NCBI GenBank assembly: GCA_963749075.1
Contig: CAVVLJ010000004.1
Coordinates: 484,477 to 548,476, forward strand
DNA from: an uncultured Pseudomonadota bacterium
Lineage (GTDB): Bacteria > Pseudomonadota > Alphaproteobacteria > JACZXZ01
Direction of reading: 5' to 3'
DNA length: 64,000 bases
The notes beneath the pieces were generated by a model that did no database searches, was not told the DNA's origin, and worked only from the letters and a program-made list of their open reading frames with translations. A program made the position numbers and the translations under genes. This document shows positions 1-64,000 of this stretch, piece by piece; the stretch's first letter is position 1; every line of letters begins with the position of its first letter.

Positions 1-479
1 CACTCCTCGGCACGCGGGAAGGTGATGTGGAGCGAGGAGACGCCGAGGCGCTCGGCCACATCGACCAGGCCTCTGATGAGCGTCTCGCGCGTGCCCGGCG
101 GGGCCAGCGGATGGACGAGGAGGCGCGGCCCCGTGACCGGCGTGAAGGGCACCGCCACCTGGAGCTTCGGGTAATAGCGTCCGCCCGCGCGCTCGAAGGC
201 GTCCGCCCAGCCGTGGTCGAAGACGTACTCGCCGTAGGAGTGGCTCTTGAGATACATGGGTGCGGCCGCGATGAGACGGCCCGCCTTGTCCTCGATGACG
301 AGGTGGCGGGGGAGCCAGCCCGTCGTGCCGGTTGCCGAGCCGCTCTCCTCGAGGGCCGCGAGGAAGGCGTGGCAGACGCTGGGGTTCTCGGCGCCGGCGA
401 GGGCGTCCCAGGCGGCCGCCTCGAGCTCGGCCATGCGCTCGACGAGGCGGATGGTCGCGGGCTCGCGGCCGTCAGGCAT
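1..479 (-). CDS. FemAB-like/DUF482 GNAT-family protein (5' part; runs off window)
   Basis: Manual minus-strand translation from ATG 479: MPDGREPATIRLVERMAELEAAAWDALAGAENPSVCHAFLAALEESGS...GWLPRHL...APMYLKSHSYGEYVFDHGWADAFERAGGRYYPKLQVAVPFTPVTGPR, with hallmark motifs of this family. Not in the ORF track. Confidence 0.9.
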   Translation of the reverse strand, partial: MPDGREPATIRLVERMAELEAAAWDALAGAENPSVCHAFLAALEESGSATGTTGWLPRHLVIEDKAGRLIAAAPMYLKSHSYGEYVFDHGWADAFERAGGRYYPKLQVAVPFTPVTGPRLLVHPLAPPGTRETLIRGLVDVAERLGVSSLHITFPRAEE

Positions 480-748
480 GGCGGGATCCGGAGGGCGCGG
501 AGGGCCTCATGCCCTTGAGGATGGCGCAGGCCGAGCCGCCCGGCAAGATGCGCCGAGCGAAGGCAGCGGCGGCGAGCTAAGCGATGGCCGACGCACGCCG
601 CGAGAAGCCTTGCGGGCGGCCGGCAGGCCGCGGCCCCCTAAAGGGGGGCGCCGTCGGGCATCCCGGGCGCTGCGGGAATGACGACCGCGGACGCAGCGGA
701 ATTCATATGCTGCTTAGAATCGCGCGAATGCGCCGAGGTGCGTCGATT

Positions 749-1165
749 TCACGCGGCCCGGACGTACGGTGCCGACGACGGTGCGCTGAGCAACTCTTGC
801 CAGGTCGTGCCAAGCCGCTTGCGTTCCGCTTCCGCGGCCTTCGCCGCGGCGAGGATTTCGCCGTCATGCGCGCTGCCGAGCATCCCGAGGATGGCCGCCA
901 AGCGGTCCTTCGGCTCGGTGTGCGCAGCGACTTCAGTGTCGGCGAGCATCCATTCGCCGTTGCGGGTGCACCGCAGGACGCCTTGGCGCTCCAAATGCTC
1001 GGCCGCTTTGCGGACGCTGGCATAGATCGCGGGGGACGGCTGCGCGAACGGCGCCGCGACTTCCCACGCGAGAAGCTGAGTGGAAAGGTGCCGCGTCCGG
1101 GTGAGGATGGCGATGATCGCGCATTCGACGCGATCGAAGCCCGGCCCAATGCGACCGGCATTCAT
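749..1165 (-). CDS. Hypothetical protein: winged-helix-like N-terminus plus 'RLAAILGMLGSAHDGEILAAA' (DUF2786-like) C-terminus
   Basis: ORF 749..1216 with likely start MNAGRIG at 1165, which overlaps the upstream stop (ATGA). Confidence 0.55.
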   Translation of the reverse strand: MNAGRIGPGFDRVECAIIAILTRTRHLSTQLLAWEVAAPFAQPSPAIYASVRKAAEHLERQGVLRCTRNGEWMLADTEVAAHTEPKDRLAAILGMLGSAHDGEILAAAKAAEAERKRLGTTWQELLSAPSSAPYVRAA

Positions 1166-1248
1166 GGCGCGGACCGCAGGGCGAGCGTGAACACGATGGC
1201 GATCGCGCCAAGCCAAACAATCAAGTCATCGGGCAATCTATGGTGCAT
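1162..1248 (-). CDS. Small hydrophobic peptide (28 aa, MHHRLPDDLIVWLGAIAIVFTLALRSAP)
   Basis: GGAG upstream, single TM-like stretch, ATGA overlap with the next gene. Confidence 0.4.
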   Translation of the reverse strand: MHHRLPDDLIVWLGAIAIVFTLALRSAP

Positions 1249-1668
1249 GACACTATCCGACTCCGTGGCACCCCTCTCGGGGATGGTTAGCTTGCCCGCC
1301 TTCCTCCAGGCCTCTGCCGGCGGCCTTAAGACGAGATGAGCAAAAGCGGGGCCACAGCCTCCGGGCCCCGGAACGGGCCCGCGGCGGGGGGCCGGAAAGA
1401 TCAAAATATCATTTCAAAGCAATCTGTTACGGCAGAATACCGAGACGGAGACTAAGCTGGGAGCGGTCCTGGCGCGAACCGCCGCCGCCGCTCCGCACTG
1501 CATTTCGCTGCAAAAGCCGCGGCAAATTGCCAAGGCTCGAAGGACCGGCGGATGCCTCCGCCGCCATCCCATGCGGCACTCGGCCGGGCGGGCATCGAGG
1601 CGATAATTGCGGGGGCCTGGCAAGACCATCTTTGGACTTGCCGCAGGCGAGCGAAAGCCGAACGCCGC

Positions 1669-2133
1669 TCACCCCACCTCGAGCACCGCCGCGACCTCGA
1701 CCGCGACGTTCGCCGGCAGCGAGCCGGCGCCGACCGCGAAACGCGCGTGCTTGCCCGCGTCGCCGAACACCTCGACGAAGAGGTCCGAGGCGCCGTTCAC
1801 CACCTTGGGATGGTCGGTATAGTCGGGCACCGCATTGACGAAGCCCTGCACCATGACGACGCGCTTCACCCGGTCGAGGCTGCCGAGTGCCGCTTGCGCC
1901 TGGGCGAGCACGTTGAGCGCGCAGAGCCGCGCCGCCGCGCGGCCGTCCTCGAGCGAGATCTCCTTGCCGAGCTTGCCGATGTATTGGAGTTTGCCGTCGA
2001 GGAAGGTGACCTGGCCGGAGACGAAGAGGAGGTTGCCCGCCGCCACCGTGGGCACGTAGTTGGCGACCGGCGCTGCCGCCTTGGGCAGCTCGATCTTGAG
2101 CTCCTTGAGACGCGCCTCGATCCCGCCGGCCAT
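1669..2133 (-). CDS. RidA/YjgF family protein
   Basis: [54 protein letters not shown] motifs. Confidence 0.93.
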
Positions 2134-2285
2134 GGCCTGTCCTCCTCGCTATTGACGGTTCCCGCGCAGCACTGCGGCACAAGCGCCGCAGCGGCGGGCG
2201 GGAGGATAGCCGCCCGCGCGCGCGCATGCCAGGATCATTCCGGCGCTATGACGGCACCCTCGCTTGTAGGTGCCACGCACTCCTC

Positions 2286-2389
2286 CTATGATCGCTGGCT
2301 ATGATCGCTGGCTATGATCGCTGGCTATGATCGCTGGCTATGATCGCTGGCTATGATCGCTGGCTATGATCGCCGGCTATGAGCGCTGG
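2286..2389. repeat. Tandem repeat of 13-bp unit CTATGATCGCTGG x8 (6 perfect + 2 single-mismatch copies)
   Basis: Counted directly; intergenic between the divergent ridA and 2425 genes. Confidence 0.97.
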
Positions 2390-2424
2390 CCGGCCATGAT
2401 CCGCAGCCGGCCGTCCGCATCATC

Positions 2425-3108
2425 ATGGAGGCAGCCCTGCTCCGCGCTCTTGCACTCGCGGCCCTCGTCGCCGTCTCGTTCCTCCCCGCAGCGCCGGCCC
2501 GGGCGCAGCTCTTGGCCCTCGAGCGCTATCTCTCGCCGCCCAAGGTGGATTACGCGGCGGACGTGGTGATGACCGCGGACGGCGCGCCGGTCGAGGGCAG
2601 GATCATGCGCTCGACGGGCAAGGAGCGCCGCGAGATGACCGTCGAGGGCGAGCTCGAGATCGTCATCATCCGGCTCGACCGCAACCTGGTCTGGAGCCTG
2701 GCGCCCGACGACAAGCTCTACGTCGAATCCTCGCTCGACGACGTGCTCGGCCGCACGCCCGACGCCGCGGGCAAGACGCGCGAGCCGCAGCTCACCCTGA
2801 CGGCACTCGGCAGCGAGCAGGTGGCGGGCATGCATGCCTCCAAGAAGAAGGTGAGCGGCAAGGAGGCCGACGGCTCTGCCGTCGAGGGGGTGGTGTGGGT
2901 GAGCGACGACGGCATCGTGCTGCGCGCCGAGAGCGCGCTCGTCGACGACGACGGCAAGCACCACAGCCTGCGCATGGAGCTCAAGAACGTCCGCATCGGT
3001 CCGCAGAGCCCGGCGCTCTTCGAGATACCCGCGGGCTACAAGCGCGTCACGCACGGCAAGACGGGCTCGCTCGCACCCGCGGGCGCCGCGCGCGCCCGCA
3101 CCGGCTGA
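2425..3108 (+). CDS. Exported DUF4412/LolA-fold-like protein
   Basis: Signal peptide ending PARA; IIRLDRNLVW and LKNVRIGPQSPALFEIPAGY motifs. Confidence 0.75.
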   Translation: MEAALLRALALAALVAVSFLPAAPARAQLLALERYLSPPKVDYAADVVMTADGAPVEGRIMRSTGKERREMTVEGELEIVIIRLDRNLVWSLAPDDKLYVESSLDDVLGRTPDAAGKTREPQLTLTALGSEQVAGMHASKKKVSGKEADGSAVEGVVWVSDDGIVLRAESALVDDDGKHHSLRMELKNVRIGPQSPALFEIPAGYKRVTHGKTGSLAPAGAARARTG

Positions 3109-3131
3109 GGGCGCCCGCCGGCGGGGGCGGC

Positions 3132-3701
3132 ATGACCACGGACAGGGGCGAGGTCCCGCTCATCAATATGGCGAACGTCATGCTCGCCGTGCTCAAGGCG
3201 GCGGCGCTGGCGGAAGTGGCGGCGGAGGACTGCGTGGCCGTGCTCATGCGTCAGCTCGCGCGCGTGCACGAGGACGCCGAGGCGGTGCTGGCCGAGCTCG
3301 CAGACCGCGTCGCCACGGCACTCGAGGCGCTCTCGGCGGCGGGTCTCCTCGCGGCCGCCGAGGGCGGGCGCTATCGCCTGACGGCGCGCGGGCGCACCGT
3401 GCTCGAGGAGCACCCGATGGGGGTCGACGATACGGTACTCGCCGAGTTCCGCGAGTTCCGCGACTTCGTGCGACGGCTCGAGGCGCCGGCCCGAACGGCG
3501 CCAACGGCGGCTGCCGCACCAAGCGCCTATCTCGACGGCTACAGCGCCTATCTCGGCGGCCGCCGCGTCACGGAGAACCCGCACCCCGCCGACATGAACG
3601 AGCATATGGCCTGGGACGCCGGCTGGTTCGAGGCGTTCGACGAGGCGCTCGAGAACAGCGCGGACGCGGAGCGCGGCGGCGGGGGAGCGCGTGGCCCATA
3701 G
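3132..3701 (+). CDS. Mrr_N-like winged-helix domain fused to an RMF-like C-terminal domain
   Basis: YRLTARGRTVLEEHPMGVDDTVLAEFREFRDFVRR (Mrr N-terminal pattern), then AYLDGYSAYLGGRRVTENPHP...AWDAGWFEA (RMF-like pattern). Confidence 0.7.
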   Translation: MTTDRGEVPLINMANVMLAVLKAAALAEVAAEDCVAVLMRQLARVHEDAEAVLAELADRVATALEALSAAGLLAAAEGGRYRLTARGRTVLEEHPMGVDDTVLAEFREFRDFVRRLEAPARTAPTAAAAPSAYLDGYSAYLGGRRVTENPHPADMNEHMAWDAGWFEAFDEALENSADAERGGGGARGP

Positions 3702-5079
3702 CGCCGGCTCGGGCGACGCGCGCCGCGGCTCTTCCGGCCTGGCGCGCGCCTGGCGCGTCCACAAGAACGCGCTCGCCGCCTGGTCGGACGACGCCTTCCG
3801 CGAGGAGCTGATCGAGATCCGCATGCTCTTCCGCCGCGTGCTCGTATTGAACGCGCCCGCGGCGGTCAAGCATGTGCTGCTCGACCGCGCCGACAATTAC
3901 GTGAAGAGCTTCATCGCGCGCCAGCTCCTGAAGCCGCTCGGCCAGGGCCTGCTCACGAGCGAGGGGGCGGCCTGGCGCCGCCAGCGCCGCACCATGGCGC
4001 CCGCCTTCCACCCGAGGCGCATCGAGGCCTTGGCCCCGCTCATGGTGGAGGCGACGCTCGAGCGGCTCGCCGCCTGGGAGCGCCTCGGCGAGGGCGCCGT
4101 CCTCGACGTGGCCGAGGAGATGGCTCGCCTCACCCTCGACATCATCACGCGCACCATGTTCTCGAGCGACATCCGCGAGCGCGTGGACGAGGTGCGGCGG
4201 GCGGTGCTCGCCTACCAGCGCGTGGGGGGACGGCCGGCGCTCTTCGATCTTCTCGGCCTGCCGCGCTGGCTGCCGCGGCTCCAGGCCTTGCGCATGCGCG
4301 ATCCGGGCGCAGCACTCGACGCCATCATCTACGAGATCATCGAGCGGCGGCGGCGCGGGCCCGCATCGCCCGACGACCTCCTGGGCCTCCTCCTCGCGGC
4401 GCGCGACGAGGAGAGCGGTGCCGCAATGGACGACCGCGAGCTGCGCGACCAGACCTCCACCATCTTCACCGCCGGTCACGAGACGACCGCCAACGCGCTG
4501 GCCTGGACCTGGTACCTCCTCGCCCTCCATCCCGCGGTCGAGGCGAGGCTGAGGGATGAGCTCAGAGCCGTGCTCGGCGGCCGCGCGCCCGCCGGCGGCA
4601 ACGTCCCGCGCCTCCCCTACACGCGCATGGTGATCGAGGAGGCGATGCGGCTCTATCCGCCGGCCCACACCATGTCGCGCGAGGCGCTCGCCGACGACGA
4701 GATCATGGGCCGCAAGGTGCCCAAGGGCTCGACCGTGGTGATCTCGCCCTGGCTCATCCATCGCCACGAGAAGCTGTGGGAGCGCCCGCTCGTCTTCGAT
4801 CCGGAGCGCATGGCGCCCGAGCGCCAGGAGAGCCGGCCGCGCTACGCCTATCTCCCCTTCGGCGGCGGGCCGCGCATCTGCATCGGCGCCGGCTTCGCCA
4901 TGCAGGAGGCGATCCTCATCGTGGCGAGCGTGGCCCAGCGCTTCCGCTTGAGCCTCCTCCCGGGCCACGCCATCGAGCCGGTGGGCCTCATCACGCTCAA
5001 GCCCAAGGGCGGCTTGCCCATGCGCCTCGAGCGGCGCACGTCTCACACGGCGGCGCGGCACACGGCGCCGATCTTGTAG
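3691..5079 (+). CDS. Cytochrome P450
   Basis: I-helix AGHETT, ExxR (EAMR), PER, heme motif FGGGPRICIG. Confidence 0.96.
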   Translation: MAHSAGSGDARRGSSGLARAWRVHKNALAAWSDDAFREELIEIRMLFRRVLVLNAPAAVKHVLLDRADNYVKSFIARQLLKPLGQGLLTSEGAAWRRQRRTMAPAFHPRRIEALAPLMVEATLERLAAWERLGEGAVLDVAEEMARLTLDIITRTMFSSDIRERVDEVRRAVLAYQRVGGRPALFDLLGLPRWLPRLQALRMRDPGAALDAIIYEIIERRRRGPASPDDLLGLLLAARDEESGAAMDDRELRDQTSTIFTAGHETTANALAWTWYLLALHPAVEARLRDELRAVLGGRAPAGGNVPRLPYTRMVIEEAMRLYPPAHTMSREALADDEIMGRKVPKGSTVVISPWLIHRHEKLWERPLVFDPERMAPERQESRPRYAYLPFGGGPRICIGAGFAMQEAILIVASVAQRFRLSLLPGHAIEPVGLITLKPKGGLPMRLERRTSHTAARHTAPIL

Positions 5080-5438
5080 CCGTCCGGGTCGAGCACGAAG
5101 GCACCGTAGTAGTGCGCGTCATATTCGGGGCGCAGGCCCGGCGCGCCGTTATCCACGGCGCCGCGCGCAAGTGCTGCGGCATGGAAGGCATCCACCGCGG
5201 CGCGCGAGCTCGCGCCGAAGCAGAAGTGAAGGCCGAGGCCGGGCTCGACCGCACCTTGCGGCCGGCGCGCGAGGATCCAGAAGACCGCATGGCCCGGGCC
5301 GTAGCCGATGCCGCCCCGCACCTCCTTGGCGCGCGCCAAGCCGAGCGGCGCCAAGGCCGCATCATAGAAGGCGGCCGCCGCCGCGAGATCGGCGACGGCG
5401 ATCGAGGCGTGGTCGAGCGGCGCATAGGGCCGGCTCAT
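5043..5438 (-). CDS. VOC/glyoxalase family protein
   Basis: LDHASIAVADL, HFCF, DNGAPGLRPEYDAHYYGAFVLDPDG. Confidence 0.92.
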   Translation of the reverse strand: MSRPYAPLDHASIAVADLAAAAAFYDAALAPLGLARAKEVRGGIGYGPGHAVFWILARRPQGAVEPGLGLHFCFGASSRAAVDAFHAAALARGAVDNGAPGLRPEYDAHYYGAFVLDPDGYKIGAVCRAAV

Positions 5439-5505
5439 GGCTACCTCATTCCAGCGGGTCGGGCCGTCCAGTGCAGTAATCCTGACATTTGATCCCGATC
5501 TACGC

Positions 5506-5610
5506 CGTCATGCGCGCCCCCGGGCTCTTCGACCCGGGGGTGTCCCGCGCATCCACGCCTACGGCGGCTCCGGCAAGGCGTGGACGGCCGTGACAAGCAC
5601 GGCCATGACG
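5506..5610. repeat. REP/RIME-like palindromic element
   Basis: CGTCATG...GTCCCGCGCATCCACG...CGTGGACGGCCGTGACAAGCACGGCCATGACG: nested inverted repeats of the type common in alphaproteobacterial intergenic DNA. Confidence 0.7.
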
Positions 5611-5669
5611 TTCGTTGGGCATGCGAATCGTCCGTTGGAAACAGTACACGAGGAGGTTTCAAGGTCCGC

Positions 5670-5795
5670 TCAATCAGCCGACCCGATCGTGTGCGACAGG
5701 ATCGTGCCAGCAATGGCGCGTTGCACGCCCGAAACCGGCTTCCGTTCACGCGTCGGAATATTCGCGCTCCCGCGCGGCGTGAAGCGCAGCTTCAT
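5670..5795 (-). pseudogene. Truncated RelE/ParE-type toxin remnant
   Basis: ATG overlaps the antitoxin stop; begins MKLRFTPRGSANI (ParE-like start), then diverges and stops after 41 codons. Confidence 0.5.
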
Positions 5796-6019
5796 GGGTC
5801 GAAGCGGCGGAACGCCGCTTCGACTTCGGCATCGGTCGCGAACTGGCGGCGTTTGGCCTGGGCGAGGCTTTCCAATACGTCGGCCAGGTGCTGAGGATCG
5901 ATTTCCTCCGGCTCTCCCTCGCCTCCCACCATGTTGAGCATGGCGCGGGCGATCTCGTCCTGGCTCTCGGGCGGCAAGCGGTGAACCGCTGCGAGAGCCT
6001 TTTCCAAGAGCTTGGTCAT
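5792..6019 (-). CDS. Putative antitoxin (75 aa, addiction-module type)
   Basis: MTKLLEKALAAVHRLPPESQDEIARAML...LAQAKRRQFATDAEVEAAFRRF, typical of antitoxins upstream of ParE. Confidence 0.7.
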   Translation of the reverse strand: MTKLLEKALAAVHRLPPESQDEIARAMLNMVGGEGEPEEIDPQHLADVLESLAQAKRRQFATDAEVEAAFRRFDP

Positions 6020-6082
6020 GGGGGAAAGAATAAGCGGTCTTCCGGCGAGAAAATAGCCACTTTGCAGATAGGCCGTATTACG

Positions 6083-6115
6083 AAAAAAGGGGGATGCGCC
6101 GCTGCCGCATCCCCC
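6083..6115 (-). terminator. Intrinsic terminator of nrdJ
   Basis: GGGGGATGCG/CGCATCCCCC stem followed by U6 on the minus strand, ~50 nt after the nrdJ stop. Confidence 0.85.
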
Positions 6116-6163
6116 TGAGGTCAGGGAGGAGTCCACCTCTGTCGCCGGGGAGCAGCGGCTGTC

Positions 6164-9874
<3,711 letters not shown>

Positions 9875-9994
9875 GATGCCGTCTCCCCCTCCGTTCGCTG
9901 CCCCGTCGGCCGACCCCTCGCGAGGCCCCTTGGGGCCCCCCGAGTCGCCACCCCGCCGAGCGCGGATTGCTGCCCTTGCCCAGTTCCGCGGTCG

Positions 9995-10042
9995 CCCCAA
10001 GTAATTGCGGTTTTGTGTCAAGCCAACCGCTAGATATTGACC
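9995..10042. promoter_or_regulatory. Tandem NrdR boxes (proximal pair)
   Basis: CCCCAAGTAATTGCGG (9995, weak) and CCGCTAGATATTGACC (10027), 32 bp apart, upstream of nrdJ. Confidence 0.65.
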
Positions 10043-10298
10043 AACGGGGGAGCGGTGCGCAAGTGAAATCTTCGCCCTTCGGGACGTTTTCAACAAATTT
10101 TTTCCGGGAGGTGTAGTATCGAAGGGACGTATGATTACAGTTATAGCAGAGCGCTCGATTGTCTTATTTGAAGACAACCACTGAGAGCGCCATGCCGGCG
10201 AGAGTCTATACTTCCGTCGTTTGGTGTCCCGCGGCCTTCATTCCTGTCGTTCGTGGCTTTCGAATCAGGGTGCGCAGAATAGCACCGGGCACGGGGAC

Positions 10299-10346
10299 AG
10301 TCAATATGTAGGGGCTTGCTCCGGAAGGGCCCACTGCATATAGGAA
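10299..10346. promoter_or_regulatory. Tandem NrdR boxes (distal pair)
   Basis: AGTCAATATGTAGGGG (10299) and CCACTGCATATAGGAA (10331), 32 bp apart. Confidence 0.6.
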
Positions 10347-10658
10347 AACTTCCGATGGCTGTCATCCCGGGCCCATCGGCCGGCAGAAGGCCGCTTCCGC
10401 GCCTCACGGCTCCGCCGCGGGCAGCGCCAACGGACGGCCGCGGCGCGTGAGGAAGGGGGCTGTCATCGCGAGCGTTGCGCCCAGCATCCGGAGCGCCCTC
10501 GGGCGCGGCGCCTTCTCGTTGCGCATCCTCACGGAGCGGCGGGCAGCCCGTCTCCAGGCGGGCTCGGGCGGGCCTGGGCAGGCTGGACGGGGGCGGCGCC
10601 AAGTGCCATAGTCCGGCCGCGCATCCCTTGCCCGAGGAAGCCTCAAGGACACCCGAGC

Positions 10659-11027
10659 ATGAGCGTCGGCACCCTTCTCTACACTTGGCTCCATGGCGAG
10701 CTCGTGGGGCGCGACGCCGAGGGCAACCGCTATTACCGGGAGAAGGGCGGGCGCCGGCGCAACGTGGGCGGACTCGGCCGCGAGCGCCGCTGGGTCATCT
10801 ACGAGGGCGAGCCCGAGGGCTCGCGCGTGCCGCCCGAGTGGCACGCCTGGCTCCACCACACGGTGGAGGCGCCGCCTCTCGGCGAGCGTCCCACGCGGCC
10901 CTGGCTCAAGGCCCACGAGCCGAACCTGACCGGCACGCCGCTCGCCTATCGCCCGCAGGGGCACGAGCTGCGCGGCGGCCGGCGCGCCAAGGCGACGGGC
11001 GACTACGAGCCCTGGCGCCCGACGTAA
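10659..11027 (+). CDS. NADH:ubiquinone oxidoreductase subunit NDUFA12 family protein
   Basis: GELVGRDAEGNRYY, RRWVIY, VPPEWHAWLHH, HEPNLTGT, DYEPWRP. Confidence 0.95.
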   Translation: MSVGTLLYTWLHGELVGRDAEGNRYYREKGGRRRNVGGLGRERRWVIYEGEPEGSRVPPEWHAWLHHTVEAPPLGERPTRPWLKAHEPNLTGTPLAYRPQGHELRGGRRAKATGDYEPWRPT

Positions 11028-11058
11028 GCGGACACGGCAGGCGGACGGAGAAGGCGAC

Positions 11059-11550
11059 TTGGCACTGCGGATCAGCCGTGATGCGACCGAGATGCTGGTC
11101 GGTGCCGCGGCACTCGCCGCTTTCTCGCTCTTCGTCATCTTCGCCTTCACGGTCAACCAGAGCTCGGTGAGCGGCTACCAGCTCTTTGCCAAGTACCACC
11201 ATGTCGACGGCTTGGCGCTCCACGCCGACGCGCGCCTCGCCGGCATCCGCGTGGGCGAGGTCACGGGCGAGCGCCTGACGAACGGGGACGAGGCGGTCGT
11301 CACCATGACGCTCAAGGACGGCATCGAGATTCCGCGCGACAGCGCTGCGATCATCGCGAGCGACGGCCTGCTCGGCGCCAAGTTCATCAAGATCGATCCC
11401 GGCGGGGATCTCCAGATGATCAAGCCGGGCGGCTCCTTCGATTACGTCGAGGACTCCGTCGATTTCGAGCGCCTGCTGCAGCGCGTCGTGCAGGAGGCGG
11501 AGCAGACGCGCAAGGCGGCCCCGGCGGCGCCGGCCGGCAAGAGCGAGTGA
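11059..11550 (+). CDS. mlaD: MlaD/MCE family protein
   Basis: N-terminal TM, VDGL...RLAGIRVGEV, SDGLLGAKFIKIDPGG. Confidence 0.88.
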   Translation: MALRISRDATEMLVGAAALAAFSLFVIFAFTVNQSSVSGYQLFAKYHHVDGLALHADARLAGIRVGEVTGERLTNGDEAVVTMTLKDGIEIPRDSAAIIASDGLLGAKFIKIDPGGDLQMIKPGGSFDYVEDSVDFERLLQRVVQEAEQTRKAAPAAPAGKSE

Positions 11551-11566
11551 GCGGGGGGAGGGCGCC

Positions 11567-12049
11567 GTGCTGGGCAAGAACCTGGTCGAAACCATCATGG
11601 GCGGCCTCGTGCTGCTGGTCGCCGCCATCTTTCTCGGCTTCGCCTATGTCTCCGCCGACCTGCGTCCCGCCGCCGGCTATTCGGTGAGCGCCGTCTTCAG
11701 CTCGATCGACGGGCTCACCGTCGGCTCCGACGTGCGCGTCGGCGGCGTCAAGGTCGGCATCGTCACGCGCCAGGCGCTCGACCCCAAGGACTATCGCGCG
11801 CTCGTCACCATGAACCTGGAGCCGAGCGTCGAGCTGCCCAGCGATACCAAGGCGGTGGTGGCGAGTGCCAGCCTGATGGGCGGCAAATACATCAAGCTGG
11901 AGCCCGGCAGCGCCAAGACGATGCTGAAGCCGGGCAGCGAGATCACCGACACCGAGGGTGCCGTGGTGCTCGAGGAGCTTCTCGGCAAGATCATCTTCCT
12001 CGCGACCGATCAGACCCCGTCGAATGCGGGCAGCGCCCCGGCGAAATGA
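11567..12049 (+). CDS. mlaD: MlaD/MCE family protein (second paralogue)
   Basis: ETIMGGLVL, IDGLTVGSDVRVGGVKVG, LMGGKYIKLEPG, LEELLGKIIF. Confidence 0.92.
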   Translation: MLGKNLVETIMGGLVLLVAAIFLGFAYVSADLRPAAGYSVSAVFSSIDGLTVGSDVRVGGVKVGIVTRQALDPKDYRALVTMNLEPSVELPSDTKAVVASASLMGGKYIKLEPGSAKTMLKPGSEITDTEGAVVLEELLGKIIFLATDQTPSNAGSAPAK

Positions 12050-12119
12050 GGGTGCCCGCGGCACGGCCTCAAGGACCAGGTTGTGCGCGTGCGTTCCTCA
12101 GGATGAGTTCCATTTGCGT

Positions 12120-12623
12120 GTGGCAGAAAGACCCGACCTTATCCTGAGCGAGCGCAGCTTGCATCTCGAAGGATCCGCCGCACGCGGTCCGAGGCGCCCT
12201 TGCACAGCGCGACGCCGCACTCCCCGCCTGAGGCGCCTCGCGGCTATTGCCGTCCTCGCCGCCGGCGTCTCGGCGGCGCGCGCCGACAGCTGGATCGACG
12301 AGGACACCGCGGTGCTCCAGGGGCTCGACAAGGTGACCGCGCAAATCTCGACGATCGAGGACAAGGTCGGCGAGACCGCGCATTTCGGCACGCTCGAGAT
12401 CACCGTGCGCGCCTGCCGCAAGCATCCGCCCGAGGAGCCGCCCGAGGCGGTCGCCTTCCTGGAGATCCGCGAGAAGAAGGCGGGCGAGGAGGCGAAGCTC
12501 CTGTTCAGCGGCTGGATGTTCGCCTCGAGCCCGGCGCTCTCGGCGCTCCAGCATCCCGTCTACGATCTCTGGGTCGTCGACTGCAAGAATCCGAAGAGCC
12601 AATCCTCGGGCAAGTCGGGCTGA
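12120..12623 (+). CDS. DUF2155 domain protein (start uncertain)
   Basis: [49 protein letters not shown]; conserved synteny with mlaD/aat. Confidence 0.88.
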
Positions 12624-13210
12624 AAGACGGCGCTCTTGCCGAGTGCCGCCGCGAGCAGCGCGCGGTACTCGGCGCGCGGGATCTCGACGGCGCCGAACTG
12701 CTCGAGGTGCCTGGTGACGAACTGGGTGTCGAGGAGCGTGAAGCCGCCCGCCACGAGCCGGGCCACGAGATGGACGAGGGCCACCTTGCTCGCGTCGGCG
12801 GCCAGGCTGAACATGCTCTCGCCGAAGAAGGCGGCGCCGAGCGCCACGCCGTAGAGCCCGCCCAGGAGCTCGCCGCCCTGCCAGCACTCGACCGAATGGG
12901 CGATGCCCATCTCGTGAAGGGTGCCGTAGAGCCGCTCGATGTCGGGATTGATCCAGCTCTCGGGACGCCCTTCGCGGCACTCGGCGCAGGCGGCGATGAC
13001 CGCCGCGAAGGCGCCGTCGACGCGCACCTCGAAGCGCCTCTGCCTGAGCGTGCGCCTGAGCCGGCGCGGCACATGGAAGCGCTCGAGCGGCATGATGCCG
13101 CGCCACTCGGGGTCGAGCCAATAGAGGTGCCGGCTCGCGCGGCTGTCGGCCATGGGGAAGATGCCGACCGCATAGGCGCGCAGCAGGAGCTCCGGCGTGA
13201 GCCTGGTCAT
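12560..13210 (-). CDS. aat: Leucyl/phenylalanyl-tRNA--protein transferase
   Basis: [55 protein letters not shown]. Confidence 0.97.
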
Positions 13211-13450
13211 GGGCAGACTATAGCGTGGCACCCGAATGCCACAAAAGCGCGCGCGGCGGCGGGCCGGGAGATCTTCGGGGGCGATGCCGCGGCGCTGCCG
13301 CCGCCCGACGCGGCGGCGCACGCAGGCGCCGGGCCGGCGGGGAGGCCGGCTTAGCTCACGATCTTGTCGTTTGGCTTGTCGGCAGCGAGCTTTTATCACT
13401 ATATGTTGTATATTGGTCCGCGTCAGCATCGCCAGAGGCGGCCAGCTGCG

Positions 13451-16375
<2,925 letters not shown>

Positions 16376-16391
16376 GCTTGGCCCCGCCGCG

Positions 16392-17512
16392 TCAGTCGAG
16401 CGTCTCGCGGTAGGACCAGATGGCGATGGCTGCCGCCGCCAGCGTGAAGGCGGCGATCGGCCATAGTTCCGGCACGATCTCGGCGGCCCCGTTGCCCTTA
16501 AGCAGGATGCCGCGCACGATGCGGAAGGCGTGCGTGGTGGGAAAGACCTCGCCGATCCATTGCGCCCAGACCGGCATGCCGCGGAAGGGAAACATGAAGC
16601 CGGAGAGCAGGATCGACGGCAGCAGGGTGAATTGCGCCATCTGCATGGCCTGCATCTGGTTGGTCGCGATCGTCGAGAAGGTGAAGCCGAGCGCCAGATT
16701 GCTCGCGATGAAGAGCCCGAGCGCCAGCATGAGGAGGGGAATCGAGCCGCGCACCGGCAGATGGAAGACCGCCGCGGAGATCGCCATGATCAGGATGACC
16801 TGGATATAGCCGATCGCGATGTAGGGAACGATCTTGGCGAGCATGACCTCGACCGGGCGCACCGGCATGGCGAGGAGATTCTCCATCGTGCCGCGCTCCC
16901 GCTCGCGGGTGATCGACAAGGAGGTGACGATCAGCGTGGAGAAGAGGAGGACGACGCACATGAGCCCGGGCACGATGTTGAGGACCGTGAGCTGCTCCGG
17001 GTTGTAGCGTGCGTGGAGCACGAAGCCGAAGGGCGCGGTCGCGGGCTGCGAGCGGAGAAGCGGCGGCAGGTCGCGGTCGAGCGACCCGGCGAGGGCGGCG
17101 AGTGCGGCGGTGGCGTTGCCGATCGCCGTCGGATCGGTCGCGTCGGCGTCGACGAGTATCTGGGGCGCCTCGCCGCGATCGACCGAGCGAGCGAAGTCCG
17201 GCGGAATGTCGATGACGAAGAGAAGCTCGCCTTCCGCCAGCGCCCGCTCCGCCGCGGCCTCGGACGCGAGCGGACGGATGTCGTAGTAGCCGGTGTTGGC
17301 GAGCGCGGCAAGGATCGAGCGCTCGTAGCGCGAATGATCCGCCGAGAGAACTCCCGTCGGCAGGTGCTTGGGATCGGTGTTGATGGCGTATCCGAAGAGG
17401 AAGAGCTGCATGACCGGCAGCGCTATGATCATGCGCAGCGTCAAGGGATCGCGCAGCACCTGGATGCACTCCTTGCGCAGCACGGCGGCGAAGCGCCGGA
17501 GGGAGAGGCCCC

Positions 17513-17516
<4 letters not shown>
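16392..17516 (-). CDS. ABC-2 transporter permease (YbhR/YbhS-like)
   Basis: KECIQVLRDP, LFGYAINTDP, TRERERGTMENLLAMP, LLSGFMFP; GTG start overlaps the ATPase stop. Confidence 0.93.
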
Positions 17517-18426
<910 letters not shown>

Positions 18427-18430
<4 letters not shown>

Positions 18431-19422
18431 GGCCGCCCGCCCGCGGCGGCCGCCCGGACCTCCATGGGCTGGCCGGGATTGACGAGGGTCGCCTGATCCG
18501 CCCGCGGCCGGGCCTCGATGAGATAGACGAGCTTCGCCCGCGTCGATTCGCTGTAGATCACGGGCGGGGTGTATTCCGCCTGGGGCGAGATGAACGAGAT
18601 CGTGCCGACGAGGCCGGCGGGACAGCCGTCGCAGCTGAAGGCGACGGGGTCGCCGCGGTGGAGCGACGAAAGGGCCGGCTCCGGGACGAAGAAGCGCACG
18701 AAGATGTTTCCCGGCGGCAGGATCGACACCACGGGAGCGCCGGCGGCCATCGTCTCGCCGGGCCGCGCGAGCACGTCGGCGACGCGCCCGCCGATGGGGG
18801 CGGCGACGCTCCTCTGGGCGAGCCGCCATTCGGCCATCGCGAGCGCGGCGCGCGCCGCCTCGGCCGCGGCTTGCTGCGCCTTGATCTCCCCGGCACGGCC
18901 GAGGGGCGCCTCGGCTTGCGCGAGTGCCGCCTCCGCGGCCTGCACCTTGGCCTCGGCCGAGCGGCGGTCGGCGCGGAAGTGATCAACGTCCTCTTTCGAG
19001 TTGCCGCCGATGCGCAATTGCGCTTCGCCGCGGTCGAGATCGAGGCGCGACCGCACGAGCGTGGCACGGGCATCCTCGAGGCTCGCCGCGGCCTGCGCGA
19101 TCTCCGTCGCCTTGCTCGCGGCTTCGAGATTGGCGAGCTGCTCTTGCGCCTGGGCGAGCTGGCGCGCCGCCTGGTCGCGCTCGGCGCGCTCGGCGGTGTC
19201 GTCCTCAGCGAAGAGCGGCGCCCCCGCGGCGATACGGTCGCCGCGCTCGACCGCGACGGCGGTGAGCAGACCCTCCAAGACCGGCGCCACCTTGACGTAA
19301 TCGGCCTCGCCGTAGCCCTGCCAAGCCGGTGGTGCCGCGCTGCGATGGCGCCACCACCACAGCGACGCAGCACCCCCGCCGATGGCGAGAAGGGCGAGCA
19401 GAATGAGAAGCGTACGCCGCAT
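18427..19422 (-). CDS. HlyD/YbhG-like membrane fusion protein
   Basis: N-terminal TM, coiled-coil, ISPQAEYTPPVIYS, PGQPMEV. Confidence 0.93.
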
Positions 19423-19490
19423 CGCCGGGCCTCGCGCAAGCGGTGGAGCGCCGATCCGCGGATGGACTGCGGCGGCGGAAATAATTATGA

Positions 19491-19512
19491 TACGATACTG
19501 TATTGTATCGTA
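19491..19512. promoter_or_regulatory. Palindromic operator TACGATAC-N6-GTATCGTA (probable TetR site)
   Basis: Perfect 8-bp inverted repeat in the AT-rich gap between the divergent hlyD and tetR genes. Confidence 0.75.
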
Positions 19513-19577
19513 ATCCGGCGCAAGCGCTTTTGCCTTTCTCGGCGCTGCGGCGAAACCGCTTTGGCGAGCGTGCGGCG

Positions 19578-20243
19578 ATGGGCGGAAGAAGGATCGGAAG
19601 GCCGGCGCCGGCGGCGGCGCGCAGGGTGCCGGGGAGGCCGCGCAGCTCGGCGGCCGACGCGGCGATCCTGCGCGCCGGTCTCGAGCTCTTCGTCGAGCAC
19701 GGCATCGGCGGCGCCAGCATCCAGCAGATCGCCAGGCGTGCCGGCGTCTCGCGCGCCACCATCTACCGGCGCTGGCCGGGCCGCGAGGAGCTCCTGGCGC
19801 AGGCCATCGAAGCGTGGAGGAACGCCAGCGGGCTCACCGCCGAGGTGGTCGACCGCACGCCGCCCGCGGCGTTCCCGAGGCTCCTGCTCGACGCCTGCAA
19901 GATGCTGGCGCGGCCGGAGATCCGCAACGTCATGGCGCGCCTCTTGGGCTCGCTGCCGGACTACCCGCAGCTGATGGCGGTCTATCGCGAGAGCTATTTC
20001 CTGCCCAGGCGACAGGCCTTCTTGCAGGCGCTCGAGCGGGCGCGGACGGCGGGCGTGCTCGCGCCGGGCGCCGACGTCCAGACGCTCGCCGAGATGATCG
20101 CCGGTGCCTTGATGCATCGGCTGCTGTTTGCACCGCCGGCGGAGAACGCGGCCCGCGAGCTGCGCGCCTTCTTGACGAAGCTCCTTCGGCAGGCGGGGTT
20201 CCGCCTCCCCCGCTCGCCGAGGAAGGCGCGGCGGAAGTCATGA
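19578..20243 (+). CDS. TetR/AcrR family regulator
   Basis: GRPRS...IARRAGVSRATIYRRW HTH. Confidence 0.93.
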   Translation: MGGRRIGRPAPAAARRVPGRPRSSAADAAILRAGLELFVEHGIGGASIQQIARRAGVSRATIYRRWPGREELLAQAIEAWRNASGLTAEVVDRTPPAAFPRLLLDACKMLARPEIRNVMARLLGSLPDYPQLMAVYRESYFLPRRQAFLQALERARTAGVLAPGADVQTLAEMIAGALMHRLLFAPPAENAARELRAFLTKLLRQAGFRLPRSPRKARRKS

Positions 20244-20314
20244 CCGGCATCGGCGCCATGAGCGAGCTCGCTGCCGTTGCCGACCGGCCACGGCGGCTTT
20301 TGTCGGTTGCGGGT

Positions 20315-21039
20315 GTGCGCCGTGACAAGGCGGCGCTTTCCAGTGGGTGCAAGGCCCACCCGGCAACCGCTCCAGCCGGAAGCAATCGGAGCAGTCATGG
20401 AGGTAACGAAATGACTGAAGCCTCTGATTAGCGTGTCACGAATTGGTGACAGCGCGAGTGTGCAGGCCGCAACGTGAGTGAACGCTGAGCAAGCCTCGAA
20501 AAGGACGATGCACAGGCCAACCCGACGACCCTTTCGGGGAAGGCTGATACGGCTGGGAGATATGAGCGAAGACGACTTCCAGCTGCTGTGCCGGGGTAGT
20601 GGCGGCAGCATGTACACAAGGAAAGCGCACGCAACACGGGAAGCCCCGAGGCGTGGTCAGGGATGACCAACCGGACGCCCGCGAGGGACAGGCCGGGCGC
20701 CCTGGGGTGGCGGAGAGGTTCGTAGTACCGCTGAAGCCGGGTAACGCCGGTGGAGGGAAGGGACCTCAGTTCAAGACAGACGCAATACGCGGTGAAGGAC
20801 CTGGAGATTGGGCAACCTATCAACTCCGAAGAGTGTTCAGAAACTGCAGATGGTGTTGCACGCGAACTGTGAAGGCGTGAGGTCTTGTCCGAGAGCCGGA
20901 TGCGGGAGATCCGCATGTCCGGTTCGATGAGCGGGGTGTGGAAACGGAGCCAGGGTCGAACCAGTGAGGCACCGCCAGACGAAAGGGGCGGCAACAGATA
21001 TGTTCGGCCTACAGCCACCGCGCCACACCTCGACTCTAC
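20315..21039 (+). mobile_element. ORF-less (internally deleted) group II intron, 725 nt
   Basis: 5' GTGCG at 20315; DV GAGCCGGATGCGGGAGATCCGCATGTCCGGTTC at 20893-20925; DVI ending CTCGACTCTAC at 21039. Only the RT start (LGNLSTPKSVQKLQMVLHA, 20808) and the last codons (GAAGGCGTGA) remain. Confidence 0.92.
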
Positions 21040-21372
21040 CCCGCAACCAGCGTAATTTGCATGCCCGGAAGCGCCGAATCCCGCGCGCGCCGTTCGGTTG
21101 AGGGCACCTTCAGAAGGGCGCAGAAGGATAGCGGCCGCCGCCGGAGCGACTGTCGCGATGGCGATCCGCCGACAGCGGGCTCGGCGCTGGATCCATATCG
21201 GCGAGGGCCGTACAACGGTCGAAGGCCGGCGGCGTCGGCATTGGCTTGTCAAAATTCGCAGGTTGGGACAGATTTGGACTCGTACTGGCTTCCGTCTGGA
21301 GAATGCCGGCTTACATGATTATCCTCCACTGTCTTGCGAATGAAATATATCTGGAACTTCCAGGTTGAGAAC

Positions 21373-21792
21373 ATGAAAAGGTCGGGCGCGAGCCAAGGCC
21401 AGTCGGCATCGGAGCTCATCTCGAAAAGAATCGCCGAACTCGGGGACTGGCGCGGGGAAACCCTCGGCAGAATGCGCAAGCTCATCAAGGAAGCAGACCC
21501 GGACGTCGTCGAGGAGTGGAAGTGGATGGGCACTCCGGTTTGGTCGCACGACGGCATCATCTGCACTGGCGAATCCTACAAGAATGTCGTGAAGCTTACC
21601 TTCTTCAAGGGCGCGTCTCTGAAGGATCGGGCCCGTCTCTTCAACTCGAGTCTCGACGGAAACGCACGCCGCGCGATCGACATCCGCGAAGGAGAAGAAG
21701 TCGACGAGTCCGCCTTCAAGGCGCTCGTTCGCCAAGCGGTCGCCCTCAACAGTTCTGGCAAGTCGAAACCTTCGAAGAAAGCGAAGTCCTAA
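21373..21792 (+). CDS. DUF1801 (YdhG-like) protein
   Basis: [48 protein letters not shown]. Confidence 0.92.
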
Positions 21793-21990
21793 GGGATTCC
21801 GCCCCTGAACGGGTCCGAAATCGGGGTGGCGGAGGTGTCGTTCCGCCCGAGCGTACCTAGGTTGAAGATGGCCTCGACAGTCGCAAGGAGCGAATAGCGG
21901 CTTAGTGCTGCGGGCGATATGGGATTAAATCTCACGGTTGCGTGACGAAGTACTTGCTGCGGGTGCGGCATCCGCCCCGGGGGCGAGACG

Positions 21991-22119
21991 GTGGCGTTCT
22001 CGATTATCCCGACCGTCTTGGGCATCGGGGCGTTCTGCGCGCTTTTGTACGAATTGGCGGTCTATGCCCTGCCCGCCTTCGTTGGCTTCTCGGTCGGCTT
22101 TTGGGCGATCCATACGTAG
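21991..22119 (+). pseudogene. Truncated ICE-associated small membrane protein remnant
   Basis: VAFSIIPTVLGIGAFCALLYELAVYALPAFVGFSVGFWAIHT*; the LAVYALP motif resembles alphaproteobacterial ICE cargo. Confidence 0.4.
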
Positions 22120-22224
22120 ATCGCTTGAACGAGATTCGTCATCGCATAGCGAGCCCGGCAACCATGGGTGCCCCCTATCGCGATCGCAACATATGCCGGC
22201 ATTCACCCTTGTTCCGTCGGTTCG

Positions 22225-24240
22225 TCAGAGAAGCGCAATGATCAGGATGGCCACGAGCAGCGCACCGATCAGCGAGAGATAAAAATTGAGATGGCCGGAC
22301 TGGATGATGCGCAATCTCGCGGCAACGGCGATGACCAGCCTCTCCAGCGGCGCGAACAGGTACGGCCCGAAAATCGGCGCCACATCGTGGCTGAACACCA
22401 GTCTTCGCACGAAGTACGGCTGGCCGTCCGATTCATGGGCAAGCTCGTGCTCCGTCTCGACGGTAGGCCGGTAGATGAAGCTGTAGAAAGTGCGGAGCGC
22501 GTTGGAGAAGGTGAGCGCCGTGGTCGCCGCCTGGCTCGCATCCTGGTCGCGACCGCCATACCACACCGAGGCACGGCGCACGGCGAAGCGCCTCGTCAGC
22601 AGCAGCAAGCCGAGCGGAACGAGAGCGAGGAGCGGCATCACGACCACGAGCAGGGTCGGCGAGATGAAGGCGAAGGTCTCGGGCACCCGGATCGGCGCCC
22701 CGGTGGCCGGCACGAGGAGCGGCCCGACGTGCATCTTGGCGACGGCCGTGGTGCCGAACTCCCGAGCGACGGCGGTGCCGAGGGAGTCGAGCCAGAGCGG
22801 CATCCCCACCGCCAGTGCCAAGACCAGCAGCCCGAGAAGGCCAACCGCAAGCGAAGCCGCGGCCGGCACCCGGCCGTTCTTGCTCTCGCTGCGGCCCAGC
22901 AGGCCGATGCCGAAGAGCTTGATGAAGATCGCGAAGGCGATGGCCGCCGTGAGCGCCAGCCCGGCGCCGGCCAGCGCCGTCGTCAGCCGGCTCGCGAGGC
23001 TGGTGAGGTGGAAGCCCTGGAAGAAGGTCTGGAAGAGATACCATTCGCTGACGAAGCCGGCCTGGGGCGGCATCGCAGCCAGGCTCATCGCCGCGAAAAG
23101 CGCGCCGAGACCGAATATCCAGGAGCTGCGGGCCAAAATCCCGCGCTGGACGAGCCTGTAGTCGCCGACCGCGCGGTAGACGCCGTCGGCCGCGAGAAAC
23201 AGCGCGCCCTTCGCGAGCGCGTGCCCCGCGAGATGCAGGAGGGCGACGGTCCAGGCAAGACTGGCGAGATCCATGAGGCCGTCCTGGCGGAACATCAGCG
23301 CTGCCCCGAGCAGGCAAACCGCTATCGAGCCGTTCTCGGCCGAGGACAGGCTCAGGAGCTCGCGCCAGGCCTCCTGCTGGAAGGCATAGAGGGCGGTGAG
23401 GATGGCGCTCACCACGGCAATGGCGACGACGAAGATGCCGGCGAGCGAGACCGGCAGCGCGTGGTCGGCCGGCAGCCATTCGATGAGGCCGCGGCTCAGC
23501 GCGAAAAAGGCGGCATTGAGGACGATGCCCGAGAGGAAGGCGCCGGTGGCACCGCTGCCAGCACCATAGGCGCCGGGGAACCATTCGTAGAACGGCAGCA
23601 GGCCGAGCTTGGCGCCGAAGCCGATGAGCAGCAACAGGCCGACAAAGAGCTGCTCGGCGCGCGGCATCGCCGATGCGGCGGCGGCAAAATCGTCGAAGGA
23701 CAGGCTGCGGGCGTGGCCGGCGAGGAGGATGAAGGCGAGAATGAGTGCCACCGCACCGGCCTCGAGCAGGGCCAGCATGAAGAGGACCGGCCGGCCCCTC
23801 TCGGGCGCCAGATCCTCGGAGAGGATCATCACGGCGCCGCCCAGGCTCATGATCTCCCAGGCCACGAGGAAGCTTGCGGCGTCCTGCAGGCCGAAGACGC
23901 CGAGCGCGCCGATCAGGCTCGCGGCCGCCCCGAAGATCCAGCCGCCCTGGCGCGGCGCCGGCGTACCGAGCCAGGACGCGAGCACCGCCCCGGCCAGGCC
24001 AAAGCCGAGGAGCCAGAGCGCCTGCGGCGAGAGACGGAAGACGGCGCCGGCGGGCCCGATCCCGAGCATCGTATGAATGGGCGGCAGCCCTTCGGGCAGC
24101 GCCGCTACGACGAGGATGAGAAGGGCGATGCCGCCGGCCCCGAGCAGCGCTTTGGCCGCGCCGTGCGCGCTGCCGATGAGCCCGAGCAGTGCCGCGATCA
24201 GCCACGCGGCCAGGACCACGGCGAGGAGCTCAGCCGACAA
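22225..24240 (-). CDS. hyfB: Ehr complex 1: HyfB-like (NuoL/MrpA-type) antiporter-like subunit
   Basis: FLVAWEIMS, GAKLGLLPFYEWFP, HALAKGALFL, GFVSEW, QSGHLNFYL. Confidence 0.88.
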   Translation of the reverse strand: MSAELLAVVLAAWLIAALLGLIGSAHGAAKALLGAGGIALLILVVAALPEGLPPIHTMLGIGPAGAVFRLSPQALWLLGFGLAGAVLASWLGTPAPRQGGWIFGAAASLIGALGVFGLQDAASFLVAWEIMSLGGAVMILSEDLAPERGRPVLFMLALLEAGAVALILAFILLAGHARSLSFDDFAAAASAMPRAEQLFVGLLLLIGFGAKLGLLPFYEWFPGAYGAGSGATGAFLSGIVLNAAFFALSRGLIEWLPADHALPVSLAGIFVVAIAVVSAILTALYAFQQEAWRELLSLSSAENGSIAVCLLGAALMFRQDGLMDLASLAWTVALLHLAGHALAKGALFLAADGVYRAVGDYRLVQRGILARSSWIFGLGALFAAMSLAAMPPQAGFVSEWYLFQTFFQGFHLTSLASRLTTALAGAGLALTAAIAFAIFIKLFGIGLLGRSESKNGRVPAAASLAVGLLGLLVLALAVGMPLWLDSLGTAVAREFGTTAVAKMHVGPLLVPATGAPIRVPETFAFISPTLLVVVMPLLALVPLGLLLLTRRFAVRRASVWYGGRDQDASQAATTALTFSNALRTFYSFIYRPTVETEHELAHESDGQPYFVRRLVFSHDVAPIFGPYLFAPLERLVIAVAARLRIIQSGHLNFYLSLIGALLVAILIIALL

Positions 24241-25036
24241 GGCGTCCTCCCCTTGCCCGCTGCGGCAGGCGGTCGAGGAACATGAGCAGCGCCTCGATGA
24301 TCGCGGCAGGATTGGGCGGGCAGCCCGGCAGATAGAGATCGACCGGCAAGACCCCTTCGAGCCCGTTACCGCAGGCGTAGCCTCCGCCGGCGATCCCCCC
24401 CGAGACGGCGCAGGTGCCGACGGCCATCACCCAGCGCGGCTCCGGCATCGCCTGGTAGGCCCGCTGCAAGGGCTCGCGCATGGCATAGCTGACCGGGCCC
24501 GTGACGAGCAGCAGGTCGGCGAAGCGCGGCGACGGCGTGAAGAAGACGCCGAAGCGGTGCAGGTTGTAGAACGGATTGTTGAGGGCCTGGAGCTCGGACT
24601 CGCAGCCGTTGCAGGAGCCGGCATCGACATGGCGGATGTGGAGGCTGCGCCGGAAGCCGTCGCGGGAGGCCGCCGCCGCTTGGCCGGAGACCTCGGCCTT
24701 GCCCTCGGAGAGCAGCAAGTCCGCCCGCTCGCGGACGCCGAACGCCCAGTCGAAGGAGGCCGTTGCCGCGTCGTTGGGGCAGGCCTCGACGCAAAGCTGA
24801 CAGGCAATGCAGCGTCCGTAATCGACCGCGAGCCGGTCCTGACCCGTTTCACCCGCCGCGACCGTGATCGCGGACGTCGGGCAAACGGCGGCGCATTCCT
24901 TGCACGCGGGCGCGCACTTCTGCGGCTCGAAGCGCGGCATGCCGAGCACGCCCTCCTGGCCGGCGTCGGGACCGCCCTTGGGCCAGCGCGTGGTCGCCTT
25001 GCCCTTCTCCAGTCCGAAGAATGTCCAGAGCGGCAT
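24230..25036 (-). CDS. Ehr complex 1: fused 2x[4Fe-4S] ferredoxin (HyfH/NuoI-like) + HyfI/NuoB-like small subunit
   Basis: CAPACKECAAVCP, CIACQLCVEACP, DAGSCNGCESE, GTCAVSGG, PGCPP. Confidence 0.9.
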   Translation of the reverse strand: MPLWTFFGLEKGKATTRWPKGGPDAGQEGVLGMPRFEPQKCAPACKECAAVCPTSAITVAAGETGQDRLAVDYGRCIACQLCVEACPNDAATASFDWAFGVRERADLLLSEGKAEVSGQAAAASRDGFRRSLHIRHVDAGSCNGCESELQALNNPFYNLHRFGVFFTPSPRFADLLLVTGPVSYAMREPLQRAYQAMPEPRWVMAVGTCAVSGGIAGGGYACGNGLEGVLPVDLYLPGCPPNPAAIIEALLMFLDRLPQRARGGRLVG

Positions 25037-25044
25037 GGCCTCCC

Positions 25045-26553
25045 TCAGCGATCGCAGCCCGCGACAGTGAGGCCGAAGCTCGCCTCGTTGATGGCATAGT
25101 CCATCATGTTGCTGTCGTGGACGGTGAAGGGAAAAACGCGCCAGTTGGAGTAGGACGGCGACTTGATCTTGACGCGCGACAGCGCGCCGCGATCGTCGAA
25201 ATGCACGGCGTAGAACAGGGAGCCCCGCGGCGATTCCGCCCAGCCCAGTCCCTCCGCATCGGGCGGCGGCAGGCAATCGGCATGCACCGGGCCCTCGTCG
25301 AGCAGCAGCAAGACCCGCTGCATCAGGGCTATGCTCGCCTCGATCTCGGCCATTCGGACCTGCGCCCGCGCGCGGGCGTCCCCGCTCGTCTTGACCGGCA
25401 CGGCGAGCGGCAGCTCGCCGTAAGCCGCATAGGGATGGTCCCGCCGCAGATCGCGGTCGAACCCCGACGCCCGCTGGATGGGTCCCGTCGCTCCCTGATC
25501 GAAGGCAATCCCGCGAGGCAGGACGCCGGTCGCGATCAGCCGGTCCAGATGACTGTTCGTGTTCTCCAGCATCGTCACATAAAGCGCTATCTGGTCGCGC
25601 AGGCTTTCGAGTGCCGTGCTCAGCCACGGCCCGGGATCGAGGTCGCGCCGGAGGCCGCCCGGGATCAGGAGGCTGCGCAGGAAGCGGCTTCCGGTCAGCC
25701 GGCCGTTGATTTGCTTGGCGCGCTCCTCGAGCAGCTTGCCCTCGGCTTCGCCGACCTTGAGCGTCGTCGTGTGCGAGAGATGGCCGAGATAGTGCAGGTG
25801 GTTGTAAAGCCGCTCGAGCTCGGCGAGCAGCGAGCGCAGCATGCGCGCGCGCGGCGGCACTGCGCACCCCGCCGCCCGCTCCACCGCCTGACAGAAGGCG
25901 AGCGCATGGGCGAAGCTGCCGACGCCGGAGACCCGCTCGGCCAGGATCGTGGCCGCGGCCAGCGAGCGCCCCTCGAAACGCTTCTCCATGCCGCGGTGCT
26001 TGAAGAAGAGCTGGGGATGGCAATGGATGATGTGCTCGCCGACATAGAAGAAGATGAGCTCCGCCGACTCGACCACGTCGGCGCGCACCGGTCCGAAGGG
26101 GAGCCTCTGCACGTCGGCGCCCGCGATCTCCGGGAGGCCGCCATCGGCGGGCGAGAAGGGCAGCGCCGCGTCGGCCGGATAGGCGGGATCGAGGGGCGGC
26201 AGGACCGGATTGGCTCCTTGATGGAGGACGAGCCGGTGAGGGTCGGGATGGTCGCGGAACGCCACGCCGAATAGATCGGCGATCTCGCGCTCGTACCAGC
26301 CGAGGAGCGGGCTGATGGCGGCGACGCTCGGCAGCGGCCCGCGCGGCACGCACCGCCACATGAAGAAGTGCTCCGTCCGGCCGCGGTTTCCGACATAGCG
26401 CAGCTCGAGGCGGCCGGGACCTGCGTACCACGCGTAGGCCATCTGCATGCGGCCGCCGCCCTGGATCAGCTCGCGCACGGCTCCCGGCAGATCCTGCGGC
26501 TCGATCGGTACGATCTCGAGGGCCGGGGTCGCGCGCTCGGCTGCCATGGTCAT
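25045..26553 (-). CDS. Ehr complex 1: HyfG/NuoCD-like large subunit lacking NiFe CxxC motifs
   Basis: YEREIADLFG, HRGMEK, AERVSGVGSFAH (no CxxC), ESPRG, C-terminus ASFGLTVAGCDR. Confidence 0.9.
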   Translation of the reverse strand: MTMAAERATPALEIVPIEPQDLPGAVRELIQGGGRMQMAYAWYAGPGRLELRYVGNRGRTEHFFMWRCVPRGPLPSVAAISPLLGWYEREIADLFGVAFRDHPDPHRLVLHQGANPVLPPLDPAYPADAALPFSPADGGLPEIAGADVQRLPFGPVRADVVESAELIFFYVGEHIIHCHPQLFFKHRGMEKRFEGRSLAAATILAERVSGVGSFAHALAFCQAVERAAGCAVPPRARMLRSLLAELERLYNHLHYLGHLSHTTTLKVGEAEGKLLEERAKQINGRLTGSRFLRSLLIPGGLRRDLDPGPWLSTALESLRDQIALYVTMLENTNSHLDRLIATGVLPRGIAFDQGATGPIQRASGFDRDLRRDHPYAAYGELPLAVPVKTSGDARARAQVRMAEIEASIALMQRVLLLLDEGPVHADCLPPPDAEGLGWAESPRGSLFYAVHFDDRGALSRVKIKSPSYSNWRVFPFTVHDSNMMDYAINEASFGLTVAGCDR

Positions 26554-28015
26554 GGCACCCCCGGGGACAGCGATGCGGCGATCGACGTGAGATAGCTCCA
26601 GACGTCGGCAGGCCACCACAGGCCGAGCACGAGGAGGGGCGCCAAAGCCAGCCACATCGGGACCGCGCACCACGCGGCGATTTTGGCAGCCGGCGGTTGG
26701 GCATCGGACGGCGGGCTGTAGTACATGGAGCGAAAGTGGTTCATGAAACCGACGAAGATCACGATGAGCAGTATCGCCATGACGTAGACCGCCCAGGAGA
26801 AGGACGGCTTCAGCCCGGCCCGCATAATCGTGAACTCGCTGAGAAAGAGGCCGAAGGGCGGCGCACCGGTAATGGCAACGGCGCCGGCGAGCCATAGCGC
26901 GCCCTCGACGGGAAAGCGCCGGCTCACGCCGTTGATCCGAAGGATCTCCTTCGTGCCGTAGGCCCGCATCATGTTCCCAGCGCCGAAGAACATGAGGGAT
27001 TTGTTGAGAGAGTGGTTGAGCATGTGATAGAGCGCGCCGGCCACGCCGAGGGCGCCGCCGAAGCCGAAGCCGAGCGCCACGACACCCATATGCTCGATGC
27101 TCGAGTATGCCATCAGCCGCTTGATGCCCTGCTGGCGCACGATGAAGAGCGCGCCGATGAGGAGCGAGAGGGCGCCGAATGCGACGAGCACGAGCTGCGG
27201 AAGCTCGCCGAGATCGGCAGCGCGCAAGACGCGCAGGAACCGCACGATCCCGATCATCGCGGTGTTCAACAGCGCCCCTGACAGCATCGCCGATACCGGC
27301 GCCGGGCTTTCGCTGTGGGCGTCCGGCAGCCAGCTATGCATCGGCGCCAGCCCGACCTTCGTGCCGTAGCCGACGAGCACGAGGAGGAAGGCGAGGATCA
27401 TCAGGACCGGGTTCATCTTCGGCGCCGCCTGGCCGAGGGCCGCCCAGGTCATCTCATAGCTCGGCCCAAGGACGAAGCTGCCGCACCAGTAGAAGAGCAC
27501 GGTGCCGAGCAGCGCCAGGCTGATCCCGGCCGAGACCACCATGATGTATTTCCAGGCGGCTTCCATGCTCTCGGCGGCGCGCTCGAAGGCGACGAGGAAC
27601 GTGCTGACCAGCGTGGTGAGCTCGATCGCGATCCAATAGATGCCGACATTGTTCATGAGCGGCCCGAGCAAGCGTGGTCAGGCCGAAGCCGGCGAAGAGC
27701 GCATAGAACTTGAAGAGCCGGGCATCCTCGTTCAAGCAGCCGCATGTAGCCGACGGCATAGATCGAGGCGAGGAAATAGACGATCGCGGTGCAGAGGATG
27801 ACCCAGGCTGCGGCCCGGTCGATGATGACGTAGCCGCCCCAGAACAGCATCTCCCGTCCGTCGATCAGAAATGGCAGTGGCAAAGTGCAGGCAAAAGAGA
27901 TCGCACCGGCGATTAGGTTGAGCGCCTCGGAGATACGGGGGCGGCGCAGAACGAGGCAGCCGACGGCCGCCGCCAGAGGCGCAAGGGTGAGCGCGAGAAT
28001 GAGCGACCCGATCAT
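26550..28015 (-). pseudogene. hyfF: Ehr complex 1: HyfF-like subunit with two +1 frameshifts (real or sequencing error)
   Basis: Continuous HyfF homology over three frames; removing the extra bases at ~27734 and ~27670 gives a 487-aa ORF (paralogue is 483 aa). Confidence 0.85.
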
Positions 28016-28695
28016 CAACCGACAAGCCGCTTGAGATCGAGGCTGCTGGTCGTACCGGCATGCGTCATCAAGTATCCGACGAGGACGCCGAAGCAGGCCA
28101 CGACGATAAGAAGGTCGAATAGAATGACCATCTCTATCAATAGCGGCATGCCCGGCACCAGTATCTGCGAGCCCAGGAAGATGCCGTTCTCGAGCACGAG
28201 CAAGCCGAGAATCTGGCTGATCGCCTCGTGGCGGACGGCGAGCAGGAGGAAGCCTATGAGCATCATCGACAGCATGACGGTGAGCGCCAAGACGGCGACG
28301 GTGAGCCCGAGATGGAACTCGGTGGCGATCCGGACCGATACGGAGAGCGCGAACATCACGAATATGGCGCCGACGACGAGGCTGGAGCTCGGCTGGAGGA
28401 TGACGTGGATTTCGCGATCGACGTCGAGGCGGCGGATGATCCGCCAGATGAGGTAGGGCAGCAGAAGGCCGCGAAAGAGCAGCGTAAGGATGGCGATGAG
28501 ATAGAGCTCCGGATAGTTGCCGTAATAGCCGACCGCCGCGGAGAGCGCCGCGATGGCCCAGGATTCCGCCGCGAAGGCGTAGAGGTAGTTCTTGAGCCAG
28601 CGCGATCCCAGCATGACGAAAGAGAGAAGCAGGCTGACGATCGCCAGAAGGCTGAAGAGCGAAGAAGCCAACGGGCTGAGTTGCTGGATGAGCAT
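28015..28695 (-). CDS. hyfE: Ehr complex 1: HyfE-like membrane subunit
   Basis: QILGLLVLENGIF, MPLLIEMVILFD, SLDLKRLVG. Confidence 0.88.
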   Translation of the reverse strand: MLIQQLSPLASSLFSLLAIVSLLLSFVMLGSRWLKNYLYAFAAESWAIAALSAAVGYYGNYPELYLIAILTLLFRGLLLPYLIWRIIRRLDVDREIHVILQPSSSLVVGAIFVMFALSVSVRIATEFHLGLTVAVLALTVMLSMMLIGFLLLAVRHEAISQILGLLVLENGIFLGSQILVPGMPLLIEMVILFDLLIVVACFGVLVGYLMTHAGTTSSLDLKRLVG

Positions 28696-28700
28696 GGCCG

Positions 28701-29648
28701 TTAGCTCAACTGGGTGCCGATGATCGAGAGGACCGCGAAGACGAAGGAGGCGGCAAGCGGCTCCTGATATCGATAGAAACGGAGGCGCGATTGGGCGGTC
28801 TCCACGAACACCACGACGCATGCAACCAGAATGAATTTGACGATCAATCCGGCTGCGGCACCCAGTGCGCCGAGCGCCGTGCCCTTGATTGAGAGGCCCC
28901 AGGGCAGCAGCAGCACGTTGCAAAAGATCGTGTAGAGGATGAACTGCTTCATCGCCGACGCCCATTTGAGGAGCGCCAGCAGCGGACCCGAATATTCGAG
29001 GATGCGGCCCTCCTCGATCATGTAGACCTCGATATGGGTGCTCGAATGGATGGGCATCCGGTCGGTTTCGACGAGGAGGAGGATGAAGAAGGCGGCGACG
29101 AGGAAGAGATGCGCCGGGCTGAAATAGACCGCCCAGCTCGACACCAGGAGATGGTTGACGACGAAGGGGAGCATCGCCTTGGCGAGGAGCGTGATGCCGA
29201 CGAACACGAGGATCAGCGTCGGTTCGGCGAGGATCGAGACCATGACGGCGCGGCTCGAGCCGATGCCGCCATAGGCGCTCGCGCTGTCGAGTCCCGCGAG
29301 GATGATCATGAAGGAGCCGAGCGTGAGGATCAGCCCGCCGCCCAGGATGTCGCCCATGTCGGAGAGCGGCAGCGGAAAGTTGGTCAGCACCGGGATGAGG
29401 ATCGGCACCGTGAGCATGCAGCTGAAGGCAACGAGCGGCGTTACCCAGAACAGCCAGGACGCGGTCTCGGGCACCACGATCTGCTTATGGAAGAGCTTCC
29501 ACAGGTCGCGATAGGGCTGGAAGATGCCGGGGCCCTGGGCGCGCTGCACCCGCTCCTCGAACTGGACGATGATACCCTGGATAAGCGGAGCCAGAAGCAG
29601 CACCGTCAGCACTTGCGCGATCTGGAGGAGGATATCCCGCGCGGTCAT
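28701..29648 (-). CDS. hyfC: Ehr complex 1: HyfC/NuoH-like membrane subunit
   Basis: GPGIFQPYRDLWKLFHK, YGGIGSSR, AEP, ETDRMP, LEYSG. Confidence 0.9.
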   Translation of the reverse strand: MTARDILLQIAQVLTVLLLAPLIQGIIVQFEERVQRAQGPGIFQPYRDLWKLFHKQIVVPETASWLFWVTPLVAFSCMLTVPILIPVLTNFPLPLSDMGDILGGGLILTLGSFMIILAGLDSASAYGGIGSSRAVMVSILAEPTLILVFVGITLLAKAMLPFVVNHLLVSSWAVYFSPAHLFLVAAFFILLLVETDRMPIHSSTHIEVYMIEEGRILEYSGPLLALLKWASAMKQFILYTIFCNVLLLPWGLSIKGTALGALGAAAGLIVKFILVACVVVFVETAQSRLRFYRYQEPLAASFVFAVLSIIGTQLS

Positions 29649-29771
29649 GGGCACGTTCCTCCCGCGAGTGCCCGCCGCTTGGCCGGCTCTCCAGGCAAAC
29701 GCGCATGCGTTCTCTCGGGGGGGCGCCGGGGGCCTCTCATGCAAACTTCTCCTGCGTCCATAAGACGCTTA

Positions 29772-29820
29772 GGAGGAGTCATCAGCCCCGAGGGCGGTTA
29801 AATGGCGAACTCCATCGCCG
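29772..29820 (-). ncRNA. Fluoride riboswitch 1 (upstream of Ehr operon 1)
   Basis: GGCGATGGAGTTCGCCATTTAACCGCCCTCGGGGCTGATGACTCCT: P1, GGAGT/ACTCC pseudoknot and GCTGATG core match the crcB motif. Confidence 0.93.
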
Positions 29821-29829
29821 CACGCGCGG

Positions 29830-29858
29830 AGAATGATGAGGTTGAATCGCGTTGTCAA
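29830..29858 (-). promoter_or_regulatory. Sigma70-type promoter for riboswitch 1/Ehr1
   Basis: TTGACA-17 nt-CATTCT, ending ~10 nt before the aptamer. Confidence 0.65.
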
Positions 29859-29927
29859 TAGAGGATCGGCCATGTGCCGGAATCTGTTGACGCCTTGCTC
29901 GAATCGGCGGAGTCTATGTCCCACAAA

Positions 29928-29973
29928 CGGGATGGAGCTCCCCCGATCCGCCAGCATGGCTGATGGCTCCTAC
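29928..29973 (+). ncRNA. Fluoride riboswitch 2 (upstream of 136-aa hypothetical)
   Basis: CGGGATGGAGCTCCCCCGATCCGCCAGCATGGCTGATGGCTCCTAC, with a covarying GGAGC/GCTCC pseudoknot. Confidence 0.88.
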
Positions 29974-30002
29974 GGCGTCGAGCACGCGGTAGGGGCTTTT
30001 TT
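29966..30002 (+). terminator. Riboswitch-2 intrinsic terminator overlapping the aptamer 3' end
   Basis: GCTCCTAC...GTAGGGGC stem followed by TTTTTT. Confidence 0.85.
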
Positions 30003-30140
30003 GTTGCCCCGGCCGGCCGGCGCCCTCCCGAGAGCGGCAAAGCGCCGCAGGAGCGCGACAATATGCGCATGTCCACAGAAGCCAGGCGGAACGGCGGCCG
30101 CAAGCGCGCAAAGATGACAGCCTCAGGACGGTGCATCTAG

Positions 30141-30551
30141 ATGCGCGGTCTGCACAGCCGCTCGTTCTTCTGGCGGTGGCAGGCGGTCTACGCCGCCTCG
30201 AATCCGGGGCATCTCAAGGATCGCTGGGAGGTCGACGGCGTGGCTTGGACGAAGGAGCGGCACGCCTACTGGGGCCACTCGTACTCCGTCCAGCTCGAGG
30301 TCCACCGCTTGGAGCGCAAAAGCGGCGCGAAAGTCGATTGGCGCATGCTGGTGGTGATCGAGCGGTGGTGGGGGCCGGACCGCGAGAAAAGCATCCGGGT
30401 TACCTCCTGGTGCAAGTTGATCAGCGGACGGCCGGAAAGGGTCCTGGCGTGGCTGCGCAAGCAGGACGCCGAGCGGGTCGAGCCCATCGCAGCCGGGGAA
30501 GAATTCGGAACCGCCCTAGAGGACGCGCTCGGCCATGAGCACGACGTTTGA
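30141..30551 (+). CDS. Uncharacterised Trp-rich 136-aa protein
   Basis: Coding-like ORF directly downstream of riboswitch 2; AGGA upstream; no recognised family. Confidence 0.75.
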   Translation: MRGLHSRSFFWRWQAVYAASNPGHLKDRWEVDGVAWTKERHAYWGHSYSVQLEVHRLERKSGAKVDWRMLVVIERWWGPDREKSIRVTSWCKLISGRPERVLAWLRKQDAERVEPIAAGEEFGTALEDALGHEHDV

Positions 30552-30618
30552 GGCCAATGGGCATCCGGGCGAGGCGAAAGGTCCCGCGGATCGGGCGGCC
30601 CGGCCGCGACGCGCGATG

Positions 30619-31242
30619 TCAGCCGATCGCGTCCAAATGGCGCGTCTCGTTGACCCTCAGCACGCGAATGCGCGCGTCCACGATGTCGATCTCATTGACG
30701 GCGCAAGGGCTCTGCACGATCCGCCAATAGGCGGAGAGCGGCTGATCGAGAAGCTGCAGGAGCAAGCATCGGTTGACGCTGTCATGACCCACGAGCACCA
30801 CGGTCTCCGCCGCTTGCGGATGACGCGAGATGACGGTGCGCAGTGCATCGGCGGTACGCGCCGCGAGATCCTGAAGGGAGTCGCCGCCGGGAAGGCGCAT
30901 GAGATGCGGCGCAGCGTACCAGAGATCGAGGAGCCCCGGCGAAACGGCGCGCACCTCTTCGGGAGTCCGCCATTGCCACTGCCCGTAGTGCAGGTCGTTG
31001 AGGTCCTCGAGGACCCGGCTCGCGACGCGGCATGCCTTGGCGATCGCGTCGCCCGTGTCGACGCAACGGCTCAGCGGGCTCGTATAGACCGCGCTCGGCG
31101 TCCATGCCGCGGCGACACGAGCGGCAACCGCTTTTGCCTGCGCGCGGCCGAGATCGGTCAAAGGGACGTCGGTCCGGCCGCGGAAACGCTCCGGGCTGAT
31201 CCCCTCGACATGACCGTGACGGGTGAGGATTATCTTCGTCAT
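30619..31242 (-). CDS. Histidine phosphatase (PGM-like) family protein
   Basis: LTRHG, FRGRTDVPLT, SPLSRCVDT, VLVGHDSVNR, VNETRHL. Confidence 0.93.
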   Translation of the reverse strand: MTKIILTRHGHVEGISPERFRGRTDVPLTDLGRAQAKAVAARVAAAWTPSAVYTSPLSRCVDTGDAIAKACRVASRVLEDLNDLHYGQWQWRTPEEVRAVSPGLLDLWYAAPHLMRLPGGDSLQDLAARTADALRTVISRHPQAAETVVLVGHDSVNRCLLLQLLDQPLSAYWRIVQSPCAVNEIDIVDARIRVLRVNETRHLDAIG

Positions 31243-31275
31243 CTGCGCACCTATGCCGGCGTCGAAGTCGCCATC

Positions 31276-32355
31276 CTAGTGTACCGACTCTAAGGTTTGT
31301 CGCCCCCGAGCGACCTTTTGCAGGATATCGGCGGCGGGGGCAGTCCACACGAAGGGTTTTGGATCGGCATTGTGATGCTCCAAGTAGTCTTGAATGGCGG
31401 CTTCGAGTTCGCCGACGCTTTTGAAGACGCCGCGGCGGATGCGGTCCTCAGTGATCAGGGCGAAAAAGCGTTCGACTTGGTTGAGCCAAGATGCCGAAGT
31501 CGGGGTGAAGTGCATGTGGAAGCGGGGATGCTTGGCCAACCACGCTTTGACCGCCGGGTGCTTATGGGTGGCGTAATTGTCGGCGATCAGGTGCAGCGCG
31601 AGCGCCTTGGGTGTGCTGCGGTCGATGGTGCGCAGGAAACGCCGCCATTCCTGGTGGCGATGCCGCTTCATGCATCGCCCGATCACTTGACCGGTGGCGA
31701 CGTCGAGCGCGGCGAACAAGGTCGTCGTGCCGTGGCGCTTGTAGTCGTGGGTCATCGTTCCGGCCCGCCCCTTCTTCATTGGCAAGCCCGGTTGCGTCCG
31801 GTCAAGCGCTTGGATCTGGCTCTTCTCATCGACCGAGAGCACGAGGGCCTTGTCCGGCGGGGTCAAATAGAGGCCAACGACATCCACAACCTTGTCGACG
31901 AACTGCTTGTCGTTGGACAGCTTGAACGTCTTCGCCAGATGCGGCTTGAGGCCGTGGGCGGCCCAGATGCGCTGCACGCTTGTGTGGCTCAGCCCGACCG
32001 CCCGGGCAAGGCTGCGCGCGCTCCACTGCGTGGCCGCCGGCGGCGTCTCGTGCAGCGTCATAGCAACCACCCGCTCAATCACCGCCGCGCTCAACGGCTT
32101 CTTACGGCCAGGCCGGCTGGCATCGCGCTCAAGCCCCCGAACGCCGCGCTCGACGTAGCGGGCGCGCCAGCGATAGGCGGTCTTCTTGGTCTTGCCGGTC
32201 GCCCGCACAATCGCCGTCACGCCGGCTCCGGCAGCCCACATCAGCACGATCCGCGCCCGCCACGCCAGCTTCTGTGGCGTGTTCCGGCCCGCTACCCAGC
32301 CGTCCAGCCGCCCCCGGTCCTCGGGAGATAGCCAGATGCAACATCCACCTTCCAT
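31276..32355 (-). CDS. IS630 transposase
   Basis: DEKSQIQALDR, HDYKRHGTTTLFAAL, DNYATHK, SWLNQVERFF; its stop codon uses the target TA. Confidence 0.97.
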   Translation of the reverse strand: MEGGCCIWLSPEDRGRLDGWVAGRNTPQKLAWRARIVLMWAAGAGVTAIVRATGKTKKTAYRWRARYVERGVRGLERDASRPGRKKPLSAAVIERVVAMTLHETPPAATQWSARSLARAVGLSHTSVQRIWAAHGLKPHLAKTFKLSNDKQFVDKVVDVVGLYLTPPDKALVLSVDEKSQIQALDRTQPGLPMKKGRAGTMTHDYKRHGTTTLFAALDVATGQVIGRCMKRHRHQEWRRFLRTIDRSTPKALALHLIADNYATHKHPAVKAWLAKHPRFHMHFTPTSASWLNQVERFFALITEDRIRRGVFKSVGELEAAIQDYLEHHNADPKPFVWTAPAADILQKVARGRQTLESVH

Positions 32356-32413
32356 GCCCCGAGATTCGCATCCCCGCGCAACTCAGGGAATCCTTTTGTT
32401 AGTGCCGGTACAC
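31279..32413 (-). mobile_element. IS630-family insertion sequence with TA duplication
   Basis: TIRs GTGTACCGACTCTAA / GTGTACCGGCACTAA, flanked by TA at 31277-78 and 32414-15. Confidence 0.93.
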
Positions 32414-32611
32414 TAGCAGCGGCACTTCGATCGCGTCCTCCATTCGGAGTTTGACCGCCGGCGCTCGCCTGAGGCTGGGGCGCCTTCGCAGTCCGGCCGT
32501 GGGACGCGTCGCTCCCGCCGCAATAGCGGCCTAGCGTCCGACGGCCGACGGAAGATGCGATTTTTGCCCAGCTGTTTTGCGGGGAAAAAGGTGCTATATA
32601 TAAGGCGGCCA

Positions 32612-32658
32612 GGGGATGGAGTCCCCCAATCATTGCCGGGAAGGCTGATGACTCCTGC
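32612..32658 (+). ncRNA. Fluoride riboswitch 3 (upstream of MutS-like pair)
   Basis: GGGGATGGAGTCCCCCAATCATTGCCGGGAAGGCTGATGACTCCTGC. Confidence 0.9.
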
Positions 32659-32693
32659 TGCGTTGGAAACACGCGGTGGGGGCATTTCGGCGG

Positions 32694-32717
32694 CCCACCG
32701 CTTGCGGTGGGTTTTTT
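32694..32717 (+). terminator. Riboswitch-3 terminator, with competing antiterminator arm at 32673-32680
   Basis: CCCACCG-CTTG-CGGTGGG + TTTTTT; a duplicate GCGGTGGG lies upstream. Confidence 0.85.
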
Positions 32718-32835
32718 GTTGCCCCCAGGAAGGGCCCGAGCGGTGAGCGAAACGGCTCGACGAGATACCGGCGCCAAGTTGCGGCCGCCACGCGGCCCGC
32801 GCTCCGACCCCAGCGGGTTACCGGCGGCCGTGCGC

Positions 32836-34425
32836 ATGAGCGAAGAACCGCCGGCTGTTGCAGATGGGCAGCCCGCCTGCGGCGCCGGCACGACTTTCCG
32901 CAGCATACTCTTTGAACGGGAGGAAGAGGGCGTCGAGAGTGCCAAGGCCGCGGCGCCCGCCTTCTTCGTCAATCTCAATCTCGACCAGATCGTCGCGGCC
33001 ATCACCGCGGGCAAGGAGGACTATGATCTCAAGCCCTTCTTCCACGCGCCCTTGAAGAGCATCAGCGCCATCAAGTACCGCCACGACGTCCTGCGGGACC
33101 TCGGCAACGTCGCGCTGCTCGAGCGCGTAAAGGCGTTCGCGCAAAGAATGCGCGATATGCGGGAGCACCTCGCGCAGGCGGAGAAGCTGCGCTACAAACA
33201 TCAGAAGGACTGCTGGTTCCTGGACGCCGCGGAGATTTACTGCGACGCCGTCGGCCGCCTGACGCGGGACTTGTCCCTCGGGGCGCCGGCATCGCGCGGA
33301 TTTCTCGGCTTGCGCGAATATCTGACGGCCTACAGCGCATCCGTCCGCTTCACGTCGCTTCTGGCGGAAACGCGGAAACTCAAGGCCGACTTGTCTGCCG
33401 TAAGATACTCCGTGCTCATCAAGGGCGCCGGCTTTACGGTCCGCCGCTACGGCTCCGAGGCCGATTACAGTGCCGATGTCGATGAAACATTCGCGAAGTT
33501 CAAACAAGGGGCCGCAAAAGATTATTTGGTGAAATTCTCCGCTCCCGTTGAGATGAATCATATCGAAGCGAAAATCTTGGACTTCGTCGCGCAACTATAC
33601 GACGAGACGTTTCGGAGCCTCGCCGAATATCATGCCAGAAACAGCGGTTATCTCGATGCGACGATCGCGACGTTCGACCGAGAGATCCAGTTTTATGTCG
33701 CGCATCTCGAGCACGTGGCACTCCTCGAGCGCGCCGGACTGAAGTTCTGCTATCCGAAGATCTCGGACGGCGACAAGGAAGTTTATGACTTCGAGGGCTT
33801 CGATTTGGCCTTGGCTCATAAACTCGCCGGAGAAAGCGCGTCCGTCGTGTGCAACGATTTCCACCTGAAGGGCAAGGAGCGGATATTCGTCGTGACCGGC
33901 CCGAATCAGGGCGGCAAAACGACGTTCGCCCGGACGTTCGGACAGCTCCACTATCTGGGGAGCCTGGGCTGTCTCGTTCCCGGGCGCGACGCGCGGCTAT
34001 TCCTTTTCGACAACATCTTCACGCATTTCGAGAAGGAAGAGGACATCAAGACGCTCCGCGGCAAGCTGGAAGACGACCTGATCCGGATTCGCGCGATCCT
34101 CGATCGGGCCACGCCCAGAAGCATCGTCATCATGAACGAGATTTTCACGTCGACGACGCTGAGCGATGCGATCTTTCTCAGCCGGATGGTGATGGAGCGC
34201 GTGCTCGAGCTCGATCTGCTCGGCATATGCGTGACGTTCATCGACGAGCTCGCCTCGCTCGGCGAGAAAACCGTGAGCGTCGCCAGCACGGTGGTTCCGG
34301 ACAATCCCGCACAGCGGACATTCAAGATCGTACGAAAGCCCGCCGATGGGCTGGCCTATGCCATGGCGATCGCCGAGAAGCGCGGGCTGACCTACGGCCG
34401 GCTGAAGGAGCGCATAAAGCCGTGA
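32836..34425 (+). CDS. MutS-related (domain V ATPase) protein A
   Basis: VTGPNQGGKTT, FTHFEKEED, GKLEDDL, MNEIFTST, VTFIDEL; no mismatch-binding domain I. Confidence 0.92.
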   Translation: MSEEPPAVADGQPACGAGTTFRSILFEREEEGVESAKAAAPAFFVNLNLDQIVAAITAGKEDYDLKPFFHAPLKSISAIKYRHDVLRDLGNVALLERVKAFAQRMRDMREHLAQAEKLRYKHQKDCWFLDAAEIYCDAVGRLTRDLSLGAPASRGFLGLREYLTAYSASVRFTSLLAETRKLKADLSAVRYSVLIKGAGFTVRRYGSEADYSADVDETFAKFKQGAAKDYLVKFSAPVEMNHIEAKILDFVAQLYDETFRSLAEYHARNSGYLDATIATFDREIQFYVAHLEHVALLERAGLKFCYPKISDGDKEVYDFEGFDLALAHKLAGESASVVCNDFHLKGKERIFVVTGPNQGGKTTFARTFGQLHYLGSLGCLVPGRDARLFLFDNIFTHFEKEEDIKTLRGKLEDDLIRIRAILDRATPRSIVIMNEIFTSTTLSDAIFLSRMVMERVLELDLLGICVTFIDELASLGEKTVSVASTVVPDNPAQRTFKIVRKPADGLAYAMAIAEKRGLTYGRLKERIKP

Positions 34426-35933
34426 AAGCGTTCCTCCTCTACAAGGATCGGGATCTCGATCTGCGGCGGGAATTGCCGCGGAGCGAGCAGGCGCTTACTC
34501 AGGACCTGGCGTTGCACACGCTGCTCGATGGCATGGCGCAGGGCGACAAGTTTCTATTCGAGGTGGCGAGGAAGGCCGTCTTCTTCGGTCTGACGGAGCC
34601 GGGCGAAATACGGTATCGCCAGCATGTCCTTAAGGATTGCCTGAAGAACGCGTCCGTCGTCAGGGCGATGTACGATATCGCGGTCGAGGCGATCGAAGGC
34701 GAGAGGAAGCATTATTGGGGCTTTTCGAGCAGATATCCCGGCGGCATATTGCATGGCGCGGTGGACGCGCTGCAGCTGTTCGTGGGCCATCTCGCAAGCC
34801 TGAGGGCCCTCGCCGATCAGCATGCCGGCAGATTCGAGTCCGAGGGCTTCACGACGCTCTTCGCGACGCTCAAGACGGAACTCAGCGACGAATATTTTGC
34901 CGTCATCAAGGATCATCTGCGGCAGCTCAAATTCCGCGACGGGGTCCTTGTCAGCGCGGAGCTGGGAAAAGGCAATAAAGGCGCGCGCTACGTGCTGCGC
35001 AAGTCCCGCGACCGCAATCCGGGCTGGATCGCGCGCATTTTCGCGCGGAAGCCCCCCGCCTATACGTTTTACCTCCATCCTCGCGATGAGGCGGGCGCCA
35101 GGGCGCTCTCGGATTTAAGGGACCGCGGCATCAATCTCGTCGCCAACGCCCTGGCCCAGTCGACCGATCATATTCTCAGCTTTTTTGCCATGCTGCGGAC
35201 CGAGTTGGCGTTCTATGTCGGTTGTCTGAACTTGCATGGCCGCCTCGCCGAAAAAGGGGAGGCGACGTGCTTTCCCGAGCCGGCGCCCGCCCAAGAGCGC
35301 AGACACTCGTTCAGCGGTTTGTACGACGTCTGCCTCTCCTTGAGCCTGGATCGCAGGGTCGTTGGCAACGACGTGGAGGGGGACGATAAGGAACTCGTGT
35401 TCATCACGGGCGCCAACCAGGGCGGCAAATCGACCTTCCTGCGAAGCATCGGGCTGGCCCAATTGATGATGCAATGCGGCATGTTCGTGCCGGCGGCCTC
35501 CTTCCGCGCCAACGTCTGCGCGGGCGTCTTCACGCATTACAAGCGCGAAGAGGACCCTGGCATGGAGAGCGGAAAATTCGACGAGGAGCTCGGCCGAATG
35601 AGCGCCATCGTCGACCACCTTTCGCCGAATGCCATGGTGCTGTTCAACGAGTCGTTCGCCGCGACGAACGAACGAGAAGGCTCGGAGATCGCGCGGCAGA
35701 TCGCGACGGCGCTGCTCGAGAAGCGCATCAAGATTTTCTTCGTGACGCACCTCTACGAGTTGGCGCACGGCTTCTTCGTCAAAGGCGCGCGGAACACCGC
35801 CTTTTTGCGCGCCGAGAGACAAACCGACGGAGGGCGCACCTTCAAACTGATCGAAGGCGAGCCATTGGAGACCAGTTACGGAGAGGATTTGTATCGCAGG
35901 ATATTCTCCGTCGAGGAGCCGGCGACCGGATGA
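34422..35933 (+). CDS. MutS-related (domain V ATPase) protein B
   Basis: ITGANQGGKST, FTHYKREED, GKFDEEL, FNESFAATNEREG, VTHLYEL; GTGA overlap with A. Confidence 0.92.
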   Translation: MKAFLLYKDRDLDLRRELPRSEQALTQDLALHTLLDGMAQGDKFLFEVARKAVFFGLTEPGEIRYRQHVLKDCLKNASVVRAMYDIAVEAIEGERKHYWGFSSRYPGGILHGAVDALQLFVGHLASLRALADQHAGRFESEGFTTLFATLKTELSDEYFAVIKDHLRQLKFRDGVLVSAELGKGNKGARYVLRKSRDRNPGWIARIFARKPPAYTFYLHPRDEAGARALSDLRDRGINLVANALAQSTDHILSFFAMLRTELAFYVGCLNLHGRLAEKGEATCFPEPAPAQERRHSFSGLYDVCLSLSLDRRVVGNDVEGDDKELVFITGANQGGKSTFLRSIGLAQLMMQCGMFVPAASFRANVCAGVFTHYKREEDPGMESGKFDEELGRMSAIVDHLSPNAMVLFNESFAATNEREGSEIARQIATALLEKRIKIFFVTHLYELAHGFFVKGARNTAFLRAERQTDGGRTFKLIEGEPLETSYGEDLYRRIFSVEEPATG

Positions 35934-36239
35934 CGGGAAAATCGGCCGTCGAGCATCCGGCGTTCGAGGCTGCAAGCGGGTTAGGTCGGCGCCAGCCGCG
36001 AACGGGGGCGCCGGGCGCGCCGCGCGGGCCCACATCGGGGCACTTGCCGAGCTCGCGCCCGACAAATGCGAGGAGACGTTCGTTTGGCGCGGCCGGGAGC
36101 GCTTTGCCGACCGGCAGTTCGTCCGCCTTCGACATTGGCGCCGTGCCGCAAGCCAACCGGGAGTCGAGGCAGCTGCTCCATTGCCGGCCTTCGGCAGGGA
36201 AAGCCGCGCTCAGTCTCTCCCTCGCAGGCATCCATGCAT

Positions 36240-38390
36240 CTACAAAAGGCCCGCGCCGAATATGAGCACGAGCAACAATGTGAGAAGAACGTACGCCGCA
36301 TAGGCGTTGACGTGGCCAACATGCATCCTCCTGACGACACCGGCAACCCTTCGCAAGGCATGCACCGGCGGCCCGAGCACCAGACGATCGACGATGTGAA
36401 CCTCCGTGTGCTCGCGCCTGATGGCCGTGCGGAAATGCCGGGCCACGGCCTCGGTGCTGTCCTCGACCGCGGCCGGACGGAGCAGGACCTGGAAGACGAC
36501 GCGGACAGGATTGGAAAAGCCGGTCGCCGTATAAGTGAGGCCCGGCCAGAGCCGCCGCAGTCCGCCGTCCCAGGCTGCGGCCCGGACGAGCGCGCGTCCT
36601 CGCGTCAGCAAGCGGAAGACCACGAAGGTCAACGCGAGCACGGTCGCGAGGACGACGATGGCGTAGGAAGTCGACATTGCGAAGACCACCGGGTTGCGCT
36701 CCCCGCCGCGATGCAGGACGACGAGACCTCGTCCGGGCAACAGCTCGCTGCCGACCTGGCTACCCAGGTCGTGGAACTCCTTCAGGAATGCCGGCGGAAT
36801 ATTCTCGCGCCGTTGCGCGGCCTCACTGAAGAACGGCGGCACGAGCGCCGCCGTGGCACTCGCGTGGGCGAGGGGCATGGCGGCCCCGTCAAGGACCGGA
36901 ATGACGTAGGTGGGCAGAATTCCGAGAGCAATGCATGATGCGGCGAGCAATCCCAGCGGCACCCGCATGCCGGGACGGGCTTCGACGGCTTGAGCTGCAC
37001 CCTCCGAACGCGGCATGCCGAGAAAGCCCATGGCGAAAACCTTGGCGAAGCATGTGACAGCCAGGCCGGCGGTCAGCGCCAAGAGAGCGCCGCACACCGC
37101 GAAGACGATCTTGATCGCGGTCGAGGACAGAAGGGCGGAACGCAGTATGGTCTGCAGCGTCAGCCACTCGCTGACAAAGCCGTTGAGCGGCGGCAAAGCC
37201 GAGATCGACAGCACGCCCACCAGGAACAGGCCGCTCGTCCAAGGCATACGGCGAGCGATGCCGCCGAGCCGATCGAGGTCCCGGGTTCCGGCTCCGGCCT
37301 CCACGGCGCCGGTGCCGATGAAGAGGAGCGCCTTGTACACCGAGTGGTTCGCGAGGTGATAGAGCGCCGCGATGAGAGCAATCCCCGCGACAACGCCATG
37401 CCCGGTGGCGCGAAAGACCATGGCGGCGCCGACGCCCGCCGCGACGATACCCATGTTCTCGATGGTGCTATGGGCGAGAAGGCGCTTCATCTCGGCCTGG
37501 ATCGTCGCATAGAGAATGCCGACCAGGGCCGAAATGCTGCCGACCGCGAGAACGATCAGGCCGGGGCCGGGCTCCGTGACGGGAACGAGATCGAGATTGA
37601 AGCGAACGATCCCATATATCCCGAGATTGACGATGACCGCGGACAGCAGCGCCGAAACATTGGTCGGCGCCACGGGATGCGCCAGCGGCAACCAGCTATT
37701 GACGGGTACCAGCCCCGCTTTCACGGCGAAGCCAAAGAAAGAGAGGAGGAGAATGGCCCACCTGACGCCCTCTCCGGGCAGCGGCGAGCTCGAGCGCAGA
37801 GCTGGGAAATCGAGCGCTCCGGCGTTGCCGGCGGCAAGAACGAAGGCGATCATGACCGCGATTGTCCCTGCCTCGCTCATCGCCAGCATGACAAAGCCGG
37901 CCTGCGAGCTTTCTTCATGTTCGTATTCGTAAACCACCAGGAGATAGCTCGCGATCGACATCGCCTCCCACGCCACCAAAAAGGAAATCGCGTCGTCGGC
38001 GATCAACACCAGCACGATCGAAGCAAGCAGAGCGTGGTAGAGGATGCTGAAATACCGCAAGCTGCGATGTGGGAGGTATTTCGCGAGATAAGAGCCCGAA
38101 AAGAGCGATACCGGCAGGAAGACCAGCCCGGAGACGAAGAGAAAGAGCGCCGAAAGGCGGTCCGCCGCGAGCCGCAGCGTGCCCAGGGAAAGCACCTGCC
38201 AGAGCCCGATTTGGAAAGAACCGCCGCCGACCAGGAGCCCGCCGCTTGCCGCGAGAAGGACGAGTGCAGCCAGCGAGCCGACCGCCGCCAGGAGCGCGGG
38301 GGTGCGGCGCGCGGGGACCAGGAATGCCGCGACGGCCCCGGTGCCGCAGAGAATAAAGAATGTTGCGATGAGCGGGCCCGCGATGCTCAT
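36240..38390 (-). CDS. hyfB: Ehr complex 2: HyfB-like antiporter-like subunit
   Basis: FLVAWEAMS, VKAGLVPVNSWLPLAHP, LAHSTIENMG, NHSVYKALLF, NGFVSEW. Confidence 0.9.
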   Translation of the reverse strand: MSIAGPLIATFFILCGTGAVAAFLVPARRTPALLAAVGSLAALVLLAASGGLLVGGGSFQIGLWQVLSLGTLRLAADRLSALFLFVSGLVFLPVSLFSGSYLAKYLPHRSLRYFSILYHALLASIVLVLIADDAISFLVAWEAMSIASYLLVVYEYEHEESSQAGFVMLAMSEAGTIAVMIAFVLAAGNAGALDFPALRSSSPLPGEGVRWAILLLSFFGFAVKAGLVPVNSWLPLAHPVAPTNVSALLSAVIVNLGIYGIVRFNLDLVPVTEPGPGLIVLAVGSISALVGILYATIQAEMKRLLAHSTIENMGIVAAGVGAAMVFRATGHGVVAGIALIAALYHLANHSVYKALLFIGTGAVEAGAGTRDLDRLGGIARRMPWTSGLFLVGVLSISALPPLNGFVSEWLTLQTILRSALLSSTAIKIVFAVCGALLALTAGLAVTCFAKVFAMGFLGMPRSEGAAQAVEARPGMRVPLGLLAASCIALGILPTYVIPVLDGAAMPLAHASATAALVPPFFSEAAQRRENIPPAFLKEFHDLGSQVGSELLPGRGLVVLHRGGERNPVVFAMSTSYAIVVLATVLALTFVVFRLLTRGRALVRAAAWDGGLRRLWPGLTYTATGFSNPVRVVFQVLLRPAAVEDSTEAVARHFRTAIRREHTEVHIVDRLVLGPPVHALRRVAGVVRRMHVGHVNAYAAYVLLTLLLVLIFGAGLL

Positions 38391-39160
38391 GTGGCATGCG
38401 CATCCAAGTTGCCGGAGGCTGAGACCAGCCCGGACGGCGGCTTCCTCTCGACCGCCACCAGCAGGCCGTGCAGGATCGCCAGCGGTGGCGGCGGGCATCC
38501 GGGTACGACCACGTCGACCGGGACAAGCTCGGCGACGCCGCCGGCCGCGGCAAAGCTCGGGCCGAAGACGCCGCCGGAGATCGCGCAGGCTCCTATCGCC
38601 ACGACGCGCTTGGGCGGCGGCATCGCCTCGTACGTCTTGCGCAAGGGCAGCCGCATCGCGTCGGAGAGCGGCCCCGCGGCCAGCAGGATGTCGGCATTGC
38701 GCGGCGTCGGGGTGATGAAGAAGCCGAGGCGGTGCATGTTGTAGTAGGGATTGTTGAGCTGCCGGGCCTCGCTCATGCAGGCGCTGCAGGCGCCGGCATC
38801 GACGAAGCGAATGTGCAGCGAACGGCCGAATGCCCGATTCAGCTTGGTTTGCGCAGCCGCCATCTCGTCGCGGTAGGCGGCCCATTCATAGCTTCCCTCC
38901 CATGGGAGGCCAGGCCGAGCCGCGTCGGCATGGCAGCGGAAGCAGTGGACGCAGCGGCCCTGATCGATCGCAGCTCCGTCGCCGCGGCGCAGGATGGCGC
39001 CCGTCGGACAACGCCCGACAAGCGCTTCCGCGTCCTGCTCGGGCAGCGCGCCGGCAGCGAGCGGCCGGCCCGGCGACACGCCCGCCGCCTCGTCGGGCTG
39101 GTCGGGATAGACGCTGGTCTTTATTCCCGTGCTCAAACCCTTCAGTACCCAATTGGCCAT
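38387..39160 (-). CDS. Ehr complex 2: fused ferredoxin-like + HyfI/NuoB-like small subunit
   Basis: CPTGA, CVHCFRC, DAGACSAC, GACAISGG, PGCPP. Confidence 0.9.
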   Translation of the reverse strand: MANWVLKGLSTGIKTSVYPDQPDEAAGVSPGRPLAAGALPEQDAEALVGRCPTGAILRRGDGAAIDQGRCVHCFRCHADAARPGLPWEGSYEWAAYRDEMAAAQTKLNRAFGRSLHIRFVDAGACSACMSEARQLNNPYYNMHRLGFFITPTPRNADILLAAGPLSDAMRLPLRKTYEAMPPPKRVVAIGACAISGGVFGPSFAAAGGVAELVPVDVVVPGCPPPPLAILHGLLVAVERKPPSGLVSASGNLDAHAT

Positions 39161-39168
39161 GGCACGTC

Positions 39169-40788
39169 CTAGCGGTCGCATTCGGCGTTCGACAGGCCGA
39201 AGCTGGCGAGGATGATGGGAAAGTCCTGGAACGCGAAATTTTCGGCGGCGAGATGAAACCCGTGCCAGTTCGGGAATGAGGGCGGGGTCAGGCGGTAGCG
39301 CGCCACCGTGCCATCGCCGTTCAGTCTCACCCAATGGAAGGCGGCACCCGATGGCGCCTCCACCGCGCCGAGCGCCACCCCGGCAGGCCAGCCGGTACGG
39401 CCCGCGTGGATGCGGCCCGCCGGCAGCAGCGAGACATGGCGGCGGATGATCGCGGCTGACTGCTCCGCTTCGGCGAAGAGGATGCGCAGTCGCGCGTAGC
39501 CGTCGCCCTCCCGTTCCACCGGGACCGAGAAGTCGACGGCTTCGTATGAGGCGTATGGCCGGATTTTGCGGAGATCGCGAGCAACGCCCGAGGCGCGGGC
39601 GATCGGGCCGACGAGGCCGTACGACACGGCGGCTTCTCTGGACACGATGCCGACTTCCTCCAGCCGGTCGAGAAAGCTGCTCGAATACAGCAGCATCCGG
39701 TGCAGTTCCCCCAGTTTCCTCGCGATTCCGCCAACCGCCTCCCCGAGGCTGGCGCACTGCGTTTCGCTGAGATCGCAAGCGACGCCGCCCGGTATCACGA
39801 CGCCGAAGAGATATCGGTGGCGCGCGGCCGCGCAACTCAGGCGAAGCAGGTCCTCCTCGATGAGCGCGGCTTGGCTGGCCGCCACGGCCAACGCAGTCGA
39901 GTTGCAGATGCCGGTGATTGCCGCTGCGTGATGCCGCAGGCGTTCGAGTTCGGCGATAACCACGCGGAGCGCCTTTGCGCGCGGCGGCACCTCGATTCCG
40001 CCGATCGTCTCGACGGCCTGGCAGAACCCGAGGCCGTGGGCGAATGCCGCGGTGCCGGAAAAGCGCTCGGCGAGGAGGAGGACGCGATCGACCGGCTGGC
40101 CCTCGGCGATCTTTTCCACTCCGCGGTACTTGTAGAAGAACCGCGGAATCGTGCGAATGACATCCTCGCCTACGGTCTCAAGCAGAAAATGGGCGGACTC
40201 GGCAAAGTCGGAGAACACCGGGCCGACCGGCATGGCGAAGCTGCCTTGCGCCATGACAACCGTCGGCGGCCGCCATGCCGGCTCGGCTTCGCGGGGTTCG
40301 TGCGGCCGTTTCGCATCGAAGCTCCGGCGCATCGGATTGACGCCTTCCGGCCAGTCCTCGTGCAGCACGAATTCGCCGAGCCGGGGATGCCCCTCGAACG
40401 TCAGCCCGAACAGATCCTCGGCCTCGCGCTCGTGCCAATCGACCGCGGGCCCATGGCCGAGACCGCTGATCGACGGCACCGCCACCGCGTGGGCCTCGAG
40501 CCTGAGTCCGACCTGGACCCACGGCGAGCCGGCGGCCCCATAATAGATGTAAGTGAGCGACCACGCGGGGCCGGGCAATTCCTCGACGACCAGCGTCGCG
40601 AAGGCGCAGCCCGCCTCCTCGACCAGCCATTCGCAGAGCTCGCGCAGCTCTTCCGGCCGGCAGTCGATGCGGCAGGACCCGGCCGCATCGTCGCGCCTCG
40701 CCACGACCAGCCCTTTCCAGCGGGCATTGGCGCGCTCGACGATATTTGCCGATCGAAGCCGATCCTCTGCGATCTCGCCGGCCGTCAT
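39169..40788 (-). CDS. Ehr complex 2: HyfG/NuoCD-like large subunit lacking NiFe CxxC motifs
   Basis: WHEREAEDLFG, YRGVEK, AERFSGTAAFAH (no CxxC), C-terminus ASFGLSNAECDR. Confidence 0.9.
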   Translation of the reverse strand: MTAGEIAEDRLRSANIVERANARWKGLVVARRDDAAGSCRIDCRPEELRELCEWLVEEAGCAFATLVVEELPGPAWSLTYIYYGAAGSPWVQVGLRLEAHAVAVPSISGLGHGPAVDWHEREAEDLFGLTFEGHPRLGEFVLHEDWPEGVNPMRRSFDAKRPHEPREAEPAWRPPTVVMAQGSFAMPVGPVFSDFAESAHFLLETVGEDVIRTIPRFFYKYRGVEKIAEGQPVDRVLLLAERFSGTAAFAHGLGFCQAVETIGGIEVPPRAKALRVVIAELERLRHHAAAITGICNSTALAVAASQAALIEEDLLRLSCAAARHRYLFGVVIPGGVACDLSETQCASLGEAVGGIARKLGELHRMLLYSSSFLDRLEEVGIVSREAAVSYGLVGPIARASGVARDLRKIRPYASYEAVDFSVPVEREGDGYARLRILFAEAEQSAAIIRRHVSLLPAGRIHAGRTGWPAGVALGAVEAPSGAAFHWVRLNGDGTVARYRLTPPSFPNWHGFHLAAENFAFQDFPIILASFGLSNAECDR

Positions 40789-40799
40789 CTTAGCGCCCT

Positions 40800-42251
40800 C
40801 TAGCCTCCCATGGCGGCCGCTGCGGCGCGGAGCAGGTCCTGCAGCGCGGCGGGAACGTAGATTCCGACGGCGAGCAATGGAACCGCCGCGAGGACCAGCG
40901 CGAGCTTGCAGGATAGCGGCGGAGCCGAGATTGCCGGGCTCCCTTGCGGCGCGCCGAAAGCCATCCGGTTGACGTGAAACATGACCGCGCAGAAGGCGAT
41001 CACGACGAAGAAAGCCAAGAGCGCGATGGCGACATACTGGCCGGTGGCGATCCCCGCCTTGAAGATCAGGAACTCGCTGATGAAAATTGCAAAGGGCGGC
41101 GCGCCGGCGATCGCGAAGGCGCCGGCCGCGAGTGCCAACGCCGATAGCGGGGCAAATCGGACGAGTCCGCGAACGGCGGCGATCTCTTGCGTACCGCAGG
41201 TCGTCGCGACGAGACCTGCGGCAAAAAAGCAGAAGGATTTGGCGACGGCATGACCGGCCATCTGATAGGCCGCGGCCAGATGCGCCTCGGCCCCGCCGAG
41301 CCCTGCCGCGAAGAGGATGATGCCCATGTGCTCGACCGTCGAGAATGCGAACATGCGCTTGAAGTCCCTGACGTAGACGAGGAGCAGGGTGGCGACCGCG
41401 ACCGAGAGCAGGCCGAAGCCGATGAACCAGGGGCGCGCGTCGAGCGCGGGCACGCCACCCACCACGGGAAAGAGCCGCAGGATGACGTAAAGCACCGTCA
41501 TCGTCTCGACGCCGGAGAGAAGAGCGCAGATCGAAGCCGGCGCCTGGCTATGTGCGTCCGGCAGCCAGGTATGCATCGGCACGAAGCCGACCTTGGTGCC
41601 GAACCCGACAAGAATGAGAAGGAAGGCCGGCCACAGGAGTGCCGGCGGCATGCGCGGTGCGGCGCCGACGAGGCCGACCCACGTGAATGGCTCGTAGCCT
41701 GCAACCCGCGACCCCCAATAGAGGATCAGGAAGCCGAAAAGGGCAAGCACCGCGCCGAGCGTCGTCAACACGACATATTTCCACGCCGCCTCCAGCGCCT
41801 CTGCCGTATCCTCGAAGCCCACGAGGAAGGCGGAAAGCAACGTCGTCAGCTCGACCGCGACCCACATCAGCGCCACATTGGCCAGCACCGGCACGGCCAG
41901 CATGGACATGATGAAGAGATTATAGAGCGCATAGTAATGCTGCTCCTTGCGGGGGCCGGCGTGCGCTGCTCGGAGCCTGATATATCCCCAGGAGAACAGC
42001 GCCGCGGTTGTCCCGACCAGTGCGACCAGGACAAGGACGAGCGCCCCCAGCCCGTCGCAGGTCAGCCATTCTCCGAGCGCATCGACGCGGCCGTTATGGG
42101 CGGCGTCGAGCGCGATGCCGACGGCAAGAACGAGAACGGTCGCGGTCGCGACCAACGTGGTCGGCGCGGCGAAGCGCCGGCCCAGCGGAGACAGCGAGAC
42201 GGCGCTGGCGAGCGCCGGAATGGCAAGTACGGCCGCGAGCTCCATGGCCAC
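40800..42251 (-). CDS. hyfF: Ehr complex 2: HyfF-like subunit
   Basis: WVAVELTTL, ALEAAWKY, GTKVGFVPMHTWLPDAHSQAP, FSTVEHMG. Confidence 0.92.
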   Translation of the reverse strand: MAMELAAVLAIPALASAVSLSPLGRRFAAPTTLVATATVLVLAVGIALDAAHNGRVDALGEWLTCDGLGALVLVLVALVGTTAALFSWGYIRLRAAHAGPRKEQHYYALYNLFIMSMLAVPVLANVALMWVAVELTTLLSAFLVGFEDTAEALEAAWKYVVLTTLGAVLALFGFLILYWGSRVAGYEPFTWVGLVGAAPRMPPALLWPAFLLILVGFGTKVGFVPMHTWLPDAHSQAPASICALLSGVETMTVLYVILRLFPVVGGVPALDARPWFIGFGLLSVAVATLLLVYVRDFKRMFAFSTVEHMGIILFAAGLGGAEAHLAAAYQMAGHAVAKSFCFFAAGLVATTCGTQEIAAVRGLVRFAPLSALALAAGAFAIAGAPPFAIFISEFLIFKAGIATGQYVAIALLAFFVVIAFCAVMFHVNRMAFGAPQGSPAISAPPLSCKLALVLAAVPLLAVGIYVPAALQDLLRAAAAAMGG

Positions 42252-42252
42252 C

Positions 42253-42930
42253 TCAATGCTCCCGCAAGGCGGCCAGCGATCCGACGGCCGTGGTCCCGAG
42301 CCGCCTGTGGATCTGGCGCGTGAGCAGGCCGACCACCAGGGCCACCACCGGCACGTCCACCGCTGCGGCGAGCTCCGCGATCACCGGCAGGCTTGGGACG
42401 ATGGCGATACCCGCAAAGAACACGCCGTTCTCGAGTGCAAGCAAGCCGAGGAGCTGCGGCACCGCTTCGCGCCGGGCCACGACGGTGAACATGCCCAAGA
42501 ACATCGCGGCGATCCCGAGCGGCAGGTTGATCCGTGCAAACGGCACGTCCACGGCACCGAGCATCGGATTCGCGACCGCATAGGCAAGGACGATGAGGAC
42601 CGCCGCCATCAGCAGCGAGCTCGGTATGTTGAGTACCCGCTCGATCTCGCGCGTGCGATAGACTTCGGCGCTGACCGTGCGCCGCAGCACCCAGGGAATC
42701 ATCAGCGTCTTGGTGGCGATCGTGATCGCCGCGACGGCAAAAAGATGCGGCGAGCCGAGCGCGATCCCGAGCAGGACCGCCGAGAGCGTCAGGAGCAAGG
42801 ATTGCGCGATGAAGAGCTGAAGGGACGCGAGAACCTGGCGGGTGGCGACGACCCCGAGCGCCGTGAGGAGGAAGAGCGCGCCGGTCAGCGCGTCGAGTGC
42901 GAAGATGACCGGAAAGGGCGAGCCGTTCAT
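42253..42930 (-). CDS. hyfE: Ehr complex 2: HyfE-like subunit
   Basis: QLLGLLALENGVF, LPVIAEL, SLAALRE. Confidence 0.88.
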   Translation of the reverse strand: MNGSPFPVIFALDALTGALFLLTALGVVATRQVLASLQLFIAQSLLLTLSAVLLGIALGSPHLFAVAAITIATKTLMIPWVLRRTVSAEVYRTREIERVLNIPSSLLMAAVLIVLAYAVANPMLGAVDVPFARINLPLGIAAMFLGMFTVVARREAVPQLLGLLALENGVFFAGIAIVPSLPVIAELAAAVDVPVVALVVGLLTRQIHRRLGTTAVGSLAALREH

Positions 42931-42940
42931 CCCACGGACC

Positions 42941-43891
42941 CTAGATCTCGGACAGCCGCGTGATCATCGCGACGACGGAGATGACGAATGCCGCACCGAG
43001 AAACTCCGTGATGCGAAATAGGCGCAGCTTGGCAAGAGAAGATTCGATGTAGACGAGGACGAGCACGAACACGAAGATCTTGACGAGGACGAGCGGGATG
43101 GCGACCAGCACCTCGACGGCGCCCATGCCGTGCGCCAAGCCCCACGGCGTCACGAGCACGTTGAGAAAGATGCAGATCAGGACGAAGAACTTCATGGCGC
43201 CCGCCCATTTCATGAGCGCGGCGCCGCGTCCTGAGTATTCGAGCGATTTCGACCGGTCGATCATCGCGAGCTCGAACGTCCCGCTCGGACTGTCGACCGG
43301 AATGCGTCCATCCTCCGCGAGGATGAGCATGAGGAAGGCGATCATGAGCAGTACGTGCGAAGGCTCGAAGAAATTCGCGATCGGCGTCACCCAGCGAAGC
43401 TGAACGATGTAAGGGATGGTCGATCCGGCCACGAAGGAAACCGTGAGAAAGACCACGATGAAGACCGGCTCGGCGAGGAATCCGACCATGCGGGTGCGGC
43501 TCGCCCCCATCGGCCCGTAGGGGTTTGCCGTGTCCACGGCGGCGAGCGTCGCGAAGAAGCCGCCGAGGGCGAGGATGAAGCCGCCGCCGAGCATGTCCCC
43601 CATGAAGGCGAAGAAGAGCGGATACTGCGTGAGCACGGGGATCAGGAGCGTCACGAAGACCGGTGCCGCGAACGCGACATAGGGAGCCGCGCGGAAGATC
43701 CAGGAGCTCTGCTCGGACACGATTTCGTCCTTGTGCAGGAGCTTCCACAGGTCACGATAGGGTTGAAGGATGCTCGGACCGCGCTTCGACTGGAGATGTT
43801 CCTTCAGTCGGCTTGCGACGCCTTCGACGAGGGGAGCGAAGGCGATCACGACGAAGACCTGGAGAAGATTGTAGATGATCCGCGCGGCCAT
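42941..43891 (-). CDS. hyfC: Ehr complex 2: HyfC/NuoH-like subunit
   Basis: GPSILQPYRDLWKLLHK, YGPMGASR, EDGRIPVD, LEYSG, AKLRLFR. Confidence 0.92.
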   Translation of the reverse strand: MAARIIYNLLQVFVVIAFAPLVEGVASRLKEHLQSKRGPSILQPYRDLWKLLHKDEIVSEQSSWIFRAAPYVAFAAPVFVTLLIPVLTQYPLFFAFMGDMLGGGFILALGGFFATLAAVDTANPYGPMGASRTRMVGFLAEPVFIVVFLTVSFVAGSTIPYIVQLRWVTPIANFFEPSHVLLMIAFLMLILAEDGRIPVDSPSGTFELAMIDRSKSLEYSGRGAALMKWAGAMKFFVLICIFLNVLVTPWGLAHGMGAVEVLVAIPLVLVKIFVFVLVLVYIESSLAKLRLFRITEFLGAAFVISVVAMITRLSEI

Positions 43892-44089
43892 GGCGTTAGC
43901 CTCGCGAGTCTGCCGCGCCGGCGCACGGCCCGCCCGGGCATCGTGCTTGAGCCGCGCGCCCGACCATTCGGATACGGCGCTCGTCTTGTCCGCGGAGAAT
44001 CGGCTCAGCGATGGCAGCCATCGCGCCGCCCACCCTTCTAGCTGACCTTCCTACGCCATCGCCCCGCTTCGGCATCGAGCGGGGCCATC

Positions 44090-44136
44090 GTAGGAGTCAT
44101 CAGCCCGATGGGCGGTTAGGGCGGACTCCATCGCCG
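44090..44136 (-). ncRNA. Fluoride riboswitch 4 (upstream of Ehr operon 2)
   Basis: GGCGATGGAGTCCGCCCTAACCGCCCATCGGGCTGATGACTCCTAC. Confidence 0.93.
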
Positions 44137-44335
44137 GTATGTGTTCGATCCGCGGCTACTTTAGCCCAATCCCGTCATAAAGTCGCGCCTCCTTTCGCCG
44201 CGCGAAATCGGATTTCCAGCGGTAGTAACATGGCAGCTGGATGAAGACAAAAATATGGGCTCCATGCAATGAGACCCACGCAACCGCCTTGATCCTCGCT
44301 GAACCTGCTGTTCCTTGTCGTCCGCGGGCGTCCGA

Positions 44336-44458
44336 TCAGAGCCGTACGCTTTGCGTGGCGAAGGCGACGGCAACTGGCTCCTGGAAGTGATTCAAGACAA
44401 TCGCGCCGATCGCTGCGATCACAACGGCGGCGACACAGGCAGCAATGAAACTACGCAT
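44336..44458 (-). CDS. Small membrane protein (40 aa, MRSFIAACVAAVVIAAIGAIVLNHFQEPVAVAFATQSVRL)
   Basis: Strong GGGAGG SD and one TM helix; below the ORF-track cutoff. Confidence 0.65.
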   Translation of the reverse strand: MRSFIAACVAAVVIAAIGAIVLNHFQEPVAVAFATQSVRL

Positions 44459-44658
44459 GCCGATCCTCCCGTTTATGGCTCTTGTATGGCTCTTGGAATT
44501 TAGCGCTACGACATCGAGACGCGCGCGGCCAAATACATTCTAACACCAATTCTTGCGGACGACCAAACGCCGTTGTTCCTTGTTTGTGCCCGATCGAGGA
44601 GGTTATTCTGTTTCGCCCGCCGCTTCGCCTGATTCAAGCGCTTGATGGAGCACCCCTC

Positions 44659-45954
44659 ATGCGTGCCGCGCCGATTTGTCTCATCTGTTGCGCCGTGCTG
44701 ATCGGATCGGCGCTCGGTGCTCCGCCGGCCGAAGCGCAATTGCGCGGACACGGCGGCCCCATTCGCGCGCTCGCCATCTCCGCCGATGGCGCCACGGCAC
44801 TCTCGGGCAGCTTCGACACCTCGGCGATCCGCTGGTCGCTTCGGCGCAATGCCGCCGAGCAGGTGCTGCGCTTTCACGACGGCGCCGTGAACGCCGTGGC
44901 GCTCCTCGCGGACGGCCGCGCCGTGACCGCCGGCGAGGATGCCCGCATCGCGATCTGGACGCCGGGTAAACAGCGGCCGGACGCCGTCCTCGAGGGACAC
45001 CGGGGACCGATCGCGGCCCTCGCGGTGTCGGCCGACGGCACGCTTCTCGCCTCGGCGTCGTGGGACCGCACGATCCGCGTGTGGCCCCTCGGCGGCGGCG
45101 CGCCACGGGTGCTCGAGGGCCATCAGCAGAACGTCAACGGCGTCGCCTTCGCGCCGGACGGCAAAGCACTTGTCAGCGCCGGATACGATGCGACCCTGCG
45201 CATCTGGCCGCTCGAGGGACGAGGCTCGCCGCTGGTGGCGACGCTGCCGTCGCCGCTCAACGCCGTGGTCGTTGCCCCCGACGGCGAGATCATCGCCGCT
45301 GGCGCCGACGGCAGGGTTTACTTCCTGTCGCCGGCGGGACAACAGCGCGCCGCCCTCGAAACCTCGCCGGCGCCGATTACCTCCCTCGCGATGTCGGGCG
45401 ATGGCGAGCGTGTCGCGGCCACGAGCATCCGCGGCCCTGTCGCCATCATCGATCGCCGGACGCGCTCGCTCACGCGTGTTCTGGTCGTGCCCGGTCAGCC
45501 GATCTGGTCAGCGGCGTTCTTTCCCGACGGCCGCACGCTGCTCACCGGCGGCGCCGACCGCATCATCCGCCGCTGGGATGTCCAAACCGGCCAGCCGCTC
45601 GACGCCGTCGCGGCCGGCGGCCCCCAGGACCCGCTCGCCGCCTATGCGGGCGATCCCGGCGCCGAAGTGTTCCGCGCCTGCGTCGCCTGCCACACGCTCA
45701 AGCCTGACGAGGGCAACCGCGCCGGACCGACGCTGCACGGCATCTTCGGGCGGCGCATCGCGACCCTGCCTGGTTACAATTTTTCCGCGGCGCTCACCCA
45801 TCTCGAGATCGTGTGGACGCCGGAGACGGTGGCGAAGCTGTTCGAGATCGGCCCGGCGCAGTACATCCCGGGGACCAAGATGCCGGAGCAGCGCATCAGC
45901 GCCGCGCCGGACCGCGACGCCCTCGTCAAGTTTCTCGAACGGGCGACGAAGTGA
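44659..45954 (+). CDS. Exported WD40-repeat protein with C-terminal cytochrome c domain
   Basis: Signal peptide, repeated GH...D.TIRVW units, CVACH heme motif, PGTKM. Confidence 0.92.
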   Translation: MRAAPICLICCAVLIGSALGAPPAEAQLRGHGGPIRALAISADGATALSGSFDTSAIRWSLRRNAAEQVLRFHDGAVNAVALLADGRAVTAGEDARIAIWTPGKQRPDAVLEGHRGPIAALAVSADGTLLASASWDRTIRVWPLGGGAPRVLEGHQQNVNGVAFAPDGKALVSAGYDATLRIWPLEGRGSPLVATLPSPLNAVVVAPDGEIIAAGADGRVYFLSPAGQQRAALETSPAPITSLAMSGDGERVAATSIRGPVAIIDRRTRSLTRVLVVPGQPIWSAAFFPDGRTLLTGGADRIIRRWDVQTGQPLDAVAAGGPQDPLAAYAGDPGAEVFRACVACHTLKPDEGNRAGPTLHGIFGRRIATLPGYNFSAALTHLEIVWTPETVAKLFEIGPAQYIPGTKMPEQRISAAPDRDALVKFLERATK

Positions 45955-47988
45955 TCACGTCTTGGGCTTGATCTCGCGCTCGCGCAGGTAATCGTCGGTC
46001 GTGCGCGGCTTCGGCCGCGCGGGCGCGCCATAGGGATCGAAGCCTTCCTCGGTGACGACGGCGACGCGGCAATCTTCGCACATCCTGATGATCTCGAGCC
46101 GGCTTGCCGAGTTCCGGTACATCCAGTGCTTGCCTTCGAGCTTGGCGGCGACGCGCTCGATCGTGCTCTTGACGCCGAACGGCTTGCCGCAACGAATGCA
46201 GGAGAACGGCTCCTCCTCTTTGAGCACGCGCGCCGACACGACGGCCGTGCGAAAATCGAGCCGCGGCGTCAGGCTGATCACCTTCTCGGGGCAGGTTGCC
46301 TTGCATAGGCCGCATTGCACGCAGGCATCCTCGGCGAAACGCAGCACCGGCCGTTCCGGATCATCCGTCAGCGCGCCGGTCGGGCAGGCGGAGACGCAGG
46401 AGAGACACAGCGTGCAGCCCTCGACATCGATTTCGACGGCGCCGAACGGAGCGCCCTCGGGCAGTGCTATGACCTCGGCGGCGGCCGGGGCGACGCGATG
46501 GAGCTCCTGCAACGCGAAGCGGAGCACCTCTCGCTTGCCGCCTACGGGCAGGAAGCTCGCGGGCCGGGACACCGCAACGGCCGGCCCCATCGCGCGCAGC
46601 GCCTCCCCGAGCGCCGCGGGATCGTCGGTCTCGATGGTCGCAAGACGCCCGCCCGCGAAGCCAAGGCCGGCAAGGATCGCCTCGGCGAGCGCTATCGTAT
46701 GGCGCAAACCGGCAAGATCGGTGCGCGCTTTGGCGCGCAGGATCACGCGCACGGCCGCAGCGCCGTAGGCGAAGGCCGCGGCGATCGCCTCGAGGCCGAG
46801 CTGCGTCACCTCGTTGACGGCAAACGGCAAGACATCGGCGGGCAACCCATCGCCGTCACGGGCGAGGGCGTCGATCAGCGCCCCGCCGTGAGTCTCGTCA
46901 TGAAACAGAAGAGTGGGCGCAGCACCGCCGGCCTCGCGATAGACAGCGAGCAGCGTGCGCAGCTTGCGCATGAGCGCGTCGGCGGGTGGCAGCGCATAGC
47001 CGGCGGCACCGGTCGGGCAGGCGGCCGCGCATTGGCCGCAACCGGCGCAAATCCCGTCGTCGATCGCCACGTGATCGCCGGCGGGAGCGATGGCGCCCGT
47101 CGGACAGAGATCGAGGCAGCGCCGGCAGCCGACGATCTCGGAGCGCGAATGGGCGCAGATGTCGGCGGTGAAGTTGACGTAGCGCGGCTTGTCGAAGGTG
47201 CCGACGAGATCGCGCGCGCGCAGCACCGCCTCGAGCACGGCGGCCCGGTTGCCGGGATCGGCGCGCAGGTAGCCCTCGCGCAGCTCGGCCGCAGGGAACA
47301 GCGGCGGCCCGCCGGAGACGTCGAGCAGGACATCGCAGCGCGACACGGCGCCGTCGCGTGCCGCTCCGAAAGTCAGTGCCGCGCGCGAGGAGGGCAGCGG
47401 GGAGGCATAGTCGTCGACGACGATCTCGAACGCCCCGAGATGACCCTTCGCTGCGCGGATCGTCCCCTTCGCGATGGGAAAATCGGTGGTGCGCGGCGGC
47501 GTCAGATGACCAGGCCGTGTGACCAGCGCCGTCACGTCAAGATGCTCCTTCAGCAGACCGGACGCCTCGATCGCGCGCTCATCGCGTCCGTAAACGAGAA
47601 TGACCCCGGCGCTTTCAAGTCGAACGAAGCGAAGCTCGGGCATCGGCACCGCGGCGGCGGCAGCGAGTGCTGCCATCTTGGGTCCCGCCTTCGCAGCCTC
47701 GCTCGACCAGCCGGCGCTTTCGCGCAGATTGGCGAAGCTCAATTCGACGCGGCTCTCGCCTGCGGCCTCGCGGAAGAGCGGCGCCTCCTGCGTGCAGCCG
47801 ACGGTGATCGGCGCGCCCGAGGCGGCAAGCGCGCGAAAGCGATCGAGCTCGGCGCGGCAAAGCTGGCGGCCGCGCACGATCTCAGCACCCCGGCAGCCGC
47901 GCTGCAAAGCACCGGCGTCGAGCGGCATGGTATCTTCGCAGGAGCAGACCAGGAGCGTGCGCCGATCGGGCATCTCTTTTCTCGTCAT
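45955..47988 (-). CDS. Multi-[4Fe-4S] protein of FDH accessory cluster
   Basis: CSCE, CTQEAP, CRRCLDLCP, CAGCGQCAAACP, CTLCLSCVSACP, CVQCGLCKATCP. Confidence 0.9.
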   Translation of the reverse strand: MTRKEMPDRRTLLVCSCEDTMPLDAGALQRGCRGAEIVRGRQLCRAELDRFRALAASGAPITVGCTQEAPLFREAAGESRVELSFANLRESAGWSSEAAKAGPKMAALAAAAAVPMPELRFVRLESAGVILVYGRDERAIEASGLLKEHLDVTALVTRPGHLTPPRTTDFPIAKGTIRAAKGHLGAFEIVVDDYASPLPSSRAALTFGAARDGAVSRCDVLLDVSGGPPLFPAAELREGYLRADPGNRAAVLEAVLRARDLVGTFDKPRYVNFTADICAHSRSEIVGCRRCLDLCPTGAIAPAGDHVAIDDGICAGCGQCAAACPTGAAGYALPPADALMRKLRTLLAVYREAGGAAPTLLFHDETHGGALIDALARDGDGLPADVLPFAVNEVTQLGLEAIAAAFAYGAAAVRVILRAKARTDLAGLRHTIALAEAILAGLGFAGGRLATIETDDPAALGEALRAMGPAVAVSRPASFLPVGGKREVLRFALQELHRVAPAAAEVIALPEGAPFGAVEIDVEGCTLCLSCVSACPTGALTDDPERPVLRFAEDACVQCGLCKATCPEKVISLTPRLDFRTAVVSARVLKEEEPFSCIRCGKPFGVKSTIERVAAKLEGKHWMYRNSASRLEIIRMCEDCRVAVVTEEGFDPYGAPARPKPRTTDDYLREREIKPKT

Positions 47989-48070
47989 GCGCGAGCCATC
48001 GTCGGGGCTGACGGGAAACTCGGCCAAGGCTATATTGTTAACCGGCGGAAGGTAAGGCTATAGTTCGGCC

Positions 48071-48829
48071 ATGCCTCAGGAGCAGAGCAGCCGCATAGGC
48101 AGGCCCCATCGGCGCGCCCTCGACCTGCCGCCGCCCTACCGGCTGGTCGTGCTGCGGGAGGTCGGCGATGCCTTCGCCCACGCCTGCGCCAATGCCGTTC
48201 AATTCGGCGCCGGGACGCTTGTCTTCGTCGGCCGCTTCGATCTCGCGGAGTTCGCCGTCGTTCTGGAGCCCGAGGAGCCGCTCGCCTCGGCGCGCCTCGC
48301 ATTCTATGCCGGCATGGTTGCGCTCGGCGATGCACTCGCTGCCTTGGCGCCGCCGGAAAAGTCGATCACCATCGAATGGCCGGATGCGATCCACGTCGAT
48401 CGCGGCCTCGTCGGCGGCGGGCGTCTGGCGTGGCCCGAGGGCGCCGGCGAGCGCACGGTGCCCGATTGGCTCGTCTTCGGTGCCGCGATTCGCACGGTTT
48501 CCATGAGCGGGGAGGAAGCGGGCCTGCATCCGCTTGCCACGGCACTCGGAGAGGAAGGCTTCGGCGACGCCGGCTCGGAGCAGCTCGTCGAGGGTTTCGC
48601 CCGGCATCTCATGGTCGCGCTCGATCGTTGGCATGAAGGCGGCTTCGCCCCCATCGCCAAGGCATACACGGCGAAGCTGCAGCCCGAAAGCGGCGCGCGG
48701 CGCGAGATCGGCGAGACCGGCGATCTCCATGTCCGGCGCGCGGGCAAACCCGTCGTGCGGCGGCCATTGCCGCCGGCGCTGAATGCGCCCTCGTGGCTCG
48801 ATCCGAGGACGGGGGGGCCGCTCTTATGA
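48071..48829 (+). CDS. Biotin/lipoate ligase-like (DUF4444-type) FDH accessory protein
   Basis: GAGTLV, AVVLEPE, EWPDAIHVDRGLVGGGRL, PDWLVFG. Confidence 0.8.
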   Translation: MPQEQSSRIGRPHRRALDLPPPYRLVVLREVGDAFAHACANAVQFGAGTLVFVGRFDLAEFAVVLEPEEPLASARLAFYAGMVALGDALAALAPPEKSITIEWPDAIHVDRGLVGGGRLAWPEGAGERTVPDWLVFGAAIRTVSMSGEEAGLHPLATALGEEGFGDAGSEQLVEGFARHLMVALDRWHEGGFAPIAKAYTAKLQPESGARREIGETGDLHVRRAGKPVVRRPLPPALNAPSWLDPRTGGPLL

Positions 48830-49362
48830 AACTGCCGCGCACCATCCGTCTCGATCCCTCGGACACGTTCATTTTCCCCGCCGCCGCCGAGCCGGGCGAA
48901 TGGGCGATTTCCGGGGCGTTCGTGTTTTCCGATGTGGCGTTAGCGACGCTCAAAGGAAAGGAGCTCGCGGCATTTCGCAGCGGCTTTCTCGGCGTGCCGT
49001 CGCTTGGCTGGTCGACGCTGGCGCAAATCGTCGACGCGGATGCGAAGGATCGAGCTGCCGCGATCGATTTGGCGGCGCGATGCCTGATCGAGCGCTTCGG
49101 CGCTCCCGACCTTGCCGCGGCGCGCGAAGCCGCGGCGGAGGAAGTCGACTTTTCGGCCTCGCTCTGCGTTCACCCGCCGGGCACCTTGATTGCCGTTCAC
49201 CGCACCGATGAAGGCGGCGAGATCCGTGAAGCCTTCCGCAGCTTGCATCCGCGCGGCGGCGCCACAGGGTGGCGCGCCTTCTCCTTCCGCGACGCCAAGA
49301 TCGAAGACGATCCGGCCGAGACCCTGGAGCTGGCGAGGCTCGCGCGCGGAGACCGGGCATGA
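48826..49362 (+). CDS. DUF6505-type FDH accessory protein
   Basis: RTIRLDPSDTFIF..AAEPGEWAISGAF, FRSGFLG. Confidence 0.78.
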   Translation: MKLPRTIRLDPSDTFIFPAAAEPGEWAISGAFVFSDVALATLKGKELAAFRSGFLGVPSLGWSTLAQIVDADAKDRAAAIDLAARCLIERFGAPDLAAAREAAAEEVDFSASLCVHPPGTLIAVHRTDEGGEIREAFRSLHPRGGATGWRAFSFRDAKIEDDPAETLELARLARGDRA

Positions 49363-50354
49363 CCGATTTTTGGCTCTCCTGCGGCCATCATCTGACGGAT
49401 CGCGATGCGGGAGGCGGATTGCTGGTCAGCGACGAGTTCCTCAAAGCCTATCTGGCGCGGCCGGAGCTGAGACCCCCGCCCGAAGCCTGCGCCGCCGAGT
49501 GCCGGCTGCACGCGGCACTGCTGGCCGATCCGCGCCGCCCTGTCGCCGGCGAGGAGATTGCGTCGATCGCGGACTCGGACGCGCGGGAGAATTGGCAACT
49601 GATGATCGCCTTTCGCGACCATTTGCTGCGCCACGGGACGCTCGAGGCGGCCTACCTCGATCTCGTGCGCCGCAACATCGGCAGCTTCCCGCCGCTCTTC
49701 CTCAACCAGCTCGTTCATGTGATCCTGCGTAACCTCCTCGACGGCTGCGGCGATCCGTTCGTGATACGAGCCGCCGAGCTCTTCTTTCGCCCGCAGCGAG
49801 TGACGATGCACGGCGGATGCCTGATCGCCGCGGACGAGGAGAAGATCGCCGGCACGGGCGCTCAGCCGTTGTCGCCGCTGGTGTCCATGCTGGGAATCCC
49901 GGCGGGCGCCGAGATCGACGTCCTGACGGAGGATAACGCGCCATGCTATTGGGAGCGTAGCGATCGCTTCGACATGGCGCTCGATCTCAGCGTCGGCCGC
50001 CGCGGCATTGCCGCGCTCGCTGAGGTCGTCGAGGGCTGGGTAAGGCACATGTTGCCCATCGACGCCCGCGTCGTGCCGCTCCACGAAATGCGCGACGTGC
50101 AGCTGAGCTGGTATGTCGGCCTCGACGCGGAAGCCACACGCATCGGCGATGCGCTCTGGCGCGGCGAGGAGCTCGACGAGGCAGCGCTGAGACGCGTGGT
50201 TGCGCTGTTCCGGCTGAGCTTCGGCAGCTCGGAGCCGGTTGCGATCGATGAAGTCTATCTCATCCTGGCGATGACGGCCGACAGAGTGCTGCGCGTGAAA
50301 CCGCAGAATCTGCTGACCGGCTTGCCGGCCAGGCGTCTCGCAGCGCTGGCATGA
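49359..50354 (+). CDS. DUF6352-type FDH accessory protein
   Basis: DFWLSCGHHL, AYLARPEL, WYVGLDAEATRIG, KPQNLLTGLP. Confidence 0.78.
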   Translation: MTDFWLSCGHHLTDRDAGGGLLVSDEFLKAYLARPELRPPPEACAAECRLHAALLADPRRPVAGEEIASIADSDARENWQLMIAFRDHLLRHGTLEAAYLDLVRRNIGSFPPLFLNQLVHVILRNLLDGCGDPFVIRAAELFFRPQRVTMHGGCLIAADEEKIAGTGAQPLSPLVSMLGIPAGAEIDVLTEDNAPCYWERSDRFDMALDLSVGRRGIAALAEVVEGWVRHMLPIDARVVPLHEMRDVQLSWYVGLDAEATRIGDALWRGEELDEAALRRVVALFRLSFGSSEPVAIDEVYLILAMTADRVLRVKPQNLLTGLPARRLAALA

Positions 50355-50872
50355 GCCCGGTAGTTCCACTCCTGCGCATTCCCGTCGGCGTGGTCGTCGA
50401 GCGGCGCAAGGCGATCTCGCCGTGGGCCGATGTCCTGTGGCGGCCGGTGGCCGTGCTCGGCGGCCTTCCCGATGCCGCCCCCTGGACGCGGCTGAGGAGC
50501 GAGGGCGATACGGCGACGTTCTATGCCGGTGCCGCCGAGATCGCGCTCTACCGCTCGGAAACCGACAACTACCGCAGAAATCTTGTCTCGGGAGCGCCCT
50601 CCGTGTGGGTGGCACTGCAGGCCAGCGGCCGTGAGCCGCCATACGAGATCGCCGCCGTCACCGCGGACCCCGCGGAAGGCGAGGCCATGACCGAGGCCGG
50701 TCAGGCGATCGTCGAGGCGGTGGCGATGGCCGAGGGCTTGCGCGAGGCCATTGCCGCCTTCGTCGCCGAGCACCATATCGAGCGGGCCTTCGTGAAGCGC
50801 AAGCGCGACCGTGCCGATCCGGAAGCGCTGGCGCCGCGCGGCCCGCTGGTTGGGGGCGGCGATGAGCGATGA
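50351..50872 (+). CDS. DUF3305 protein
   Basis: VGVVVERR, WRPVAVL, LYRSETDNY, VTADPAEGE, FVKRKRDR. Confidence 0.88.
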   Translation: MSPVVPLLRIPVGVVVERRKAISPWADVLWRPVAVLGGLPDAAPWTRLRSEGDTATFYAGAAEIALYRSETDNYRRNLVSGAPSVWVALQASGREPPYEIAAVTADPAEGEAMTEAGQAIVEAVAMAEGLREAIAAFVAEHHIERAFVKRKRDRADPEALAPRGPLVGGGDER

Positions 50873-51485
50873 TGAGGGCTTTCTCGCGCGTTGGTCGCGG
50901 CGCAAGCGCGGCGCGGCGCAGCGGGCGGGCGACCGGCCGGAGCCGGAGACGGCCGGCCCCAGCCCGGCGCCTCGCGGCCCCTCCGCGGCACCTCTCCCCG
51001 AGGAGGCGCCGCTGCCTTTCGATCCGGCGGGACTGCCGCCGATCGAATCGATCGGCGCCGCATCCGATATCCAGCCTTTCCTCGCCGCCGGCGTGCCCGC
51101 GGAAGTGACGCGCGCCGCCCTTCGTCGCGCCTGGGCGGTGGATCCCGCCATCCGCGACTTCATCGGCCTGTCCGAGAACTCCTGGGACTTCAATGCCCCC
51201 GGAAGCATGGCGGGATTTGGCGAGTTGACGGCGGAGGAGGTTCGCCGGCTGCTGTCCCAGGCGATGCCGGAGCCGGACGCCAGCGGCGCAAGGAACCCTG
51301 CCCCGCACGTCGCGGCACCCGCTCATACTGCAGCGCACGCGCAGGACTCCGGCTCCGTGGCACCGGATCAGGCCGGAATCGAGCAAATAAATGATAATAA
51401 TGCTGCGGCGCAACATGACGGTGAGGGGCGCGAATGCTCTCCAGCCGTGCCGCGACGCAGTCATGGCGGCGCATTGCCCAAATAA
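50862..51485 (+). CDS. DUF3306 protein
   Basis: FLARWSRRK, LPPIESI, ALRRAW..DP..RDFIGLSENSWDFN. Confidence 0.88.
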   Translation: MSDDEGFLARWSRRKRGAAQRAGDRPEPETAGPSPAPRGPSAAPLPEEAPLPFDPAGLPPIESIGAASDIQPFLAAGVPAEVTRAALRRAWAVDPAIRDFIGLSENSWDFNAPGSMAGFGELTAEEVRRLLSQAMPEPDASGARNPAPHVAAPAHTAAHAQDSGSVAPDQAGIEQINDNNAAAQHDGEGRECSPAVPRRSHGGALPK

Positions 51486-51495
51486 TCTGCTTGCC

Positions 51496-51510
51496 ATAGC
51501 TTAAGGCTAT
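51496..51510. promoter_or_regulatory. Palindrome ATAGC-N5-GCTAT abutting a putative -35 (TTGACC)
   Basis: ATAGCTTAAGGCTAT; the AAGGCTAT half-site recurs at 48026 and 48054. Confidence 0.55.
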
Positions 51511-51577
51511 TGACCTGGCGATTGCTGGCGCACTAGCCTGTTGTCGAGCTGGCATTACCCCCGATCTTGAGGCTCCC

Positions 51578-52348
51578 ATGAGCGACCAGGGACTCAAGGA
51601 GGCGATCCGCGCCGCGGGCGGCGTGAGCGAGCTTGCGCGGCGGATCGGCATTGCCCAGCCCTCGGTCTCCAACTGGTCGCGGGTGCCCGCGGAGCGCGTG
51701 CTCTCGGTGGAGGGTGCAACCGGCGTCGCACGGACGGTACTGCGCCCGGATCTTTACGCCGAGACGCTCGACGGGCTCGACGACGTCGATGCCGGGCGCG
51801 CGCAGGAATATGCGTTCCTCGCGGTTCTGCTGGCTCAGGCACCGGGGTCTGAGCTGCTCAAGCGCATCGCCAAGCTGCGCGGCGACGCAACGCCTCTCGG
51901 CGTGGCGCACGCGGCACTGGCGCAAGCCGCGGCCAAGGCGCACGCCGACACGGTCGAGCGCGAGTACTTCGCTCTCTTCATCGGCGTCGGGCGCGGCGAG
52001 CTCGTGCCCTACGGCTCCTATTATCTGACCGGCTTTCTCCACGAGCGCCCGCTGGCGCGGCTGCGCGACGATCTCGGCGCCCTCGGCATAGAGCGGACCG
52101 AGCGCCTGCACGAGCCGGAGGACCATGCCGCCATCCTTTGCGAGATCATGACCGGACTGGTCGGCGGGCGCTTTCGCACGACCGCCGCAAGGCGGCAGGA
52201 ATTCTTCGAGAGACATCTCGCTCCATGGCTCGGCCGCTTCTTCGCCGACCTGGAAGGAGCGGAGGCGGCCGACTTCTACCGCCCGGTCGGCGCGATAGGG
52301 CGGCTGTTCATCGAGATCGAGAGAGAAGCATTCGCGCTGCCCGCGTGA
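51578..52348 (+). CDS. Cro/YdaS-like HTH fused to TorD/DmsD family chaperone
   Basis: AGGVSELARRIGIAQPSVSNW...LRPDLY, then PYGSYY, EPEDH, FFERHLAPW. Confidence 0.9.
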   Translation: MSDQGLKEAIRAAGGVSELARRIGIAQPSVSNWSRVPAERVLSVEGATGVARTVLRPDLYAETLDGLDDVDAGRAQEYAFLAVLLAQAPGSELLKRIAKLRGDATPLGVAHAALAQAAAKAHADTVEREYFALFIGVGRGELVPYGSYYLTGFLHERPLARLRDDLGALGIERTERLHEPEDHAAILCEIMTGLVGGRFRTTAARRQEFFERHLAPWLGRFFADLEGAEAADFYRPVGAIGRLFIEIEREAFALPA

Positions 52349-52378
52349 ACGGGCGCGCCGGGACGGGAGGACAAGGCC

Positions 52379-52582
52379 ATGACAAGCGAACCCAAGGCGG
52401 CCTTGGGGCGGCGCGGCTTCATCCGCGCGCTCGGCGTCGGTGCGGCTGCCGCCGCCGCCGCCGCCCCGCTCGCGAGCGAGGCCGTGGCCGACAGCGGCAG
52501 CAGCGACGATAAGCGCAAGGCGCGCTACCGCGAATCCGACGAGGTCAAGACCTATTACCGCGTCAACCGCTACCCGAGCTGA
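52379..52582 (+). CDS. Small Tat-signal protein of FDH locus
   Basis: GRRGFI twin-arginine motif; YRESDEVKTYYRVNRY. Confidence 0.88.
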   Translation: MTSEPKAALGRRGFIRALGVGAAAAAAAAPLASEAVADSGSSDDKRKARYRESDEVKTYYRVNRYPS

Positions 52583-52593
52583 GGGAGGCACCC

Positions 52594-55506
52594 GTGCTGA
52601 TCAGGAGAACGGATCACCAGGCGCGGCGCGGCAGCCTCGTTGCCCTCGCCGGCCAAGCCGACCGCGGCCTCGACCGCCGCGCCTTCCTGCGCCGCTCGGG
52701 CCTCGTCGCCGGCGGTCTCGCGGCGCTGGGTGCGCTGCCGCTCGCCGGCGTGCGCCGGGCCGAGGCCGGACCGCCGCCGGCCGCCGGTGCCGAGGTGGCG
52801 ATGCGCAAGAGCATCTGCACCCATTGCGCGGTCGGCTGCACGGTGACGGCCGAAGTCGCCAACGGCGTGTGGATCGGCCAGGAGCCGAGCTGGGACAGCC
52901 CGATCAACCGCGGTTCGCATTGCGCCAAGGGTGCCGCGGTGCGCGAGCTCGTCTCGGGCGAGCGGCGGCTCAAATATCCCCTCAAGCTCGTGGGCGGCCA
53001 ATGGACCCGCATCAAGTGGGATGAGGCCATCAACGAGATCGGCGACAAGCTGATGGCGATCCGCGGGCAATCCGGGCCGGACGCGGTCTACTGGCTCGGC
53101 TCGGCGAAGTTCACCAACGAAGGCGCCTACATGTTCCGCAAGTTCGGCGCCTTCTGGGGGACCAACAACACCGATCACCAGGCGCGCATCTGCCATTCGA
53201 CGACGGTCACCGGGGTCGCCAATACCTGGGGCTACGGCGCCATGACCAACAGCTTCAACGACATCCGGAACGCGAAGACGCAGATCATCATGGGCGGCAA
53301 TCCGGCCGAGGCCCATCCGGTGTCGCTGCAGCACCTTCTCGAGGGTGCCGAGCTCAACAAGGCGAACGTGGTGGTCATCGATCCGCGCCTGACGCGCACG
53401 GCCGCGCACGCCACCGAGTACGTGCGGCTGCGGCCGGGCACCGACATTCCGGTGCTCTACGGCATGATGTGGCACATCGTCAAGAACGGCTGGGAGGACA
53501 AGGAATTCATCGCCCAGCGCGTCTACGGCTTCGAGGACGTCCGCAAGGAGATCGAGAAATGGACGCCCGAGGAGGTCGAGCGCGTCTCCGGCGTCCCCGG
53601 CGAGCAATTGAAGCGCGTCGCAGAGATGTTCGCGACGCAGAAGCCGGCGACCTTGATCTGGTGCATGGGCCAGACCCAGCACACCGTCGGCACCGCCAAT
53701 GTGCGGGCGAGCTGCATCGCACTGCTGCTGACCGGCAATGTGGGCAAGGCGGGAACCGGCGCCAACATCTTCCGCGGCCACGACAACGTTCAGGGCGCCA
53801 CCGACGTGGGTCTCGATATCGTCACCCTGCCGTTCTACTACGGCCTTGTCGAAGGCGCCTGGCGGCACTGGGGGCGCGTCTGGGAGGTCGACTACGACTA
53901 TCTCCAGTCGCGCTTCGAATCCAAGAAGATGATGGAGACCGCCGGCATCCCGCTGACGCGCTGGTTCGATGCCGTCCTCCTGCCCAAGGACCAGGTGGCG
54001 CAGAAGGACAACGTGCGCGCGATGTACGTGCAGGGGCACGCGAGCAACAGCATCACGCGCATTCCGGAGTCCCTCAAGGGGCTGCAGAAGCTCGACCTTC
54101 TGGTCGTCGTCGATCCCCATCCCACGACCTGGGCCTCGCTCGCGCTAAAGGCGGGGCGCAAGGACAACATGTATCTGTTGCCGGCCTGCACGCAGTTCGA
54201 GGCCTCCGGCTCGCGCGTCGCCTCGAACCGCTCGATGCAATGGGGCGAGCAGGTCGTCAAGCCGATCTTCGAATCGAAGAACGACCTTGAGATCATGTAC
54301 CTCTTGGCCGCCAAGCTCGGCTTTGCCGACAAGATGTTCAAGAACATCAAGGTCGAGAACAACGATCCGCTGCCGGAGGACGTGCTGCGCGAAATGAACC
54401 GCGGCAGCTGGTCGACCGGCTATTGCGGACAGTCGCCCGAGCGCATCAAGCTCCACATGTCGAACCAGAAGGACTTCGATCTGGTCACCATGCGCGCGAA
54501 GGACGGCCCGGCCAAGGGCGACTACTACGGCCTGCCCTGGCCGTGCTGGGGCAGTCCCGCGGTCAAGCATCCCGGCACGCCGCTGCTCTACAACACCTAC
54601 CTCAACGTCATGGACGGCGGCGGCACCTTCCGTGCCCGCTTCGGCGTCGAGCGCAATGGGGTGAATTTGCTCGCGGAAGGCTCCTACTCGGTGGGCTCGG
54701 AGATCAAGGACGGCTATCCCGAGTTCACCATGGCCGTCTTGAAGAAGCTCGGCTGGGACGGCGATCTCACTCCCGAGGAGCTGGCGACCATCGAGAAGGT
54801 CGCGGGCAGTCCCGAGAAAGTCGGTACGGTGTCGTGGTCGATCGACCTTTCCGGCGGCATCCAGCGCGTCGCCATGAAGCACGGCTGCGTGCCGTACGGG
54901 AACGCGAAGGCCCGCATGAATGCCTTCGGCCTGCCGGACCCGATCCCGGTGCATCGCGAGCCGATCTACTCGCCGCGGATCGAACTCGTCGCCAAATACC
55001 CCACCCTGCCCGACGCCAAGCAGTTCCGGCTGCCGAACATCGGCTTCACGGTGCAGAAGGCGGCGGTGGACAAGGGTGTCGCCAAGCAGTTTCCCCTGAT
55101 CCTGAGTTCCGGCCGGCTCGTCGAGTATGAGGGCGGCGGCGAGGAGACGCGTTCCAACAAATGGCTGGCCGAGCTGCAGCAGGACATGTTCATCGAGATC
55201 AATCCCGCCGATGCGGGCGAGCGCGGCATCAAGGACGGCGGCTGGGTCTGGGTGACGGGTGCCGAGAACAGCTCCAAGGCCAAGGTGAAGGCGCTCGTCA
55301 CCGAGCGGGTGGGCAAAGGCGTCGCCTGGATGCCGTTCCATTTCGGCGGCTGGCTTGGCGGCGAGGACCTGCGCTCGAAATATCCGCAAGGGACCGATCC
55401 CATCGTGCTCGGCGAGAGCGCCAACACCATCACGACCTACGGCTACGATCCGGCAACCGGGATGCAGGAGCCCAAAGTTACCCTGTGTCAGATCAGCGCG
55501 GCATAA
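52594..55506 (+). CDS. Formate dehydrogenase alpha subunit (Mo/W-bis-PGD, Tat-exported, Cys ligand)
   Basis: DRRAFL Tat motif, CTHCAVGC...CAKG, DHQARICHS, RGHDNVQG. Confidence 0.96.
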   Translation: MLIRRTDHQARRGSLVALAGQADRGLDRRAFLRRSGLVAGGLAALGALPLAGVRRAEAGPPPAAGAEVAMRKSICTHCAVGCTVTAEVANGVWIGQEPSWDSPINRGSHCAKGAAVRELVSGERRLKYPLKLVGGQWTRIKWDEAINEIGDKLMAIRGQSGPDAVYWLGSAKFTNEGAYMFRKFGAFWGTNNTDHQARICHSTTVTGVANTWGYGAMTNSFNDIRNAKTQIIMGGNPAEAHPVSLQHLLEGAELNKANVVVIDPRLTRTAAHATEYVRLRPGTDIPVLYGMMWHIVKNGWEDKEFIAQRVYGFEDVRKEIEKWTPEEVERVSGVPGEQLKRVAEMFATQKPATLIWCMGQTQHTVGTANVRASCIALLLTGNVGKAGTGANIFRGHDNVQGATDVGLDIVTLPFYYGLVEGAWRHWGRVWEVDYDYLQSRFESKKMMETAGIPLTRWFDAVLLPKDQVAQKDNVRAMYVQGHASNSITRIPESLKGLQKLDLLVVVDPHPTTWASLALKAGRKDNMYLLPACTQFEASGSRVASNRSMQWGEQVVKPIFESKNDLEIMYLLAAKLGFADKMFKNIKVENNDPLPEDVLREMNRGSWSTGYCGQSPERIKLHMSNQKDFDLVTMRAKDGPAKGDYYGLPWPCWGSPAVKHPGTPLLYNTYLNVMDGGGTFRARFGVERNGVNLLAEGSYSVGSEIKDGYPEFTMAVLKKLGWDGDLTPEELATIEKVAGSPEKVGTVSWSIDLSGGIQRVAMKHGCVPYGNAKARMNAFGLPDPIPVHREPIYSPRIELVAKYPTLPDAKQFRLPNIGFTVQKAAVDKGVAKQFPLILSSGRLVEYEGGGEETRSNKWLAELQQDMFIEINPADAGERGIKDGGWVWVTGAENSSKAKVKALVTERVGKGVAWMPFHFGGWLGGEDLRSKYPQGTDPIVLGESANTITTYGYDPATGMQEPKVTLCQISAA

Positions 55507-55520
55507 GGGGGGACGAGGCC

Positions 55521-56117
55521 ATGGCCCGGATGAAATTTCTCTGCGACGCCGACCGCTGCATCGAGTGCAACGCCTGCGTCACCGCCTGCAAGAACGAGAA
55601 TGAAGTGCCGTGGGGCATCAACCGCCGGCGCGTCGTCACCCTCAATGACGGCGAGCCGGGGGAGCGTTCGGTGTCGATGGCCTGTATGCATTGCACCGAT
55701 GCGCCCTGTCAGGCGGTTTGCCCGGTGAACGCCTTCTACACCACCCTCGACGGCGTGGTGCTGCATTCGAAGGACATCTGCATCGGCTGCGGCTATTGCT
55801 TCTACGCCTGCCCGTTCGGCGCGCCGCAATATCCGCGCGTCGGCAATTTCGGCTCGCGCGGCAAGATGGACAAATGCACGTTCTGCGCCGGGGGACCGGA
55901 AAAGGACGGCAGCATGGCCGAGTACGAGAAATACGGAGCCAACCGTCTGGCCGAGGGCAAGCTTCCGCTCTGCGCCGAGATGTGCTCGACCAAATCGCTG
56001 CTCGCCGGCGACGGCGAGATCATCGCGCAAATCTACAAGGAACGCGTGGTCAAGCGCGGCTACGGCTCCGGAGCCTGGGGCTGGAAGACCGCCTATCGCG
56101 AGACCGTGGCGTCATAA
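55521..56117 (+). CDS. fdh3B: Formate dehydrogenase FDH3-type beta (Fe-S) subunit
   Basis: CIECNACVTAC, CMHC, CIGCGYCFYACPFG, KCTFC. Confidence 0.93.
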   Translation: MARMKFLCDADRCIECNACVTACKNENEVPWGINRRRVVTLNDGEPGERSVSMACMHCTDAPCQAVCPVNAFYTTLDGVVLHSKDICIGCGYCFYACPFGAPQYPRVGNFGSRGKMDKCTFCAGGPEKDGSMAEYEKYGANRLAEGKLPLCAEMCSTKSLLAGDGEIIAQIYKERVVKRGYGSGAWGWKTAYRETVAS

Positions 56118-56189
56118 CGCCCGGCGCCGCTTCGCCGGAGGCAGCGCCCGCGCGAGCGGCCAAGAGGCGGGACAAAGGAGGACGTGGGC

Positions 56190-57203
56190 ATGGCGACAAA
56201 TCTCGCGGAGCTTCGCACCGTCGTCGGCGCCCTGATGCTCATGGCGCTCGCGGCATTCTCGTCTCCGGCCGCGGCGCAGCGGCCCAGCTCGGTCAATCCG
56301 ACGGCGAGCGCAGTCTCCGAGGAGCAGCTGCTGCAGAAGTTCAAGACGATCCAGGGCCTTGGCAGCATTCCCGACACGAAATCCTATACGCTCGAGCAGC
56401 CCGCAGGCCGCGATTGGCGCCATTTCCACGAAGTGACGCTGCGCTGGGTCGGCGCGGTCGCCATTCTCGGCTCGGCGGCCGTGCTCGTCATCTTCTATCT
56501 CTCGCGCGGCATGGTGCGCATTGATGGCGGGCGGTCCGGACGAAGGATCGTGCGCTTCAATGGCGCCGAGCGGTTGGTGCATTGGATGACGGCAAGCTGC
56601 TTCATCATCCAGGCGTTCTCCGGCCTCAACATCACCTTCGGCAGACCGCTGCTGCTGCCGCTGATGAGCCCCGAGGCCTTCACCGCCTGGTCGGAATGGG
56701 CGAAATACGCGCACAACTATCTGAGCTTTCCGTTCACGCTCGGCGTCGTCCTGATCTTCTTCATGTGGATCGCCGGCAACATTCCGAACCGCGTCGATGT
56801 CGACTGGTTCAAGCGCGGCGCCAGCATCATCGGACACGGCCATCCGCCGGCTTACCGTTTCAACGGCGGCCAGAAGCTGACCTATTGGATCGTCGTGCTG
56901 AGCGGCAGTGCCATGGCCGTCAGCGGCTATGTATTGATATTCCCGTTCTACGGGACGTCGATCGCCACGATGCAGGACGCCGAAATGGTCCACAGCGTGC
57001 TTGCTATGCTGTTCATCGCTATCATGCTCGGTCACATTTATATCGGCACGATCGGCATGGAGGGTGCGTTCGAGGCAATGGGCAAGGGTACCGTGGACGT
57101 CAATTGGGCAAAAGAGCACCACAGTTTGTGGCTTGAAGAGGAAGCCGCTCGCGTCCGGCCCAGTCCCTCTTCGCAACAGCCGACGGCGGCGCCCGGGGAA
57201 TAG
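56190..57203 (+). CDS. Formate dehydrogenase gamma (cytochrome b) subunit
   Basis: RFNGAERLVHW, AHNY, RFNGGQK, GHIYIGTIGMEGA, WAKEHHSLW. Confidence 0.95.
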   Translation: MATNLAELRTVVGALMLMALAAFSSPAAAQRPSSVNPTASAVSEEQLLQKFKTIQGLGSIPDTKSYTLEQPAGRDWRHFHEVTLRWVGAVAILGSAAVLVIFYLSRGMVRIDGGRSGRRIVRFNGAERLVHWMTASCFIIQAFSGLNITFGRPLLLPLMSPEAFTAWSEWAKYAHNYLSFPFTLGVVLIFFMWIAGNIPNRVDVDWFKRGASIIGHGHPPAYRFNGGQKLTYWIVVLSGSAMAVSGYVLIFPFYGTSIATMQDAEMVHSVLAMLFIAIMLGHIYIGTIGMEGAFEAMGKGTVDVNWAKEHHSLWLEEEAARVRPSPSSQQPTAAPGE

Positions 57204-57281
57204 CCGAGAAACGTCCGGTTTGCAATCCGGCGGTTTTGCGCCTGGCCCGCGGCTGCCGTGCGAGGCGTCAAGAAATCATTA

Positions 57282-57725
57282 TGCATGGATCTGTTGGACG
57301 CCGTAGACCGGCAGGATATGACCCTGGGCGCCCCCGCGATGAAGGACGAGCTCAACGCGCTGGAGACCCGCAAGGCGGTGCTTGCGCACGATATCGCGGA
57401 GGCGCCACCAGCCGCGCCACGCCTTCATCCCGCACTCGCCGAGCTCTACCGGAAGAAGGTGGCGGCCCTCGCGGAGGCTCTCAATGCCAACGCCACGCGC
57501 GCCGAGGCCGCAGAGGCGATCCGGGCGCTGAGCGATGAGATCGGATTGGTGGCCGAGAACGGCAAGCTCGAGAGCGAGCTCTCCGGCGCGCTCGCCGGCA
57601 TCCTGGCGCTGGCGTCGGGCAGCAAGAATCCCGGCGCCGTCTCGAGCGCCGGGCTTGAGCAAGTAACGCTGGTTGCGGGGGCTCGCCTTGGCCGAGACCG
57701 ACATTCGTTGGTGGTGGCGATCTAG
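57282..57725 (+). pseudogene. C-terminal remnant of a large serine recombinase
   Basis: RLHPALAELYRKKVAAL, EAAEAIRAL, LSGALAGIL, QVTLVAGAR; catalytic N-terminus absent. Confidence 0.8.
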
Positions 57726-58164
57726 AGGCAGCGGTATCGTGACGCAGGGCGTCAAATACTGGCCGCCAGAGCTACGCCACCTCGGTTAGGCCACATTTGC
57801 CGATGCACCCACCCCTTAAGGCAATAGCGCACAGCGTTGAAGGGCGCGCCGCTTGGAAACGTACACGTGACCGCCGCGTCTCATGACGCGGTCGTTATTC
57901 CTCGAATCTCGATAGCGGTCGGGTCTTGCCTCATTGAGAGGGGCTGGGATTCCGAGGCGGCCCGGCTGGCTTGAACCTGCCGATCGCATTGCCCACATCT
58001 GAGTTAGTTCCGCGGCACCCGAGGCAGGCGCCAACAAAACGGAACTTGATCGATGACCATACTATGGCGTGGCGGCCCGTCGTCCGGACGTAAATCGGTA
58101 CGATCTGCCAGTGCCATGACGGGCACCAGCGTGGTGGCCTCACTGGCTGAGCAAGAACGGTCGC

Positions 58165-58286
58165 TCAAGCTCACGCCGCACCAGCAGCGCGAGGCCGTTA
58201 AGCAGCGTGGGCGTGGCGAGTCCGTGCGCGAGATCGCCCGCAGCTATAACGTCAGCCACAGCACGATTTCAAGGCTGACAGTATGA
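58165..58286 (+). pseudogene. Resolvase/invertase C-terminal HTH remnant
   Basis: KLTPHQQREAVKQRGRGESVREIARSYNVSHSTISRL. Confidence 0.75.
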
Positions 58287-58420
58287 GCGGCGAGAACGAC
58301 GAACGGGTACGCGAGGTTCTGGCCAAGGTGAAGCCGCTCGCGGTCAAATACTACCGCCTGAGTAATAAACCCTTGGGCGTCGCCCGTGAACTGGCTGAGA
58401 GGTGCTGTCACTCGGCATAA
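58283..58420 (+). pseudogene. Truncated DUF6998-like gene
   Basis: VKPLAVKYYRLSNKPLGVARELAE followed by an early stop. Confidence 0.45.
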
Positions 58421-58503
58421 TACCGGCTCTATCGGCCTTCCCAGAGGTACGGTGGTGCTCGAAAGGCGGGACACCGAGGCGAGCCGATTTGCGAGGGGAT
58501 CTT

Positions 58504-59355
58504 ATGACGATTAATGCTCCAGACTTCCGACTGTCTGCGCGTGAATCCTTGATGCGCGCAAAGACTGAACTCAAAGCGAACGATTTGCCTCGGCTCCGTT
58601 ATGCAGCGCTCGAACTGCGCGACGCTATGGAAGCACTGACGTACGATCGCGCGCTGGCCTTTAAGGACTATATCCCCCCCGAGGAATATAAGACTTGGCA
58701 GCCCCGCAAGCTGATGGCGGTGCTCCTCGATATCGATCCTTCGATCGGCATGACATCGACCATCGCCATTGGGCGCACGGAGGAATCTGGCAAGCCCGCG
58801 CCTCGGGAGAACATGACGGTGCTAGGTACCGACGTCGTCTTCACACTCGCAGACCTCAAGGCCCACTACAATGCGGTTGGGTTGTATTTGCACATGCCTT
58901 CACTGGACCAGATTCAGTCCGGGAAGGAGCCAGATTCGGCGAAGCTACAGGAGCTTTGCGAAACCGTCGTCGGTCTAATCGAAAAGGTTCTAAGCTCTCG
59001 TATGTGGAACCCCACCGTGGGGATTACGGCGACGCTCGACCAGTGCATGAACGACGACTGTAAGAAGCCGATTAGAAAGCGGATGCCCTCTGGCAAGCAC
59101 ACGGTTGAGGCGCTGTGTTTTGAGTGCAAGGCCGAATATACGATCACGTCAGAATCGGACGGGCGCGTCCTTTGGATACCGAAGATGATAGACGCTCCTT
59201 GCTCGACGCAAGGCTGCCCCGAAAAGAAGGCCCTGTGGCCCCGCGAGATCACGCCGGGAACCCACTGGCGTTGCTGCACGTGCGGCGCACACAACGGGAT
59301 CGATCTTGTTGTTACCAAAGTCGAAGACGAGAAATCCGACGCGGCGGCTCCGTGA
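58504..59355 (+). CDS. Hypothetical protein with helical N-terminus and tandem Zn-ribbons
   Basis: RYAALELRDAMEAL; CMNDDC, CFEC, CSTQGC, CCTC; visibly lower GC. Confidence 0.8.
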   Translation: MTINAPDFRLSARESLMRAKTELKANDLPRLRYAALELRDAMEALTYDRALAFKDYIPPEEYKTWQPRKLMAVLLDIDPSIGMTSTIAIGRTEESGKPAPRENMTVLGTDVVFTLADLKAHYNAVGLYLHMPSLDQIQSGKEPDSAKLQELCETVVGLIEKVLSSRMWNPTVGITATLDQCMNDDCKKPIRKRMPSGKHTVEALCFECKAEYTITSESDGRVLWIPKMIDAPCSTQGCPEKKALWPREITPGTHWRCCTCGAHNGIDLVVTKVEDEKSDAAAP

Positions 59356-59538
59356 GCTCGACGATAGCCGTCATTGTGGAGGCGGAGTAAGCTCAAGTGT
59401 CCGGCCCGAGTTAGCGGTTCCGCGAAAAGGGGGGGTGGGCAATAGCAGACGATGAAGGACCGCCCGGCGCGACCGGCAAGGGGGGGCCTGCTCGCCCCCG
59501 CTAAGCTCGCGCTCGTGGCCGGCCCCGGGGAGAAGGCA

Positions 59539-60366
59539 ATGGCAAAGTCCGGTGGATTTGGCGACAACGCTTGCGCCGGCATCGACCCAGTGGACCGAAC
59601 GCGCTTGGAAGAGGCGGCGCAGGTCTTCGTGGACGCACATGGGTTATTTATGGAGATCGCAGAATTTGTCGGCACCACCATCATGAACGTCGGGGGTTCT
59701 GCCGTTGGATTTCTCCGGAAACAATTCGACATAGACGTACACGCGAAGGCCGAGGAAATTACCGAGGCGACCCTGTGGGCGATGCAGTCTGGAGCGACGA
59801 TAGGGCTTGACTCAGAAGGCGAGCGGGAGCCGTGGGACTGGTTCAACAAGCTGGTTGTCGTGGCCAGCGGCGGTTCCGGCGGGTTCTTTGGCGCGCCGGG
59901 CCTGATTTGGGACCTACCGATTACAACTGGCGTCATCATGCGCTCGATCGCTGAGATAGCCCGGTCCTTCCCTCACGAGAGCATCACGTCGGATGATACC
60001 AAGCGGGCCTGTATTGAAGTTTTCGCGTTCGGTGGACCGGCGTCCGATGATGATGACGCCGACGCCGGGTATTGGGCAACGCGCGCGGGCTTGAGCCATG
60101 TTACTATCGAGGCCCTGATAAAAGCCGTGGCGGCGCGTTTCGGCGTTGTGCTGAGTGAGAAGGTACTTGCGCAGTCGGTCCCGATTGCCGGAGCCTTGGC
60201 CGGGGCTGGCATGAATTACGCCTTTATCGATTACTACCAGCAAATGGCGCGCGTGCATTTCACTATCCGAGATGTCGAACGGCGTGCACCTGACCCGCCC
60301 GCGGTAAGGCCGTGCTTTAGCCAACTTGTCCGAAAAGTGCGTGAGCAACGCAAGGTGAAGCGCTAA
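59539..60366 (+). CDS. EcsC family protein
   Basis: GGFFGAPGL..DLPITT..IMRSIAEIAR, ACIEVFAFGG, QSVPIAGA, YQQMARVHF. Confidence 0.85.
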   Translation: MAKSGGFGDNACAGIDPVDRTRLEEAAQVFVDAHGLFMEIAEFVGTTIMNVGGSAVGFLRKQFDIDVHAKAEEITEATLWAMQSGATIGLDSEGEREPWDWFNKLVVVASGGSGGFFGAPGLIWDLPITTGVIMRSIAEIARSFPHESITSDDTKRACIEVFAFGGPASDDDDADAGYWATRAGLSHVTIEALIKAVAARFGVVLSEKVLAQSVPIAGALAGAGMNYAFIDYYQQMARVHFTIRDVERRAPDPPAVRPCFSQLVRKVREQRKVKR

Positions 60367-60560
60367 TGCGAACCCTCACGGCCGCCGTACTCATTGCGGC
60401 GCTGTTATCAGCTTGTACGACACCATCGATGTATACGCAGACCTTCGACTTCAAGGAATACCAAGTTGCCCTCACCCTTCAGGGCCGCGCCTACGAGTGC
60501 TTTCTTACCGACGGCGCACTGAAAAATAAGGCTCTTCGGGAAATCGTGTGGGTGGCCTGA
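60366..60560 (+). pseudogene. Lipoprotein gene 5' end, apparently truncated by an ISL3 end
   Basis: Lipobox LLSAC; an ISL3-like terminus starts at 60530 inside the ORF. Confidence 0.5.
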
Positions 60561-60778
60561 GGGGGTAAACGTGGCCGGAAAGCGCATGGCTGTTGAGTTT
60601 CGCGGATATAGCGGGGCGCTGGATTTTAGCATCATGACGGGATGGCCAGATCAGCGAGAAGAGAGCGGCGCCTGGGGGATGCGTATGCGTTCCCGGGCTT
60701 TTCGTCCCGCGCCGACGGTACGTGGCGTGTTCGGCGACCCGAAGGCGCGGATCATCAGCCTTGCCCGACGCTCAAAAC
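60530..60778 (+). mobile_element. ISL3-family left-end remnant
   Basis: GGCTCTTCGGGAAATC terminus after AT-rich AAAAATAA; frameshifted RRLGDAYAFPGF/RPAPTVRGVFGDPKARIISLARRSK. Confidence 0.6.
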
Positions 60779-61070
60779 TAAAGGGAGCCGACCCGAATTT
60801 TGTTTCTGCATCCTTCGATTATCTCTAAACCGTCACTGAATTTGGGGATGGTGATGTGGGTGGCAGTGCTTATTCGGCCATCGAGGGGTTACGGCAGCAG
60901 TTGCTTTTGATGGGCAGTTCCCAGATATCTGCTAAATAGCTTGGACAAGTAAAGCTCAACGTAAGACCTCTTGACCAGTGGCTATCTGGTAAATGTCGGC
61001 TAACGTAACGGCGGGAAAGACGACGAACGCTTTTTAGCCAGGCTGAAACTACACGAGCATCTCTGCGCTG

Positions 61071-61568
61071 GTGCCGGTTCAGAAAGTCTCGAAGAAGCCG
61101 GCAAGGCGGTGTGGGACGTACGGCGAACGGTCCGTTCGAGCGACATACCTGAGATATTGGGAGCAATTGCGGGGCGCGGGCGCCGGCGCGGCAACTGGTG
61201 TCGGTATCATGGCTGCGGGGGCGGCGACCGGTGTATCGGGTGCCGCCGCCTTGACCTCTGGATTAGCGACGGCCGGCGCCTTAGTGGGCGGCGGCATGAT
61301 GGCAGGAATCGGTGTAGTCGCCGCGCCAGCGGTGGTGCTTGGTGTCGGAGGGTATGCACTCCTAGCGAGACGCAATCGAAACAAGCTTAAGCAAGTGCAG
61401 GAGGTCCTCCTGCAAGAGGCTCTGCGTAAGCACGATGCCATCATCCGGCACATTCAAAAGGAGACAACCGCGAGTCGCGAGCGCGTAGAATATCTGGCGG
61501 CGATAAATGCCAAGCTCGCGGACGTAATTCAGAATCTGAGGCAGGACCTTGACCAAGAAGCAGCCTGA
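61071..61568 (+). pseudogene. Gly/Ala-zipper membrane protein with coiled-coil tail (frameshift near 61172)
   Basis: SSDIPEILGAIAG in one frame joins AGAGAATGVG...GGGMMAGIGVVAAP in another. Confidence 0.6.
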
Positions 61569-62900
61569 GCCGACGCCGGCCATTGACGTTGGGCGCGTGC
61601 TTGCGAAACAAGCTCGGGACATCGAAGACGTAGGCGGAGACGTCAGGGCCACCTCGAACGCAACTCGCACTGCGATTGACGCAGCGACGGCGCGGCTAGC
61701 GACCTTGGCCATCGAGGCGCCGTCACATAGTCCAATCATGCATGGAATGCCTCTCGCGTCACGTGATCTCCGCGCGTGGGACGAGCTTGTGGAAGATGCA
61801 AAGGAGATCAAAGAGGGTTTCGAGGCGCTTCTAACCGATGACGAGATTCAACGCGCGCGTCGGCATATTGACCAAATTGGTGACTCCGCGCTGACCGCCA
61901 ACCGCCTTGACCGTTTCGACTATTGTATAGCCGGAGTCGCGGGCGTGCTCGCGGCCCTGGCTGATATTTTCCTAGTCAGAGTGCCGAAGCACCCCGGCTT
62001 CCTGGGAAGCCGTCCCGACGAGGGCGGCTGGCTTTCGAATGAGGTGAAAAGATCGTCGGACGACCCGGAGCAAACGATACGGCATTTGGAGCGCGCCTTC
62101 CCTGTCTCGATACGATCCGTCCACCAACACGATATTGGCGCATGCGGTGCCGCTTCGGCCCCGAACACATCGCTTTCAATCGGTAGGCCACGACCCAATT
62201 CTCGCGTGGATTTTTGGGGTAGCGGACGTGTTACGCGGCACGTTCACCGCAATCGGCAAAGATGGAACGCTTATCATTCAAGCAACGACGACGCAGCCGA
62301 CCAGACGCAGGGCAAGACTTTTTCGTTCGGATTGTTGAAGCGCTTGGGCTTGTTGGCGGGCATCTATTATCGGACGTGAATACCCCTGCCGGCTTACCGC
62401 GCCGCTGAGGCCGTTAGCCTCATTCCTGCAATTTGGAACCATCGGGAAGCACGGCTATTCCGTGGGTGAAGTCGCCCGCCAAATGTACAGGTCTGGGTGT
62501 TATTTCCCACATTTTCTCGGTGGTCGCTGGCCGTCGCAGCGGTCGAAATCATAGTTCGAGGTTCCTGGGTGATTAGACGGCTCCAAGGGGACGCAGTGTA
62601 ATCGGATCGTCCTCCCAGGAGCCGCCAACCCGCGCCTCAGACGTCATTATTCTTGGCGCACACGGTGTCGTCTGCCATCAACGCCGGAAAAGTCGCGGTC
62701 AGCCAGAACCCTCTGGTCAGTTAATTGGGATCAATGGCTCATGTCGTTCGTGACCCGCTTCCCGAGATGAATCGCGTATTAGGTGGTGACGCGAAGCGCC
62801 GGTGGCAGGCGATTGATCAAGAACTGACGATAGATTGGCAAACGCTGTTTGAACAAATCGATCAAACTTGGTCGTCTCAAGATGGCCTAATTGTGCGGTT
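61549..62900 (+). pseudogene. Large conserved hypothetical membrane protein, multiply frameshifted (end approximate)
   Basis: DRFDYCIAGVAGVLAALADIF...HPGFLGS continues in another frame as PRTHRFQSVGHDPILAWIFGVADVLRGTFTAIGKDG; further fragments follow. Confidence 0.55.
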
Positions 62901-63490
62901 ATAGGTCTGAGGTAGACCGTGTCCATATGCTGACTTGACGATTCGGAAGTAGCGTTTCGGAGCAGAGAGATGGTTTCTTCAAATCGCGCGATTTGTGGCC
63001 CGAATTTCGCACCTGCGGCCCGCCCGCCACTCGCATTGAATGGCCGATTTTAGTGCAGACTCGCGAACTTTCCACGGCTGTTCCATGGTCGAATCCCGGC
63101 CGCTCGGTGGTCGAAAATCTTCACGTACTCGCTGCGCCATTACCGCAAGGTTTCGGCACACCCATTGTGCCGGGCCGAGGCTTCGTCCATCGACCCCTGT
63201 GCCACGCTGCGCAAGCCTCGGGCAATTTACAGCTATGCTCGGTATCATAGTAGAGGATAGTACAGCGTAGGAAAGGCGAAGAAGAAAATGAGGGCAGATA
63301 AGCGAACTGCGTCGCGGCACTCTTCTCAGCGCTAAGTACTTGTCTGCACACTGGTTTTTGACCTGCTCGCTGGAGCCATCAGGCCGCGGCATGGAGGCAG
63401 CGTTTCGGTAGTTGCTGATATAGCGCCATCTTCAAGGTGCCATGCGGGAGGCTCTTGCAGGGGCCGCTGTCGCGAATGAATACTTACCAC

Positions 63491-64000
63491 ATGTCCCGCG
63501 ACGACGACATGAGTTTCGCGCCTCGCCTGGGCCGTATCCGCGCCCGAGGAGAGCGTGGCGCGCGCCTGCGATCGACCTACCTTCAGCAAGTCATGCGCGC
63601 CGTCGCCCGCAACGGTGGCGATCCGCGCCGCATCGAGGCAGGCCGCCTGCTGGGCGCGGCGGGCAACCGAGGACCGGCCGGTTTAACGCGCGCGGCCGGG
63701 GCGCCAAGCTCGTCACGTCGTTCCCGCGCGAGAACGGATGGAGCTTCGACCCCGACACCCGCATGCGCTTCCGCGCGCGCCGCGTCATGGTCAAGGCGCG
63801 GGTGGTGAAGATGCGGGGCAGCGGGAGCAAGGCCGCCTATGCCCATCTCCGCTACCTGCAACGCGACGGCGTGACCCTCGACGGCGAGCGCGGCCGGCTC
63901 TACGCCGCACGCGAGAACGAGGTGGACGGGCTCCGGTTCCTCGACCACGGCCAGGACGACCGCCACCAGTTCCGACTCATCGTGGCGCCCGAGGACGGTC
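63491..64000 (+). CDS. rlxS: Relaxase (RlxS/VirD2-DUF3363 type), 5' part, frameshifted near 63640-63670, runs off window
   Basis: FAPRLGRIRARG, then FNARGRG, RRVMVKARVVK, AHLRYLQRDGVT, DRHQFRLIVAPEDG. Confidence 0.85.

Follow-up and report, generated by a model that had tools for sequence, protein, structure and literature searches.

Fluoride riboswitches in front of two Ehr operons, a MutS4 pair and an unnamed small protein in an alphaproteobacterial genome with no recognisable fluoride exporter

A link between the fluoride riboswitch (the crcB motif) and genes annotated as mutS and 'formate hydrogen lyase' was published in 2010 (Weinberg 2010, PMC2864571). The link is still listed in a review from 2024, in which Na+/H+ antiporters rank second after exporters (PMC11139923). 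The MutS4A/MutS4B pair was described by Lin, Nei and Ma in 2007 (PMC2190696), and a definition of the Ehr complexes has been published (PMC6349859); these complexes are related to group-4 hydrogenase and to complex I and have lost the NiFe site. The window analysed here is a stretch of 64,000 nucleotides in which fluoride switches appear to command two nickel-free hydrogenase-like complexes, MutS-like ATPases and a small protein, with no recognisable exporter. The sequence-only reading considered this a candidate for a new fluoride-stress system. That claim has to be withdrawn, as the aptamer pairings with mutS and 'formate hydrogen lyase' date from 2010 and the MutS pair is the one described in 2007; the gene pairings are both published and widespread. 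We read the block as one lineage's copy of a known fluoride-riboswitch 'super-regulon' made of four units which would be induced by fluoride independently, and we give this explanation as a whole a probability of about 0.6.

The whole window was searched with cmscan against Rfam RF01734 at gathering thresholds (cut-off 34 bits). Four matches of 40.7-60.1 bits were found, each spanning model positions 1-64 of 64. Aptamer 1 (29766-29828, minus strand, 50.4 bits, E 5.4e-11) leads Ehr operon 1, the start codon of which is 115 nt away, and aptamer 2 (29919-29979, plus strand, 40.7 bits, E 8e-8) leads the gene for a 136-aa protein beginning 162 nt downstream. Aptamer 3 (32603-32664, plus strand, 43.2 bits, E 1.2e-8) is followed after 172 nt by the ATG of the MutS-domain-V pair at 32836, and aptamer 4 (44084-44144, minus strand, 60.1 bits, E 3.5e-14) after 193 nt by Ehr operon 2 on the minus strand. 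The crcB-type aptamers which had been proposed at 29772 (minus), 29928 (plus), 32612 (plus) and 44090 (minus) lie inside these matches, and there is indeed one separate transcription unit behind each of them, with gaps of 115-193 nt. A search of the whole assembly (5,488,800 bases) gave no further RF01734 match beyond these four, and all the fluoride switches of the genome (4/4) are within the island. Aptamer 2 is divergent from aptamer 1.

All four switches have a hairpin which overlaps the 3' aptamer strand and sequesters CUCCU, and two have U tracts. At aptamer 1 CUCCU pairs with AGGAG in the downstream hairpin (-19.7 kcal/mol, z -3.7), and at aptamer 2 the hairpin over the 3' strand is followed by UUUUUU (~29965-30002, -23.9 kcal/mol, z -3.1). 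Aptamer 3 has a sequestering hairpin downstream and in addition an intrinsic terminator with a T run (32692-32713), and the sequestering hairpin of aptamer 4 has no U tract (-36.7 kcal/mol, z -2.2). From these hairpins we infer that all four are ON switches, because fluoride binding would hold the CUCCU strand in the pseudoknot, prevent the terminator or the sequestering hairpin from forming and thereby turn the unit on. The idea of a block of fluoride-switched units is supported.

Ehr operon 2 starts on the minus strand with a NuoH/HyfC-like subunit (42941-43891; PF00146, E 3.2e-31), followed by a HyfE-like membrane subunit (42253-42930; NF008556, E 3.4e-19), an intact HyfF-like antiporter-type subunit (40800-42251; PF00361, E 1.9e-46; NF005044, E 1.5e-100), a NuoC/NuoD-like 'large subunit' without NiFe ligands (39169-40788), a fused ferredoxin-like and NuoB-like subunit (38387-39160; PF01058, E 6.1e-23) and, as last gene, a HyfB/NuoL-like antiporter-type subunit (36240-38390; PF00361, E 7.3e-52; NF005086, E 4e-170). 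In Ehr operon 1, also on the minus strand, the first gene codes for a NuoH/HyfC-like membrane subunit (28701-29651; PF00146, E 4.9e-33) which is 90% identical to that of a relative, G009. It is followed by a HyfE-like membrane subunit (28015-28680, start approximate; NCBIfam NF008556, hydrogenase 4 membrane subunit, E 1.8e-14; 86% identity to G009 over residues 1-221), a frameshifted HyfF-like antiporter-type subunit (26550-28018; PF00361, E 1.2e-51), a NuoC/NuoD-like 'large subunit' without NiFe ligands (25045-26550, start approximate; PF00346, PF00374, PF00329), a fused HyfH-like (2x[4Fe-4S]) and NuoB-like small subunit (24230-25027, start approximate; Fer4 families, PF01058, E 5.7e-30) and the last gene, for a HyfB/NuoL-like antiporter-type subunit (22225-24240; PF00361, E 7.6e-28; NF005086, hydrogenase 4 subunit B, E 6.2e-81).

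Judged by their residues, both six-gene operons encode Ehr complexes and not formate hydrogenlyase, since both large subunits are without the NiFe cysteines; with the NiFe site lost, H2 would not be produced in the manner of formate hydrogenlyase. Among PDB entries the Ehr2 large subunit is matched best by HycE of E. coli (7z0s_E, E 1.8e-54), and in the alignment 'drvCgiCgfah' of HycE stands against 'erfSgtAafah', both N-terminal NiFe cysteines being replaced. The translations read ERFSGTAAFAH in Ehr2 and ERVSGVGSFAH in Ehr1, the latter ending in ...AGCDR, and the same loss is seen in 8/8 Ehr large subunits adjoining MutS4 loci. In the C-terminal ...CDR motif only one Cys is left in comparison with the canonical NiFe motif. 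The Cys motifs of the NuoB-like Fe-S ligands are retained in both operons; the fused subunit of Ehr2 has GACSACMSE, GACAISGG and PGCPPPP, and its ferredoxin part has one CxxCxxC...CP set remaining. Each complex also keeps two Mrp/Nuo-type antiporter-like subunits.

It is new here that a fluoride switch accompanies the loci of the two Ehr clades almost without exception. In 80/80 related Ehr1-type loci the first gene has an aptamer 68-135 nt upstream, and 21 of these loci have a divergent second aptamer; in 73 of the 78 assessable Ehr2-type loci an aptamer is found on the same strand within 900 nt upstream (60 by our own model and 13 more by Rfam at gathering score). Relatives of the Ehr2 NuoH/HyfC-like subunit number at least 505, and the 80 best come from many phyla at 72-94% identity.

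We tentatively propose, at somewhat less than even odds, that the Ehr units are fluoride-induced ion translocators, i.e., redox-driven or redox-gated translocators of cations or protons. Influx of HF would acidify the cytoplasm, F- would be trapped according to the pH gradient, and the Ehr complexes would manage cytoplasmic pH and membrane gradients during the influx, a job usually assigned to riboswitch-controlled Na+/H+ exchangers. For the Ehr units we have no better conjecture than the 'energised ion pumping or pH rescue' of the sequence-only reading. It should be noted, against this, that proton extrusion would give a larger pH gradient and therefore more trapping of F-, so that the useful ion flow could go either way.

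The parallel with the exchangers is also seen within the genus, where, as a new observation, two genomes have Ehr2 together with MutS4 and the four others have in their place a Na+/H+ exchanger led by a riboswitch, together with Usp. In G000 and G003 there are Ehr2, MutS4 and the 136-aa protein, and the switched exchanger has no orthologue there. G001, G002, G004 and G005 have an aptamer followed by the exchanger, Usp and the 136-aa protein, and neither an Ehr2 orthologue nor the MutS4 pair; in G004 the contig ends inside the exchanger, with Usp and the 136-aa gene out of view. This compares two with four related genomes, which as kin are not independent, and the pattern may reflect a single event. 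A further PF00999 exchanger is present elsewhere in G000 with no switch in front of it. Around MutS4 loci, Na_H_Exchanger is the first gene behind 9 of 104 aptamer hits other than those of the window.

The 136-aa protein (30141-30551, plus strand), which we call unk136, has no Pfam or NCBIfam match. Its 37 close homologues are all 'hypothetical', and the family has 186 cluster representatives at E<=0.001. The AF2 model (pLDDT 83.6) has a helix, a 5-strand sheet and a helix, with no clear fold match in PDB, and the protein is predicted to be soluble. A same-strand upstream aptamer is present in 7/8 genome loci, and, as a new finding, unk136 belongs to an unnamed family of small alpha/beta proteins whose genes come last in fluoride operons.

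The alternative which survives best hypothesizes that the island is here a partly decaying remnant, with operon 1 reduced to pseudogenes and a phosphatase gene disconnected, so that only Ehr2, MutS4 and unk136 matter. The picture given by the sequence-only reading has to be corrected at two places: the HyfF-like gene of operon 1 is split between two frames (27653-28018 and 26550-27671), and a histidine phosphatase gene and an IS630 element separate the 136-aa gene from the MutS switch. The PF00361 match of the split gene begins only at profile position ~123; in G009 the two pieces share one frame and the gene is intact, and the shift in the window lies between ~27727 and 27662. Operon 1 is probably inactive in this copy because of this frameshift, unless it is an assembly error. 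The gene for the histidine phosphatase (branch 1; 30619-31242, minus strand; NCBIfam ribazole/PspA-like, E 3.7e-35) is convergent with unk136 and is severed from upstream DNA by the IS630-family insertion sequence (31262-32430, minus strand; PF13358 DDE_3 and HTH domains; transposase 31276-32355), which ends 20 nt before its start codon. The element has terminal inverted repeats of 32 nt (31262-31293 and 32399-32430), and a second copy on contig C16, 99% identical, speaks for recent activity. Decay would also agree with congener G003, in which the switches are those of Ehr2, unk136 and MutS4 only. However, a single-base assembly error would look identical and the contigs cannot separate the two, and the other genes of operon 1 are all open with 76-90% identity to G009. 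We consider decay unlikely, though with a real chance of being right.

The MutS pair of the super-regulon consists of an ATPase of MutS4A type with MutS core and domain V (32836-34425, plus strand; PF00488, E 3.4e-19) and a second one, of MutS4B type (34422-35933, plus strand; PF00488, E 8.6e-22), the GTG start of which overlaps the stop of the first (GTGA). It is the published MutS4A/MutS4B pair, and it would most likely form an ATPase clamp with MutS cores, a heterodimer to judge by the family and the translational coupling. The two are 30% identical over 224 aa, and among the 80 loci all those in which both genes are visible have them side by side; MutS4A is 51-71% identical across phyla and has the Walker A sequence GPNQGGKTT. 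The original idea from 2010 was DNA repair. The pair would then be a repair or surveillance factor, induced as fluoride damages DNA or blocks replication enzymes, and for this speak the MutS domain V and the full core fold (the AF2 model of MutS4B finds its matches in full-length MutS and in the core of MutS2, E ~1e-16), the stress able to damage DNA proposed by Weinberg 2010 (PMC2864571) and the role in 'DNA metabolism' proposed by Lin et al. (PMC2190696). We find it decidedly unlikely. A profile search found no mismatch-binding domain I, connector domain II or Smr nuclease domain in the pair, and the clamp-like insert is poorly predicted (pLDDT <50 at residues 172-226). Walker B has Asn-Glu instead of Asp-Glu in 79/79 MutS4A and 80/81 MutS4B hits, together 159/160, a trait of MutS4 which is new here; the same Asp to Asn change in E. 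coli MutS has been studied as mutant D693N (PDB 3k0s). There is no repair gene among the 75 first genes scanned behind aptamers around MutS4 loci, where the company is dynamin-like GTPases, ion transporters and glycolytic enzymes. The D693N change in MutS reportedly disturbs the handling of Mg2+. Of 72 MutS4 loci that could be assessed, only 22 show an aptamer in the 700 nt upstream of MutS4A; in the remaining loci the pair lies deeper in switched operons or there is no switch.

As had been claimed for the window, it has no exporter gene: our own CrcB HMM gave 0 hits, and the CLC genes are on other contigs. The search was extended to the assembly (96.3% complete, 5.15% contamination) with PF02537, which was positive in 11/14 reference genomes used as control, and gave 0 matches. 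The two CLC genes, both on contigs other than that of the island, read GHGVP/GREGP/GIFSPS and GREGA. The signatures of CLC-F are GNNLI/GMGLI, GREGT/V and GEVTP (PMC11139923), and neither gene has these; the genome search gave no recognisable fluc or eriC. The same holds for the genus, where CrcB is found in 0/6 genomes (this genome and 5 congeners) and CLC-F signatures are absent from the CLC genes of all 6, and CrcB is present in 4/5 genomes of other genera in the family. A crcB gene could be missed in one 96.3%-complete genome, which the 0/6 makes unlikely.

The further proposal that the module is built to work without a channel could not be upheld. In 22/80 loci a crcB gene is no more than 10 kb away from the MutS4 pair, in 11/80 no more than 6 kb from the first Ehr2 gene, and CrcB is present in 14 of 30 island-bearing genomes. 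Since crcB is often inside such islands, these are not exporter substitutes by design, and Ehr and MutS4 usually work alongside a channel, on which their role may depend. Replacement of the exporter, in which Ehr, by itself or together with unk136 or some other partner, would drive fluoride out directly or indirectly, would imply a novel type of fluoride efflux machine for lineages in which Fluc has been lost. The 6/6 genomes of the genus have neither CrcB nor a CLC-F-type gene, yet all keep fluoride switches, with an unk136 homologue behind a switch in 5/6 (the contig of G004 being cut inside the first gene), and 16/30 island-bearing genomes are without CrcB. Against this, the families of the antiporter-like subunits are those of cation/proton transport (PF00361) with nothing recognisably anion-selective, four congeners use a CPA exchanger instead of Ehr, unk136 is probably soluble and crcB is frequent in these islands elsewhere, and we regard replacement as very unlikely.

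That the operons are a true formate hydrogenlyase or hydrogenase-4, relieving fluoride acidification as formate and protons of the cytoplasm are converted to CO2 and H2, would fit HycE as closest solved relative, the NCBIfam names, all Hyf/Hyc-like although every score is under the curated cut-off, a formate-dehydrogenase-like gene cluster found past operon 2 on its right side, 2-13 kb away (polyferredoxin 45955-48027, alpha-like 52594-55506, gamma 56184-57203), and the FDH-Ehr complexes proposed in other lineages (PMC6349859), but it is hardly credible with the N-terminal NiFe cysteines replaced here and in the 8/8 related subunits, a single Cys in the C-terminal motif, no aptamer at the cluster and, in congener locus L011, no such cluster adjoining Ehr2.

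No boundaries could be defined for the island. That it is mobile is suggested, and only suggested, by the active-looking IS630, a group II intron RNA, protein identities of 60-94% across phyla and the altered gene order in a congener. The group II intron RNA is at the left edge of the island. Homologues of the histidine phosphatase are found near MutS4 pairs in 15/80 loci, and in locus L079 such a gene comes immediately after an aptamer.

The window was compared with all of Rfam at gathering thresholds, and the four crcB-type fluoride aptamers claimed in the sequence-only reading were all recovered by model RF01734, for which the cut-off is 34 bits. The aptamer heading Ehr operon 2 is located at 44084-44144 on the minus strand (60.1 bits), the one heading Ehr operon 1 at 29766-29828 on the minus strand (50.4 bits), the one heading the MutS pair at 32603-32664 on the plus strand (43.2 bits), and the one heading the gene for a 136-aa protein, here called unk136, at 29919-29979 on the plus strand (40.7 bits). 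All four are full length (model positions 1-64 of 64) and the E-values range from 3.5e-14 to 8e-8. A covariance-model search of the whole assembly (23 contigs, 5,488,800 bases, 96.3% complete, 5.15% contaminated) found exactly these four RF01734 sites and no other; therefore all fluoride switches of the organism lie in one 22-kb block. A fifth "aptamer" at 63372-63430 (minus strand), which came from a loose regular expression, was rejected; it was absent from the Rfam scan and from the hits at E<=0.1 of our own covariance model, built from 31 aptamers.

The 3' CUCCU strand of each of the four aptamers is paired by a predicted downstream hairpin. The energies are -23.9 kcal/mol for the unk136 unit (z against shuffled sequences -3.1), -38.3 kcal/mol for the MutS unit (z -4.1), -36.7 kcal/mol for Ehr2 (z -2.2) and -19.7 kcal/mol for Ehr1 (z -3.7). 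The hairpins of the unk136 and MutS units end in U runs, and the MutS unit has a second hairpin (32692-32713) which is a textbook terminator. Judged from sequence, these predicted platforms would compete with the 3' pseudoknot strand, which is how an ON switch would be laid out. The fluoride riboswitch and its regulon were reportedly the subject of work by Baker et al. in 2012. The window shares with the known regulon the aptamer family, the ON-switch layout with an overlapping terminator, and downstream classes which are already published: mutS-like genes, 'formate hydrogen lyase', Na+/H+ antiporters and phosphatases (PMC2864571, PMC11139923). It differs in that no exporter gene is found behind its switches or elsewhere in the genome, that all four switches are found within 22 kb, and that one unit encodes an unnamed protein family. 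A 31-codon ORF (29741-29646, minus strand), which may encode a leader peptide or be fortuitous, lies between the aptamer heading Ehr operon 1 and the start of that operon's first gene. Its Shine-Dalgarno-like site AGGAGA is the pairing partner of the CUCCU strand of that aptamer, and its stop codon overlaps the ATG of the hyfC-like gene.

The two largest units are six-gene operons on the minus strand, Ehr operon 1 from 29651 to 22225 and Ehr operon 2 from 43891 to 36240. Both have the gene order NuoH/HyfC-like, HyfE-like, HyfF-like (PF00361), NuoC-NuoD-like 'large subunit', a fusion of a ferredoxin-like and a NuoB-like part, and HyfB/NuoL-like (PF00361), so that each operon encodes two membrane subunits resembling Mrp/Nuo antiporters. 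One identity for such a set would be formate hydrogenlyase (Hyc, PDB 7Z0S) or hydrogenase-4 (Hyf), which it resembles in the HyfC/E/F/G/H-I/B-like composition, in a large subunit homologous to HycE, in the two Mrp-type antiporter-like subunits and in the retained ligands of the NuoB-type cluster. The large subunits of both operons match PF00346, PF00374 and PF00329, and the closest solved protein to that of Ehr2 is E. coli HycE (7z0s_E, E 1.8e-54). The four-Cys NiFe site is, however, not found. The HycE motif 'drvCgiCgfah' is aligned with 'erfSgtAafah' in Ehr2, which changes C..C to S..A, and Ehr1 has ERVSGVGSFAH, that is S..G, at the same motif; the N-terminal Cys pair is missing in all eight Ehr large subunits found near MutS4 loci. 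At the C-terminus, where we take the canonical NiFe motif to have two Cys, one is left in both large subunits (...AGCDR and ...AECDR). The Cys motifs of the NuoB-like parts are kept in both operons. None of the Hyf/Hyc NCBIfam models reaches its curated equivalog cut-off (567.5 versus 667 for NF005086 and 337.5 versus 610 for NF005044). The loss of the NiFe Cys residues, the retention of those in NuoB and the scores below the cut-offs together mean that these are Ehr complexes, as defined in PMC6349859, and not formate hydrogenlyases; with the NiFe ligands absent, hydrogen is not made in the way a formate hydrogenlyase makes it. They also differ from Hyc and Hyf in that the HyfH-like and NuoB-like proteins are fused, that the operon has no formate dehydrogenase, and that, in the best-matching sets surveyed, both Ehr clades are under near-obligate control by fluoride riboswitches (80/80 and 73/78 loci).

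The hyfF-like gene of operon 1 is split between two frames, the first ~97 codons being in an ORF at 27653-28018 and the rest at 26550-27671. Both parts are in one frame in a relative from the same family (70% and 82% identity), and the split is either a frameshift or an assembly error. Beside operon 2 there is a formate-dehydrogenase-like cluster (45955-57203) which has no aptamer. It contains a 690-aa polyferredoxin (45955-48027, minus strand), DUF6505, DUF6352, DUF3305 and DUF3306 proteins, a TorD-like chaperone, a molybdoenzyme resembling the formate dehydrogenase alpha subunit (52594-55506; 461.9 bits with TIGR01591, which has a cut-off of 666) and a formate dehydrogenase gamma cytochrome b (56184-57203). 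FDH-Ehr complexes have been proposed for other lineages (PMC6349859).

The survey behind these counts was done separately for the two operons. The first subunit of Ehr2 has at least 505 relatives, and the best 80, which are 72-94% identical, come from Alpha-, Beta-, Gamma- and Deltaproteobacteria, Verrucomicrobiota, Acidobacteriota, Nitrospirota and Omnitrophota. With our own model a same-strand aptamer was found within 900 nt upstream of the first gene in 60 of the 78 assessable loci, and the Rfam model at its gathering score added 13 of the remaining 18. The five loci with no aptamer within 900 nt upstream are L152, L157, L164, L177 and L198; a same-strand aptamer is found farther upstream in three of them, at 1.2-1.6 kb in L152 and L198 and, by our own model only, at 3.3 kb in L164. 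Ehr1 gave 383 relatives, of which the best 80, at 79-94% identity, come almost all from Alphaproteobacteria, many of them from acid-soil lineages including Acidiphilium. An aptamer is situated 68-135 nt upstream in every one of these best 80 loci, and 21 of them resemble the window in having a second aptamer that is divergent. The switching of 80/80 and 73/78 loci makes the two Ehr clades dedicated members of the fluoride regulon. Weinberg et al. (2010; PMC2864571) already list the motif with 'genes encoding formate hydrogen lyase', and these genes are the switched Ehr operons.

Between the two Ehr operons there is the MutS pair, a MutS4A-type gene at 32836-34425 and a MutS4B-type gene at 34422-35933, both on the plus strand. 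The GTG start of the second (34422) overlaps the TGA stop of the first (34423-34425), and the proteins (503 and 529 aa) are 30% identical over 224 residues. Their only MutS domain is domain V (PF00488). Identity with MutS1 of mismatch repair was dismissed on the missing domains: neither the mismatch-binding domain I (PF01624) nor the connector domain II (PF05188) gives a match in either protein even at E<=1, and because domain I is missing the pair is not a mismatch sensor. The AlphaFold model of MutS4B (pLDDT 73.4) matches 136 PDB chains at E<=0.001, with full-length matches to MutS and the MutS2 core at E about 1e-16, and against the MutS2/RqcU core (PDB 7vuk, 7qv3) Foldseek gives E about 1e-15 and a TM of 0.52 normalised to the target. 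The pair resembles MutS2/RqcU in having the MutS core and ATPase without domains I and II and a core of similar length; it differs in that the C-terminal Smr or KOW part is lacking, in being two genes instead of one, and in the NE of its Walker B motif. No C-terminal Smr domain was matched in either protein, both ending soon after domain V, and the MutS2 identity was therefore rejected; since Smr is lacking the pair is not a nuclease either.

In its gene organisation the pair fits MutS4A/MutS4B. As described by Lin, Nei and Ma (2007; PMC2190696), these are adjacent MutSac genes in which the stop of A overlaps the start of B. They occur in two archaea and in five bacteria that are only distantly related, Thermoanaerobacter among them, with a patchy distribution resembling horizontal transfer and a function which was then unstudied. 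Adjacency, overlap and patchy, transfer-like spread are all shared with the window pair, and no difference can be demonstrated. A 65% identical pair is found in a record from Thermoanaerobacter, a genus listed in that paper. Neither fluoride control nor an Asn-Glu Walker B is mentioned there. Asn-Glu replaces the Asp-Glu of Walker B in all 79 MutS4A hits and in all but one of 81 MutS4B hits, the Taq MutS sequence at this position being 'lldevgrgts'. The two proteins may form a heterodimer, and one may speculate that the Asn-Glu Walker B is tied to Mg-fluoride chemistry.

MutS4B has at least 487 relatives in contigs taken from one genome per species. The best 80, 60-74% identical, were surveyed; they come from Chloroflexota, Desulfobacterota, Firmicutes, Alphaproteobacteria, Spirochaetota, Verrucomicrobiota and others, and the MutS4A gene is directly upstream in all of these loci having that DNA. 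Our own model gave 104 aptamer hits at E<=0.001, with at least one in 44 of the 80 loci. An aptamer is present within 700 nt upstream of MutS4A in 22 of 72 assessable loci and absent in 50, while 8 more could not be assessed. We clustered the first ORFs behind the aptamers (106 of 108 hits had one), and 75 of them, leaving out MutS4A-like ORFs, the window's own and duplicates, were scanned with Pfam. In these MutS4 loci the first gene is MutS4A in 23 cases, a dynamin-like GTPase in 12, a Na+/H+ exchanger in 9, enolase in 7, an Ehr first gene in 6 loci, DUF190 in 4, and dihydroxy-acid dehydratase, pyrophosphatase and MFS transporters in 3 each; other genes make up the remainder. The dynamin-family GTPases (PF00350) are found behind aptamers in loci L009, L016, L032, L036, L038, L041, L042, L048, L066, L067, L074 and L077, and in L038 and L042 the gene is directly upstream of MutS4A; the block in the window has no dynamin-family gene. 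The densest fluoride island seen is L021 from a Rhizomicrobium sp. MAG, with ten aptamer hits in 22 kb, heading a LysR regulator, dihydroxy-acid dehydratase, an ABC ATPase, DUF211, the MutS4 pair and several unnamed proteins. In L056 (Lucifera butyrica) three tandem aptamers (5875-6141, minus strand) precede one Ehr-like first gene of NuoH type.

The remaining unit consists of unk136 (30141-30551, plus strand), a 136-aa ORF with homologues, and it is a real gene. There are 37 close homologues, all called 'hypothetical', and those with a named source are alphaproteobacterial; conserved among them are an MRGL... start and numerous Trp, His and Glu positions. A profile search of 1.84 billion representatives gave 186 clusters at E<=0.001, of which 129 are at E<=1e-10, nearly all with proteins of 100-150 aa. 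Pfam gave no match in 22 of 25 sampled members, and the other three are gene calls which also hold a fragment of a pyrophosphatase, a Na+/H+ exchanger or a peptidase. In P0148 and P0153 the domain is joined to a pyrophosphatase fragment or a Na+/H+ exchanger fragment; these are probably read-through calls on short contigs, and they show the same fluoride-regulon neighbourhood beyond the eight unk136 loci examined in genome contigs. All eight of those loci have aptamers, seven of them on the same strand upstream. The gene is the last of its operon: in three loci the aptamer is followed by a Na+/H+ exchanger, Usp and unk136, in another three by a calcineurin-like phosphoesterase and unk136, and in a congener it is directly behind the aptamer as in the window. 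The AlphaFold model, predicted with confidence (pLDDT 83.6), consists of a helix, a five-stranded sheet and a helix. Foldseek against the PDB found nothing at E<=0.001 (best 1.1e-2, TM 0.32), the best VIA-align Z of 6.1 (YjoB N-terminal domain, rmsd 3.6 over 84 residues) is below the noise guide of 7-8, and the ESM Atlas gave no usable match. These searches leave unk136 without a fold assignment and are not evidence of a new fold. Between unk136 and the MutS switch there are a histidine-phosphatase gene (30619-31242, minus strand) and an IS630-family element with 32-nt inverted repeats (31262-31293 and 32399-32430), which has a 99% identical twin on another contig of the assembly.

Within the genus the units are distributed in an alternating fashion. 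The genome of the window and one congener, G003 (on the contig of locus L011), have Ehr2, the MutS4 pair and unk136 under separate switches. A protein query found no orthologue of the switched exchanger in these two; the genome of the window has one distant PF00999 gene elsewhere, which has no switch. The other four congeners (G001, G002, G004 and G005) have a single switch each, heading an exchanger gene, which is followed by Usp and unk136 in three of them; the contig of G004 ends within its exchanger gene. None of these four has an Ehr2 orthologue, the best large-subunit matches being 32-37% identical, as would be expected for complex I or for the other Ehr type. They have no MutS4 pair, canonical MutS (31% identity) being the only match. 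Two genomes against four, all close kin, make a lead and not a statistic; the alternation fits with Ehr and the exchanger filling one niche. The switched CPA-type exchangers (PF00999) share with Ehr the regulatory position and a proposed role in pH and ion homeostasis, and differ in being single-subunit secondary transporters whereas Ehr is a six-subunit Fe-S complex.

The edges of the island could not be set by comparison with the five congeners: the flanking WD40/cytochrome c gene is only 37-40% identical in them apart from one 84% fragment, the flanking DUF1801 orthologue is found in none, and no empty insertion site was found. The GC content shows a modest dip at the block (0.61-0.68 versus 0.69-0.72 to the left). 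At the left edge of the block there is group II intron RNA (20341-21039, plus strand), with domains 1-4 at 20341-20477 (RF02003, 100 bits) and the domain 5/6 region at 20891-21039 (RF00029, 43.6 bits); the pieces are ~700 nt apart and may belong to a short ORF-less or degraded intron.

The sequence-only reading had also stated that the window holds no fluoride exporter gene and had proposed a search of the genome. Our own HMM, made from 20 CrcB stretches, gave no hit in the window, and CrcB (PF02537) has no match in the assembly or in any of the five congeners (79-100% complete), each of which has at least one fluoride aptamer. CrcB is found in four of five genomes from other genera of the family and, over the whole set of 41 genomes searched, in 22. 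Two kinds of CLC gene occur in the six genomes of the genus, one with GHGVP/GREGP/GIFSPS and one with GREGA. The CLC-F signatures given in PMC11139923 are GNNLI/GMGLI, GREGT/V and GEVTP; in a motif test the set of three occurs in neither kind and GEVTP in none of the CLC loci of the genus. The absence of both exporter families from the genus is therefore well supported, not proven. In the genome of the window the Pfam match of the GREGA-type gene (contig C16, 254720-255740) is in two pieces in different frames (positions 1-182 and 186-344); the gene is one open frame in the congeners, and the split is a frameshift or an assembly error.

The suggestion that the module as such works without a channel is not supported. 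By our own CrcB HMM, 22 of the best 80 MutS4 loci (of at least 487) have a crcB gene no more than 10 kb from the pair, and 11 of the best 80 Ehr2 loci (of at least 505) have one no more than 6 kb from the first gene. CrcB is found in 14 of 30 island-bearing genomes, of unstated completeness and scored for CrcB alone, as against 22 of 41 relatives, with no visible difference. The MutS4 and Ehr units are not exporter substitutes in general.

What the Ehr complexes would do can be considered from the way fluoride acts. As put forward in PMC11139923, fluoride would cross into the cell as HF, acidify the cytoplasm and be held there as F- to an extent proportional to the pH gradient. The response of the cell would be the expression of ion translocators. 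Ehr, with two antiporter-like subunits and an Fe-S module, could be a redox-driven or redox-gated cation/proton translocator, which is its simplest reading given that the Fe-S module is retained. By eye, the antiporter-like subunits keep the Glu in '...WE...' and the Lys in 'GxxxKxG...P...WLP', which we take to be the functional motifs of TM5 and TM7, respectively. Expulsion of protons by Ehr would counter the acidification; alternatively, cation/proton exchange would lower the pH gradient and hence the trapping of F-.

A reading which joins all the units, to which we give a chance of about one in five, would be as follows. In a genus which would have lost both kinds of known exporter, tolerance might be obtained with machines which reshape the gradient so that less F- is trapped, a CPA exchanger or an Ehr complex being used interchangeably. 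The unnamed ~110-aa family of unk136, the single unit shared by five of the six genomes, could be a new core factor of fluoride tolerance, for example a protein binding fluoride or metal fluoride, or a transporter adaptor. The MutS4 ATPase with its Asn-Glu Walker B might work where Mg-fluoride complexes poison ordinary P-loop NTPases, and the pair would then rescue stalled nucleoprotein machines.

The proposal of a new system has to be narrowed, since the literature already contains the switch, the finding of this switch with mutS-like and 'formate hydrogen lyase' genes, and the MutS4 pair (PMC2864571, PMC2190696). In the literature searched no fluoride control is stated for Ehr, the older papers using 'formate hydrogen lyase'. 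Searches for the fluoride riboswitch together with Ehr or energy-converting hydrogenase, and together with MutS, dynamin or regulon, gave nothing relevant. New as far as searched are the counts that show near-obligate fluoride control of two Ehr clades lacking the NiFe ligands, the Asn-Glu Walker B, unk136 as a family belonging to the regulon, the genus without Fluc or CLC-F, and the alternation of Ehr and exchanger. Ehr complexes (at least 505 relatives) and MutS4 pairs (at least 487) are widespread orphan systems, and near-obligate fluoride control gives them a concrete physiological context which can be tested. A genus with switches but without Fluc or CLC-F offers a natural background in which the contribution of the units is unmasked by an exporter, and the alternation points to the function to test first. 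The identification as Ehr also corrects a lasting misannotation, 'formate hydrogen lyase' still being quoted in a 2024 review (PMC11139923).

Elsewhere in the window there is an unusually long ORF for a class II ribonucleotide reductase (6164-10177, minus strand; 1337 aa), which contains an internal TACO1/YebC-like stretch and a TSCPD domain.

Follow-up and report, generated by a model that had tools for sequence, protein, structure and literature searches.

Why would a soil bacterium carry two distantly related hydrogenase-like membrane complexes, and why does each gene set follow its own fluoride-sensing RNA? The two loci lie in a 64,000-nucleotide stretch of DNA (the window), which a preliminary description had interpreted as encoding two redox-coupled ion translocators. 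Here we ask what these complexes are, how tightly they are tied to fluoride, and what they may do.

Two operons and four fluoride riboswitches

Both operons are on the minus strand and consist of six genes in the order hyfC-E-F-G-(H/I fusion)-B, with hyfB last; Pfam and NCBIfam matches agree with this previously described order. We refer to the operons by their clades, T1 and T2 (see below). The features of the window are as follows.

Operon 1 (T1):
29766..29828, minus strand: fluoride riboswitch heading the operon (RF01734, 50.4 bits)
29645..29740, minus strand: leader ORF of 31 codons, read from the sequence, its TGA stop overlapping the hyfC ATG (ATGA)
28701..29648, minus strand: HyfC/NuoH-like subunit, 315 aa from the ATG at 29648 (Pfam NADHdh, 3.5e-33)
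28015..28695, minus strand: HyfE-like subunit, 226 aa (NCBIfam NF008556, 6.2e-15, under cut-off; alignment with E. coli HyfE)
26550..28018, minus strand: HyfF-like antiporter-type gene, split in this assembly into the ORFs 27653-28018 and 26550-27671
25045..26553, minus strand: large subunit without NiFe cysteines, 502 aa (ERVSGVGSF and ...AGCDR instead of the CxxC motifs)
24230..25036, minus strand: HyfH/HyfI fusion, 268 aa (8 ferredoxin and 4 NuoB-type cysteines)
22225..24240, minus strand: HyfB-like antiporter-type subunit, 671 aa (Pfam Proton_antipo_M, 7.6e-28)
22116..22202, minus strand: crcB stub, the first 29 codons of a truncated seventh gene (tblastn)

Operon 2 (T2):
44084..44144, minus strand: fluoride riboswitch heading the operon (RF01734, 60.1 bits)
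42941..43891, minus strand: HyfC/NuoH-like membrane subunit, 316 aa (Pfam NADHdh, 3.2e-31)
42253..42930, minus strand: HyfE-like membrane subunit, 225 aa (NCBIfam NF008556 "hydrogenase 4 membrane subunit", 3.4e-19, under cut-off)
40800..42251, minus strand: HyfF-like antiporter-type subunit, 483 aa (Pfam Proton_antipo_M, 1.9e-46)
39169..40788, minus strand: large subunit, NuoC-NuoD/HyfG-like, 539 aa (ERFSGTAAF and ...AECDR for the CxxC motifs)
38387..39160, minus strand: HyfH/HyfI fusion, 257 aa (one ferredoxin cluster and the NuoB-type cluster have their ligands)
36240..38390, minus strand: HyfB-like antiporter-type subunit, 716 aa, last gene (Pfam Proton_antipo_M, 4.6e-52)

Between the operons:
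29919..29979, plus strand: fluoride riboswitch before orf136 (RF01734, 40.7 bits), with a classical U-tract terminator in the fold
30141..30551, plus strand: orf136, conserved, no Pfam match, part of the fluoride regulon
32603..32664, plus strand: fluoride riboswitch before a MutS-like pair (RF01734, 43.2 bits), with a terminator in the fold
32707..35933, plus strand: two MutS-domain-V ATPase genes (Pfam MutS_V; 32707-34425 and 34422-35933)

All four aptamers score above the RF01734 gathering score of 34, and each operon has its own switch, as had been claimed; that of operon 2 lies just beyond position 43891, where the region described earlier ended. The window holds four fluoride switches rather than the two first noted, and no others were found in the genome. 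In the operon-1 leader, an AGGAG box resembling a Shine-Dalgarno sequence is paired, in the downstream hairpin, with CUCCU from the 3' strand of the aptamer; the operon-2 leader has a long downstream hairpin that absorbs the aptamer's 3' strand (fold z = -5.18). Any role of the 31-codon leader ORF is putative. The 37 relatives of orf136 that were found are all unnamed or "hypothetical"; in sibling genomes orf136 is the third gene of a riboswitch-led Na_H_Exchanger-Usp operon. The second MutS-like gene starts at a GTG overlapping the stop of the first, and homologs of the two genes occur in 17 and 16 of 80 related loci.

In the assembly, two additional bases, one near 27737 and one near 27667, disrupt the reading frame of T1 hyfF. 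There are two possibilities for this observation. The T1 operon might be a decaying, non-functional copy, leaving operon 2 as the only working one. In line with decay, its last gene is truncated: in close relatives the T1 operon ends with crcB, and the stub shares 86% identity (tblastn) with the first 29 residues of crcB from loci L005, L006 and L008, where this gene comes after hyfB; DNA similarity to these loci ends near 22115. An IS630 transposase and a 730-nt repeat derived from a group II intron represent mobile DNA close by, and this genome is the only one of six in the genus with T1. Alternatively, the extra bases may be assembly errors. Near-identical public contigs (runs X1 and X2) lack both, and the two hyfF parts are in one frame in all 13 orthologous loci with matches to both. 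Frame breaks also occur in a CLC gene of this assembly and in hyfF of the related assembly L006, which suggests indel errors in such assemblies. The remaining T1 genes are intact with their key residues conserved, and we consider decay of operon 1 improbable.

Absence of the NiFe site and partial loss of the Fe-S ligands

In both operons Pfam finds NADHdh, Proton_antipo_M, Complex1_30kDa with Complex1_49kDa and an N-terminal stretch of NiFeSe_Hases, and Oxidored_q6 with or without Fer4. The 225- and 226-aa proteins on which Pfam is silent are HyfE "hydrogenase 4 membrane subunit" according to NCBIfam (E 3e-19 and 6e-15, under cut-off), and the T2 protein has a LENG motif in common with E. coli HyfE in alignment. 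Among solved structures, the T1 large subunit matches HycE best (7z0s_E; E 1.9e-54). Compared with E. coli Hyc (PDB 7Z0S) and Hyf, the window operons have counterparts of HyfB, C, E, F, G, H and I but no HyfA, HyfD, HyfJ, HycB or FdhF, and differ in the HyfH-HyfI fusion and the last-placed hyfB.

A further difference is in the large subunit. Where E. coli HyfG and HycE have RVCGICGF, the alignment places ERVSGVGSF (operon 1) and ERFSGTAAF (operon 2); where they have DPCYSCTDR, it places GLTVAGCDR and GLSNAECDR. All four NiFe cysteines are thus absent from both proteins, and likewise from all aligned relatives (24 T1, 47 T2); only the outgroup L031 keeps them. Both large subunits stop at ...CDR and lack the C-terminal extension. 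Maturation genes, first noted as missing from the window, were sought in the whole genome (96.31% complete) as HypD, HupF/HypC and HycI, and none of these three was detected.

These observations bear on the old annotation, by which the operons would encode true H2-evolving formate hydrogenlyase or hydrogenase-4 enzymes. Gene names in the crcB-motif literature favor it (PMC2864571, PMC11139923, PMC8004769): mutS-like genes and "formate hydrogen lyase" were named among genes downstream of the crcB motif in 2010 (PMC2864571), and the latter was named again downstream of the fluoride riboswitch in a 2024 review, which assigns the riboswitch-linked genes to a formate hydrogenlyase of anaerobic fermentation (PMC11139923). 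The absence of the four NiFe cysteines contradicts an H2-evolving enzyme, and contrary to the reading in that review the window sequences cannot be NiFe enzymes. That HypC, HypD and HycI were not found and that there is no extension to cleave likewise speak against it, as does the absence of a formate dehydrogenase or HycB-like gene from the operons. Every NCBIfam Hyf/Hyc equivalog score of the window proteins is under its cut-off (e.g., 568.9 bits against 667 for T2 HyfB-like, "hydrogenase 4 subunit B"). We give this reading virtually no chance.

The complexes are instead, as first proposed, Ehr-type relatives of group 4 hydrogenases. PMC6349859 describes Ehr as relatives of group 4 NiFe hydrogenases without Ni/Fe-coordinating residues, with Mrp antiporter-like subunits and of unresolved function, and PMC5037454 states that HydDB leaves Ehr out as homologues not metabolizing H2. 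Both window complexes share the missing Ni/Fe ligands and the antiporter-like subunits. They are set apart by the fluoride riboswitch leader, the hyfC-first/hyfB-last order and the H/I fusion; a third NiFe-less hyf-like operon of the genome has hyfB first, has no riboswitch and falls outside their clade. The FDH/NuoEF-like partner proposed in PMC6349859 is absent from both operons, and none was noticed adjoining them.

Could the complexes still be redox-coupled? All four NuoB-type cysteines are kept in both operons, as noted before, and T1 has the ligands of all three clusters: all eight ferredoxin cysteines in 22 of 23 rows and, among the 21 full-length rows, three NuoB-type cysteines in every one and the fourth in 20. 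The suspected loss of one ferredoxin cluster from complex 2 proved true and common to the entire T2 clade (47/47 rows lack its ligands). In the operon-2 fusion, motif 1 keeps only its last cysteine and motif 2 its first three. Two-cluster ferredoxins usually cross-ligate their clusters between motifs, so the residual cysteines would form the ligand set of one cluster; we take the lost cluster to be the distal one. Furthermore, the fourth NuoB-type cysteine is N, H or Q in 17 T2 rows, and in the actinobacterial L032 the first three are Asp and the fourth Ser. The Fe-S chain thus decays over the clade, and therefore a function common to the clade may not be redox-driven. In the large subunits a Gly stands where complex I has its quinone-site Tyr, and no electron-input gene was noticed, in lists read by eye, among genes directly 3' of hyfB or led by neighboring riboswitches. 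Redox coupling is no more than plausible for T1, with its 12 Fe-S cysteines.

A NiFe-less clade almost always behind a fluoride riboswitch

The large-subunit phylogeny proposed in the preliminary description places both operons in one group. Of the 85 rows in the tree, 25 fall in T1 (support 99) and 48 in T2 (support 100); with three actinobacterial rows these form a 76-row clade (support 99) that excludes HyfG, HycE, NuoCD and the third hyf-like operon of this genome. T1 is mainly alphaproteobacterial and T2 widespread; a strain of Acidiphilium iwatense (L027) is one of the cultured carriers. Large subunits are 57-83% identical inside T1 and those of the two operons 37%. Judged from these sequences, T1 and T2 are ancient sister clades that differ in Fe-S content and uncommonly co-occur: 2 of the 24 other T1 genomes have both.

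A riboswitch precedes 65 of the 66 testable loci of this clade. It is present in 19/19 T1 loci (plus strand, 3140-3237 nt upstream of the large-subunit gene), 43/44 T2 loci (weak cases rechecked with Rfam) and all three actinobacterial loci, and in none of three outgroups (L030, L031, L075). The window operons therefore belong to a large monophyletic group of NiFe-less, complex-I-like six-subunit ("Ehr-type") complexes that is almost always behind a fluoride riboswitch. The riboswitch was already linked with "formate hydrogen lyase" in the literature of 2010; new here are the two operons in deep sister clades of one mostly riboswitch-led clade, the clade-wide T2 cluster loss, the crcB stub, the hyfF frame break and the exchanger swap described below.

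A proposed role in ion translocation and survival of fluoride

Set beside complex I and Mrp, the complexes have NuoB-, C-, D-, H- and I-like and NuoL/M/N-like modules, with no NuoEFG input module in their operons. The antiporter-type subunits are kept, as had been described. Three antiporter-type residues in them (TM5 Glu, TM7 Lys, TM12 Glu) occur in 19-20 of 20 T1 and 41-43 of 43 T2 rows for HyfB-like, and in 22-23 of 23 and 40-47 of 47 for HyfF-like; the HyfF-like subunit of operon 2 has all three. From this conservation the membrane arm is clearly under selection. Inspection of these residues also revealed a departure: the central TM8 Lys is replaced by Asn in HyfB-like subunits (20/20 T1, 43/43 T2) and T1 HyfF-like subunits (22/22 with a residue there) and by T, S, A or M in T2 HyfF-like ones (Met in operon 2). 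Ions may take a different route here than in known pumps.

We propose, with about even confidence, that the complexes are fluoride-induced ion translocators for pH and proton-motive-force homeostasis. As fluoride rises, the aptamer pseudoknot would hold the 3' strand that otherwise sits in the downstream hairpin, and the operon would be expressed. The HyfB/HyfF antiporter-type subunits, together with the HyfC/HyfE channel, would then carry protons or cations, offsetting the effects of HF influx (an acid cytoplasm and a drained proton-motive force) and supporting the membrane potential that would drive F- out via Fluc where Fluc exists. The drive in T1 would probably be electrons from a soluble low-potential donor; that of T2 is less clear. 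In this genus the complexes would take the regulatory place that sibling genomes give to a riboswitch-led Na+/H+ exchanger, a swap described below.

Several results count against this proposal, among them the decaying Fe-S chain, the Gly at the quinone-site position, the electron-input gene not noticed in the lists read and the replaced TM8 Lys. In addition, neither a full CrcB nor a CLC-F fluoride exporter was found in the genome, despite its four switches. The stub is the sole CrcB-like match, CrcB is absent from all six genomes of the genus, and the CLC-F signatures of PMC11139923 are missing from both CLC genes and from any CLC context in the genome. The complexes could instead export fluoride themselves as energized F-/HF pumps and be the main efflux route in this genus. 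The near-obligate riboswitch and the invariant, unusual Asn at TM8 would fit. However, CrcB is present in 18 of 24 genomes carrying T1, and crcB lies directly 3' of hyfB in 6 of 20 testable T1 loci and between switch and hyfC in several T2 loci; such co-transcription suggests cooperation, not replacement, and makes F- export less likely as a general role. Moreover, siblings without CrcB and complexes have only a riboswitch-led Na+/H+ exchanger, so the genus seems to do without a dedicated exporter. We know of no anion-transporting member of this superfamily, and a fluoride pump appears unlikely.

The exchanger points to another possibility. Among 11 genomes of the family, four have the complexes, five a riboswitch-led Na_H_Exchanger, none both and two neither; these are close kin, and the pattern may reflect few events. 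The swap is not absolute: L074 combines, at a single locus, a T2 operon with an exchanger led by a riboswitch. The complexes might work without electrons, as secondary cation/proton antiporters of the Mrp type, with the peripheral arm a structural or regulatory relic, and might convert between delta-pH and membrane potential to lower weak-acid trapping of fluoride. The stepwise loss of Fe-S ligands, the missing NiFe ligands and quinone-site Tyr, the partner oxidoreductase not noticed at the positions read, and the conserved antiporter-type residues are all consistent with this. But the 12 Fe-S cysteines of T1 are kept almost without exception, and a well-conserved peripheral arm of ~770 residues (large subunit plus H/I fusion) is hard to square with a relic. 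Mrp antiporters have no peripheral arm, and to our knowledge need none of this kind. We regard electron-free antiport as somewhat unlikely, and retain the fluoride-induced translocator as the working model. In either case, control of these NiFe-less complexes by fluoride-sensing RNA points to a role in surviving fluoride, not in H2 production.

NiFe-less hyf-like operons of the window

The window holds two hyf-like operons, operon 1 (large-subunit type T1) and operon 2 (type T2), whose genes were assigned from Pfam and NCBIfam matches.

Genes of the two operons, all on the minus strand (positions in the window; Pfam, NCBIfam)
28701-29648 (-), hyfC-like, operon 1
28015-28695 (-), hyfE-like, operon 1
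26550-28018 (-), hyfF-like, operon 1
25045-26553 (-), large subunit, operon 1
24230-25036 (-), hyfH/hyfI fusion, operon 1
22225-24240 (-), hyfB-like, operon 1
42941-43891 (-), hyfC-like, operon 2
42253-42930 (-), hyfE-like, operon 2
40800-42251 (-), hyfF-like, operon 2
39169-40788 (-), large subunit, operon 2
38387-39160 (-), hyfH/hyfI fusion, operon 2
36240-38390 (-), hyfB-like, operon 2

In both operons, all scores against the NCBIfam Hyf, Hyc and Nuo equivalog models were below the curated cut-offs (HyfB, 272.8 for operon 1 and 568.9 for operon 2 vs 667; HyfF, 349.9 and 337.5 vs 610; HyfE, 55.7 and 69.6 vs 136), which indicates that the proteins are only distantly related to the E. coli enzymes and are not their orthologues. 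The large-subunit motifs were read against E. coli HyfG and HycE and the solved HycE chain 7z0s_E. In the alignment, the N-terminal RVCGICGF is replaced by ERVSGVGSF in operon 1 and ERFSGTAAF in operon 2, and the C-terminal DPCYSCTDR by GLTVAGCDR and GLSNAECDR, respectively. None of the four NiFe-ligand Cys is present at the aligned positions in either protein, which bears out the reading in the preliminary description that NiFe-binding motifs are missing. Both large subunits also lack a tail beyond the aligned Arg and thus have no extension for a maturation protease to cleave. Group 4 [NiFe]-hydrogenases (Hyc/Hyf), in contrast, have both the two CxxC motifs and the C-terminal extension. The same description had noted that the window lacks hyp and maturation protease genes; HypD, HupF/HypC and HycI were not found anywhere in the genome (96.31% complete, 5.15% contamination), so that for these three the statement now holds genome-wide.

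The operons also differ from respiratory complex I, which has a quinone-site Tyr and a NuoEFG input module. Where E. coli NuoCD has this Tyr (RIEY; Y87 in Thermus thermophilus Nqo4), both large subunits align a Gly, and Pfam detected no NuoE-, NuoF- or NuoG-like gene within either operon. Each operon does encode two Proton_antipo_M proteins with conserved charged residues (Pfam, alignment). The operons therefore fit the definition of Ehr complexes, whose large subunit is akin to that of group 4 hydrogenases without the Ni/Fe ligands and which, in the available text of PMC6349859, are described as NiFe-less relatives with Mrp-like subunits. Our assignment is by this definition, the tree having E. 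coli proteins and related loci as its references. The database HydDB, from the available part of PMC5037454, excludes Ehr complexes.

A third hyf-like operon of the genome lies on contig C16 (G000:C16:1078000-1097000, locus L087); it has hyfB first and no fluoride riboswitch. Its large subunit (L087:9149-10672, minus strand) is likewise NiFe-less (ARISGDSTVGH and SFNCSYSGADL), and comparable matches (31-35% identity to the T1 large subunit) were seen in 9 of 11 genomes of the family.

Fluoride riboswitches and the T1 and T2 clades

Four fluoride riboswitches were detected in the window (G+C ~0.68) with the Rfam covariance model RF01734, and a whole-genome search returned these four only.

Fluoride riboswitches of the window (RF01734; curated gathering score, 34 bits)
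44084-44144 (-), leads operon 2, 60.1 bits
29766-29828 (-), leads operon 1, 50.4 bits
32603-32664 (+), leads the MutS-like pair, 43.2 bits
29919-29979 (+), leads orf136, 40.7 bits

All four score at or above the gathering score and span the full model (positions 1-64), so the earlier statement that each complex is under its own fluoride switch stands. Folding prediction placed hairpins with U-tracts downstream of both plus-strand switches. An expression platform of such a riboswitch would compete with the 3' pseudoknot strand of the aptamer. In both operon leaders the predicted hairpins recruit the CUCCU strand of the aptamer and have no U-tract, and scans for consensus promoters and terminators gave no minus-strand terminator downstream of either one. 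The CUCCU of the T1 leader is predicted to pair with an AGGAG box 5' of a 31-codon ORF, the stop codon of which overlaps the start of hyfC, and the T2 leader is predicted to form a long hairpin (z = -5.18).

The gene orf136 (30141-30551, plus strand) is conserved, of unknown family and behind its own switch; all 37 of its relatives are unnamed or "hypothetical", a paralogue lies on contig C15, and in sibling genomes it is the third gene of a riboswitch-Na_H_Exchanger-Usp operon. Its AlphaFold model, of good confidence (mean pLDDT 84.1), shows a helix, an antiparallel sheet and a helix; a Foldseek search of the PDB returned nothing at E <= 0.001 (best E 7e-3, TM 0.32-0.38). The pair of MutS-domain-V ATPase genes (32603-35933, plus strand, riboswitch included) has overlapping stop and start codons (GTGA), and its members recur in 17/80 and 16/80 of the related loci listed, often behind their own switch. 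A histidine phosphatase gene (His_Phos_1; 30619-31242, minus strand) has homologues in 11 of the 80 listed loci, often adjoining the operon leader and, in the actinobacterial locus L032, directly behind a riboswitch. An IS630-family transposase gene (DDE_3 and HTH; 31276-32355, minus strand) sits within the fluoride island, flanked by the phosphatase gene and the riboswitch of the MutS pair. Genes for a WD40-repeat protein (44482-45954, plus strand) and a 690-aa multi-ferredoxin-domain protein (45955-48027, minus strand) lie immediately 5' of the switch of operon 2; they are convergent with each other and not operon members.

With each species represented by a single genome, a scan gave 442 confirmed stretches, and the following counts refer to the 80 related loci listed among these matches: 24 are T1 (57-83% identity to the operon 1 large subunit), 48 are T2 (47-74% identity to that of operon 2) and 8 are neither. 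The phylogeny with HyfG/HycE/NuoD-type references that had been suggested earlier was built from 85 rows (79 of the 80 loci, three proteins of the window genome and three E. coli references; the fragment L037, at <380 aa, was left out) in quick mode, with long branches flagged and a root for drawing only. T1 (25 rows, SH-aLRT 99) and T2 (48 rows, SH-aLRT 100) formed separate clades, which together with three actinobacterial rows make up a 76-row clade (SH-aLRT 99) that excludes HyfG, HycE, NuoCD, the third hyf-like protein of the genome and L031, a true four-Cys hydrogenase. The four NiFe Cys are absent from every T1 and T2 row. A recent duplication as the origin of T1 and T2 is ruled out by the 37% identity between the two window large subunits and by the deep, well-supported separation of the clades. 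A T2-type protein is also present in 2 of the 24 T1-bearing genomes listed (G024, 72% identity; G034, 51%). In a Rhodanobacter MAG (L042), a T1-type large-subunit gene (2066-3553, plus strand) and a T2-like one (11174-12583, minus strand) share one 13.5-kb locus, a second case of the two types side by side.

How often such operons carry fluoride riboswitches, a count likewise suggested in the preliminary description, was determined with our own covariance model, made from the four window aptamers and run on all 80 loci, with matches placed relative to the large-subunit gene. Among the matches listed, a plus-strand switch lies 3140-3237 nt upstream of the large-subunit gene in 19 of 19 testable T1 loci (5 of 24 being too short upstream), and 42 of 44 testable T2 loci (4 of 48 being too short) have a match at E <= 0.1. 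AT-richer relatives (L055, L079 and several matches <25 bits) escaped our model or scored too low with it. Rfam rechecks of 18 of the 80 loci (7 + 5 + 6) verified switches in the apparent negatives L055 and L079 and in nine weak cases, leaving L077 alone unconfirmed and bringing the T2 count to 43/44 among the matches listed. The actinobacterial trio is positive in 3/3 (L047 and L053 by Rfam; L032 by our model, E 4e-5). No switch was found in the outgroup loci L030, L031 and L075 (0/3), and L066 and L076 were too short upstream to count. Three genomes are flagged as unpublished (G013, locus L007; G026, L020; G030, L024). All three are tree rows and enter the CrcB and T1/T2 co-occurrence tallies; L020 and L024 are among the 19 T1 switch loci, and L020 is among the six loci with crcB after hyfB.

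Fe-S ligands, antiporter-type residues and the frame break in T1 hyfF

Both window fusions of HyfH and HyfI (H/I fusions) retain the four NuoB-type Cys, as described earlier. In the operon 1 fusion both ferredoxin motifs are complete (CxxxCxxCxxxCP and CxxCxxCxxxCP), and in that of operon 2, motif 1 is reduced to its last Cys and motif 2 to its first three. In two-cluster ferredoxins, ligands are usually shared crosswise between the motifs, and by this rule the Cys remaining in operon 2 make up the ligand set of one cluster. By analogy with Nqo9, the cluster kept is presumably the one adjoining the NuoB-type cluster.

An H/I fusion gene adjoining the large-subunit gene was detected in 76 of the 80 loci, and the counts that follow are again among the matches listed. 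In T1 fusions, all 8 ferredoxin Cys are present in 22/23 rows (the exception being L026), and in full-length rows three NuoB-type Cys are present in 21/21 and the fourth in 20/21. In T2 fusions, motif 1 Cys 1-3 and motif 2 Cys 4 are absent in 47/47 rows and the other four are kept, bar one substitution in L067. Thus, the loss of one ferredoxin cluster, first noted for the small subunit of complex 2, is a trait of the entire T2 clade. The fourth NuoB-type Cys, which the window T2 protein has, is N, H or Q in 17/47 T2 rows, and the actinobacterial L032 has Asp at NuoB-type positions 1-3 and Ser at the fourth. Judged by these ligand sets, the electron wire is shortened stepwise across the group. 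The N/H/Q rows (L036, L041, L043, L045, L052, L055, L057, L059, L061, L062, L064, L068, L069, L072, L073, L079 and L080) form a T2 subclade of Verrucomicrobiota, Steroidobacteraceae, beta-proteobacterial MAGs and others.

Inspection of the antiporter and quinone-site residues, also proposed at the outset, used E. coli NuoL, NuoM and NuoN residue numbers verified on the sequences. Besides the Gly in place of the quinone Tyr, it showed that the HyfB-like and HyfF-like subunits of both types retain the TM5 Glu, TM7 Lys and TM12 Glu and that the central TM8 Lys is replaced. Among the matches listed, this Lys is Asn in the HyfB-like subunits of T1 (20/20) and T2 (43/43) and in all T1 HyfF-like subunits having a residue there (22/22); T2 HyfF-like subunits have T, S, A or M. 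The HyfB-like subunit of the third hyf-like operon keeps the Lys. With the TM5, TM7 and TM12 charges in place, the complexes could be purely secondary antiporters, a reading we consider unlikely; T1, which has the full complement of ferredoxin ligands, is probably electron-driven.

The T1 hyfF of the window is split into two ORFs. DNA alignment with four orthologues located two single extra bases 62 nt apart, and in 13 of 13 loci where both parts were matched they are in one frame. In contigs from two public runs labelled soil metagenome (X1 and X2), the extra base near 27737 is absent; that near 27667 is absent from the X2 contig, X1 having no cover there. These contigs show three other letter differences from the window over 300-400 nt and may come from the source sample or a close strain. 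From two further runs (X3 and X9) came only short pieces spanning the break at 90-95% similarity, which were uninformative on it. Frame breaks are also present in hyfF of L006 and in a CLC gene of the window assembly. The latter gene, with CBS domains (G000:C16:254720-255740, L002), appears split into two frames, a second apparent break in this assembly. Either the hyfF breaks are errors of the assembly, or an intact gene exists in close strains.

Fluoride exporters and a possible role of the complexes

Directly 3' of T1 hyfB, 22116-22202 (minus strand) encodes the first 29 residues of CrcB. Over these it is 86% identical to the crcB product encoded downstream of hyfB in L005, L006 and L008, and beyond them the similarity ends. 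Some 1.1 kb from this truncation point lies a 730-nt group II intron-like element (20311-21040, plus strand; RNA models RF02003 and RF00029), copies of which, 93-99% alike, are present on contigs C2, C21, C17 and C22. Among the matches listed, crcB follows hyfB in at least 6 of 20 testable T1 loci and at least 1 of 39 testable T2 loci, lower bounds because they come from BLAST with six seed proteins, and in several T2 loci crcB is placed between the switch and hyfC. The window genome has no match to PF02537 (CrcB). At the signature, the two CLC genes of this genome have GREGP and GREGA; the CLC-F signatures listed in the available text of PMC11139923 are GNNLI/GMGLI, GREGT/V and GEVTP, and none was found in CLC context across the genome. 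CrcB is encoded somewhere in 18 of the 24 T1-bearing genomes listed, which rules out, as a rule, that the complexes are a general CrcB replacement.

CrcB, complexes and riboswitch-led Na_H_Exchanger in the 11 genomes of the family
G000 (window): CrcB no; T1 and T2; exchanger no
G006 (same genus): CrcB no; T2; exchanger no
G002-G005 (same genus): CrcB no; complexes none; exchanger yes
G001: CrcB no; T1; exchanger no
G010: CrcB yes; T1; exchanger no
G007: CrcB yes; complexes none; exchanger yes
G008, G009: CrcB yes; complexes none; exchanger no (switch not found)

CrcB was found in 0 of the 6 genomes of the window's genus. G002-G005 each have one switch, which leads genes for an Na_H_Exchanger (394 aa, PF00999), a Usp protein and a 113-aa orf136 homologue, and the single switch of G007 lies just 5' of an 83%-identical exchanger. 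In G006, an island has three switches, leading a MutS-like pair, an orf136 homologue and a T2 operon whose genes are 74-93% identical to those of the window. Complexes thus occur in four of the family's genomes, the exchanger in five, both in none and neither in two, so that the two are mutually exclusive here. The genomes are kin and few events may underlie the pattern; L074, with a T2 operon and a riboswitch-led exchanger together, is a counter-example. Within the genus, the swap with an Na+/H+ exchanger hints at the physiological role of the complexes.

The identity of the complexes and their regulation are well supported. We propose that they would act as a fluoride-induced ion translocator that guards cytoplasmic pH and proton-motive force and that would cooperate with Fluc where this channel exists. 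Alternatively, they could extrude F- or HF in an energized manner and so constitute a third type of fluoride exporter with a complex I/Mrp scaffold, which seems to us quite improbable. Such a pump would have an anion path that includes the invariant Asn found in place of the central TM8 Lys. Its power supply would differ between T1 and T2 (a three-cluster versus a two-cluster electron wire), and the complexes, or the sibling Na+/H+ exchanger, would be the sole defence in a genus lacking both CrcB and the CLC-F signature.

According to the available text of a 2010 study (PMC2864571), the genes downstream of the crcB motif include mutS, genes for K+/Cl- transport and "formate hydrogen lyase". 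The last is called a common riboswitch-associated enzyme and read as fermentation in the accessible part of a 2024 review (PMC11139923), and the link is repeated in the portion available of PMC8004769. On the sequence evidence, the genes so listed cannot be hydrogenases, which amends an interpretation of the fluoride regulon that has long been repeated. The open-access literature searched, including PMC12831704, yielded no paper joining NiFe-less or Ehr complexes with fluoride. The window makes possible a natural within-cell comparison of two ancient sister types (three versus two Fe-S clusters) in a lineage without any known fluoride exporter, and a cultured carrier among the relatives (an Acidiphilium iwatense strain, L027), whose T1 operon has a riboswitch, makes experiments feasible. 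Complex I and the membrane hydrogenases have widespread relatives in the Ehr complexes, and for these the near-obligate fluoride riboswitch on one large clade provides a concrete condition for testing.
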